Assembly (NCBI GenBank): GCA_035647175.1
Contig: DASRNX010000052.1
Span: 1 to 40,932, forward strand
Source: Clostridia bacterium
Lineage (GTDB): Bacteria; Bacillota; Clostridia; Caldicoprobacterales; UBA3941
Length of the DNA: 40,932 bases
Reading direction: 5' to 3'
This document shows positions 1-40,932 of this stretch, in pieces (positions within the stretch are counted from its first letter, which is position 1; every line of letters begins with the position of its first letter). The notes below the pieces were generated by a model. The model made no database searches, was not told the origin of the DNA, and worked only from the letters and a program-made list of their open reading frames with translations. A program made the translations under genes and the position numbers.

Positions 1-101
1 CATCATAATAACATGAAATGGATATTTTGTAAATTTTACAGTTTCATGGCTTTAGTCCGGATCCCACGCCATTATTTAATCCGGGGGATCCTCGGCTATG
101 C

Positions 102-875
102 CTAACGACTCTGATTTCTTTCGTATATTATCTTAAGGCCCCTTAGTGTCAGGTTTTCATCGATTTCATCTACTGTTTCTGAATCCCGGGCTATTAAGGT
201 AGCTAATCCCCCGGTAGCTATAACCTTTACGTTCGGGGCATTTAATTCTCTTTTCATACGACGGACTATATAATCGACCTGCCCGATGTAACCATAGACA
301 ATGCCTGCCTGCATACTCTCAACTGTGTTCTTGCCTATTATATTGGTTGGCTTAATCAGTTCGATTCTAGGCAGCTTTGCTGCATATTGAAATAAAGCCT
401 CAGTGGATATCTTAATTCCCGTAGAAATGCATCCTCCAAGATACTCCCCCTGGGCTGAAACTGCACAAAATGTAGTCGCTGTGCCAAAGTCAATAATCAC
501 CAAGGGGCTCCTGTAGGTTTCATAAGCTGCAATGGCATTGACTATCCTATCTGCGCCCACCTCTTTAGGGTCATCAATTCGAATATTCATTCCGGTTTTA
601 ATTCCCGGTCCTATTACCAGAGGTTCAATATCAAAATACTTTTTGCACATCAATTCCAAAGCATCCATTAAGGTAGGGACCACCGAAGATATGATAATCC
701 CGCTTATATCATCCTCAGATATCCTGCTATATCTAAACAGGTCCAGCACGAGAATACCTAATTCGTCGCCTGTCTTATCCCTATCCGTCGTCAGTCTCCA
801 ACTTGTTACCAAATCCTGCCCATCATACACCCCCAGGACTACGTTGGTATTGCCTATATCGATTACTAAGATCAT
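102..875 (-). CDS. coaX: Type III pantothenate kinase
   Basis: 257-aa ORF. The N-terminus [19 protein letters not shown] and the later [10 protein letters not shown] and IATGGLA are the ASKHA-fold motifs typical of CoaX-type pantothenate kinases. Confidence 0.9.
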
Positions 876-906
876 GGCCTATAGATTTCCCTCCCTGCAT
901 AAGTAT

Positions 907-928
907 GGGCAGGGAAACCTCCCTGCCC
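907..928 (-). terminator. GC-rich stem-loop between the ECF S-component gene and coaX (possible terminator/attenuator)
   Basis: The minus-strand RNA reads GGGCAGGGA-GGUU-UCCCUGCCC, a 9-bp perfect stem with a tetraloop, 20 nt after the stop at 949. The trailing AUACUUAU is only moderately U-rich. Confidence 0.4.
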
Positions 929-948
929 GCAGCAGCTTATCAAATCGC

Positions 949-1551
949 TTAAAAATCGCCCTTATAAAACTTTCTCAATGCCTGAACTATTGGTGTTATA
1001 ATCAGCACGGCAGCGATTGCTTCTGGAACCCCGTTGGGTATCGCAATGCCGTATATCACAGCTTTACCTACCATCGATTGTTCAACATTCAACATCTTCG
1101 CAAAAACGTCCTTGTATAATAGGTAGGCTATGCCCAGTACCCCAATGGTGTTTGTTAAAGTTCCAACGGCAGAGGCTACCATAGTACTTAGGGCTATTCC
1201 CCTTTGACCTTTTCCCCTCAAAAGGTTTTTTATGCCCTTAAAGGAATAATAGCTGGTTAATGCGATAGCTAGCCTAGGCAGTATTGAAACCAGGGGGTTC
1301 ATAAATGCTACCGACAAGACGCTCGGCTGGGTAAAGGCCCTATACATACTGAATCCGCCAAAAATTAAGCCTATAAACAGCCCTACTACAGGGCCCTCGA
1401 CTATGGCACCTATGATGGTGGGAATGTGCATAATAGTGACTTGCACCGGCAGAAAGGGAAGCTGAATTATCCCAACCCCGCCAAATTCCAGCATTATAGA
1501 TATGCCACCTAACATTCCAATAACTGCTAATTTACGTGTCGTGATTTTCAA
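949..1551 (-). CDS. ECF-transporter substrate-capture (S) component; substrate unknown (pantothenate is a guess from coaX adjacency only)
   Basis: 200-aa ORF with a TTG start 8 nt after GGAGG. It has about 6 hydrophobic segments. The segment IMHIPTIIGAIVEGPVVGLFIGLIFGGFSMY resembles ECF S-components. No ecfA/ecfT genes lie next to it. Confidence 0.65.
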   Translation of the reverse strand: MKITTRKLAVIGMLGGISIMLEFGGVGIIQLPFLPVQVTIMHIPTIIGAIVEGPVVGLFIGLIFGGFSMYRAFTQPSVLSVAFMNPLVSILPRLAIALTSYYSFKGIKNLLRGKGQRGIALSTMVASAVGTLTNTIGVLGIAYLLYKDVFAKMLNVEQSMVGKAVIYGIAIPNGVPEAIAAVLIITPIVQALRKFYKGDF

Positions 1552-1664
1552 TTGACATACCTCCGTTCAAGTTCCTAATGCGGATACCTGACAGCATCAA
1601 CGTATTAGATTTTAATTCTATAGTCCAACTCCTTCGGGATGTCAGCTATAGATTTATGGTAATT

Positions 1665-1693
1665 ATCATATCAAAACCGTGCCGGAAATTCAA
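1665..1693 (-). promoter_or_regulatory. Candidate sigma-A promoter for the ECF S-component gene
   Basis: On the minus strand: TTGAAT (1693-1688), 17-nt spacer, TATGAT (1670-1665). This leaves a ~105-nt leader before the TTG start. Confidence 0.45.
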
Positions 1694-1701
1694 GGGATTT
1701 T

Positions 1702-2988
1702 TTATAATTCCGGCTCCTCTTGCGGGTGCTCAAGGGGTTTTTTAAACCTATCCAAGATAAATATTAGAAATATACAGATCAAAAAGATTCCGCCCATCAT
1801 AACAAAGGGCAGTTCTTCGGACATAGAAGCTAGTATGCCCCCTATGTACCCAAAGGGCGCCGTTACAGCAAAAAGAATAACATGCAGGATGGACATTGTT
1901 TTTGCTCTCTCGTTGTCATTGATGGCATTAGCCAGCATGGATTCTACCAGGGGAAAGGATATGGCCGTCCCGAATGCCATAAATATAGTAGAAATAATTA
2001 ACACGGTATAGCTCCTATTGGGGGAAACAACCAGGAGTAGGTTGCTTATAATCAGAGATATAAAGGAGCCTAGGAGGGGTTTTTTTATGTTGGTTTTTCC
2101 CAATATGGGCATTACGAATAGCAGAACTAAAAGCATTATCCCCGATTGTATCATAGGGAAAAGGGCTATACTCCCTTGGCTGAACTCCAGCTTTTTAGTC
2201 AGTAGTATAGCAAAAAAGTTGGTCCTTATAACGGTGTGGATATTGGTAAAAATGGATAATAGGAATGCAATCATGGTATAGGGCGCAGCCAATAACTGCG
2301 AAGCAGCCCTTTTATAATCCTTAAGGCTATCAAAGAATCCCCCATTTTCGGACTCCTTCATCCTGATGAGCCCCTGGGCAGTCTCGTGGGCCAGAAAATG
2401 TCTAAGAATAAACATAAAGGTCATGGAGATGAAGGCAAAAAAATAAAGCCCTCTCACAGCGGGTACAAGCCGGTATTTGGACACAAAAAAACCGGCAACA
2501 GGTGCAACAAATCCAGATAATATCCCTGCCACCTGCATCCAGGTAAATACGTGGACCCTATCCTCCGATGATGTATCCTCTACAAACAGGCAGGTCCAGG
2601 AGGTATGCACTACCCTAACAGCACTGTTAATTATGGCAGCAGCGAGAAAATAATAGAAGTTCTGGGCTATGGCCCAAATAAAGGTAGGGACGCTCCAACT
2701 GATAAGATCAAATATCAGACTGGTACGCTTTCTGCCGAGTTTGTCCGTTATATGACCGCTAACCAAGGAGAAAAACATTTGAAACATCAGGCCCACAGAA
2801 GCAATAAGGCCTATTTCCTTCTCGGTACATCCCAATGCCGCCATATATACGGAAGCATAAGTAATAAATAGATTATAGGGTATACCCCATAGGGGTTCCG
2901 TCATAATGCAGACCCTAGCGTTTCCCTTAAAGCCCTTTAAAATGTTTCCGGTCTCCCGTAATTGACCCCTTAACTTTCCCTCAACCAT
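1702..2988 (-). CDS. MFS-family transporter
   Basis: Long hydrophobic ORF with about 12 predicted TM segments. The frame is open to 3003 (TTG), but the ATG at 2988 sits 8 nt after a GGGGG purine run, so it is preferred. No substrate can be inferred. Confidence 0.75.
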   Translation of the reverse strand: MVEGKLRGQLRETGNILKGFKGNARVCIMTEPLWGIPYNLFITYASVYMAALGCTEKEIGLIASVGLMFQMFFSLVSGHITDKLGRKRTSLIFDLISWSVPTFIWAIAQNFYYFLAAAIINSAVRVVHTSWTCLFVEDTSSEDRVHVFTWMQVAGILSGFVAPVAGFFVSKYRLVPAVRGLYFFAFISMTFMFILRHFLAHETAQGLIRMKESENGGFFDSLKDYKRAASQLLAAPYTMIAFLLSIFTNIHTVIRTNFFAILLTKKLEFSQGSIALFPMIQSGIMLLVLLFVMPILGKTNIKKPLLGSFISLIISNLLLVVSPNRSYTVLIISTIFMAFGTAISFPLVESMLANAINDNERAKTMSILHVILFAVTAPFGYIGGILASMSEELPFVMMGGIFLICIFLIFILDRFKKPLEHPQEEPEL

Positions 2989-3042
2989 ACATCCAACCCC
3001 CAAAATGTCATATAATCACCGATGCAAAATACACCGGTTACA

Positions 3043-3071
3043 ATTATAGCATAAAAGGCTTATGCTGGCGA
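3043..3071 (-). promoter_or_regulatory. Candidate promoter for the MFS gene, overlapping a 7-bp hairpin that could terminate the ABC operon
   Basis: On the minus strand: TCGCCA (3071-3066), 17 nt, TATAAT (3048-3043). The spacer contains AGCATAA-5 nt-TTATGCT (3048-3066). Confidence 0.3.
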
Positions 3072-3140
3072 TATGTAAACTTGGCCTTTGGAAATAATTC
3101 CGGAGCCATATTTGATGGCACCGGGATCGTAAAAGCTAGG

Positions 3141-4925
3141 CTATACCGCATTCAAAAACTTGTACTGGGCCTTGTATAGATTATAGTAGATCCCCTTTTG
3201 CTTAATCAGTTCGTCATGGTTTCCCGATTCTAATATGGTACCCTCATCCACGATCATAATGCGATCCGCATTTCTTATGGTGGATAGCCTATGGGCAATG
3301 ACAAAGGATGTTCTTCCCTTCAACAGCCGGGCTAACCCCTCCTGCACGAGGACCTCGGTCTGAGTATCGATGCTGGATGTGGCTTCGTCGAGAATCAGTA
3401 TCCTAGGATCTGCCAATAAAGCCCTGGCAAAAGAGATCAGTTGTTTTTGGCCTTGGGAGAGTCTAGATCCCCGCTCCTTTACTTCCGTGTGATAGCCCTT
3501 TTCCATTTCGGTGATGAAACCATGGGCATTTACGACCCGGGCAGCATCCATAACCTCCTCATCAGTGGCATCCAGCTTCCCGTATCTGATGTTATCCATA
3601 ATTGTGCCTGAGAAGATAAAGCTGTCCTGGAGCATCACGCCCATCTGTTTTCTAAGGGAATTTAAGGTGACACCCTTTATATCATGCCCATCTATAAGCA
3701 CTTTTCCGTCAATGGGATCGTAGAAACGGCTTATGAGGTTTACTATGGTGCTTTTCCCCGCCCCTGTGGGGCCTACCAAGGCTATAGTTTCGCCGGGCTT
3801 TACTGCAAAATCAACATCTTTTAGAACCGGTTTATCGGAATCATAATAAAATTCCAGATTATCAAATCTGACCTCGCCTTTAATTTCGGGAATGGGATAA
3901 GCGTCATCTTCATCCTTTATATCAGGCCCTATATCCAACAGCTCAAATATCCTTTCGGTAGAGGCCATAGCCATCAGGAGGGAGTTGTAGAAATTGGCCA
4001 GGTTGTTGATGGGCTGCCATATCCTCCAGACGTATCCTATGAATGCAACCAGTACTCCGACGGAGACGGTATTACTGTCTAATGAACCTATACCATATAT
4101 ATATACCAGAATTACACCCAATGCTCCAATCAATTCTATGCCCGGCCAAAAAAGGTTATTAAGCTTTATGGCACCCATCCAGGTGGTAAAAATATCCCCG
4201 CTCAATTCGTTGTATAATTGCCTGGTTTCAGGCTCCCTTACGAAGGCTTGTGTGACCCTCATCCCCGCTAGGTTTTCATGAAGATAGGCGTTCATATTGG
4301 AATTCTTTTTTCGGACTTCCTGCCATCTACGCCGGATCCGTCTTTTTAATACGCCTACCAGGATCATCAATAAGGGTACTGTGCTCAATGTAACCAAGGT
4401 CAATCTGAGGTTTATATAAGCCATAATGAATATGGCTATTATCAAGGTAAAAAAATCTGTCAATACATTGATTATCCCGTTTGTTAAAAGATCCCCCAGA
4501 GAATTTACATCGTTTATTATGCGCACGAGTATCTTTCCCGCAGGCCTCGTGTCATAAAAGGTAAAGGACAGACCCTGAATATGCTCAAAAAGATCCTGTC
4601 TTATTCTATATAGAACCCTCTGCCCCACAGAGGACATTATATAGACCCTTTGCTTCATACATACCATATTGATGAGGTTGCTCCCTAAAAATAACAGAGT
4701 GATCATGGTCAGTCCGTTGAAGTCCGCAACTTCAATATAATCATCAATGGCAATCTGCAAAAAGTACGGTCCCAATAATCCGCTTACAGCAGCAACTATC
4801 ATGAGTATAAGGGTGACAATTATCTGTTTGGTAAAGGGTTTCATATACCTTAGCAACCTTACAAACTGTTCCCTGTTAAACGGCTTTTCGAGTTTTTCAT
4901 CGTCGATTAATCTGTTCTTGATCAT
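3141..4925 (-). CDS. ABC exporter permease/ATPase fusion, subunit with catalytic glutamate and deviant signature
   Basis: 594 aa with an N-terminal 6-TM domain. Walker A is GPTGAGKST and Walker B is ILILDEATSSID (canonical E). The signature is LSQGQKQL, which deviates from LSGGQ. Confidence 0.85.
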   Translation of the reverse strand: MIKNRLIDDEKLEKPFNREQFVRLLRYMKPFTKQIIVTLILMIVAAVSGLLGPYFLQIAIDDYIEVADFNGLTMITLLFLGSNLINMVCMKQRVYIMSSVGQRVLYRIRQDLFEHIQGLSFTFYDTRPAGKILVRIINDVNSLGDLLTNGIINVLTDFFTLIIAIFIMAYINLRLTLVTLSTVPLLMILVGVLKRRIRRRWQEVRKKNSNMNAYLHENLAGMRVTQAFVREPETRQLYNELSGDIFTTWMGAIKLNNLFWPGIELIGALGVILVYIYGIGSLDSNTVSVGVLVAFIGYVWRIWQPINNLANFYNSLLMAMASTERIFELLDIGPDIKDEDDAYPIPEIKGEVRFDNLEFYYDSDKPVLKDVDFAVKPGETIALVGPTGAGKSTIVNLISRFYDPIDGKVLIDGHDIKGVTLNSLRKQMGVMLQDSFIFSGTIMDNIRYGKLDATDEEVMDAARVVNAHGFITEMEKGYHTEVKERGSRLSQGQKQLISFARALLADPRILILDEATSSIDTQTEVLVQEGLARLLKGRTSFVIAHRLSTIRNADRIMIVDEGTILESGNHDELIKQKGIYYNLYKAQYKFLNAV

Positions 4926-4926
4926 C

Positions 4927-6678
4927 CTATATCACCCGCCTATCCTCTTCAAAATCCTCGAAATCCTTATATTGCTGGGAATATATGTTGTAATATTCGC
5001 CCTTTTTGTTTAAGAGATGGTGATGCGCACCCCTTTCGATTATGCGACCCTCATCGAGTAATATGATTTCGTCAGCATCTTTTACGGAGGATATCCTATG
5101 GGCGACTATAAACGTGGTCCTTCCTTCCATAATGCCCTTGAGGGCTTGCTGGATCTTAAATTCAGTTTCCATATCCACAGCCGATGTGCAATCATCCATG
5201 ATAAGAATTTTAGGGTTCTTAATTACAGCCCTGGCAATAGCAATCCTTTGCTTTTGGCCCCCGGATAAACCGGTACCCCGCTCTCCGACGATTGTCTCAT
5301 AGCCTTGGGGCATCTCCATTATAAAGTCATGGGCATCCGCAATTTCGGCCGCTCTGATAACCTCGTCCCTTGTGGCATTTGGGTTTCCATACATGATGTT
5401 CTCTTCGATGGTAGCTGAAAAGAGGAAGACATCCTGCATGACTATGCCTATGTTCTCCCTGAGGATATTGAGGCTCCAATCCCTCACATCAACCCCATCC
5501 ACTAAAATCCTTCCACGGGAAACGTCATAAAAACGGTTTAAGGCGTTAATTATAGAAGTTTTACCGGCACCTGTGGTCCCCATAATAGCGACTGTCTTTC
5601 CCGCCGGCGCATCCAGGCTGATATCAAAGAGTGCCTGTTGATCCTTGTAATGAAAGGATATATCCTCGAATACAACATGGCCCCGGACCTTTTCAGGCTC
5701 ATATGGGTTATCCTTCTCGGTTATAATGGAGCCCGTATCAAGGATATCAAAGACCCTCTGTCCCGAGGTAACCGCCTGCTCCATAACGTTAATAACCCAG
5801 CCCAGCATTCTCATAGGCATTATGAGCATCCACAGATAGCTGTTAAAAGCCACCAAGGTACCTAGGGAAATAACCCCATTGGCTACCATCCGTCCGCCGT
5901 ACCATAATACGGCAACCGAACAGATCCCCGAGACAAAATCCATCACAGGAAAGTATTTGGCCCAGATATGGGCAGACTTGACGTTCTTATCAAGGTTGAG
6001 CCTGTTTTCTTTCTCAAACTTTTGGATCTCATGATCTTCTCTAGCAAAGGCCTTAACTACCCTGACGCCCGTTATATTCTCCTGGGTCGCAGTGTTTAAA
6101 ACCGCCTGCTGTTCTCTGATCTCACTAAAGACAGGACGAATGCGACTATCAAATCTCATGGCAAGCCATGCCACAAGAGGCGATACCGCCAGGCTCACCA
6201 AAGCCAGCCTAATATTCATGGAAAACAACACTATAGATGTTCCTATAAAATAAATGAGGTTTTCGAGAAGAATGGGTATTCCTCCGGCAATAAACGATCT
6301 TATCCCTTCCAGATCGCCTGTCATTCTTGACATAAGCTCACCTACACGATTATCATCGAAATAGGTAAATGATTGGCCTTGTATATGGGTAAACATTTCA
6401 TTTCTGAGGTCATATAAGCAGCTTTGGGACACACCCTCTAAAAAATAGCCCCGAAGATATTGCATTGATCCCCTAGCGGCTGCAACTACGAGAATAGCAA
6501 TTAAAAGTGTTGTGAATAGTTCGCGGTTCCCCCCACGGATGACCTCGTCAACCATAAGTTTATAGATGTATGGAGAAACCATGTCGAAAATAATGGATAA
6601 AATTAAAAGAGATATGGCGGTTATAATCTTTCCCCTATATCGGCCCAAATAGCCCAATATCCGTTTGATAATATGCAA
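4927..6678 (-). CDS. ABC exporter permease/ATPase fusion, subunit with degenerate Walker B
   Basis: 583 aa with a TTG start 8 nt after AGAGGGGG. Walker A is GTTGAGKTS, the signature is LSGGQKQR, and Walker B is ILIMDDCTSAVD (Asp replaces the catalytic Glu). Its stop is 1 nt from the start of the next gene. Confidence 0.85.
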   Translation of the reverse strand: MHIIKRILGYLGRYRGKIITAISLLILSIIFDMVSPYIYKLMVDEVIRGGNRELFTTLLIAILVVAAARGSMQYLRGYFLEGVSQSCLYDLRNEMFTHIQGQSFTYFDDNRVGELMSRMTGDLEGIRSFIAGGIPILLENLIYFIGTSIVLFSMNIRLALVSLAVSPLVAWLAMRFDSRIRPVFSEIREQQAVLNTATQENITGVRVVKAFAREDHEIQKFEKENRLNLDKNVKSAHIWAKYFPVMDFVSGICSVAVLWYGGRMVANGVISLGTLVAFNSYLWMLIMPMRMLGWVINVMEQAVTSGQRVFDILDTGSIITEKDNPYEPEKVRGHVVFEDISFHYKDQQALFDISLDAPAGKTVAIMGTTGAGKTSIINALNRFYDVSRGRILVDGVDVRDWSLNILRENIGIVMQDVFLFSATIEENIMYGNPNATRDEVIRAAEIADAHDFIMEMPQGYETIVGERGTGLSGGQKQRIAIARAVIKNPKILIMDDCTSAVDMETEFKIQQALKGIMEGRTTFIVAHRISSVKDADEIILLDEGRIIERGAHHHLLNKKGEYYNIYSQQYKDFEDFEEDRRVI

Positions 6679-6718
6679 AAAATAAACCCCCTCTTTGCCT
6701 TTTCCCGGATTCTACAAT

Positions 6719-6747
6719 ATATTAATTCACTTTTCTACATTGGTCAA
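6719..6747 (-). promoter_or_regulatory. Candidate sigma-A promoter of the ABC exporter operon
   Basis: On the minus strand: TTGACC (6747-6742), 17 nt, TAATAT (6724-6719), about 40 nt upstream of the TTG start. Confidence 0.4.
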
Positions 6748-6792
6748 CGAACAAAACCAGGTGTTATCTATTGTATTCACCCTTGTAATCCA

Positions 6793-6811
6793 CGGAAGGT
6801 AAACCCTTCCG
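6793..6811 (-). terminator. Weak stem-loop downstream of the S58 peptidase gene
   Basis: CGGAAGG-5 nt-CCTTCCG, a 7-bp stem with no U-tract, about 80 nt after the stop at 6891. Confidence 0.25.
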
Positions 6812-6890
6812 ATACACCTCCAAAGTTTAGCAAATTGGTGGGATTACCTATGTATTCCTGCCAAGGGATATAAAGAAGTATCTTTATCTG

Positions 6891-7817
6891 CTATATGGAG
6901 AATCGTATGGCATTGACAATGGCCCGAGCTGTCACCTCCACCGCGGCACAACTGATAGCGAGGATATCACCCGCTTTTTCACCTGTGGACAGCGCAAACA
7001 TCGTATCCCCGTCCACCATTGTATGTACCGGCCTTATGGTAAGGGCCAATCCGTTATGGGAGATTGAAGCTATTCTATTGGCCTGATCCTTTGACAGCTT
7101 TGCGTTGGTTGCTACAACACCAATGGTGGTATTGCCTGCAAATCCGGCGAGTTTATCGCCACCGGACAGCAGATAGTCCCATGTATTTACAAAATCACCG
7201 GTTTTCGGATCCCTGGCCCCGGCGATTATTTCGCCGTTTTTTAGATCAAAAATATCCCCAAAAGCGTTTACGGCGACAATGGCCCCAACCACCACGCCTC
7301 CGGGCAAAGTAATGCTGGAGGTTCCGATACCGCCCTTCATGGCGGAAGCCATCCCCAATACCTTCCCGACCGTAGCGCCGGTCCCCGCACCGATGCTGCC
7401 TTGTTCTGGCAATTCTCCCGAAGCAACTTTACAGGCCTGATATCCCATATGGAAATCGGGTCTTATTTTAGAATCCCTGTAGGCAAGGTCATATAATACC
7501 GCACCTCCTACTATGGGAACCCGAGCCGCACCTGTATCGAGCCCTATGCCATGCTCTTCTAAATACTTCATTGCCCCGTCTGCTGCAGCCAGCCCGAAAG
7601 CGCTTCCCCCGGAGAGCATAATAGCATGAACCTCCTGAACTAAATTGCTGGGCCTAAAAAGGTCTGTTTCTCTGGTACCCGGGGCCGCTCCCCTCACATC
7701 GACGCCTGCAACAGCACCTTGCCTACACAGTATCGCTGTGCATCCCGTCCCGGCGTCTATATCCTGCGCATGTCCTACCTCTATTCCGCTGACATCCGTA
7801 ATAAAGCCGTTATACAT
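6891..7817 (-). CDS. P1/S58 (DmpA-type) aminopeptidase, Ntn-hydrolase family
   Basis: ITDVSGIEVGH near the N-terminus, GTGCTAILC, SGGSAFGL, and a self-processing-type motif FAGNTTIGVVATNA. The frame is open to 7844. The ATG at 7817 is preferred because GGGGGAGAG lies 6 nt upstream. Confidence 0.75.
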   Translation of the reverse strand: MYNGFITDVSGIEVGHAQDIDAGTGCTAILCRQGAVAGVDVRGAAPGTRETDLFRPSNLVQEVHAIMLSGGSAFGLAAADGAMKYLEEHGIGLDTGAARVPIVGGAVLYDLAYRDSKIRPDFHMGYQACKVASGELPEQGSIGAGTGATVGKVLGMASAMKGGIGTSSITLPGGVVVGAIVAVNAFGDIFDLKNGEIIAGARDPKTGDFVNTWDYLLSGGDKLAGFAGNTTIGVVATNAKLSKDQANRIASISHNGLALTIRPVHTMVDGDTMFALSTGEKAGDILAISCAAVEVTARAIVNAIRFSI

Positions 7818-8799
7818 ATCCATCTCTCCCCCTGACAGAAACATCGCCCGATATGACCTTTCGAACTCTGCCGTCTTGCATTTTCACCAATAAAGAACCG
7901 TCTGCATCGAAATCTATGGCATAGCCTTCAAATTCCCCATCCCTACCGATCACCGTTACGGACCTGTTTAGGGTTAGGGAATGCATTTTGCACTCCTTAA
8001 GAATGGCATCAAAATCCCCGTCCTCAATATATCGGCTGTAGGTATCCTCTATCTCCTTCATGGCCCGTGCTATTATTGACCTTCTGTCCATATTCTCGCC
8101 CATCCCCACGTTCAGTGATGTCGCAGTCTGAATGAGCTCCGCGGGAAGGTCGGATTTCCCTAGATTGACGTTGATTCCTATACCAACCGCTACATAATAG
8201 ATCCTGTCCATATCCCCGTGCATTTCCGTTAGAATACCGCATACCTTTTTCCCGTCCATAATTATATCGTTGGGCCACTTAATCCCGAAATCTAAACCGG
8301 TCAATTGATTTAAAGCCCTTCTTATAGCTACAGCTATAACGGTGGTAATCCCGGGGGCCTTTTCTGGCGGAATATCCGGCCTTAATATAAGGGACATCCA
8401 TACTCCCCTGCCCTTTGGGGATATCCAGTTTCTGCCCAAACGCCCCCTGCCTACCGTTTGGGTTTCCGCAATTATTAGTGTTCCCTCGGGCGCACCTGCA
8501 AGGGCCAGCTCCCTCGCCCTGTTGTTAGTGGAGTTTATTGTGTCATGCACCTCTATATTTCTACCCATGGTGCCGGTATCGATGGATTCTAAGAGGATAG
8601 TTTCATCCAGGATGTCGGGTATTTTCACCAGCCTATATCCCAATCTGGGTTTGGTATCTATTACAAAACCCTCATGCTGTAGGGTCTTTATATGCTTCCA
8701 TATGGCCGCCCTGGTGATCCCAAGGGAAGAACTTATTCTCTCCCCGGATATGAAACTGTCTTTGTTATCCAACAACGCCTTTAATACCTTGTTGCGCAT
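7810..8799 (-). CDS. birA: Bifunctional biotin-[acetyl-CoA-carboxylase] ligase / biotin operon repressor
   Basis: N-terminal wHTH (ISGERISSSLGITRAAIWKHIKTLQHEGF) plus the ligase motif GRGRLGRNW. The frame is open to 8850. The ATG at 8799 is preferred because it follows GGGAGAGGG and a TATAAT lies inside the upstream extension. Confidence 0.85.
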   Translation of the reverse strand: MRNKVLKALLDNKDSFISGERISSSLGITRAAIWKHIKTLQHEGFVIDTKPRLGYRLVKIPDILDETILLESIDTGTMGRNIEVHDTINSTNNRARELALAGAPEGTLIIAETQTVGRGRLGRNWISPKGRGVWMSLILRPDIPPEKAPGITTVIAVAIRRALNQLTGLDFGIKWPNDIIMDGKKVCGILTEMHGDMDRIYYVAVGIGINVNLGKSDLPAELIQTATSLNVGMGENMDRRSIIARAMKEIEDTYSRYIEDGDFDAILKECKMHSLTLNRSVTVIGRDGEFEGYAIDFDADGSLLVKMQDGRVRKVISGDVSVRGRDGYV

Positions 8800-8839
8800 A
8801 ATACCCTCTCCCTGATCTTTGGCTGTCCATTTCCCATCT

Positions 8840-8868
8840 ATTATATCCATTTCGGAATCTATTGTATA
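8840..8868 (-). promoter_or_regulatory. Candidate birA promoter
   Basis: On the minus strand: TATACA (8868-8863), 17 nt, TATAAT (8845-8840). Confidence 0.35.
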
Positions 8869-8876
8869 GGCATAAA

Positions 8877-8912
8877 GGAAAAACCCCGCACCTTATAGTG
8901 CGGGGTTTTTTT
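8877..8912 (-). terminator. Rho-independent terminator after sleB (sequence is bidirectional in form)
   Basis: CCCCGCAC (8884-8891), 6-nt loop, GTGCGGGG (8898-8905). An A-run lies on the left and a T-run on the right. The hairpin starts 5 nt after the sleB stop. Confidence 0.75.
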
Positions 8913-9858
8913 ACCGATAGAAGGCATGGCTGCCTATACTGGTAATATATTGTCTATTGTTCACTATCCAGCTGCCGGCGGCCTTTCGTGGATTAAAGAA
9001 GTATAAGGCGCTGCCAACGGGCTTACTTCCCCAATATGCCTCTTCCGCCGCTTTAATACATTCGGCGCTGGGATTGTTATATATTGTTCCGTCCTCTACG
9101 GGGCTGAACTGGGGTATATTATAATAATATTCGAATATGACATTATAAATTGTATTCGGAAATTGGTTCGAACTTACCCTGTTCATTATGACATTCCCCA
9201 CTGCTACCTTCCCCGTATATGATTCGCCCTGGGATTCGGCATGGATAATCCTAGCCAGCCAAAATATATCGTCTCTCTGCTTGGCAGTTAAGGCATTCCT
9301 GTCAGCAGTGCTGTTACCGGCGGGCTTTCCGCCGAATAGAACACCCTGGGTCTGTGGACCTGCTATCCCATCTATCTTGAGCCTATAGTCTATTTGGAAA
9401 GCGATTACCGCATTTTCTGTAACATGGCCGTAGTATGCAGTCGCTGTACCCCTGAAATATCCTAGGCCTTTAAGTGCATTTTGAAGATCCCTTACCCTTT
9501 CGTTATACATTCCAAAGTACAAGGAGCCCGTGTAGCCGGTACCGGTATTTCCTCCGTATAGGGCTGTCTGAGTCTTTTGACCGGCGATGCCGTCGACGTA
9601 GAGCCCGTAATCCCTTTGAAATCTTGTTACCGCATCCCTGGTTATGGTCCCGTAGTAATCGGTAATCTTGGGATATGTAAAATATCCCCCGTTCTTAAGC
9701 GCTTGTTGCAACCGTGAAACCGCCTGTCCCCTACTTCCGAGCCTGAGTACAGGATAAGTCGCAGCCTGAACCGGCATTGCCGTGCTTAAAACTAAACCTG
9801 CAACCAATATCACGGTTACTGCCATAACCAATGTAACTCCCCTTTTCTTTCTGTTCAC
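8911..9858 (-). CDS. sleB: Spore cortex-lytic / cell-wall hydrolase with two peptidoglycan-binding repeats (SleB-like)
   Basis: GTG start after AGAGGGGGA and a signal-like N-terminus. There are two PG_binding_1-like repeats (GSRGQAVSRLQQAL..., NERVRDLQNAL...). The C-terminal SleB/CwlJ-type hydrolase domain includes IIHAESQGESYTGKVAVGNVIMNRV. Confidence 0.8.
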   Translation of the reverse strand: MNRKKRGVTLVMAVTVILVAGLVLSTAMPVQAATYPVLRLGSRGQAVSRLQQALKNGGYFTYPKITDYYGTITRDAVTRFQRDYGLYVDGIAGQKTQTALYGGNTGTGYTGSLYFGMYNERVRDLQNALKGLGYFRGTATAYYGHVTENAVIAFQIDYRLKIDGIAGPQTQGVLFGGKPAGNSTADRNALTAKQRDDIFWLARIIHAESQGESYTGKVAVGNVIMNRVSSNQFPNTIYNVIFEYYYNIPQFSPVEDGTIYNNPSAECIKAAEEAYWGSKPVGSALYFFNPRKAAGSWIVNNRQYITSIGSHAFYR

Positions 9859-10048
9859 AGAAATCCCCCTCTATATGCATTATGTTAAGTTACCATAATC
9901 CATTATAAGGGGGGGTAGTTTCTCGGTCAAACCCCTGGGTGGCTGTGTTTCTGTTTTATTACAATATTGTGACATGAATGTTAACTATTATTAATTTTTC
10001 CTTACTGTTTCATGGTTATACCAATTTTATCCATAACTATACCCCATA

Positions 10049-10978
10049 TCATAGTCTATTAACCTGGACTTTGGGCAGTAGACTTTCAAAATCCCTTCTC
10101 GTACACATCAGGGTCCCTTCCCTAATGACCGATGCTGTTGCTGCGGCTACACCGTATCTGAGCATCTCCTTCAAATCCAGACCCTCTTTTATAGCAAGAC
10201 AAAATCCGGCTATAACGGAATCTCCCGCACCGGTAGTCCCTTTTACATCGACCTTAAGTGCCGGTGCATAATACGCATGGCTTTCATTTACTATAACGGC
10301 GCCCTCCGCGCCTAACGAAACCCCTATTACCTTTACGCCTTTATCCAGGAAAACCTGTGCCGCCTTAACGATATCCCCATGGGAAGTAATCTTAATCTTC
10401 AATGCTGTTTCCAGTTCAAATAAGTTAGGCTTGATTAAATCTGGGCTCCCCTTTAAACCATGTAACAATAGATCACCCTCGGCATCTAATATGGTCTTAA
10501 CCGAAAGATCGGATACCGATCCCAATAAATCCTTATATATACCGGTGGGGACCCCTTTGGGGGCGCTGCCGCTCAATACTAGAATATCGCTACGGAGACA
10601 ATGCGCCACAAGCTTATTCTTAAGTTCTGCTAGTACTTCATCGGTCACCATATGTCCGCTTTCGTTCAGCTCGGTAACCGCTTTGGTAGATCTGTCATAG
10701 ACCTTATGGTTTATCCTTACTTCCCCGTCTGCCATTACAAAATCATGGGCTATGTCATCCCTATCTAATCGCTGCTCTATCAGATTTCCATTTTCCCTGT
10801 AGTTGATGCCTGTACATAGAGCTTGGCCGCCCAGCTGACTATAGGCAATAGCCACGTTTATTCCCTTTCCCGAAGGATCAATCCGACTCCCGATTATTCG
10901 GTTCATTCCTCCGTATGTAAAACCCTCTATGGTTATCGTCTTGTCTATGGATGGATTCAAAGTTACAGTAGTAATCAT
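10049..10978 (-). CDS. fruK: 1-phosphofructokinase / tagatose-6-P kinase family (PfkB) sugar kinase
   Basis: MITTVTLNPSIDKT..., GKGINVA and a C-terminal GAGDSVIAG motif. It is colinear with FruK/LacC as I recall them. No fruR or PTS genes are adjacent. Confidence 0.75.
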   Translation of the reverse strand: MITTVTLNPSIDKTITIEGFTYGGMNRIIGSRIDPSGKGINVAIAYSQLGGQALCTGINYRENGNLIEQRLDRDDIAHDFVMADGEVRINHKVYDRSTKAVTELNESGHMVTDEVLAELKNKLVAHCLRSDILVLSGSAPKGVPTGIYKDLLGSVSDLSVKTILDAEGDLLLHGLKGSPDLIKPNLFELETALKIKITSHGDIVKAAQVFLDKGVKVIGVSLGAEGAVIVNESHAYYAPALKVDVKGTTGAGDSVIAGFCLAIKEGLDLKEMLRYGVAAATASVIREGTLMCTRRDFESLLPKVQVNRL

Positions 10979-10997
10979 ACCGATCCCCTTCTTACAA

Positions 10998-11030
10998 TTT
11001 AAAAAGCCGGGAACCCCAAGGCGCCCGGCT
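10998..11030 (-). terminator. Rho-independent terminator after the EF-G paralogue
   Basis: The minus strand reads AGCCGGG-12 nt-CCCGGCT followed by UUUUAAAUU, starting 8 nt after the stop at 11039. Confidence 0.55.
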
Positions 11031-11038
11031 CTTATCTC

Positions 11039-13120
11039 TTATTGCTGCTCTCTTTCCATTTTAGCCTGTTCGATTACTTTTGTGCTGATATTCCCCGGTA
11101 CCTCCTCGTACCGAATAAAGGTCAGCTTAAAGCTCCCCCGGGCCTGGGTCATTGAGCGAAGATCAGTGGCATATTTAAACATTTCAGCTTGGGGAACCTC
11201 CGCTTCGATGCATTGGAGTCCTCCCGCTATTGGTGTCATGCCAAGAATTCTGCCTCTACGGCGGTTTAAGTCGCCAATAATGTCGCCCATATATTCATCA
11301 TTGACTGTTACCTCAGCCTTCATAATGGGCTCTAATAGTACCGGATTGGCTTGTTCCAGCTTTCTAAAGGCGAGATATGATGCCATCTTAAAGGCCATTT
11401 CGGAAGAGTCCACGCTGTGATACGATCCGTCGTATAATGTTGCTCTTAATCCTACCATGGGGTAGCCGGCCAATACGCCATTTGGCAAAGATTCCTGTAG
11501 ACCTTTTTCAACAGCAGGAATGTATTGTCTGGGGACTACACCGCCAACTATCTTATCAACAAATTCAAACTGTGTATCCGCATCTGTCAAGGGTTCGAAT
11601 TCGATCCATACATGACCGAACTGTCCATGGCCGCCGCTTTGTTTTTTGTGTCTCCCCTCTGCCTTGACGGGTTTTCTTATGGTTTCCCTGTAGGCGACCT
11701 TGGGATCTTTATACAACGCTCCGACACCGAACTTAGCCTTCAATCTGCTGGAGATAACATCCAATTGCATCTCCCCTACTCCGCTGATTAAGGTTTGGTT
11801 GGTCTCCGGGTTGGTTACTATCTCAAAGGTCGGATCTTCTTCTACCATCCTGTTAAGGCCTCCGAAGACCTTGTCCTCTTCCCCTTCTTTCTCTGACACT
11901 ATAGCCATAGAAATTGCGGGCTCCGGAAATTCTATGCCCTTGTATACTACAGGCGAAGTTGCATCACATAGGGTGTCCCCGGTCTCGGTCTGCTGCAATT
12001 TAGCAAAGGCCCCGATATCACCGGCGGTAATTTTGGTTACCTGATTTTGTTTTTTTCCCTTTAAAGTATATAGGGCAGTAGTCTTTTCGTTGGTATCCTT
12101 GCTTGCATTGTATACGGTAGCACCGCTGTTCAGCTCACCGGACATCACTTTAAATATGGATAACTTACCCACAAAGGGATCGACAACGGTTTTAAATACC
12201 AAGGCTGAAAAGGGTTCTGTGACCTTCATCTCACGCCTCATCACTTCTTCAGTTCTAGGATTAGTCCCCTTGAAAGAGGGCCTGTCACATGGTGACGGCA
12301 GATAATTTACCACCTCGTCCAACAATACCTTAACCCCGGTATTATTAACGGCAGAACCGCATAGTATGGGAACTATATCTCCGATCAGGACACCGTGGCG
12401 AATCGCGCTTGTTAGCTCTTCGGTGGTGATCTCTTCACCTTCGAAATATTTTTCCATCAATTCTTCGCTGGTTTCCACCGCCGCCTCAACCAACATGGTA
12501 CGAATAGGCTCTACCTCTTCCATCATCGAATCAGGAATAGGGGCATCCTTCAACTCTTTACCGTCAAATATCTTAGCGTTCATCCTCAGGGCATCGACGA
12601 AGCCTTTGAATTCTCCGCCTTCCATTATGGGAATCTGGAAAGGGGCGATGGATGTTCCGTACTTATCCTTTAGCTGGTCCATTACCTTTGGAAAGTTAGC
12701 ATTTTCGCGGTCCATTTGATTGATAAATACCATTCTGGGAATGACATGACTTTCACAATAATCCCATGCCTTTTCTGTGCCTACCATTAGACCGGATACA
12801 GCCCCAACCACAAGCACGGCACTGTCAACTACCCTCAAGGCCCCCAACATTTCCCCGACGAAGTCGAAATATCCCGGAACATCAATAACATTAACTTTAT
12901 GATTATTCCATTCCAATGGAGCCAGTGCGGAGCTGATGGAAATTTTCCTTTTTATTTCTTCGGGATCATAATCGGTAGTGGTAGTCCCATCCTCAACGCG
13001 ACCAAAGCGGTCTGTACCACCCGCGTTAAATAGCATGGCTTCGGTCAAAGTAGTTTTTCCTTCACTGCCGTGACCCACAATGGCAATATTGCGAATTTCT
13101 TTTGTCTCGTAATTTTTCAT
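11039..13120 (-). CDS. Elongation factor G paralogue (EF-G2-like translational GTPase)
   Basis: 693 aa with G1 GHGSEGKT, GRVEDGTTTTDYDPEE, G3 DVPGY (Tyr84, codon 12869-12871, where canonical EF-G has DTPGH) and G4 NQMD. EF-G domains II-V are colinear. Confidence 0.85.
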   Translation of the reverse strand: MKNYETKEIRNIAIVGHGSEGKTTLTEAMLFNAGGTDRFGRVEDGTTTTDYDPEEIKRKISISSALAPLEWNNHKVNVIDVPGYFDFVGEMLGALRVVDSAVLVVGAVSGLMVGTEKAWDYCESHVIPRMVFINQMDRENANFPKVMDQLKDKYGTSIAPFQIPIMEGGEFKGFVDALRMNAKIFDGKELKDAPIPDSMMEEVEPIRTMLVEAAVETSEELMEKYFEGEEITTEELTSAIRHGVLIGDIVPILCGSAVNNTGVKVLLDEVVNYLPSPCDRPSFKGTNPRTEEVMRREMKVTEPFSALVFKTVVDPFVGKLSIFKVMSGELNSGATVYNASKDTNEKTTALYTLKGKKQNQVTKITAGDIGAFAKLQQTETGDTLCDATSPVVYKGIEFPEPAISMAIVSEKEGEEDKVFGGLNRMVEEDPTFEIVTNPETNQTLISGVGEMQLDVISSRLKAKFGVGALYKDPKVAYRETIRKPVKAEGRHKKQSGGHGQFGHVWIEFEPLTDADTQFEFVDKIVGGVVPRQYIPAVEKGLQESLPNGVLAGYPMVGLRATLYDGSYHSVDSSEMAFKMASYLAFRKLEQANPVLLEPIMKAEVTVNDEYMGDIIGDLNRRRGRILGMTPIAGGLQCIEAEVPQAEMFKYATDLRSMTQARGSFKLTFIRYEEVPGNISTKVIEQAKMEREQQ

Positions 13121-13669
13121 GCATAATCCCCCTCTTTAATAATATTGCTATATCCCTAATCCCAGGAAAATCGGAAATCAATATATGGCATCCGGCAGAT
13201 AATCCCTGCTCATAAGCCAGTTAGAAAGCCCAAAAAACATATTGTTCACCAGGCTAGGATAAAATCCTAACAGACTAAGTTTTTTGATACTCCGGCTAAC
13301 CAATTGCTTTTTTTGATAGCGCCTTTAAAGTAAAAGGACAAATTAGAGCTCTCAATGAACAGCTGATATTGAAATAAGTGTTTACCGGGATAGTTAACCA
13401 TAAAATCCATCGGCCGCGTATAATGAAATAACAAAACTGCCAGTTTGGTTACAATTGCCTATTGGTTTGATCATATAATTTATATGTACCAATAGAAATC
13501 AGAATTTATCTTTAAGAGCACCGGAAACAATTACTTCAGTTACGTTATATTGTAACATAAATTTTAATTTTGCGCACTAAAGATTTTAGATTAAGGTGAC
13601 AGCATGGCCGGTTGTACAACATAAAAATGTTATGGAAATTTTATGGTATCTCATTCACCTTCGTATTCC

Positions 13670-13698
13670 TTGACTTTTATGAATATTGAGTATAGAAT
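13670..13698 (+). promoter_or_regulatory. Candidate sigma-A promoter of aroB
   Basis: TTGACT (13670-13675), 17 nt, TAGAAT (13693-13698), about 70 nt upstream of the aroB ATG. Confidence 0.5.
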
Positions 13699-13770
13699 CA
13701 ACTAAAAATCATCCTTTGTTTCCGCCATGTTCTTTGATTCTTGCAGTACTTTTTAGGAGATAGATGCCCT

Positions 13771-14877
13771 ATGAAACCCATAAATATAAACTTAGATTTA
13801 CCAATTAATCCGTATTCTATACATATTGAGAAGTCCTGGGGGGGCCTTGAAGGGGCGCTAAAACCCTTTATCGGGCACAAGACCATGCTAATAACCGATG
13901 AGAACGTAAATAATCTGTTTGCCCGCGATATAGCCTCGATTCTTAGTTTCATGGGATGCCAGGTTAATGTGGCTGTTGTCAAACCCGGCGAGGCAAGTAA
14001 GAGCCTAGAAATCGCAGAAACGCTGTATACCCGGGCCTTGGAGGCGAACCTTGACAGATCGTCTTCTATTATCGCCTTAGGTGGGGGCGTGGTGGGCGAT
14101 CTTGCAGGTTTTGTTGCGGCAACCTATATGAGGGGTATAAACTATGTACAGATCCCGACCACCCTGCTGGCCCAAGTAGATAGCAGCGTAGGCGGAAAGG
14201 TGGCAGTAAACCATCCCTTAGCAAAGAATATCATAGGTAACTTTTATCAACCAAAGTCTGTCTATATCAACATAGACACCCTGAAGACCCTACCCGAGAG
14301 ACAATTTTCCACGGGTATGGCTGAATTGATAAAGTACGGATTTATATGGGATAACGGATTTTTAAAATGGCTCCAATCCAATATACACGATATAATGAAC
14401 AGGCAGGAAGAGGGGCTTGCCCGTGCTGTCGGATGCTCCTGCGAGATAAAAGCCCATATAGTAAGCCGGGATGAAAGGGAAAAGGGCCTTAGGGCAATCC
14501 TCAACTTTGGGCATACCGTCGGCCATGGTCTGGAATCATTAACAAACTATGACCTATATACCCACGGTGAGGCTGTCTCCTTGGGTATGGTATACGAATC
14601 CTCAATAGCCTGTCGAATGGGCCTGGTGGATAAATCAATGGTCGATCTTCTCATTCGGCTCCTCGACAAAGCTAACCTCCCAACGGAAATTCATGGTGTT
14701 GATACCGAGGCGCTTATAAAAGCCATGGCCCATGACAAGAAGAACCAAGGTGATTCCATCGTTTTTGTACTCCCCATAGGAATTGGCAAAGTGGATGTTT
14801 TCAATAATATTGACAGCGGATTAATCCGCGAGGTATTTAAGATATCGCCTAAGGATTTTTTGGCTGAACCTTGGTGA
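13771..14877 (+). CDS. aroB: 3-dehydroquinate synthase
   Basis: GGGVVGDLAGFVAATYMRG, the metal/NAD motifs (KYGFIWD, NFGHTVGH) and the typical length. The ATG at 13771 follows AGGAGA. The frame is open from 13741. Confidence 0.9.
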   Translation: MKPININLDLPINPYSIHIEKSWGGLEGALKPFIGHKTMLITDENVNNLFARDIASILSFMGCQVNVAVVKPGEASKSLEIAETLYTRALEANLDRSSSIIALGGGVVGDLAGFVAATYMRGINYVQIPTTLLAQVDSSVGGKVAVNHPLAKNIIGNFYQPKSVYINIDTLKTLPERQFSTGMAELIKYGFIWDNGFLKWLQSNIHDIMNRQEEGLARAVGCSCEIKAHIVSRDEREKGLRAILNFGHTVGHGLESLTNYDLYTHGEAVSLGMVYESSIACRMGLVDKSMVDLLIRLLDKANLPTEIHGVDTEALIKAMAHDKKNQGDSIVFVLPIGIGKVDVFNNIDSGLIREVFKISPKDFLAEPW

Positions 14878-15140
14878 GTATAGCCCTTATAACAGAGTGT
14901 AATTCTTTTGTACAGCACGTTTGGCAGTGTGTTTTTTAAAAATTCTCCAAATGAATTCTGTATAAATTCGTCTGTTGTGTTGGTTACAGATAATCATGCT
15001 GGTAATGGCTATTTAACGCCAAGTGCCAATGGAGTCATCCGCTTTTCAATAGCCCATTACGCAGATGTTTTACGATATGCATCTTACATTACGTGTCAGA
15101 TATCGAGAAACATTTTCCTTGGCTTATATGTTGCGAAAAC

Positions 15141-15169
15141 TACATTGATCTTACATTGATCTATTGATA
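15141..15169 (+). repeat. Tandem direct repeat TACATTGATCT x2 plus a partial third copy
   Basis: The two 11-nt units at 15141-15151 and 15152-15162 are identical. ATTGATA follows. The repeat lies 65-90 nt upstream of hisC. Confidence 0.6.
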
Positions 15170-15193
15170 GGCCTTTTTCGTAACATATATAGA
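15164..15193 (+). promoter_or_regulatory. Candidate hisC promoter
   Basis: TTGATA (15164-15169), 18 nt, TATAGA (15188-15193). AGGAGG lies 7 nt before the ATG at 15234. Confidence 0.35.
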
Positions 15194-15233
15194 TAACGAA
15201 GCAGCATAACGCATTAAATTAGGAGGAACTCAT

Positions 15234-16328
15234 ATGGTAAAACAAAGAAATGCCATCAATAACCTTAACCCTTATATTCCCGGAAAGCCCATAAGCGAGG
15301 TCCAAAGGGAACTGGGGCTCGACAGAGTAATTAAGTTGGCGTCCAATGAAAATCCCCTGGGAAATTCCCCTGCCGCTTCCAAAGCGGTAAAGGATTGGGC
15401 CCAGAATATGGCTATCTATCCCGATGGGAATAGTGCAGATCTAAAAGCAGCTCTATCTGAAAAGTTGGGAGTAGGCCCGGAACAGCTTCTGTTTGGGTCA
15501 GGAACCGATCAAATTCTGGAGATAATCGCACAAACCTATATAAATCCGGGAGATAACGCCATCATGGGGGATCCGTCCTTTCCCAGATATGAAACCGTCG
15601 TAAGGGTGATGGATGGGGAGATCATAAAAATACCCTTGACCGGGGAACACCGATTGGATCTGGAGGGATTCTTAAGTAAAGTAGATTCAAGGACCAAGAT
15701 AATCTGGCTGTGCAACCCCAATAATCCTACAGGGACTATGATCACCGCCAAAGAGCAAAGGGATTTTATTGAAAGGATACCCGGCGATGTGCTGGTAGTG
15801 CTCGATGAGGCCTATTACGAGTACGCATTTGGCAACGATTATCCCGATAGTATAGGGCTCCTGGATGAGTTCAAAAACTTGTTGATACTAAGGACCTTCT
15901 CAAAGGCCTACGGTCTCGCCGGTCTGAGAGTCGGATATGCAATATCCAACAGTGACACCATTGGATACCTTAACCGGGTCAGGGGTCCCTTTAATACTAA
16001 TGCGGCGGCCCAAACAGCTGCTGTAGCTGCCCTCGGGGATAAGGATTTCATTGACAAGAGCATTGCGAATAATGTCAGGGGTAAAGAGTTCCTATACTCC
16101 TCCTTTGAAGGGATGGGCCTGGATTACATCCCCACCTATGCTAACTTTTTGATGGTGAGAGTTAACCTGCCAAGCGCCCATGTTTTTGGGGAACTCCTGA
16201 AAAAGGGTGTCATTATAAGGTCCGGTGATATCTTCGGTATGGATGATTGGATAAGGGTCACAGTCGGTACCGAGGAGGAGAACAACCTTTTCATAAAAGC
16301 CCTAGGGGAGGTTCTAGCTGGTAAGTAA
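15234..16328 (+). CDS. hisC: Histidinol-phosphate / aromatic aminotransferase (class II PLP aminotransferase)
   Basis: LASNENPLG and the PLP-lysine motif FSKAYGLAGLRVGY. Its position inside an aro/tyr cluster suggests an aromatic aminotransferase role. Confidence 0.85.
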   Translation: MVKQRNAINNLNPYIPGKPISEVQRELGLDRVIKLASNENPLGNSPAASKAVKDWAQNMAIYPDGNSADLKAALSEKLGVGPEQLLFGSGTDQILEIIAQTYINPGDNAIMGDPSFPRYETVVRVMDGEIIKIPLTGEHRLDLEGFLSKVDSRTKIIWLCNPNNPTGTMITAKEQRDFIERIPGDVLVVLDEAYYEYAFGNDYPDSIGLLDEFKNLLILRTFSKAYGLAGLRVGYAISNSDTIGYLNRVRGPFNTNAAAQTAAVAALGDKDFIDKSIANNVRGKEFLYSSFEGMGLDYIPTYANFLMVRVNLPSAHVFGELLKKGVIIRSGDIFGMDDWIRVTVGTEEENNLFIKALGEVLAGK

Positions 16329-16354
16329 AGCCCGTCAGTGAGACCGCCCGAAAT

Positions 16355-16600
16355 AATGTGGGAAATATAAGGATTTTATGGGGCCGCTTAAAACAATGTA
16401 GGGAATACAAAGGGTGAATGGGGTCCACTCAAGGCAGTGCAGGGAATACAAAGGCTTATTAGGCCTACTCAGTGCAATGAAGGGAGCACCAAGGGTGAAT
16501 GGGTCCATAAGCGTTGCGAAGACTAAGGTTCATAGAAACTAACGGATCCATCCAAGATAATGTAGGGAATATGGAAGTATGGTAATACGGTAGACTATAT
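16355..16600 (+). repeat. Six degenerate tandem repeats of ~40-41 nt
   Basis: Units start at 16355, 16395, 16436, 16476, ~16518 and 16559. The approximate consensus is AATGTAGGGAATACAAAGG-GTGAATGGGGTCC-ACTCAAGGC. The region is purine-rich on the plus strand and stops occur in all frames. Confidence 0.65.
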
Positions 16601-16609
16601 ATGTTGGGT

Positions 16610-16643
16610 GCGGCGTCTGAATAATTATTCAGGTATCTGCCGC
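16610..16643 (+). promoter_or_regulatory. Compound palindrome / hairpin upstream of aroF
   Basis: GCGGC..CTGAATAATTATTCAG..GCCGC. The inner 16 bp (16617-16632) form a perfect palindrome. It lies 50-85 nt upstream of the aroF ATG and overlaps a weak TTCAGG-16-TATAGA promoter candidate. Confidence 0.35.
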
Positions 16644-16693
16644 GGAACATATAGAAGCAATGTAAAATAATTTTAGAAGCGAGGAATGGTAGT

Positions 16694-17713
16694 ATGGTAA
16701 TCGTAATGAAGGCTAACGCAACGAATGAACAGATAGATGGCGTTGAAGGTTTTTTAACAAACCTCAACTTAGGAGTGCATATCTCTACCGGTTCGGAAAG
16801 AACCATCATCGGGGTAATAGGGGATAAACGAATCCTGATAGATACCTCCCTTGAGATAATGCCGGGGGTGGACAGGCTGGTTCCTATTATGGACCCCTAC
16901 AAATTGGTTGGCAAGACCTTTAGACCCGAATCTACTGTCGTAAATATTAAGGGAGTCGAGATAGGCGGCACCTCCTTGATTATGATGGCAGGCCCCTGCG
17001 CCGTGGAAAGTGAAGAACAGCTCATGGAAACCGCTACTTTCTTAAAGAAACATGGGGTTCAATTCATGCGCGGTGGTGCTTACAAGCCTCGGACCTCCCC
17101 CTATTCCTTTCAGGGTTTGGGAGAAGAAGGTCTTAAACTGCTGGCCCGGGTCCGAGAGGAGACGGGATTATTGATCATCTCGGAAGTGGTAAGCAATGAC
17201 TCCTTGGAAAAGGCGCTTCAGTACGTAGATGTACTCCAGATTGGAGCCAGGAATATGCAAAATTTTGATCTGTTGCAGCATGTGGGAAAATCCAAGATGC
17301 CGGTGGTCCTCAAGAGGGGTCTGTCCTCCAGTATTGAAGAGTGGTTAAATGCGGCGGAGTACATCCTAAGTGAAGGCAATTATCAGGTGATACTCTGCGA
17401 ACGGGGTATCAGAACCTTCGAGACCGCTACCCGAAACACCCTTGACCTCAGCAGTGTCCCCCTTATAAAGGAGATCAGTCATCTTCCCATAATAGTGGAT
17501 CCCAGCCATGGTACAGGCAAGTGGAGTCTGGTTACTCCAATGGCCCGTGCCGGCATCGCCGCCGGAGCCGATGGGTTGATCGTTGAGGTGCATCCAAACC
17601 CTCAACTAGCCCTCTCTGACGGTAATCAATCCCTTAACTTTGAAAGTTTTTCGGCGTTGATGGACGAGATCCGCAAGATTGCCCCCATCTTAAAGCGGGA
17701 GCTCCCGCAATGA
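16694..17713 (+). CDS. aroF: 3-deoxy-7-phosphoheptulonate (DAHP) synthase, type I-beta with N-terminal ACT/ferredoxin-like regulatory domain
   Basis: The core contains [23 protein letters not shown] and DPSHGTG. A ~75-aa N-terminal extension ([17 protein letters not shown]...) resembles the extension of the Thermotoga-type enzyme. Confidence 0.85.
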
Positions 17714-18819
17714 CCTTCCATAGGATATGTATCGTTGGTTTGGGACTTATTGGGGGGTCATTGGCGAAGGCTATCAAGAGGAGCAATCCCCAATCCTTTA
17801 TCACAGCTGTGGATTCCGACCAAAAAAGCCTGGATGATGCATTCCTTGATAAAGTAGTTGATAAGGTGACCGCTGATTTATATGAGGCTGTTGAAGGTGC
17901 GGAATTGATCTTTATCTGTACTCCCGTTCATACCATATCCCCCCAACTTGAAAGGATTGCTCCAGTATTGGATAAGGATACAATAATAACCGATGTGGGA
18001 AGTACCAAACAAGAAATCATGAAAGCTGCCGGGAAAATCGAGGCTATAAATCAGGACGGGGCTGTTTTTATAGGCGGGCATCCCATGGCAGGTACCCAGC
18101 ATTCGGGCTATGAGGCATCCCTTCCCCATCTCTTTGAAAACGCCTACTATCTCCTTACCCCCCTTGATTCTACACCGGCTTGGGCTGTGGAATCATTGAA
18201 GAAGCTTTTGTTGTCCATAGGTGCGTTGCCCATGGTTATGGCCGCAAAGGATCATGATAAAATCATCGGCGCCATAAGCCATCTCCCCCACGTTGTAGCT
18301 GCTGCTTTGGTAAACACAGTAGCAAAGTTGGAGGACCCTTCCCTGTTATATATGAAACTGGCCGCCGGCGGATTTAGGGATATAACTAGAATCGCCTCTT
18401 CGAATCCCGAGATGTGGAAGAGTATATGTATGGATAATAAAGAGGAGCTGGTGGCACATATTACCGGTATAAACAGGCAGTTGGATACCTTTACCCGGAT
18501 GCTATTGGGGGATGAGGAAACCGAAGTCGAGGATTTTTTTGCCTCTGCAAGGGCTTACCGCGACAATCTGCCGGCCAGACAGGCCCATAGCCTTCTGTCC
18601 TACTATGATCTTTATGTGGATGTAGAGGACCAGCCTGGGGTTATCGGCGATGTTGCTACAATTTTGGGGAAACATCTAATCAATATAAAGAATTTGCGGA
18701 TCATCAATAGCCGAGAAGGCGAGCCCGGATCCCTTATTATTTCCCTGTCCGATTCAACCTCCTTGGAAAGGGCACGAAAGGTCCTTGGGGAAAATGGTTA
18801 TGATACCTTTACCAAATAG
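17710..18819 (+). CDS. tyrA: Prephenate dehydrogenase with C-terminal ACT domain
   Basis: Rossmann motif IVGLGLIGGSLA, GGHPMAG, and a C-terminal ACT-like segment LYVDVEDQPGVIGDVATILG. There is a 4-nt ATGA overlap with aroF. Confidence 0.85.
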   Translation: MTFHRICIVGLGLIGGSLAKAIKRSNPQSFITAVDSDQKSLDDAFLDKVVDKVTADLYEAVEGAELIFICTPVHTISPQLERIAPVLDKDTIITDVGSTKQEIMKAAGKIEAINQDGAVFIGGHPMAGTQHSGYEASLPHLFENAYYLLTPLDSTPAWAVESLKKLLLSIGALPMVMAAKDHDKIIGAISHLPHVVAAALVNTVAKLEDPSLLYMKLAAGGFRDITRIASSNPEMWKSICMDNKEELVAHITGINRQLDTFTRMLLGDEETEVEDFFASARAYRDNLPARQAHSLLSYYDLYVDVEDQPGVIGDVATILGKHLINIKNLRIINSREGEPGSLIISLSDSTSLERARKVLGENGYDTFTK

Positions 18820-18941
18820 CCTTAAACGGATTTCTTGCCCCCTATAGGGTGGCAGCGGCGCAATAATAACATGTTTACACCGGGGACTAAGTGTTTTTGG
18901 AATATATCATTTGAAATACATCATGCTGGGGGGAATCGAAG

Positions 18942-20234
18942 TTGGACATAGTGCTTTCTTGTGGAAATCGGTTAAGGGGCACAATTCATATTCCCGGGGA
19001 TAAATCCATATCCCATCGGGGTATTATCTTTGGCGCCCTGGCCCGGGGTACTACACGACTTGGGAACTTTCTTATGGCTGATGACTGCATAAACACGATC
19101 AATATATTCAGACAGATGGGCATAGGGATAGATATAAAAGATCATAGCACTGTCATAGTACAGGGAAAAGGTCTGTACGGACTTTCTAAGCCCGATAACC
19201 TGTTAGATGCGGGCAATTCAGGGACCACGGCCAGGCTTCTCATGGGTCTTCTGGCAGGACAGAATTTTGATTCCACCCTAACCGGGGACGATTCTTTAAG
19301 GAGCAGACCCATGGATAGGGTAATAATTCCCCTGAGGCAAATGGGCGCACAGATTGAGGGGATCAAAGGCAGTAATTTTCTTCCCATCACCGTCAGCGGT
19401 AAGGGAGCCACCCTAAAGGCTATGGATTATACCATGCCTGTGGCCAGCGCACAAGTCAAATCCTCCATAATTCTTGCATCCCTCTATGCCCATAAGAGCT
19501 CGTATATTCACCAGCCTGCAATTTCCCGGAACCATACGGAAATAATGCTTGGGACCTTTGGGGGGAGAATCCATACCCAAGGAAAGACCGTCACTACCTT
19601 TCCTGGGGCGATGCTTTATGGGCAGGATTTGGTTATACCCGGGGACATCTCTTCGGCCGCCTATTTTATTACGGCCGCCCTTTTAGTGCCCGATTCGGAG
19701 ATAGTCTTAAAAAACGTCGGGATAAATCCTACCCGCTCCGGTATACTCGATGTGTACCGGGCTATGGGTGCATCAATAGACGTGGAGGAAATTCATACCG
19801 GAGGACAAGAACCCTCAGCGAATATTATCGTTAAAAGCTCCCAATTAAAAGGCACCGTAATCGAAGGTTCGCTTATCCCGAGGTTGATTGACGAGCTGCC
19901 TATAATAGCCTTGGCGGCTACTCAAGCCGAGGGAACCACCGTTATAAAGGATGCGGCGGAATTAAGGGTCAAGGAATCCGACAGAATCGATTCGACCGTT
20001 GCCATTCTGAAGGAATTTGGCGCCGATGCAGAAGCTACCCCGGATGGAATGATCATTCGCGGGCCTGCACCCCTATCTGGGACCGGGCTCAGGCCGGGCT
20101 CGGATCATAGGGCGGTTATGATGGCGGCAATAGCCGGACTAATAGCCCAAGGTTCCACAACCATCCGGGATGCAAATTGGGTTAATATATCCTACCCGGG
20201 CTTCTTTGCCCAGATAGAAGCGCTCCGATGCTAG
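18942..20234 (+). CDS. aroA: 3-phosphoshikimate 1-carboxyvinyltransferase (EPSP synthase)
   Basis: IPGDKSISHR, AGNSGTTARLL and KESDRI. The TTG start follows a GGGGGG run. Confidence 0.9.
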   Translation: MDIVLSCGNRLRGTIHIPGDKSISHRGIIFGALARGTTRLGNFLMADDCINTINIFRQMGIGIDIKDHSTVIVQGKGLYGLSKPDNLLDAGNSGTTARLLMGLLAGQNFDSTLTGDDSLRSRPMDRVIIPLRQMGAQIEGIKGSNFLPITVSGKGATLKAMDYTMPVASAQVKSSIILASLYAHKSSYIHQPAISRNHTEIMLGTFGGRIHTQGKTVTTFPGAMLYGQDLVIPGDISSAAYFITAALLVPDSEIVLKNVGINPTRSGILDVYRAMGASIDVEEIHTGGQEPSANIIVKSSQLKGTVIEGSLIPRLIDELPIIALAATQAEGTTVIKDAAELRVKESDRIDSTVAILKEFGADAEATPDGMIIRGPAPLSGTGLRPGSDHRAVMMAAIAGLIAQGSTTIRDANWVNISYPGFFAQIEALRC

Positions 20235-20296
20235 ACATCGAGGCGCTTTGTTCATGTACGATATGCTTTTTGGCATTCCATATATCTGACCGATCA

Positions 20297-20965
20297 TTAC
20301 TCCAGCTCTTTGCGATACTTTTCCATGGAGATCTTAAACAGTTCCCCGGGGGTTGGCGGCGTGTAGGTGATGGCATTTGCCCCCGCTTCAACAGTCCTAA
20401 TGATAGTTTCATCATTGGGTCCTCCCGTTGCGATGATAGGCACTTCGGGAAATTCGTCCCTTATCCTTTTGACTATGTCTATGGTCTTACCGGCCCCTGA
20501 AACGTTTAGAATACTAGCCCCCGCCTCTAGGCGAGATTGAATGTCCGTTTTCTCGGAGATGACGGTTACTACTATGGGTATATCGATGGTGGCACGCACC
20601 GCCATTATGGTTTCGTTGTCGGTAGGAGCATTTACCACTACGCCTATGGCCCCCTCAAACTCTGCGTCCAGGGCGAGGTTTACTACCCTCTTCCCTGTAG
20701 TCACCCCTCCCCCTACACCGCAAAACACCGGAACATCGGCGGCCATGGTTATGGCTTTGGTTATGGCCGGCTGGGGCGTAAATGGATATACGGCTATTAT
20801 AGCATCCGCATTGATATTCTTTATCACGGCTACATCGGTAGTAAATGCCAGTGACTTGATTCTCTTACCGAATATTTTTATGCCCGTTGCCTTCCGGATA
20901 CTGTCCGGCACCTCTATCATATGTCTTCTTAAGGTCCCCCTTATCTCAGGTACAAATCTTTCCAT
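20297..20965 (-). CDS. Conserved-looking protein of unknown function, alternating beta/alpha (TIM-barrel-like) pattern
   Basis: 222 aa with an ATG after GAGGGAGGGA. It has Gly-rich phosphate-binding-like loops (CGVGGGVTTG, IIATGGPND). I cannot assign a family. Confidence 0.5.
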   Translation of the reverse strand: MERFVPEIRGTLRRHMIEVPDSIRKATGIKIFGKRIKSLAFTTDVAVIKNINADAIIAVYPFTPQPAITKAITMAADVPVFCGVGGGVTTGKRVVNLALDAEFEGAIGVVVNAPTDNETIMAVRATIDIPIVVTVISEKTDIQSRLEAGASILNVSGAGKTIDIVKRIRDEFPEVPIIATGGPNDETIIRTVEAGANAITYTPPTPGELFKISMEKYRKELE

Positions 20966-21177
20966 CTTGTCCCTCCCTCAAGCTTTATTATAACGATAAT
21001 TTAACCCATTACAGGGTCTAAAGTGCCCATGGTGATTGCTTAACATTCGCCCTAGCGCCAATCCATATAGAGCAAGCCTTATTTAGCATAAAAAATCGGT
21101 CCCATTCCCCTTACCCTATTTTAACATACTACCAAAGGCTTTAGAAACCCCCTCTATGGATAAAAAGACCCCCGTTA

Positions 21178-21348
21178 TCAACTAACGAAGGCCAAGCAGT
21201 TGTAATATATTTGTGCAACCATCAGGGTACTTTGCGATTGTTGCGCATCCGTACCAAATATCCACCATAATACGAAGGCTATAACGATGACAGCTATGAC
21301 GGCAACCAACCACTTCAACGTATTCTTACGGAAATAAAAAATTTGCAT
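21178..21348 (-). CDS. Possible small single-pass membrane protein
   Basis: 56 aa counted from the ATG that follows GGGGGTG. It has one hydrophobic helix (WLVAVIAVIVIAFVLWWIF). No similarity was recognised, and it may not be expressed. Confidence 0.3.
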   Translation of the reverse strand: MQIFYFRKNTLKWLVAVIAVIVIAFVLWWIFGTDAQQSQSTLMVAQIYYNCLAFVS

Positions 21349-21423
21349 CCACACACCCCCACGGCACAATTTTCATACACTGGCATTATATAAATATGCC
21401 CGAAGGTGTGTTATTATTACTGC

Positions 21424-22194
21424 CTAGGAGGTCAATCTTTTCAGCAGCGCTAAGGATGCAGGTCCTTCTTTATTTATGTCCTTTGTACCGGCTTCAATGC
21501 TGACTCTGCCCCCATAGCCAATATCACCTAAGTTGGTAAAAAAATCGTTGTATATATCCTCGGATTCATCAAGGGGAAAGGTCCTGGTTTGCCCCTGGGC
21601 TATATGTGTGTGAACCAAAATATCGGCTGTGGTTTCCCCAATAACCCCCATGGGCTCGTCTTCCATCCTCATATGATAAAAGTCCGCCAACAATTTTACG
21701 TTGGGGTGCCGAACCTCATCAACAAACTTAATTCCCTGAGCCAGGGAGTTTATAATATTTGTTTCCTTCTTATTTAGTGGTTCCACCGCTACCGTAATGT
21801 TATATGGAAGGGCCAATTCACCTATCAACCCGGCAACCTCAACAAGACCCTTCCATCCGTCCTCAAAAACCCAATCCGAAGGAACCCTACGGGCCCCGCC
21901 GCTGCCGAAGACGACTATTTGGGCTCCGAGTCCCGCTATTCTTTCAAAGGCATCCTTTAGATAATCGCGTATTTTACACAGATCAGCTTCAGGACCGATA
22001 AGTCTTATATCACCCGGAAACAGCACATTAAATGTCTCGCATCCGATCCCGGCATCTTTTATTTTCTTAAGCGCCTCCTTGTATTCTATGCTACTCATCT
22101 GGACGATGCCCGTAACCGTCGGTTCAATATAGTCGAACCCAAGCCCTTCAACCGCTTTGATTTCTTCAATAGGTCTGCATATTCCTATTCTCAT
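21424..22194 (-). CDS. Xylose-isomerase-like TIM-barrel protein (sugar phosphate isomerase/epimerase family)
   Basis: 256 aa with the AP_endonuc_2-type pattern: ...VVFGSGGAR..., VAVEPLN, DFYHM, and a C-terminal GYGGRVSIE. Confidence 0.75.
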   Translation of the reverse strand: MRIGICRPIEEIKAVEGLGFDYIEPTVTGIVQMSSIEYKEALKKIKDAGIGCETFNVLFPGDIRLIGPEADLCKIRDYLKDAFERIAGLGAQIVVFGSGGARRVPSDWVFEDGWKGLVEVAGLIGELALPYNITVAVEPLNKKETNIINSLAQGIKFVDEVRHPNVKLLADFYHMRMEDEPMGVIGETTADILVHTHIAQGQTRTFPLDESEDIYNDFFTNLGDIGYGGRVSIEAGTKDINKEGPASLALLKRLTS

Positions 22195-22195
22195 A

Positions 22196-23356
22196 CTAAT
22201 AGGTCCCTTCTACGTCCAGAGCCTTATCCCCTGCGGTTCCCTTTTGAAATGTGGAGCCCTGGATCTTTTCCTTCAGTTTTTGGTAGAAGAGATCTTCATC
22301 CAAGGGAATGCTTACCCAGCCGTCAGTCCATGAAGATAGGTGCATAGCATTGGATATGGTCAAACCGTTAATACCCTCGATGCCTGGGGATAAAAGCGGA
22401 GTCCCCTTTACAATAGCGTTTACCCAGTCCTGGGTAATTCCCTGATGGGCTGTCTCTTCCCCCGAAATGGGTATCTCGCATTTCCAGCACTCCGGTTCAC
22501 CAAACCCGCCTTTGTATTCTCTGTTGAATTGCCTTTCTGAAACCCTCAGCCTCCAGAACGTTAGCTTACCGTCTTCCGCTATCAATTTACCCCGATCCCC
22601 GGTAATTTCAAGCCTATTGGTTCCGGGAGCATCCCCTGTGGATGTGATGAAAACCCCTGTGGCGCCGTTGGGATATTCAACGTATGCCGTCACATCGTCG
22701 TCTACTTCTATATCGTGGTATTTACCGTAGCTTATGAAGGCCTGAACCTTCTCCGGCATTCCGCATATCCATTGCCAGAGATCCAAATTATGGGGACATT
22801 GGTTAAGCAAAACCCCACCGCCTTCACCTGCCCAAGTAGCTCTCCAGCCCCCGGAGTCATAATAGCTCTGGGCCCTATACCAATTGGTAATTATCCAGTT
22901 GGTTCTCTTTAGTTCGCCCAGTTCCCCGGATTCTACCAGATCCTTCATCTTTTGATACAGGGGGTTTGTGCGCTGGTTGTACATAATGCTAAATATCCTA
23001 TCGCTCTTGTTTGCCGCATCGTTCATCTCACGGACCTGTTTGGTGTATACCCCCGCCGGTTTCTCCAGCAAAACGTGTAGGTTGTTATTGAATGCCTCTA
23101 TTACTAGGGACGGATGATCGTAATGCGGAGTCGCAATAATAACCCCATCGACTAACCCCGATGAATACATGCTGTCCGAGTTTTCGAACAACTCTACTCC
23201 GTTTCCGATATTATCCCTAGCCCACTCCAGCCTTTTGGGATTTATATCGCATAGCGCCGTTAATTCTGCGTTTTTAACCTTGTTTTGAGACAGGTACATT
23301 GCATGGGCGCTGCCCATGTTCCCGATACCTACTATACCTATTCTTACCTTGTCCAT
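22196..23356 (-). CDS. Gfo/Idh/MocA-family NAD(P)-dependent oxidoreductase
   Basis: N-terminal Rossmann motif IGIVGIGNMGSAH and the EKP motif LLEKPAG. Its stop lies 1 nt before the next start. Confidence 0.85.
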   Translation of the reverse strand: MDKVRIGIVGIGNMGSAHAMYLSQNKVKNAELTALCDINPKRLEWARDNIGNGVELFENSDSMYSSGLVDGVIIATPHYDHPSLVIEAFNNNLHVLLEKPAGVYTKQVREMNDAANKSDRIFSIMYNQRTNPLYQKMKDLVESGELGELKRTNWIITNWYRAQSYYDSGGWRATWAGEGGGVLLNQCPHNLDLWQWICGMPEKVQAFISYGKYHDIEVDDDVTAYVEYPNGATGVFITSTGDAPGTNRLEITGDRGKLIAEDGKLTFWRLRVSERQFNREYKGGFGEPECWKCEIPISGEETAHQGITQDWVNAIVKGTPLLSPGIEGINGLTISNAMHLSSWTDGWVSIPLDEDLFYQKLKEKIQGSTFQKGTAGDKALDVEGTY

Positions 23357-23477
23357 ATTAGTCGTCCCTTCCCTTCATCCACATTTTTAAGAAAGCATAA
23401 CGTTTGCAATATATTATTTTGACCGGTTTTGATCATAAGTATCGTTTATAATCGCTATCCAGATCAAAGGGTTCCAT

Positions 23478-23504
23478 AGTTAACGCCGGATGTCCGGGTT
23501 AACT
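23478..23504 (-). terminator. Strong stem-loop after the TIM-barrel gene (terminator-like, no U-tract)
   Basis: AGTTAAC-g-CCGG-atgt-CCGG-GTTAACT gives 11 bp with one bulge and a 4-nt loop, 19 nt after the stop at 23523. Confidence 0.35.
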
Positions 23505-23522
23505 AGCAGCACAACGGATCAA

Positions 23523-24296
23523 TTACGAATCCAGGCCCAGTTTCTGTAGATTCTTAAGACTAATCTCCAGACTCTCGAAAGGATCCCTCTGGCAGATATC
23601 CTGTTCCACCGCTGCCCATTCTATCTTGTTCTTTATGCTGGCATCTATGATGTCCGGCCAATTAAGATTGCCTTCCCCGACCTCTGCCATTATCTGCTTA
23701 ACATCCTTGCTTATGGCCATATCCTTGTAATGGATTACCTGCATCCTGTTTCCGACCTTATTGATCCAATCAACTGGATTGCATCCGCCGGCCTGAACCC
23801 AATAGGTATCGATTTCAAACCCGAAGGCTGCGGGGTCGGATTCGTTTAGCAGGATATCCATGCCCAATACCCCGTCAAACTTAATAAATTCAAAATGATG
23901 GTTATGGTAGATAAACTGTAATCCATTATCAGCCAGTTTCTTTCCGATCTCCGATGCCTCCTTGGCAAATGCCCGATATCCTTCCTTACTGGATTGGTAT
24001 TCGCCGGGCATACTTCCTACCCCAACATATTTGCAGTTCCATAGTCTATGCTGGTTTATAACATCGTCTAAGTTTTCCTTCATGCTGTCAAAGCCGATAT
24101 GAGTAGCACAAATGGTTAAGCCGTGGCGGTCCATAATATCCTTTACCTGCTGATGCTCCATGGGCCCTATCCCTGAAACCTGCACTGCGTTGTAGCCCAT
24201 GTCCTTAATCCTTTCCATGCTCTTGTCCAGCTCGCCCGGCGTTTTAGTAAAATCTCGTATAGTGTAGAGCTGCGCTGCTATTTTAGGTTTTTGCAT
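23523..24296 (-). CDS. Xylose-isomerase-like TIM-barrel protein (sugar phosphate isomerase/epimerase family)
   Basis: 257 aa with LYTIRD, YHNHHFEF, and a C-terminal GEGNLNWPDII...AAVEQD pattern. Confidence 0.75.
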   Translation of the reverse strand: MQKPKIAAQLYTIRDFTKTPGELDKSMERIKDMGYNAVQVSGIGPMEHQQVKDIMDRHGLTICATHIGFDSMKENLDDVINQHRLWNCKYVGVGSMPGEYQSSKEGYRAFAKEASEIGKKLADNGLQFIYHNHHFEFIKFDGVLGMDILLNESDPAAFGFEIDTYWVQAGGCNPVDWINKVGNRMQVIHYKDMAISKDVKQIMAEVGEGNLNWPDIIDASIKNKIEWAAVEQDICQRDPFESLEISLKNLQKLGLDS

Positions 24297-24316
24297 AGTA
24301 TAACACTCCTTCTTTA

Positions 24317-25348
24317 TTACATATCATCTATCATTACTCTGTTTCCCGTTGAAGATGATTTGTAGATTCCGTCCAATATCTGCAGGGTCCACATGCCCTC
24401 CTCCACGGGAATAATGGCTTTCCCTGCACCGTTCATAATATTTTTGTAGAAATGCCTTATAAGGGTATCATGACTCTTCCCCCAGTAGGATTTATAGGGG
24501 GATGTTTCCGAGTTCTCGTCGATGAGTTTTTCCGATTTGCCATCCTCCACCCTTATAAGCTCGTTATCGTATATCCTCAGCATTCCTTTATCCATATGTA
24601 TTTCAACCTCTACGGCCGAATTATCGGTATAGCAGTTAGTGGCATAAAAGATACCCCTGGCACCGTTTTTAAAGTACAAGGTGGCCTCCGCGGTATCCTC
24701 TACCTCTATTACATCCTTTAAGGTTCTGGTGGATACATTTCCTTGTATGGATTCCACCTCACCCACCAGCCAGCGCATGAGGTCCAATGTATGTATAGAT
24801 TGGTTTATGAGCACTCCCCCGCCTTCGGTTTGGAAGCTGCCTCTCCAGCCGCTTTCCATATAGTAATCCGCATCCCGAAACCAGGTGACCAATCCTTTTA
24901 CTCCCCTAACTCCACCCATCTCCCCGCTCCTAATGATCTCTTTTGCTTTAATAGAGGTGGGGTTAAACCTGTTTTGAAAGTTAATGGTTATGTATTTGTT
25001 GTTATCCCTGGCGGCCTTCGCCATCGCCTTGGCCTGCTCTAAGTTTATGGCAGCGGGTTTTTCAACCAGGACATGCTTCCCCGCGTTTACTGCATCAATG
25101 GCCATTTGGCTATGTAAGTAATGGGGCGTACATATATGTACTATATTGACCCCCGGATCTTTCAGGGCCTCCCGGTAGTCGGTGCACCAGCCCCCGCCAT
25201 ATTCCTTAGCCGAAGCCTTCGCCCTATCTTCTTTAAGATCCACAAACCATAGAATTTTGCCCATACCGTTATTCATAATAGCATCTGCATGAACCCTGTG
25301 GATCGCTCCACATCCTATAATAGCTACCCCAAAACCTTCCATATCCAT
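24317..25348 (-). CDS. Gfo/Idh/MocA-family oxidoreductase
   Basis: VAIIGCGAIHRVH Rossmann motif and LVEKPAA. Confidence 0.85.
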   Translation of the reverse strand: MDMEGFGVAIIGCGAIHRVHADAIMNNGMGKILWFVDLKEDRAKASAKEYGGGWCTDYREALKDPGVNIVHICTPHYLHSQMAIDAVNAGKHVLVEKPAAINLEQAKAMAKAARDNNKYITINFQNRFNPTSIKAKEIIRSGEMGGVRGVKGLVTWFRDADYYMESGWRGSFQTEGGGVLINQSIHTLDLMRWLVGEVESIQGNVSTRTLKDVIEVEDTAEATLYFKNGARGIFYATNCYTDNSAVEVEIHMDKGMLRIYDNELIRVEDGKSEKLIDENSETSPYKSYWGKSHDTLIRHFYKNIMNGAGKAIIPVEEGMWTLQILDGIYKSSSTGNRVMIDDM

Positions 25349-25446
25349 TCCTCTTTCCTCGGGATCCCCGATTAATATACTAATGTCTTAAGCATTGCCT
25401 CCACTATAATAACTCGGCATGTCTAAGAAAAATGAACCGGTATACC

Positions 25447-25461
25447 AGGTTAAGTTAACCT
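25447..25461. promoter_or_regulatory. Perfect 7-1-7 palindrome AGGTTAA-g-TTAACCT, candidate operator
   Basis: It lies 7 nt downstream of the -10 element listed below, at or just after the predicted transcription start of the sugar cluster. Confidence 0.4.
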
Positions 25462-25467
25462 ATAATA

Positions 25468-25495
25468 ATTATAGCATCGACCGTACATTAGTCAA
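25468..25495 (-). promoter_or_regulatory. Near-consensus sigma-A promoter of the oxidoreductase/TIM-barrel cluster
   Basis: On the minus strand: TTGACT (25495-25490), 16 nt, TATAAT (25473-25468). The -35 element is embedded in the inverted repeat GTACATT-4 nt-AATGTAC (25483-25500). Confidence 0.6.
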
Positions 25496-25687
25496 TGTAC
25501 AAAATCTCTGCCCCCGAGCCATGCCCTAAGGGTTTTCGCATCCTCTAAATACTGATCTACTCTGTCGTCTTTCACAAATTCGATTAATGCATAGTGATCC
25601 CCCGGAATATCTTCAAGTAATTTTATATAGTCATGCCATTCCCGACGTCCGTGATCCAAAGGTAACCGGTTCCCGTATATCCGGGCC

Positions 25688-27703
25688 CTATTCCTGCCAA
25701 CGTCCTCCAAGGTGCTCTGCCAGAAACTTTTCAGCTGCAGTGTAGAATGTATTTCTGTCATCCGGTGACGAAAAGCCATGCCCCGCATTGGGAAACAGTA
25801 GATACCTTACATCCAAACCGTGTTCTTCCATAGCCCTAACAATCTGATCGGACTCCGATTGTTTTACCCTGGGGTCATTGCCGCCTTGGGCAATAAGAAC
25901 CGGTATCTTTATTTGATCAACCTTAAAAAGAGGTGATCTGGATTCTAGAAATTCCTTTTCGGTTTTTAAATTCCCCACCCTCCTATAATAATTATCTAGG
26001 ATAGGCGTCCAATAAGGGGGTATGGATCCTAAAAGTGTAACTAAGTTACTGGGGCCGAAGAGATCGACAGCGCAAGCAAATACATCAGGTGTAAAGGATG
26101 CGCCGACAAGGGCAGCATATCCCCCATAAGAACCCCCGTATATGCCTATCCTTTTTGGATCGGCATACCCTTTATCTATGGCCCAGTTGACCCCGTCGAT
26201 TAAATCGTCATGCATCCTGGCTCCCCATTCCTTGTTACCCGCATTTAAGAAGTCCTTACCATACCCCGAAGACCCCCTAAAGTTTACCTGTAAGACTACA
26301 TAACCGCGATTTGCCATCCATTGGATCTCCGGATCAAATCCCCATATATCCCTGGACCAGGGGCCGCCATGAACGTTGAGTATCAAGGGCAGATCCTCCC
26401 TTTCTGATCCAAGAGGGAAAGTTATATACCCGTGGATAGTAAGCCCATCCCTGGATTTATAGGATATCGGTTCAGTCTTAGCCAAGGTATAGTCATTTAG
26501 ATCCGGTAATTCATCGAATAGGTGGTTGCCTTCATCCTTTTCGCTATCATATATATAGTAGGATAGTGGCTCATCATCACTGGTAAAGGCCAGCAACCAA
26601 ACCCTATCATCCTCGCTGCCGCTTACAAAGGAGACATCCCCATCGTTTAACTTGGAGATAGTTTCGAATGCTTTTTCGGTATCGGCGTTAAAAAACACCC
26701 ATTCCTTTCTCTGCTTTATAAAGGAAGCCCCTTGGATCTCATAGGTTTCGTCGTCGATTAATACCTCATTTACGTCGTAGTCGGGATCTTCTATTAGTAC
26801 CGTATTTTCACCGGTTTCAATGTCGACCCTTATTAACCTCCCCGCATTGGATTCTCTTGAATCCAGGATCAATACGCTACCGCCATCTTTTGTAAAGCCT
26901 AAGGGTGCGCTATTATTGGATGATTCATAATCCCAAGAAATAAGGGTTCTCCAGCTATTGTCTCTGTTATCCCGCACCAAAATGTCTGATCCCCCATCGG
27001 GATTTGATGCTAAAGCACCCCTGACATCACCTTTGTCATCTGTCATCCAGCCTTGTATGTTCCCGGGGTTTCTCTCTAGCAATTCTATTGAGCCACTGCT
27101 TATCCCTACCCTATAGACATGGTGGTTAGCGGGGTCATCCTTATTAAGGGCGATCAATACTTCATCGGGTCGCTTGCTGCTTGCTTCTATGACCATAGCC
27201 TGTATATCATCATAGGGTGTTAAATCCTTTATCTTACCCGTCTCAATATTGGATGCGTATAGGTGGTAGTTTTCATCCCCCAAGGAATCTTGCAGGATTA
27301 AAATATGCTTGTTGTCACCTGCCCAAAAGAACCTATAATTTCCGGGGGTACTGGGCTGTTGGACTACTATGTCCCTGCGATCCTGTTCCAGATCTCTTAC
27401 TAATATTGTATCGTATCCATCTTCATACAGGCGGTATGCAAGCCTAGTACCGTCAGGAGATATGCTGGGCGAGGTCCTCACGGGATCTGCAAAGAGAACC
27501 TCCCTGGGTATCAGGTCTGCTTCTCCTTGATCAGCCTCGCCCTTTTGATCCGTTTTATAATCTTCTATTTTTTCTGCGTGGTTACCGGAGTCTATTTCAT
27601 CGACTCTAACGGGTAATATGCCATTTTCACCGACGCAGGACGACATTACCAAAGTCAAAACAACCAGAATTAATGCTATGGATCGCAGCCTAAAAAATTT
27701 CAT
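25688..27703 (-). CDS. S9-family serine peptidase (prolyl oligopeptidase / dipeptidyl-peptidase type), probable lipoprotein
   Basis: Signal peptide with LVMSSC. A beta-propeller-like N-terminal half. The triad motifs are GGSYGGY (Ser), GGNDPRV (Asp) and NAGHGF (His). GAGAGGAGA precedes the ATG, and the gap after the upstream gene is only 39 nt. Confidence 0.85.
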   Translation of the reverse strand: MKFFRLRSIALILVVLTLVMSSCVGENGILPVRVDEIDSGNHAEKIEDYKTDQKGEADQGEADLIPREVLFADPVRTSPSISPDGTRLAYRLYEDGYDTILVRDLEQDRRDIVVQQPSTPGNYRFFWAGDNKHILILQDSLGDENYHLYASNIETGKIKDLTPYDDIQAMVIEASSKRPDEVLIALNKDDPANHHVYRVGISSGSIELLERNPGNIQGWMTDDKGDVRGALASNPDGGSDILVRDNRDNSWRTLISWDYESSNNSAPLGFTKDGGSVLILDSRESNAGRLIRVDIETGENTVLIEDPDYDVNEVLIDDETYEIQGASFIKQRKEWVFFNADTEKAFETISKLNDGDVSFVSGSEDDRVWLLAFTSDDEPLSYYIYDSEKDEGNHLFDELPDLNDYTLAKTEPISYKSRDGLTIHGYITFPLGSEREDLPLILNVHGGPWSRDIWGFDPEIQWMANRGYVVLQVNFRGSSGYGKDFLNAGNKEWGARMHDDLIDGVNWAIDKGYADPKRIGIYGGSYGGYAALVGASFTPDVFACAVDLFGPSNLVTLLGSIPPYWTPILDNYYRRVGNLKTEKEFLESRSPLFKVDQIKIPVLIAQGGNDPRVKQSESDQIVRAMEEHGLDVRYLLFPNAGHGFSSPDDRNTFYTAAEKFLAEHLGGRWQE

Positions 27704-27742
27704 GGGGCGTCTCCTCTCGGATCTATATTGCTTAAATCATTG

Positions 27743-30544
27743 CTACAACCTCTTTCGCTTATCCCCCTTACGAGCCTTTAGCAGCTGGGTTGTAAAGCCC
27801 GGGGCCTCATCTTCAGGGTCCTTCGACGTTCCCTCATGGACGTTTTTACCAGCCGTTTTTGGGGATCTTCTCTCCTTTTCTATCCCCGGCTCAGTAGCCC
27901 TTTGACCTCTTGCCTTTTGATTTTCTCCCCTGACTATCCTTCCCCCATGACCCTGGTCTTTTGCTGCCTTATCCCCCGCGAGTTTAAAATGTTTTCCTAT
28001 TAGATCCGCTATATTAAGCCTTCTCATGGCTATATCTAAAACAAATAAAAGTAAGGCTATGGGGAGCAGCCATGGCCAGATCCCCGTTTGGGTCCATACC
28101 GGCTCTGGGTCCTCCCTGAAAATCTCTTCCGGATTATCTATTATCCTTCCCCCAGTCTGTGCGACGATCTCCTTTAAAAAATCTATGGAACCGGACTGCC
28201 TGAGATCATATTCGGGGGAATAGTTAACCGCCAAACCCGCCTCTAAAGTATTTACTATTTTACCGCCTTTACTATGCCGGGTATTCACTATATATACCCC
28301 GGGCATTGTTATACCAAAATTACCCTCGTACTTTCCCGGCCGGGTTACTTCAAGGGGCACTATGGTTTCCTTACCTTTTGGACCAATAATTATAGCCTCC
28401 CCATCCAAGTCTTCTTTCATATTGTGATCCAGCTTCACCGATATTTGTCCCTGATTACCATGCAACGATGTCTCTATGAACCCTTGGGAATCATCACCAA
28501 AGGGTAGAATCCTGGATATCACTCCCAGCCAGAATTCCTCCGTTTGATCCCAACTGAGCCAATTCTTTGTCCATGCCCCCCGGATATCGCTGGTCCAGGC
28601 TACCACCCTTCCAAGCCCATATTGCCACTCGGCCAATATAGGGTCCATGGTATCGCTTGATAGAGCCATGGTGGCTGTATTCTTTGAAAGCGTAGTGATA
28701 TATCCGTCAAGGGGCGGAAAACCCTCTTTAAAGCCGCTTATAATCGGGGAATGTTCGGTTATAGTAGGGAAAAATGTACGATTTTGTATATAGCTCTGGC
28801 TGGCCATACGGGTTTCCTTGGTAAATATCTTGGGGATATCGGCGAATTCGTCAGTAAAATAATACCGCCCACCCCCGCTTTTCGCCAATTCTTCCAATAG
28901 GAATTGATCCGCATCCTGGCCTACGGCCACGGCAGAAAGGGTTATCCCCTCTTTTTTCATTTTATCCAACATCCCGTCATAATCTCCGGGCATGGATTGG
29001 CCGTCGGTCATCAATATAACATGCTTTAGCTTTGTATTGAGTCCTCTTAAGGATTCGTAAGCCAGGGATAACCCGGGATATATATTGGTCCCGCCCATAG
29101 CGGGTATGGAGAGAATTTTCTCATGGATCCCATCCAGATCCTCGGGGTGCTGAGTATTTACTACCCAAAGCGCCTCGCTATCGAAGGCTACCACTCCTAC
29201 ATAGTCCATGGTTCTTAGGCTTTCTGTAGATCTTATAGCCGCTTCCTTTGCCATATCCATCTTGGAAATACCGTATTGCCCGTCGGCCATACTCCCGGAT
29301 TTATCTATAACCAACACCAGCCCAAGATCCGGGACCTCGGCCTTATGGTTCAAATCGAGATCCACCGGCAACATCTCAGCCAGTTGGGTATCCATATATC
29401 CGCCAAGAGCATAGCTGTTATCCCCACCTGTAAATAGGATTCCCCGCCCAAGGCTTTTTGCATAGACGTCAAGGATATTTATTTTTTCCTCGCCAAGATC
29501 ATCGGCGGAAACGTTACATAGTATAGTCCCCTGGAACTTTCTTAACTCCTCCAATTCCTTTGGGAGAGAAGATGGATCATAAATCTTGTAGTTCATCCCC
29601 GCAGATTCTAAAATTCCTGCAAGCTCCCTTCCATCGCCCTCCTGTCCTTCTACCAAGGCCAAAATTGGAATCCCTTGCACCTCAGTGTATGTGACTATCC
29701 TGTTGTTTTGCTTTATACTATCTCGCTTTACATCCAATTCCGCCTCATAGGTCTTAATCCCGCCCTCTAGAGCGGTATCCTTGAAGATAAATCGGTTTTC
29801 ACCCTTTAAGATCTCTATCCCTTGTTCTCCAACCAGGCTGCGGTTTGCATATAGCCTAATATTTCCATCGGTGTTTATCGTACTGTCTATGGTAATAGTT
29901 ATGTCATAGGCCTCGCCTTCGTAGAGCTTCGTCGGTACGTCTAAAGAAGAGATCTGTACTTCAGCGCCGGGTTCCGTATCAAAAAAGACCCCATCTATGC
30001 GGATCCCTTGGTGGGAAAGGCTTTTAGCCCTTTGGATGGCTTCGCCCATGTTTTCGTTGCCGTCGGTCAAAAGCAGCACACGCTTTTGGGTATCATCGGG
30101 CATCAAGGCGCTGGCCATCTGAAGTCCGGAACCTATATCCGTATAATTGGGATCCGGGATGGTTTCAAGTCCATGGAAGATCATATCAAAGCTTAGGGGC
30201 TGCTCTACAAAGGTGTCCTTTCCGAAGGTAATAATCCCCGTTTGATATTTAGCCGGCTTATTCTCCATGGATCTGCGCATAAAATCGGCCATGGATCCCC
30301 TTACTTCCCTCGTGCTGTTCGATAGATCCACCGCAAAGATAAGAGTTGTTTTGTCCGAGTATTTTTTTATACTGAATCCCGCCAAGGATAAAATCAATAA
30401 CAAAACTATTATGAACCTTAACACAAGAGAATATTTTTCCCCCGTCCTTTTTATCCTGCTATTTTTGACGTAGCCCCAAAGAATAAAAACGCATGATGGG
30501 ACAGCCAGCAGCAAGATCCACGGATTTCCAAAGCTAATACCCAC
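27743..30544 (-). CDS. Large membrane protein: BatA-type N-terminal double-TM region, two VWA/MIDAS domains, C-terminal TM and basic tail
   Basis: GNPWILLLAVP at the N-terminus. The MIDAS motifs are AVDLSNST and VIDKSGSM. A late hydrophobic segment WPWLLPIALLLFVLDIAM is followed by a ~95-aa K/R-rich tail. The frame is open to 30568 (TTG). The GTG at 30544 is preferred because GGTGGG lies 9 nt upstream and it places the BatA motif at the N-terminus. Confidence 0.75.
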   Translation of the reverse strand: MGISFGNPWILLLAVPSCVFILWGYVKNSRIKRTGEKYSLVLRFIIVLLLILSLAGFSIKKYSDKTTLIFAVDLSNSTREVRGSMADFMRRSMENKPAKYQTGIITFGKDTFVEQPLSFDMIFHGLETIPDPNYTDIGSGLQMASALMPDDTQKRVLLLTDGNENMGEAIQRAKSLSHQGIRIDGVFFDTEPGAEVQISSLDVPTKLYEGEAYDITITIDSTINTDGNIRLYANRSLVGEQGIEILKGENRFIFKDTALEGGIKTYEAELDVKRDSIKQNNRIVTYTEVQGIPILALVEGQEGDGRELAGILESAGMNYKIYDPSSLPKELEELRKFQGTILCNVSADDLGEEKINILDVYAKSLGRGILFTGGDNSYALGGYMDTQLAEMLPVDLDLNHKAEVPDLGLVLVIDKSGSMADGQYGISKMDMAKEAAIRSTESLRTMDYVGVVAFDSEALWVVNTQHPEDLDGIHEKILSIPAMGGTNIYPGLSLAYESLRGLNTKLKHVILMTDGQSMPGDYDGMLDKMKKEGITLSAVAVGQDADQFLLEELAKSGGGRYYFTDEFADIPKIFTKETRMASQSYIQNRTFFPTITEHSPIISGFKEGFPPLDGYITTLSKNTATMALSSDTMDPILAEWQYGLGRVVAWTSDIRGAWTKNWLSWDQTEEFWLGVISRILPFGDDSQGFIETSLHGNQGQISVKLDHNMKEDLDGEAIIIGPKGKETIVPLEVTRPGKYEGNFGITMPGVYIVNTRHSKGGKIVNTLEAGLAVNYSPEYDLRQSGSIDFLKEIVAQTGGRIIDNPEEIFREDPEPVWTQTGIWPWLLPIALLLFVLDIAMRRLNIADLIGKHFKLAGDKAAKDQGHGGRIVRGENQKARGQRATEPGIEKERRSPKTAGKNVHEGTSKDPEDEAPGFTTQLLKARKGDKRKRL

Positions 30545-32363
30545 GCTGATACACCCACCATTCTGCAAGGATCAAAATCAATACCGCCCAGATAAAATAA
30601 TGCCAAACGCTTTTACCCGTAGAAAGCCTTAATCTGTCATCCGTCTGTATTTTTGTTTCAGTGCTCGGCTGGTCAATGAGCCTTAAATCCGATTCTTTTA
30701 AAGTCGGTATGTGCACAGTAAAATATCCTTCTATATCCTTTTCGTCTATTCTTTGTCTAACCTTGTACACACCCACTTCTTGGGTTTCGCTAAAAGGCGG
30801 GATAGGAAACGGCGGGCCTACATCCATGGTTAATCCGTAGGGGTTCTCTACCGTTACCTTTTGGGCATGGGGAAATGGGTTGATCTCCACCTCGTCCCCC
30901 GCGAATCTTTCGGCATCGTAGTCAACTATCTGGGGGAGCATCCACCCCAATAGATTCTGCATAAGGATTGGAAAATCAGACTTTAGGGGCAGATCACTTT
31001 TATGAATCTCAAAGGGAAAGATTGCAATCCTTTGGTTCTCCAATTGCCCAACCATCATTATAGGGCGCTGCTTTTCATCCTCCAACACCATTTCGGCCCA
31101 GGGGGGCTTTTCTAATATCCTGGCCTCGGCTATGTGAAAATCCTCAGGGGTAATATAGTTTACCAAATCCCTGTAAGAGGTTCTGCTATTTAGCCTGATA
31201 GCCCCCGGATTAAATATATCACCTATATTTAAAATATCACCGGTACCCACCGGGTTAAAGAGTATTACGCTGCCATCTTCAGGTAATTCCGGCGGCGTGT
31301 ACCCATCATAGACATATAGGTCGTATCCGCCAATATCCCGGGCCCCATCAAGGGTGGTCTTATCAAGTTCCAGGTCCCCTCTAAGACCTATGGCCTTCTC
31401 CAGAAATGTATTTCTGGTAGTAACCAGCAAAACCCTATTGACAGAAGGCGGACTTAGTATAGCCCAGGCCCTGTTATCCGCCATAAGATCATCTTCATCC
31501 AAGATATGAATCTCTATCCTCTGGGCTTTTGTGGGTATATTATCCCAATAGATGTTTTTAGTCTCACCCTCAGATAAGCTGACCTCTTTAACATCTATCA
31601 ATCTGCCGTCTGCCAAGCATTCCACTGAAACCATAGAATCGGATCCATAGTTTGTAATGGCGGATAGAATTATAGGCGTATTTGAATCATAGCTGTAGGT
31701 TACGGATTGTACTGCTCTGTTTTGACCGTTATCGTTATAGATTATGGTATTGTAAGGGTTATCCTCATTATCCCCTGCCTTATGATATTGATCGGAATAG
31801 AGATATATGCCAGAATTTGGTTCTTCCTTGGCGAGGGCCCTGACGAACTCAAAGGCTTCCACCATGTTGGCGAATCCGTTGGTCTCTTTGATCTGGCCCA
31901 GTTTTGCCTTAAGGGTAGCCTTATCGGAGACTTGATTTGCGAGAATTCTTGCCCGATCCGATGCCTCAACTAGGGTCATGCGCTGGTGGGGTAACATTCC
32001 GTCTATAAGTTTTTCTATGTCACTTTTGGCCCTTTGAAACCGGCTGGGCTTTATATCTGTGGCCTGCATACTGGCGGATGAATCAAGGATTATGATATAA
32101 TCGTCTTTTTCTTCTCTGCTATATAAAAAGGGCTGGGATATACCCAATGAAAAAAGGACCAAGGCCATAAGCTGAAGAATCAAAAGGATATTTGCCCTGA
32201 GTCTTTGCCATGGCACACTGGCCTGAAGATTTTGCATGGTCCTCTCCCAAAGAAATGTGCTGGATACCATCATCTCTTGGTTCTGCTGCTTTAATAGGTA
32301 TAATATTATTATGCCGGGGATGGATATGAAAAATAAAAATCCCCAAGGATTTAAAAACTTCAC
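30534..32363 (-). CDS. BatA-like membrane protein with one VWA/MIDAS domain
   Basis: MKFLNPWGFLFFISIPGIIILYLLK matches the aerotolerance-regulator N-terminal motif. The MIDAS motif is ILDSSASM. There is a C-terminal TM (FIWAVLILILAEWWVY). The GTG start overlaps the DUF58 stop as GTGA. Confidence 0.8.
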   Translation of the reverse strand: MKFLNPWGFLFFISIPGIIILYLLKQQNQEMMVSSTFLWERTMQNLQASVPWQRLRANILLILQLMALVLFSLGISQPFLYSREEKDDYIIILDSSASMQATDIKPSRFQRAKSDIEKLIDGMLPHQRMTLVEASDRARILANQVSDKATLKAKLGQIKETNGFANMVEAFEFVRALAKEEPNSGIYLYSDQYHKAGDNEDNPYNTIIYNDNGQNRAVQSVTYSYDSNTPIILSAITNYGSDSMVSVECLADGRLIDVKEVSLSEGETKNIYWDNIPTKAQRIEIHILDEDDLMADNRAWAILSPPSVNRVLLVTTRNTFLEKAIGLRGDLELDKTTLDGARDIGGYDLYVYDGYTPPELPEDGSVILFNPVGTGDILNIGDIFNPGAIRLNSRTSYRDLVNYITPEDFHIAEARILEKPPWAEMVLEDEKQRPIMMVGQLENQRIAIFPFEIHKSDLPLKSDFPILMQNLLGWMLPQIVDYDAERFAGDEVEINPFPHAQKVTVENPYGLTMDVGPPFPIPPFSETQEVGVYKVRQRIDEKDIEGYFTVHIPTLKESDLRLIDQPSTETKIQTDDRLRLSTGKSVWHYFIWAVLILILAEWWVYQRGY

Positions 32364-33244
32364 GAACTGATTACCCCCATCTTGACCAAGTTATCAAAAA
32401 CAATGCCCTCTATACCGGTACCGCTGTTGATAGGAACATAGTGCACACCCCTATTATAACAAAATTCTCTGACATCCCGTAAAAAACCGTCAAGTGTATC
32501 CCTATAGGCCCTCATAACCTGCTGCGTAACATTAATATCCCTATAGTTTTGGTCTTCCTTGTCAACTAGCCTTATATTGCCGTCCCATGGCGGGTCTAAT
32601 TCTTCAGGTGAGAGGATATGGATTAAGCTGATCTCCTGCTTTTGATATTGCAGATACTTTATCCCCTCTTCATAACCGTCTTGCGAAAACAGATCCGATA
32701 GGATTATGGTCGTGCCCCCACGGCTGCCTATGGATTGACACATCTTTATAGCAGTATTTAAGGACGTTCTGCCGCCAAAAGGGATCTCCTCAATAAATTT
32801 AAGTGCTTTCCAAAAACCTTGTTTTCCCGTGAAGTATGGGAGCCGGTCTTCTACCTTGTCATTGATACACAATAAGCCCACCCGATCCAAGGTATTAAGG
32901 CCCAGATAACAAAATATTCCCGCCAGCTGCTTGGCCAAAAACCCCTTGTTTGGATCCCCAAAGTCCATTGATCCGCTACAGTCTAAGATGATAGTGATCT
33001 GAGATTGCTGTTCTTCCATAAAGAGCTTGATAAAAAGCCGTTCGAATCTGGCATAGGCATTCCAGTCAATCCTTCTAAAATCATCGCCGGGAGTATACTC
33101 CTTAAAATCAGAAAACTCTACGGAGTCTCCCTTGAGGTTGGATTTTCTTTGCCCGCCTGTACTGCCCTTAACCGCCATTTTACTTGCCAAGGACAATCTA
33201 TTGAGTTTGTTTAAAAAGTCTTGATCAAAGGGGGTTTTCTTCAT
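32360..33244 (-). CDS. DUF58-family protein (degenerate VWA)
   Basis: The hallmark FKEYTPGDDFRRIDWNAYAR followed by ILDCSGSM. No TM segment is present. Confidence 0.85.
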   Translation of the reverse strand: MKKTPFDQDFLNKLNRLSLASKMAVKGSTGGQRKSNLKGDSVEFSDFKEYTPGDDFRRIDWNAYARFERLFIKLFMEEQQSQITIILDCSGSMDFGDPNKGFLAKQLAGIFCYLGLNTLDRVGLLCINDKVEDRLPYFTGKQGFWKALKFIEEIPFGGRTSLNTAIKMCQSIGSRGGTTIILSDLFSQDGYEEGIKYLQYQKQEISLIHILSPEELDPPWDGNIRLVDKEDQNYRDINVTQQVMRAYRDTLDGFLRDVREFCYNRGVHYVPINSGTGIEGIVFDNLVKMGVISS

Positions 33245-33261
33245 TTTTGTTCATCCCCTTT

Positions 33262-34245
33262 CTATTCGCCAAGTTCCCCGATAATTTCCTCCAGTACATT
33301 ATCCGGATTTCTACCCTCTGCTATGCCTTCAAAATTTAAGATTATCCTATGCCTCAAGGCAGGATACGCCACATACCTAATGTCATCAAAGGATACATTA
33401 TACCTACCCTCCATTAGGGCTCTTATTCGGGCTGCGCTTATAATGGCCTGAGCACCCCTAGGGCTTGAACCATAGCGCACATATTTTTGTGCGGCGGTCG
33501 ATGCGTTTTCGCCCTCGGGTTGGGTAGCTAACACCAGCCTCAGGGCATAGTTTTGTACCCCTTTTGCTATAGGGACCTGTTGGGCTATGCTTCTAAGCTG
33601 TAATATAGTCTCATCTTGGGCTACCTTATCCGCCTTTTTCTCTTCACCCATGGTGGTGAGATTTACTATACCGTCTAATTCATCTAGTGAAGGAAACTTG
33701 ACCATCAGCTTAAAGAAAAACCTGTCCAGCTGGGCTTCCGGGAGGGGATAGGTGCCCTCTTGCTCTAATGGGTTTTGGGTAGCCAACACAAAATACGGTT
33801 GTGGAAGTTTTCTGGTATCCCGGCCTACCGTTACCGTATGCTCCTGCATGGCCTCCAATAATGCGCTCTGGGTCTTGGGGGTAGCACGGTTTATCTCATC
33901 GGCCAATACGATATTTCCAAATATGGGACCCGGCTGAAATTCAAATCTACTGTTACCGTCTCTATCCCTGGCTATAATATTGGTTCCCACCACATCAGCG
34001 GGCATCAAATCCGGCGTAAATTGTATCCGGCTAAATTCCAAGTCCAATACGTTACCTATAGTTCTGACGAGACGGGTTTTACCAAGGCCGGGCACTCCTT
34101 CGAGGAGGGCATTTCCGCCCGCTATTATGGTCATAAGGGTTTGCCTAATAATCTCTTTTTGGCCTATCATCTCCCGGCCGATTTCCTTCTCTATCGCCTC
34201 AACCTGCCGGGCAAAGGACTTTATTGTATCCTGAGTTATTTCCAT
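33262..34245 (-). CDS. MoxR-family AAA+ ATPase
   Basis: Walker A GVPGLGKT, Walker B plus sensor IVLADEINRATPKTQSALLEAMQE, and the typical 327-aa MoxR (AAA_3) layout. Confidence 0.9.
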   Translation of the reverse strand: MEITQDTIKSFARQVEAIEKEIGREMIGQKEIIRQTLMTIIAGGNALLEGVPGLGKTRLVRTIGNVLDLEFSRIQFTPDLMPADVVGTNIIARDRDGNSRFEFQPGPIFGNIVLADEINRATPKTQSALLEAMQEHTVTVGRDTRKLPQPYFVLATQNPLEQEGTYPLPEAQLDRFFFKLMVKFPSLDELDGIVNLTTMGEEKKADKVAQDETILQLRSIAQQVPIAKGVQNYALRLVLATQPEGENASTAAQKYVRYGSSPRGAQAIISAARIRALMEGRYNVSFDDIRYVAYPALRHRIILNFEGIAEGRNPDNVLEEIIGELGE

Positions 34246-34261
34246 TGTATTCTCCCCCCAA

Positions 34262-34289
34262 ATTATGTTTACGAAGACCCTGATATCAA
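34262..34289 (-). promoter_or_regulatory. Candidate internal promoter immediately upstream of moxR
   Basis: On the minus strand: TTGATA (34289-34284), 16 nt, CATAAT (34267-34262), then GGGGGGAGA and the ATG. Confidence 0.4.
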
Positions 34290-34381
34290 TCTATTGCGCT
34301 AGTTCTTTACCAAGATAATGAGCTATTGAAAAGCGGATGACTTCATTGATTGGGCTTAGAAAACTTGGCTTATGGAATGCA

Positions 34382-34432
34382 GAAAAGCCGTAGCTTAAGG
34401 CAGGACGCCGGATTGGAAGCGATAGGCTTTTC
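34382..34432 (-). terminator. Long imperfect stem-loop 10 nt after the stop of the 561-aa gene (intra-cluster terminator/attenuator or processing site)
   Basis: The outer 8-bp stem is GAAAAGCC/GGCTTTTC, with inner GCTT/AAGC and GGC/GCC pairs. The minus-strand 3' arm runs into CUUUUCUGCAUU. Confidence 0.4.
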
Positions 34433-34441
34433 AAGCGGATA

Positions 34442-36127
34442 TTATTCCAGGGCGGTAAAATAGGACTTTATCCATTCTCTCATATTGGGCGGTATACTCA
34501 TCCGTTCAATATTTCGCATCGCCTGATTCTTGTATTCACCAAATACCTCATCGTAAGGTACAAAGCCGTCAAAGTCCCCCAATCCTTGGCCTGTTTCTAT
34601 CTGTTGCCCGGAGCCCTGTTCATTTATATTGCCTTTAACCTGACTTACCTCTCCGCCGTCCCCCAGCCTCTTTGGATCCAATATTCGCTCATATTCCGGA
34701 TGGGCAGTGCCTATACCCGCCCCCTGGCCACCCCCGGCTGAATTGCTATCTGAACCGCCCTGACCACCTTGACCCTGTCCGCTTTGATTACCCTGTCCTT
34801 GCTGTCCGCTTTGGCTGCCCTGTCCTTGCTGTCCGCTTTGGCTGCCCTGGCCTTGCTGTCCGCCTTGGCTTCCTTGTCCCTGACCCGGTTCTTCTATGTT
34901 GCCCTGACTATTCCCCTGGTCTGCATTTGAATTACCACTATCGCCTTCTTGATTATCCGGTCCATTTGATTGAGCGAGCTGGGATTTATCGATATCAACA
35001 CTGCCCGCCTTTGATATCTTATTTTTCATATCCTGCAAGGCATACATGAGGTCCTGTGTTTCGCTTAATGGGCCCCCTGCCAAATCCATAAGTAAGTCTT
35101 CCAAAACCCCCAATTCCTCGGCCAAATCCATAGTATCTTTATCCAGGTTTTTTCCTATATCCCCAGCTAATTCCATAAGCCGGTCTTGGATTTTACCCTT
35201 TCCGAGTTTATCGGCCATCTGCTCCAGCGCATCTTTAACGGCATCCATTGCGTCTTTATCCATACCGCCATTTTTAGCCAATTCCTGAAGGCGCCCCATT
35301 TCTTCCTTTATACCCTCGGTGTCCATCTCCTTTATTTGCTCGCCTAAGGATTTTAAGGCCTCCTGCCTCGACAGCCCCTCTCCCAGATCCGCCATCTCCT
35401 GCCTTTTGGTTTCCTTGGCCAGCTCTATAATCTCTTCCTGAGTTTTAGATATCTCTTTTAAGGCCTCGCGGTGGTCCCTAGTCTTTTTTAGTTTATCGGT
35501 TAGCCGAGCCAGAAGCTTTTTAATCTCTTCCCGTTCCTTAGGGGTTAATCCGGCTTCCATGGCCAATTCTTTGTTGCTTTCATCCTCTAATCTTTTAAGC
35601 TGCTCTTCTATGACTTTTTCGGCGTGTAACCTTTTCTTTATTATCCCATCCTGGGGATTGGGAATAAAAAAACCAGACATCAATAACATTAGAAGGCCCA
35701 TCGCTATAAGGCTGCTCTTCTTTGATGTAGTAATGTCGATGTTTTTAGGATCGAAGGCCTTTAGCCTGTTTAAGGTATCATGCCTTTGGGCCTTTGCGAA
35801 TTGGTCATCCCTATGGCTTAATTCATAGGCTGTAGTAATTCGTTCCTCAAACCCCAACTTGTCTGCTTTTTTAGTCATCTTAGAAATAGAAGGTCTTGTA
35901 ACCCATGAGACGAGAAATGTTATGGCCATAACAATCCCACCTGTATAGGCCATGATACTCTTAATATGAATAATGGGGATAAGGAAGGACACCCCCATCC
36001 ACAGGATACCTTGCCCAATGGCAGCTATTGATCCCCAGATAACACCGTGAATTAAATGCTGGGCCGTAAGCCGCCTTCTAATAGGCCCAAAGGCCCTATG
36101 GATTTTAGAATCAACACCTCTAGACAT
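34442..36127 (-). CDS. Membrane-anchored coiled-coil protein with Gln/Gly/Ser-rich low-complexity region; unknown function
   Basis: 561 aa with three hydrophobic segments in the first ~155 aa. These are followed by ~230 aa of charged heptad-like sequence (EEQLKRLEDESNKE...), then (SGQQGQGSQ)n, and a conserved-looking C-terminus IPPNMREWIKSYFTALE. Confidence 0.7.
   Translation of the reverse strand: MSRGVDSKIHRAFGPIRRRLTAQHLIHGVIWGSIAAIGQGILWMGVSFLIPIIHIKSIMAYTGGIVMAITFLVSWVTRPSISKMTKKADKLGFEERITTAYELSHRDDQFAKAQRHDTLNRLKAFDPKNIDITTSKKSSLIAMGLLMLLMSGFFIPNPQDGIIKKRLHAEKVIEEQLKRLEDESNKELAMEAGLTPKEREEIKKLLARLTDKLKKTRDHREALKEISKTQEEIIELAKETKRQEMADLGEGLSRQEALKSLGEQIKEMDTEGIKEEMGRLQELAKNGGMDKDAMDAVKDALEQMADKLGKGKIQDRLMELAGDIGKNLDKDTMDLAEELGVLEDLLMDLAGGPLSETQDLMYALQDMKNKISKAGSVDIDKSQLAQSNGPDNQEGDSGNSNADQGNSQGNIEEPGQGQGSQGGQQGQGSQSGQQGQGSQSGQQGQGNQSGQGQGGQGGSDSNSAGGGQGAGIGTAHPEYERILDPKRLGDGGEVSQVKGNINEQGSGQQIETGQGLGDFDGFVPYDEVFGEYKNQAMRNIERMSIPPNMREWIKSYFTALE
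34791..34871. repeat. In-frame 27-bp tandem repeat (two identical copies and one copy with three mismatches)
   Basis: 34791-34817 and 34818-34844 are identical (CCCTGTCCTTGCTGTCCGCTTTGGCTG). 34845-34871 differs at 3 positions. The repeat encodes the SGQQGQGSQ units of the 561-aa protein. Confidence 0.85.
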
Positions 36128-36158
36128 TGGTACTCTTCCCCCCTTTTGAGAACATGAG

Positions 36159-37133
36159 TTACTTTGATATATTCGCCAAATGCTTTTTCCTAAAACCCCT
36201 GCGAACCGGTTTTATCTTCCATGCGCTAATAGTCAACAAGGTCCCTGCCGCAGACAGCATGATAACAGCATTTCTAATCCATAGGCTCCATTGGCTCCAT
36301 GACCATCCATTTATCATGCCCCCTGTATTGGGGTTTGACGTGCCATAATACCCCATCCCGAACATCATTGAGAGTACGCCTGCCACCCCCAGGTTCCCCC
36401 CGCTTCCCGATTGCCTGGCCAGTATGTCCGCCAGTCCCGTTACAGGATTTAAATAGAATACGAAAGGGGTATAAGAATCTAAGGTCATTCCGCTGACGCT
36501 GCTACTATTATAGTAGTAGGATTGGAGCATAGTCGCCCCAATTATCGCAGTTAATATGCCCAAAACAAAGATAGTCAGATATGATATTACGGTAGAAGTA
36601 ACGGTCTTTTTAAACAGTACAGAGCAAAACATGCCTATGCTCCCAATGGCAAAGGCGGTAATCATATAGAAAGCGAACAACACGACAATATCCCCGGGAG
36701 TTACCCCGCCAAAAAGCAGCGCTAAACTGAATATGGGAATCGAAGATATTATAAGGAGAAATATAAAGCTCATAGAGGAGATTAGCTTTCCCATGACGAT
36801 GCCGGTGGGCGACATCTTGGTACATAACAACAGATCTAAAGTCTGTTTTTCACGTTCGCCGCTTATACTTCCCGCCGTCTGGGCGGGAGTAATCAGCACT
36901 ATAAGGGCGAACTGGAGTATCGCCAAGGTAGTATATATCTGAAGTCCGATAGAATTATTAACATCAAAGGTATTTCCGTAGCCATAGGTATTATCAAAGG
37001 TCAAGTTGAAAAAGAGATAGCTGATCAACAGCATTATTCCAAGATAAACCGTCACCGCCGCGGCAGTCCGCCATCCCCTCATCTTTATTTTTAACTCACT
37101 TACCATAACGGGATTATAAAGCCATTTCTTCAC
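36159..37133 (-). CDS. ABC-2-type transporter permease
   Basis: 324 aa with about 6 TM segments and the ABC-2 hallmark ISGEREKQTLDLLL after TM1-TM2. The GTG start lies 6 nt after GGAGGTGA and overlaps the ATPase gene by 20 nt. Confidence 0.8.
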   Translation of the reverse strand: MKKWLYNPVMVSELKIKMRGWRTAAAVTVYLGIMLLISYLFFNLTFDNTYGYGNTFDVNNSIGLQIYTTLAILQFALIVLITPAQTAGSISGEREKQTLDLLLCTKMSPTGIVMGKLISSMSFIFLLIISSIPIFSLALLFGGVTPGDIVVLFAFYMITAFAIGSIGMFCSVLFKKTVTSTVISYLTIFVLGILTAIIGATMLQSYYYNSSSVSGMTLDSYTPFVFYLNPVTGLADILARQSGSGGNLGVAGVLSMMFGMGYYGTSNPNTGGMINGWSWSQWSLWIRNAVIMLSAAGTLLTISAWKIKPVRRGFRKKHLANISK

Positions 37134-38046
37134 CCTTGGTCACCTCCATAAATATCTGTTCCAAATTACCGTCTGCCTTGCCAAAGGAAAGAATAGGTAG
37201 CTCTTGATTGACTAAAATTCTCAACAGCTTCCAGAGATCTTGATCCTCCCCGCTGTAGGTTACTTCTAGGGAGTTTCCTTCTTGAATTATTTCCTCGACT
37301 AAGGGCTGCTCCTTGAGTAGGTTAATCGCCTCTTCCAATCTATCCATAAACTTCAAACGTATTATAGTCCTTCCCGAAATTCTTCTCATGATATCTTCTA
37401 CACTGCCGTCTATAACCATTTTCCCGTTTTCTATAATTCCTATGGTGTCGCACATTTCTGCCAGTTCCGAAAGGATGTGGGAGCTTATAAGTATGGTCTT
37501 GTTCATTCCCTTTAGCTCCTTTAATATCCCCTTTATCTCAATTCTGGCCCTAGGGTCAAGGCCTGATGCCGGTTCATCCAACACCAGGAGTTCGGGATTG
37601 TGGATTAGGCTCCTAGCCAGGCATAACCTCTGCTTCATTCCACGAGAGAGGGTATCCACATAGCTATCTTTTTTATGACCTAAGTCTACTAATTCCAACA
37701 GCTCGCCGGCTGCCTTCTGCCTTTCCTTATAGGGCATCCCATAACTACTTCCATAAAAGTCCATGTATTCATGGACTTTAAGGTTATCATAAACCCCAAA
37801 GAAGTCCGGCATATAGCCGATCCTTTCCCTTACCTTTAGGGGTTCTCTTACTACATCCATACCCTCTACTTCAACAGTCCCGGAGGTGGGCTGCATCAAG
37901 GTTGCTATTATCTTTATGGTAGTGGTCTTTCCGGCACCGTTAGGGCCTACAAACCCAAATATGCTGCCGGATTCAATCTTTAAGTTGACCTGGTCTACCG
38001 CCGTAAATTTACCATATCTTTTTACCAAATCCTTAATAACCAGCAT
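37114..38046 (-). CDS. ABC transporter ATP-binding protein (ABC-2 / CcmA-GldA-like class) with a ~90-aa C-terminal extension
   Basis: Walker A GPNGAGKTT, signature LSRGMKQRL, Walker B LLVLDEPASGLD. The ATG overlaps the upstream stop as TAATG. Confidence 0.9.
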   Translation of the reverse strand: MLVIKDLVKRYGKFTAVDQVNLKIESGSIFGFVGPNGAGKTTTIKIIATLMQPTSGTVEVEGMDVVREPLKVRERIGYMPDFFGVYDNLKVHEYMDFYGSSYGMPYKERQKAAGELLELVDLGHKKDSYVDTLSRGMKQRLCLARSLIHNPELLVLDEPASGLDPRARIEIKGILKELKGMNKTILISSHILSELAEMCDTIGIIENGKMVIDGSVEDIMRRISGRTIIRLKFMDRLEEAINLLKEQPLVEEIIQEGNSLEVTYSGEDQDLWKLLRILVNQELPILSFGKADGNLEQIFMEVTKGEEMAL

Positions 38047-40505
38047 TAACGCTTCCTCCCCTCAATGATTAGGGTAGGGGCTTCAAAGGAGATGTACTCC
38101 CTCGGTCTTCCCTCTATTTTAATGAGCATTTTCCCTTCGTCGTCTATAAATCTGGATATGGAGTCGGGGCTTATAATAATAGCCCCCCTGGCCTTATGGT
38201 AGGTAATGCTATCGTCTTCATCCATATAATCCCCCTCCCCTGCGTCGAGGGGAGATAGACCGATGGGATCGCCATAGGGTCTTGCAACCACCTCTATCTT
38301 GGTTAATTCCAAGTCCATATAGGGAGTCATATCAAATTCGAAGACTCCTTTACCCCGGTCCAAATAAAAAATCGAATCGTCGGAATGAATCATATCGGAT
38401 AATTCCTTTTTAAGAATCCCCTTTACATAACCCGGAGGTATGCCGACTTGGCCATCTCTTTCATAGACGATATCAAAACCGGACAAAACCACACCGGTAT
38501 TTTGTGGGGTAACCGGTCCTGAACCAACTACCGTAATCTTTTCTTCCAAATCATAATCGCAAAATCCCAACAGGTTGATAAAGTCGTTATGCAATAAATC
38601 GTTGCCGTCATATTTCATTATGAGCCCCTCGACAAAGTTTCGCTTTGCCCACCTACTCCGTTCCTCATCGCTGGGCTGCCTGCTTCCCGAATTGGGGTAT
38701 GGAAATAGGCTGTCGATCATCATATACAGGTCGTTATGCCCGTAACCAGATTGCGTGCTTGGGCTGGAAACTGATAGATTGACTTCCACCTCAACGCCGG
38801 GAATTAGGTTTCCTATCTTTTCAAAATCTCCCGCTAAGGTATATATAGCCGAATCCTCTATAAGGAAGGAAGTGTTATTAATAATTGTACCCTTAACCTT
38901 GCCATCCTTATAATACAGATCCCCTTTTATATCGCCCAAGTTCTCTTTGAAGCCCCTGTACATAAGGGTACGCATAGTCCATACATTGGAATCATAAAGA
39001 GTAATGGAGGAGGGATTACCCTGGGAAACCTTGGCTTTTATAATTCCCCCATGGCTGCTCGGAAAGCTAGAACCGTATGCATAGCCCATATCACCTTCCC
39101 CATAGGGTGTCATGAGGACATCCCCATCTATACTGATGTTATAATCCCCTCTTTTAGGTATGAAAACTCCTACATAGGTATCTATTGTGGCGGTATTCTC
39201 CCTTGCGCTGATGGTGGAAATAGTGTTTATTATGACCTCGCTACCCTTTTGTGAATAGCCAATCCCGTATATACCAATCGAAAACAATATCACAAAACCC
39301 GGGATGGTAAACCACATCCATTCCCTTTTATCTAATTTTTTTAAAATGATATAGTTAATAGGTCCTACCACAAGGAGATATCCCAAAAGAATAATTAAGA
39401 GATTGGTAAAGGGGGGTAGATCCAGGGCTTTAATGGAACTCAACGCCTCCCTGATACCGTAGTTATACCCATATCCATAAGGTTGATAACCGCTAGACGA
39501 CAAATCAGGACCCTTGAGCGTCGCTATAACGCTAGGTTTTAGGTTATTCGTGAGCACCCTCTCCCAAAATGTTTTATTGCCTTCCCAGCTTGTAAAAGGC
39601 TCTAATCCTAAATCAAATCCCGCAATAAAGATATTGCCTCTACCCGAGTTCAATCCCCATATTATTGCCTGTCCACCATCCTCCATAAGTGTCTTGCTGT
39701 CTTGGAGAGAAAGCCCTGCTAAATCCAAGCTCATATTCCCTATTCCCTCAATAGGTTCTGATTTAATAGTGTTGCCAATCTGGCCATCGACAATAGTCGG
39801 CTTAAGGCCTGATAAGGTTTTAGAAGCATTAGAACCGGTCCCGATAATGAGGATACCCCCATTATTTACCCACTGGCCCAGCACTTGCTGCTGCTCCTGT
39901 GTGAATACCGCGGTATCGGCGTTATTTATTACTATCATAGCAAAGTTTTCCATGACTTCAGGGCGATGGGGTATCTCGTCTTTGTTTATTAGAACCGTTT
40001 CATGGTTTGCAAATACGCTGTCGCCACCTAAAGTGCGCCACCAGTATCCAAGTGCCGGCTTATCATCGGTTATCACGCCCATAAGGTATTTATTTAAGGT
40101 CATAGGTTTTAAAGACTTTAATTCCAAGGATTTTAAGGTTTTATTCTTTTGCTTTAGATCAATTTTAAACTTTCTCTGGGTTGTATTGATCTGTGCATAC
40201 AGCATAAAACGTTTTTTCGAATTCTTAGCTATTACCGCAGCTCTTGAATAGGTTATGGCCGTACCTTGATCCTGATTGACTAATACCTCCAGATCCCCAT
40301 GGATATCCTGACCTAAATTTTCTATTTCAATAACGATGGGGGTCCATGAACCTACCCGGTAATGATTATCAAATCCGATTTTAGCCTCTATAATTATATC
40401 TTCCCTTTGGGACTGGTCTTCTTCACCTTCTGCCAATATTCCCATAGGGATTATCGTTAAAACAATCATTAAGATACAAACAAGAATTATTCCTCTGTTA
40501 TTCAC
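38046..40505 (-). CDS. Large signal-peptide/double-TM envelope protein, family not recognised
   Basis: 819 aa with a GTG start after AAGGTGGG and a signal-like N-terminus (ILVCILMIVLTIIPMGILAEG). Two central hydrophobic segments (FTNLLIILLGYLLVVGPINYII and WFTIPGFVILFSIGIYGIGY) separate two ~350-400-aa soluble halves. Confidence 0.7.
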   Translation of the reverse strand: MNNRGIILVCILMIVLTIIPMGILAEGEEDQSQREDIIIEAKIGFDNHYRVGSWTPIVIEIENLGQDIHGDLEVLVNQDQGTAITYSRAAVIAKNSKKRFMLYAQINTTQRKFKIDLKQKNKTLKSLELKSLKPMTLNKYLMGVITDDKPALGYWWRTLGGDSVFANHETVLINKDEIPHRPEVMENFAMIVINNADTAVFTQEQQQVLGQWVNNGGILIIGTGSNASKTLSGLKPTIVDGQIGNTIKSEPIEGIGNMSLDLAGLSLQDSKTLMEDGGQAIIWGLNSGRGNIFIAGFDLGLEPFTSWEGNKTFWERVLTNNLKPSVIATLKGPDLSSSGYQPYGYGYNYGIREALSSIKALDLPPFTNLLIILLGYLLVVGPINYIILKKLDKREWMWFTIPGFVILFSIGIYGIGYSQKGSEVIINTISTISARENTATIDTYVGVFIPKRGDYNISIDGDVLMTPYGEGDMGYAYGSSFPSSHGGIIKAKVSQGNPSSITLYDSNVWTMRTLMYRGFKENLGDIKGDLYYKDGKVKGTIINNTSFLIEDSAIYTLAGDFEKIGNLIPGVEVEVNLSVSSPSTQSGYGHNDLYMMIDSLFPYPNSGSRQPSDEERSRWAKRNFVEGLIMKYDGNDLLHNDFINLLGFCDYDLEEKITVVGSGPVTPQNTGVVLSGFDIVYERDGQVGIPPGYVKGILKKELSDMIHSDDSIFYLDRGKGVFEFDMTPYMDLELTKIEVVARPYGDPIGLSPLDAGEGDYMDEDDSITYHKARGAIIISPDSISRFIDDEGKMLIKIEGRPREYISFEAPTLIIEGRKR

Positions 40506-40529
40506 GTCCCATACCCACCTTCTACGTAT

Positions 40530-40538
40530 AGTATACCA
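40530..40538 (-). promoter_or_regulatory. Candidate extended -10 promoter of the nine-gene cluster
   Basis: The minus strand reads TGGTATACT (TGn + TATACT) about 25 nt upstream of the GTG start. No good -35 element is present. Confidence 0.3.
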
Positions 40539-40932
40539 GACTCCGTCTATCTGACATTAGATAGCATAACACATTATTCAATACCCATATCATATCATCT
40601 TTCGAGTATGGTAAAAAGAAAAAACAAATGACAAGTTCTTAACTTTTCCTTAATATTCCGATTATAGAGGGGGCTTCCAGAAATCTATCATTCAATATTT
40701 CAATCTATAGCACGAAGGATTTAAGTCTTTATAACCTTAATTGACCAGTTGATGGTTTTATTGCATCAAGGTTTTATCCCCGACCCTCAAAGGGAAAACT
40801 GCGATTAGGGTATGAATATTATAGGTGCAATTTTGGCTTAATTATTTGGATTTTGCGGAGCTATACAAAAATAGTTTCAAAATTTCTACTATAAATAAAG
40901 GCGCTATGGATAATGCCCCTACTATTAACCAC

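What the first reader, a model, noticed from the sequence alone, without database searches (positions are those of the whole stretch)
25688..40505. Nine-gene envelope cluster fusing an ABC-2 exporter with a MoxR-DUF58-VWA (Bat-like) module: candidate undescribed system
All nine genes are on one strand and tightly packed. In order they are: the 819-aa signal/2-TM protein; an ABC ATPase (TAATG overlap); an ABC-2 permease (20-nt overlap); after a 31-nt gap, the 561-aa membrane coiled-coil/QG-rich protein; after a 196-nt gap with a hairpin and promoter, MoxR; after 17 nt, DUF58; BatA-like VWA (GTGA overlap); the 941-aa double-VWA protein (overlap); and after 39 nt, the S9 lipoprotein peptidase.

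MoxR-DUF58-BatA/BatB-type sets are widespread (the Bacteroides aerotolerance operon is the namesake), but their molecular function is still unresolved. Here the module lacks the TPR-type Bat components. Instead it is joined to an exporter, two very large proteins I cannot assign to a family, and a protease. Four MIDAS motifs (DxSxS) are present across three proteins.

My working hypothesis is a machine that exports, assembles or remodels a cell-surface component, with MoxR/DUF58 acting on the membrane VWA proteins. I cannot name a characterised system with this composition.
Basis: partly seen in the sequence, partly recalled or inferred. Interest (0 to 1): 0.75.

Follow-up and report, generated by a model that had tools for sequence, protein, structure and literature searches.

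The report
Conserved ABC–MoxR–VWA membrane gene cluster
Eight of the nine genes form a uniformly ordered, uncharacterised operon found in many Bacillota and Chloroflexota; it joins a GldAFG-like ABC transporter module to a MoxR/DUF58/VWA "Bat-like" module, so it is probably one membrane machine of unknown function.

Summary
Nine tightly packed minus-strand genes lie at 25688-40505, with the stated families, gaps and four MIDAS motifs.

The key test, synteny, came out strongly positive. I started from the 819-aa protein alone and collected 80 genome loci, 53 Bacillota, 26 Chloroflexota and 1 Acidobacteriota, at only 23-42% identity. Where the contig was long enough, the downstream genes were:
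- ABC ATPase: 72/72
- ABC-2 permease: 69/69
- 561-aa-like protein: 53/62
- MoxR: 56/57
- DUF58: 52/56
- BatA-VWA: 47/51
- Double-VWA protein: 41/49

Gene order was collinear in 78/80 loci. Five of five look-ups starting from the double-VWA protein gave the same order.

The S9 peptidase is not core; it follows the cluster only in the closest relative.

The 819-aa protein is a GldG/DUF4350-like (GIFT/GATase1-fold) ectodomain protein carrying DUF7408-type beta-sandwiches. The 561-aa protein has three transmembrane helices, a helical stalk and a disordered Gln/Gly-rich region.

The most likely reading is a single two-motor membrane complex (ABC plus AAA+) that assembles or remodels an extracytoplasmic VWA/MIDAS scaffold. 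No paper describing it was found. The closest precedent is a predicted archaeal DUF4350-MoxR-vWA system. The mechanism is inferred, not shown.

The parts
38046..40505 (-). g1, 819 aa. Order of features: signal/anchor helix, beta-sandwich, GIFT/DUF4350/GATase1-like alpha/beta domain, TM hairpin (366-419), then four to five beta-sandwich domains (DUF7408-type). It is the predicted extracytoplasmic partner of the ABC module, analogous to GldG.
   Evidence: AF2 model pLDDT 83.4, pTM 0.79. Foldseek gave only domain-level hits to GH42/GH164/GH35-type alpha/beta plus beta-sandwich and to transglutaminase/C3b Ig-like domains. Of 51 homologues, 30 hit DUF7408, 24 DUF4350, 8 ThuA, 6 DUF4159, 2 IFT52_GIFT and 2 GH42M, all weakly. 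The most conserved stretch is the hairpin loop VGPINYIILKKLDKRE.
37114..38046 (-). g2, ABC ATPase (DrrA/GldA/ABCA-like nucleotide-binding domain) with a DrrA1-3_C domain.
   Evidence: Pfam ABC_tran 1.5e-32 and DrrA1-3_C 4.5e-9. NCBIfam drrA 279 bits and GldA 255 bits, both below their cut-offs. Nearest solved sequences are the ABCA4/ABCA3/ABCA1 NBDs and 1VPL. Walker A at 34, signature at 133, Walker B at 153.
36159..37133 (-). g3, ABC-2 (type V, NosY/GldF-like) permease.
   Evidence: ABC2_membrane_3 1.3e-12 and ABC2_membrane_2 1.6e-10. GldF weak, 7e-7 and far below its cut-off. No solved homologue by sequence.
34442..36127 (-). g4, 561 aa. Order of features: TM hairpin, small conserved (inferred cytoplasmic) helical domain, third TM, about 220-aa helical stalk, about 145-aa disordered Gln/Gly-rich region, two conserved C-terminal helices.
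   Evidence: AF2 pLDDT 72, all-helical, residues 379-525 disordered. No PDB fold match. No Pfam hit for the window protein. One homologue, P0121, gives a sub-threshold DUF4175 hit. Some homologues carry collagen repeats in place of the Q/G region. Conserved C-terminal motif ...VPY..V.G.Y...AM.......IP.GMK..V..YFS.LE.
33262..34245 (-). g5, MoxR AAA+ ATPase (MRP-type, AAA_3).
   Evidence: AAA_3 7.8e-62 and AAA_lid_2 2.3e-19. Nearest structure 2R44, 1.3e-77. Walker A GVPGLGKT at 50.
32360..33244 (-). g6, DUF58 protein (VWA-like with MIDAS). No TM helix was predicted, so it is probably the cytoplasmic adaptor of MoxR.
   Evidence: DUF58 2.2e-35 and VWA_2 2.6e-7. MIDAS D88-S90-S92 invariant in 55 homologues. 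No TM segment.
30534..32363 (-). g7, 609 aa. Order of features: BatA N-terminal double TM, VWA (MIDAS D94), probable GATase1-like domain, C-terminal TM. It is a paralogue of g8.
   Evidence: BatA 1e-12 and VWA_2 5.7e-16. TM segments at 6-24, 57-75 and 586-604. hhalign g7 against g8 gives 98.7% probability, E 2.8e-16; residues 422-563 against the g8 GATase1-like region give 75%.
27743..30568 (-). g8, 941 aa. Order of features: double TM, VWA1 (MIDAS D81), VWA2 (MIDAS D422), GATase1_like domain, TM (830-848), about 90-aa tail.
   Evidence: Two VWA stretches and GATase1_like 1.4e-10. Both MIDAS motifs invariant in 61/61 homologues. More than 1390 homologues.
25688..27703 (-). g9, S9 (prolyl-oligopeptidase family) lipoprotein peptidase with an N-terminal beta-propeller. 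It is a lineage-specific neighbour, not part of the conserved core.
   Evidence: Peptidase_S9 2.7e-47 and GGSYG at 523. It follows g8 only in L087. It is absent after g8 in L003, L005, L088, L089, L090 and L091 and gave 0 hits in 85 loci.
40589..40597 (-). Candidate extended -10 promoter element (TGaTATGAT) about 84 nt upstream of the g1 start.
   Evidence: The motif GATGATATAAT/GGTGGTATAAT aligns in the upstream regions of the window, L087, L086 and L006. This is a consensus match only, not shown to function.
34246..34441 (-). 196-nt g4-g5 spacer, unusually long for this cluster. It contains a 33-nt element (34316-34348) repeated at 15027-15059 and a promoter-like site (34289-34262).
   Evidence: The same gap is 4-153 nt in L001, L002, L005, L086, L087 and L088. 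The fold is not significant. Repeat.

Best explanation
Genes g1-g8 (27743-40505, minus strand) are a single, anciently conserved operon that encodes one membrane-embedded, two-motor complex.

Module 1 is g1-g3. It is a GldAFG/NosDFY-style ABC-2 transporter in which the ATPase (g2) and the type-V permease (g3) work with a large accessory protein (g1). The GIFT/DUF4350-like and beta-sandwich domains of g1 sit outside the membrane.

Module 2 is g5-g8 plus g4. It is a Bat-like set. A cytoplasmic MoxR AAA+ ATPase (g5) and its MIDAS-bearing DUF58 adaptor (g6) act on two paralogous membrane proteins (g7, g8). These proteins display three MIDAS-competent VWA domains and GATase1-like domains on the outer face. 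The stalk protein g4 projects a helical and Gln/Gly-rich region into the wall.

My committed mechanism is that MoxR/DUF58 uses ATP to assemble or switch the g7/g8/g4 scaffold, through their conserved cytoplasmic loops and tails. The ABC module uses ATP either to export a lipid- or polymer-like component or to drive conformational change in the g1 ectodomain. Together they would build or remodel a metal-dependent (MIDAS) protein assembly at the surface of mainly monoderm cells.

Shown:
- gene content, domain content and MIDAS conservation
- co-inheritance of all eight genes in a fixed order across phyla

Inferred:
- topology
- physical association of the two modules
- direction of action
- any substrate

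The S9 peptidase is a local addition.
For: Synteny:
- 80 loci were retrieved through g1 alone.
- Where the contig reaches far enough, they carry g2 in 72/72, g3 in 69/69, g4 in 53/62, MoxR in 56/57, DUF58 in 52/56, g7 in 47/51 and g8 in 41/49. Order is collinear in 78/80.
- The two non-collinear loci are most likely artefacts of overlapping stop-to-stop ORFs in high-GC genomes.
- Gene-called examples cover Proteiniborus, C. puniceum, Bacillus sp., Dictyobacter, A. clariflavus and Mahella.
- 5/5 look-ups started from g8 show the same eight genes.
- g1 identity across these loci is only 23-42%, so the order has survived deep divergence.

Truncated variants:
- Some loci keep g1-g5 (L015, L016, L022) or g1-g6 (L035, L038) and lack the VWA genes. 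MoxR therefore stays with the ABC part.

Coupling:
- Overlapping or near-abutting junctions in the window.
- g4-g5 gaps of 4-35 nt in several relatives.

g1 as a GldG-like accessory protein:
- Confident AF2 model.
- GH42-type alpha/beta domain hits.
- DUF4350, ThuA, DUF4159 and IFT52_GIFT hits among homologues.

Functional MIDAS sites:
- Invariant in g6, g7 and g8.

Topology precedent:
- The VWA domain of the BatA-like protein BB0173 faces the periplasm (PMC5700661).

MoxR proteins generally:
- They act as chaperone-like maturases with VWA cofactors (PMC3893208).

Independent precedent:
- A predicted archaeal DUF4350(GldG-like)-MoxR-vWA membrane complex (PMC5898192).
Against: - There is no experimental datum for any member, and no substrate, cargo or surface structure gene is identifiable in or next to the cluster.
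- Conserved gene order shows co-function, not physical assembly.
- Topologies rest on hydropathy, the positive-inside rule and analogy.
- The g1 link to GldG/DUF4350 rests on sub-threshold Pfam hits plus fold. The window protein itself scores only E = 0.1 for DUF4350.
- In the window a 196-nt spacer with a promoter-like site separates g4 from g5, so two transcripts are possible here.
- Some genomes have truncated versions, so the VWA proteins are not obligatory next to the rest.
Confidence: 0.5

Rival explanations
1. The ABC-2 transporter with g1 is the real effector: an exporter or floppase for a lipid, glycolipid, polymer or peptide. The MoxR/DUF58/VWA proteins are only its dedicated maturation or quality-control chaperone. 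This would parallel NorQ/NorD for NO reductase, CoxD/CoxE, or RavA/ViaA with respiratory complexes.
For: - MoxR-VWA pairs are typically maturases of one client complex (PMC3893208).
- Truncated loci retain g1-g5 or g1-g6 without g7/g8.
- The g2 NBD is closest to ABCA lipid transporters.
Against: - g7 and g8 are large, highly conserved membrane proteins. g8 has more than 1390 homologues at up to 40-70% identity.
- Both have invariant extracytoplasmic MIDAS sites. That is more than a cytoplasmic adaptor needs.
- No metal-cofactor client enzyme is encoded.
Confidence: 0.22
2. This is a Bat-type aerotolerance or envelope-stress module, as in Bacteroides, Borrelia, Leptospira, Rhizobium and Francisella, that happens to have recruited an ABC transporter. 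Its physiological role would be oxidative or envelope stress tolerance rather than assembly of a surface structure.
For: - MoxR(AAA_3)-DUF58-BatA_N/VWA content.
- Rhizobium RL3499 is needed for membrane integrity and Francisella MoxR for stress tolerance.
- The Borrelia genes respond to oxygen.
Against: - There are no TPR (BatB/C/E-type) or BatD-type proteins.
- The carriers include strict anaerobes, such as Desulfosporosinus and Clostridium, and lineages that I know (not tested here) to include aerobes: Bacillus, Ktedonobacteria-type Dictyobacter and Limnocylindrales.
- The molecular role of Bat itself is unresolved, so this names a phenotype and not a mechanism.
Confidence: 0.13
3. This is a cell-surface threat-sensing or anti-phage conflict system of the MoxR-vWA type, like the MoxR-vWA-beta-propeller ternary systems and the Esr pathway.
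For: - MoxR-vWA pairs signal from surface sensors in Actinomycetota (bioRxiv 10.64898/2026.09.08.750141).
- g5 gives a secondary bpMoxR hit, 5.2e-14.
- The ectodomains of g1 diverge quickly while its cytoplasmic loop is invariant.
Against: - No kinase, FHA, beta-propeller, effector or toxin genes are present.
- PADLOC gives only generic P-loop similarity.
- AAA_3 (7.8e-62) far outscores bpMoxR.
- Flanking genes are housekeeping and differ between genomes rather than forming a defence island.
Confidence: 0.05
4. Two unrelated systems, an ABC exporter and a Bat-like module, are merely adjacent.
For: - The 196-nt spacer with a promoter-like site between g4 and g5 in the window.
- Bat-like modules exist without ABC genes in other phyla.
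Against: - MoxR follows the ABC genes in 56/57 loci found through g1 alone, across Bacillota, Chloroflexota and one Acidobacteriota MAG, at 23-42% g1 identity.
- 5/5 reverse look-ups agree.
- The spacer is 4-35 nt in several relatives.
- Flanking genes differ in every genome while the eight genes stay together.
Confidence: 0.04

Closest known systems
Bacteroides-type Bat (aerotolerance) locus and its relatives: Borrelia bb0170-bb0176, Leptospira batABD, Rhizobium RL3499-RL3502
   Same: - A MoxR (AAA_3) ATPase is followed by a DUF58 protein and by membrane proteins with the BatA N-terminal double-TM and a MIDAS VWA domain.
- The VWA domain probably faces outward, by analogy with BB0173.
   Different: - There are no TPR, SH3 or BatD-type components.
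- The second VWA protein is a 941-aa double-VWA plus GATase1-like protein.
- It has a fixed ABC ATPase, ABC-2 permease and GldG-like protein upstream, plus a Gln/Gly-rich stalk protein.
- It is found mainly in monoderm phyla.
GldA-GldF-GldG gliding-associated ABC transporter, and the generic 'ABC-2 + ABC_transp_aux/GldG' clusters
   Same: - A DrrA/GldA-like ATPase and a PF12679-type ABC-2 permease.
- A large accessory protein with a GIFT/GATase1-fold ectodomain anchored by flanking TM helices.
   Different: - NCBIfam equivalog scores are far below the cut-offs: GldA 255 against 403, GldF 29.5 against 288.
- There is no GldG or PF09822 hit.
- The accessory gene comes first and carries extra DUF7408 beta-sandwiches and an internal TM hairpin.
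- There is no T9SS or gliding context.
Predicted archaeal arCOG01314 system (DUF4350/GldG-like protein + MoxR + vWA protein + Ig-domain membrane proteins; Makarova et al. 2015, PMC5898192)
   Same: - The same logic. A membrane-anchored GldG-like flavodoxin-fold ectodomain protein is genomically locked to MoxR and a vWA/DUF58-type protein and to Ig-like membrane proteins.
- It was predicted to be a secretion or membrane-remodelling complex.
   Different: - The archaeal neighbourhoods described list no ABC ATPase or permease and no BatA-type or double-VWA/GATase1-like proteins.
- That system is also uncharacterised experimentally.
- Homology of g1 to DUF4350 is only sub-threshold here.
NosDFY (ABC-2 NosFY with periplasmic NosD) as a mechanistic analogue
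   Same: A PF12679-type ABC-2 permease and its ATPase couple ATP hydrolysis to an extracytoplasmic partner protein rather than acting as a simple solute pump. This comparison is from my own knowledge and was not tested here.
   Different: - There is no NosD beta-helix, NosL or NosZ.
- The partner here is g1 with a GIFT-like domain and beta-sandwich domains.
DUF4175 / TIGR02302 alphaproteobacterial Gln/Gly-rich membrane proteins (comparison for g4)
   Same: N-terminal TM helices, a long helical region and a Gln/Gly-rich low-complexity segment. The family description is from memory.
   Different: - The window protein has no hit.
- Only one homologue, P0121, scores 23.7 bits, below the 27.3 cut-off, and in the coiled-coil region where composition can mislead.

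Membership tests
MoxR AAA+ (MRP / AAA_3) | AAA_3 ATPase core plus AAA_lid_2, and Walker A | tested here: met
   AAA_3 207 bits (cut-off 27) and AAA_lid_2 69 bits. GVPGLGKT. 2R44 at 1.3e-77.
Bat (aerotolerance) operon | MoxR followed by DUF58 and a BatA_N + VWA membrane protein | tested here: met
   DUF58 122 bits, BatA 48.7 bits and VWA_2 59.5 bits, in consecutive genes.
Bat (aerotolerance) operon | TPR-containing BatB/C/E-type and BatD-type proteins | tested here: not met
   No TPR or BatD domain in any of the nine proteins, nor in the gene-called relatives.
Bat (aerotolerance) operon | Aerotolerance phenotype | not testable with these tools
   Needs mutants.
GldAFG gliding ABC transporter | GldA equivalog (TIGR03522) | tested here: not met
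   255.5 bits against a cut-off of 402.6.
GldAFG gliding ABC transporter | GldF equivalog (TIGR03518) | tested here: not met
   29.5 bits against a cut-off of 288.5.
GldAFG gliding ABC transporter | GldG-type accessory protein (ABC_transp_aux / GIFT domain) | tested here: inconclusive
   No PF09822 or TIGR03521 hit. The fold is a GH42M-like alpha/beta domain. Sub-threshold DUF4350 hits in 24/51 homologues, ThuA in 8, DUF4159 in 6 and IFT52_GIFT in 2.
ABC-2 (type V) transporter | ABC_tran NBD plus ABC2_membrane-family permease in adjacent genes | tested here: met
Archaeal arCOG01314-MoxR-vWA predicted system | DUF4350 ectodomain protein with a signal peptide, linked to COG0714 MoxR and a vWA protein | tested here: inconclusive
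   The MoxR and vWA linkage is met. DUF4350 is only sub-threshold: window protein E = 0.1, best homologue 4.4e-4.
DUF7408 (PF24157) | Match to the PF24157 model | tested here: inconclusive
   30/51 homologues match weakly, best 4.2e-8. The window protein shows no hit at E <= 1. Precomputed hits exist for P0028, P0031, P0039 and P0050, and weak ones for the L004 and L005 g1 genes.
DUF4175 / TIGR02302 | Match to PF13779 or TIGR02302 | tested here: not met
   No hit for g4. One homologue is below the cut-off.
VWA/MIDAS proteins | DxSxS MIDAS motif conserved | tested here: met
   g6, g7 and both g8 motifs are invariant or nearly so in 36-61 homologues.
Class I glutamine amidotransferase (catalytic) | Conserved nucleophile Cys in the GATase1-like domain of g1 | tested here: not met
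   The invariant columns of g1 (W212, G216, G217, L219, G222, G224 and others) include no Cys or His. The domain is probably non-catalytic.
Peptidase S9 (g9) | Peptidase_S9 domain with a GxSxG nucleophile | tested here: met
   161 bits. GGSYG at 523.
Known anti-phage defence systems (PADLOC) | Specific match of any component | tested here: not met
   Only generic ABC/AAA P-loop similarity.

The most novel reading that the evidence does not exclude
The eight genes encode a previously unrecognised class of envelope machine, largely confined to monoderm Bacillota and Chloroflexota. In it an ABC-2 mechanotransducer and a MoxR AAA+ motor jointly drive a wall-spanning VWA/MIDAS-GIFT ectodomain assembly. 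In effect this would be a new secretion or surface-assembly system, and it would give the first mechanistic handle on what MoxR-DUF58-BatA modules do.
Probability: 0.3. Interest if true: 0.8.

Novelty: new variant of a known kind. Interest (0 to 1): 0.6.

Why it matters
MoxR-DUF58-BatA/VWA modules are among the most widespread bacterial gene sets with no known molecular function. Phenotypes such as aerotolerance, envelope integrity and virulence have been reported since 1999 without a mechanism.

This cluster locks such a module to an ABC transporter and a GldG-like ectodomain protein, in the same order across two phyla. That argues the module works at and across the membrane with an energised partner.

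The g1 family alone has about 4,900 clusters at 50% identity with E <= 1e-30, so the system is common in the environment.

It also occurs in cultured isolates with genome sequences: Acetivibrio clariflavus, Mahella australiensis, Bacillus sp. JJ1764, Lutispora, Desulfosporosinus and Dictyobacter. The question is therefore open to genetics, pull-downs and cryo-EM.

Tried and rejected
- Whole-chain structural analogue for g1: Foldseek against the PDB gave only domain-level hits.
- Structural analogue for g4: nothing below E = 1.
- Linking g4 to DUF4175: a single sub-threshold hit in the coiled-coil region. Rejected as evidence of membership.
- Homology between the g1 N-domain and the g7/g8 GATase1-like domains: hhalign probability 15-28%, not significant.
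- Terminator or hairpin in the g4-g5 spacer: fold z = 0.15 and no terminator-like site called there.
- Riboswitch or other Rfam element in the window or upstream of g1 in six relatives: none. An unrelated THF riboswitch was found in L045.
- Defence-system membership: PADLOC negative.
- S9 peptidase as a member: rejected.
- The first genome scan with the 51-sequence alignment failed for lack of a conserved stretch. It was repeated with 13 sequences.
- The look-up of the Mahella g4 protein P0069 was not on record. The locus was reached later through g8.
- Literature searches for MoxR+DUF58+ABC, DUF7408, MoxR+GldG, DUF4350+DUF58, Bat operon papers since 2018, and DUF1355/DUF4159/DUF4175 found no description of this cluster. 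The A. baumannii AdvA 'DUF4175' protein is unrelated in context.

Full report
**What is in the sequence**

The window is an entire 40,932-bp contig of a 'Clostridia bacterium' MAG. The database protein P0001 is 100% identical to g1, and its longest contig is 40,932 bp.

Nine ORFs lie head to tail on the minus strand between 25688 and 40505.
- g1/g2: TAATG overlap
- g2/g3: 20-nt overlap
- g3/g4: 31-nt gap
- g4/g5: 196-nt gap
- g5/g6: 17-nt gap
- g6/g7: GTGA overlap
- g7/g8: overlap
- g8/g9: 39-nt gap

Pfam and NCBIfam scans confirm the family assignments:
- g2: ABC ATPase with a DrrA-type C-terminal domain
- g3: ABC-2 permease (ABC2_membrane_2 and ABC2_membrane_3)
- g5: MoxR (AAA_3 7.8e-62, AAA_lid_2)
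- g6: DUF58
- g7: BatA N-terminal domain plus VWA
- g8: two VWA domains plus a GATase1_like domain
- g9: S9 peptidase with a lipoprotein-like signal sequence and GGSYG

g1 (819 aa) and g4 (561 aa) have no significant hit.

Four DxSxS MIDAS motifs are present, at g6 D88, g7 D94, g8 D81 and g8 D422. They are invariant or nearly so in 36-61 homologues each, so they are functional sites and not chance strings. A fifth DLSSS string at g1 334 lies in a low-confidence loop and is probably chance.

**The decisive test: are the two halves syntenic?**

I searched one representative genome for each of 185,579 species with a peptide pattern from g1 only. This gave 126 confirmed relatives, of which 80 loci were kept: 53 Bacillota, 26 Chloroflexota and 1 Acidobacteriota MAG. 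They share only 23-42% identity with g1.

I then searched all stop-to-stop ORFs of these loci with the nine window proteins. Where the contig extends far enough downstream of g1, the counts are:

| Gene | Found / loci long enough |
|---|---|
| g2 | 72/72 |
| g3 | 69/69 |
| g4 | 53/62 |
| MoxR (g5) | 56/57 |
| DUF58 (g6) | 52/56 |
| g7 | 47/51 |
| g8 | 41/49 |

- All are on the same strand, and 78 of 80 loci are collinear.
- The two exceptions are most likely artefacts of overlapping stop-to-stop ORFs in high-GC genomes.
- The g4 misses are all in Chloroflexota, where a gene-sized space remains and the low-complexity protein is simply too divergent for phmmer.

Independent gene calls with Pfam labels show the same eight-gene order in six named organisms:
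- Proteiniborus
- Clostridium puniceum
- Bacillus sp. JJ1764
- Dictyobacter, a Ktedonobacteria-type Chloroflexota
- Acetivibrio clariflavus
- Mahella australiensis

Going the other way, all five look-ups that started from a g8 homologue recovered g1-g7 upstream. Flanking genes differ in every genome.

**What is not part of the cluster**

The S9 peptidase gave no hit in any of the 85 loci held at that point. It follows g8 only in the closest relative, L087, whose g8 is 68% identical. Elsewhere the gene after g8 is:
- a transposase (A. clariflavus)
- a Lit-family gene (Mahella)
- a Big_14 protein (L089)
- an aldolase (Dictyobacter)
- a UPF0122 gene (Bacillus)

The conserved unit is g1-g8.

**Informative variants**

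Three loci stop after MoxR: L015, L016 and L022. In L016 the next gene is a GH10 xylanase. Two loci stop after DUF58: L035 and L038. In L038 the next genes are a phosphatase, a glyoxalase and a VanW protein.

When the cluster is shortened, MoxR stays with the ABC part. This argues that MoxR is functionally tied to g1-g4 and not only to the VWA proteins.

**The two 'unassignable' proteins**

g1 gave a confident AlphaFold model (pLDDT 83, pTM 0.79). Its parts, in order, are:
- an N-terminal signal or anchor helix
- a beta-sandwich (37-135)
- an alpha/beta domain (140-300)
- helices
- a TM hairpin (366-419)
- several beta-sandwiches with one helical pair

Foldseek found no whole-chain analogue. 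It matched the alpha/beta plus sandwich region to the GH42/GH164/GH35-type non-catalytic domain, and the sandwiches to transglutaminase and C3b Ig-like domains.

I scanned all 51 aligned homologues against Pfam. The hits were DUF7408 in 30, DUF4350 in 24, ThuA in 8, DUF4159 in 6, IFT52_GIFT in 2 and GH42M in 2, all weak. This is the GldG/GIFT/GATase1-like fold group.

No Cys or His is among the invariant columns, so the domain is probably non-catalytic.

The best-conserved stretch of g1 is the short loop of the TM hairpin (VGPINYIILKKLDKRE.W.TIP). By the positive-inside rule it is cytoplasmic, so it is a likely docking site for a conserved cytoplasmic partner. That is an inference.

g4 is all-helical. 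Its parts, in order, are:
- a TM hairpin
- a small conserved domain (D.LGL.ER..TALEL)
- a third TM helix
- a roughly 220-residue helical stalk
- a disordered Gln/Gly-rich stretch (379-525)
- two conserved C-terminal helices

It has no PDB fold match. In some homologues the low-complexity stretch is replaced by collagen repeats, which fits a spacer or stalk role. A link to DUF4175 rests on one sub-threshold hit and is left open.

g7 and g8 are paralogues over their whole length (hhalign 98.7%, E 2.8e-16). g7 probably also carries a GATase1-like domain (75%).

**How it probably works**

Established knowledge gives three anchors:
- MoxR ATPases act with VWA/MIDAS cofactors as chaperone-like maturases of specific complexes (PMC3893208).
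- The VWA domain of the BatA-like protein BB0173 faces the periplasm and is held by three TM helices (PMC5700661). g7 and g8 have the same TM pattern.
- PF12679-type ABC-2 permeases with DrrA/GldA/ABCA-like NBDs work with large extracytoplasmic partners in GldAFG and, from my own knowledge, in NosDFY.

Putting these together, I infer the following layout:
- Cytoplasmic: g2, g5 and g6.
- Membrane-anchored: g3, g1, g4, g7 and g8.
- Outer face: one GIFT-like domain, one or two GATase1-like domains, three MIDAS VWA domains, many beta-sandwiches and a Gln/Gly stalk.

The most economical reading is one two-motor complex. MoxR/DUF58 would assemble or switch the g4/g7/g8 scaffold from inside. The ABC module would either export a lipid- or polymer-like component or drive g1 mechanically. 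The result would be a metal-dependent surface assembly.

The gene and domain content, the MIDAS conservation and the co-inheritance are shown. The topology, the physical association and any substrate are inferred.

**Regulation**

The 196-nt g4-g5 spacer is atypical. The same junction is 4-35 nt in L002, L005, L086 and L087 and 93-153 nt in L088 and L001. Its predicted fold is no better than shuffled sequence, and sigma-70-like matches in the region are at chance level.

Upstream of g1, an extended -10-like motif (TGnTATAAT type) is conserved among the window and three relatives. No Rfam element is present.

**Comparison with known systems**

The cluster shares MoxR-DUF58-BatA/VWA with Bat loci but fails the TPR/BatD criterion. 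It resembles GldAFG in architecture but fails the equivalog cut-offs.

The closest conceptual precedent is the purely predicted archaeal arCOG01314 (DUF4350, GldG-like)-MoxR-vWA 'novel secretion or membrane remodelling complex' (PMC5898192). The neighbourhoods described there list no ABC transporter and no BatA-type or GATase1-like VWA proteins.

PADLOC gives no specific defence match. Eight literature searches found no description of this eight-gene cluster. The library misses most subscription journals, so this is absence of evidence only.

**Verdict**

The g1 family is large, with 4,888 clusters at 50% identity and E <= 1e-30. The system is therefore common and still uncharacterised. I rate it a new variant of a known kind and moderately high in interest (0.6). 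It offers a concrete, testable handle on the long-unresolved function of MoxR-DUF58-BatA modules, in organisms that can be cultured.

Noticed in passing
window 34316-34348 and 15027-15059: A 33-nt element (CAATGrAGTCATCCGCTTTTCAATAGCyCATTA, read in the direction of the downstream gene) occurs twice at 94% identity. One copy is in the g4-g5 spacer, about 70 nt upstream of MoxR. The other is in the aromatic amino-acid operon, between the DHQ synthase and aminotransferase genes. Both have the same orientation relative to the downstream gene. It could be a shared operator or a small repeat.
   Followed up: partly
L008 (Caldicoprobacter algeriensis) 14909-20066; L007 (C. oshimai) 14729-20738: In L008, g4 is followed directly by g7, with no MoxR or DUF58, and g8 is split into three ORFs. 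In L007, g4 and g7 are each split in two. This may be decay of the cluster in this genus or assembly or frameshift errors.
   Followed up: no
L015, L016, L022 (end after MoxR); L035, L038 (end after DUF58): Naturally truncated versions of the cluster lack the VWA membrane proteins. Unrelated genes follow: GH10 in L016, and a phosphatase, glyoxalase and VanW in L038. I did not check whether g7/g8 sit elsewhere in those genomes.
   Followed up: partly
L004 (Ardenticatenaceae MAG) 1724-15980: An expanded variant has extra genes inserted between the core genes: a 186-aa unknown, a MazE antitoxin, a methyltransferase and a second permease-like gene. A 498-aa protein without BatA or VWA Pfam hits follows DUF58.
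   Followed up: no
g4 homologues P0100 and P0129: The Gln/Gly-rich low-complexity segment is replaced by collagen triple-helix repeats (PF01391) in some homologues. This suggests an extended, possibly trimeric spacer.
   Followed up: no
window 38046-40505, g1 residues 382-402: The most conserved part of the otherwise fast-evolving g1 protein is the short loop of its TM hairpin (P382, Y385, L388, K389, D392, R394, E395, W398, P402). The ectodomains vary.
   Followed up: partly
window 21424-25348 (minus strand): Immediately downstream of the S9 peptidase lie two tandem pairs of a GFO/IDH/MocA oxidoreductase and a xylose-isomerase-like TIM-barrel protein. This looks like a sugar or inositol-type catabolic set unrelated to the cluster.
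   Followed up: no
window 3141-6678 (minus strand): Two adjacent half-transporter genes, each ABC_membrane plus ABC_tran, look like a typical heterodimeric type IV ABC exporter. They are unrelated to the ABC-2 module of the finding.
   Followed up: no
window 8911-9858 (minus strand): A SleB-like cell-wall hydrolase (two PG_binding_1 domains plus Hydrolase_2) suggests a spore-forming organism.
   Followed up: no
L045 5413-5520: A THF riboswitch (71 bits) lies about 4.5 kb upstream of the cluster in Haloimpatiens lingqiaonensis. It is not adjacent to g1 and is presumably unrelated.
   Followed up: no
L091 (GCA_900198705.1, FZPS01000062.1): A complete g1-g8 cluster sits on a record 15.96 Mb long. 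That is unusually large for a bacterial contig, and the organism was not identified here.
   Followed up: no
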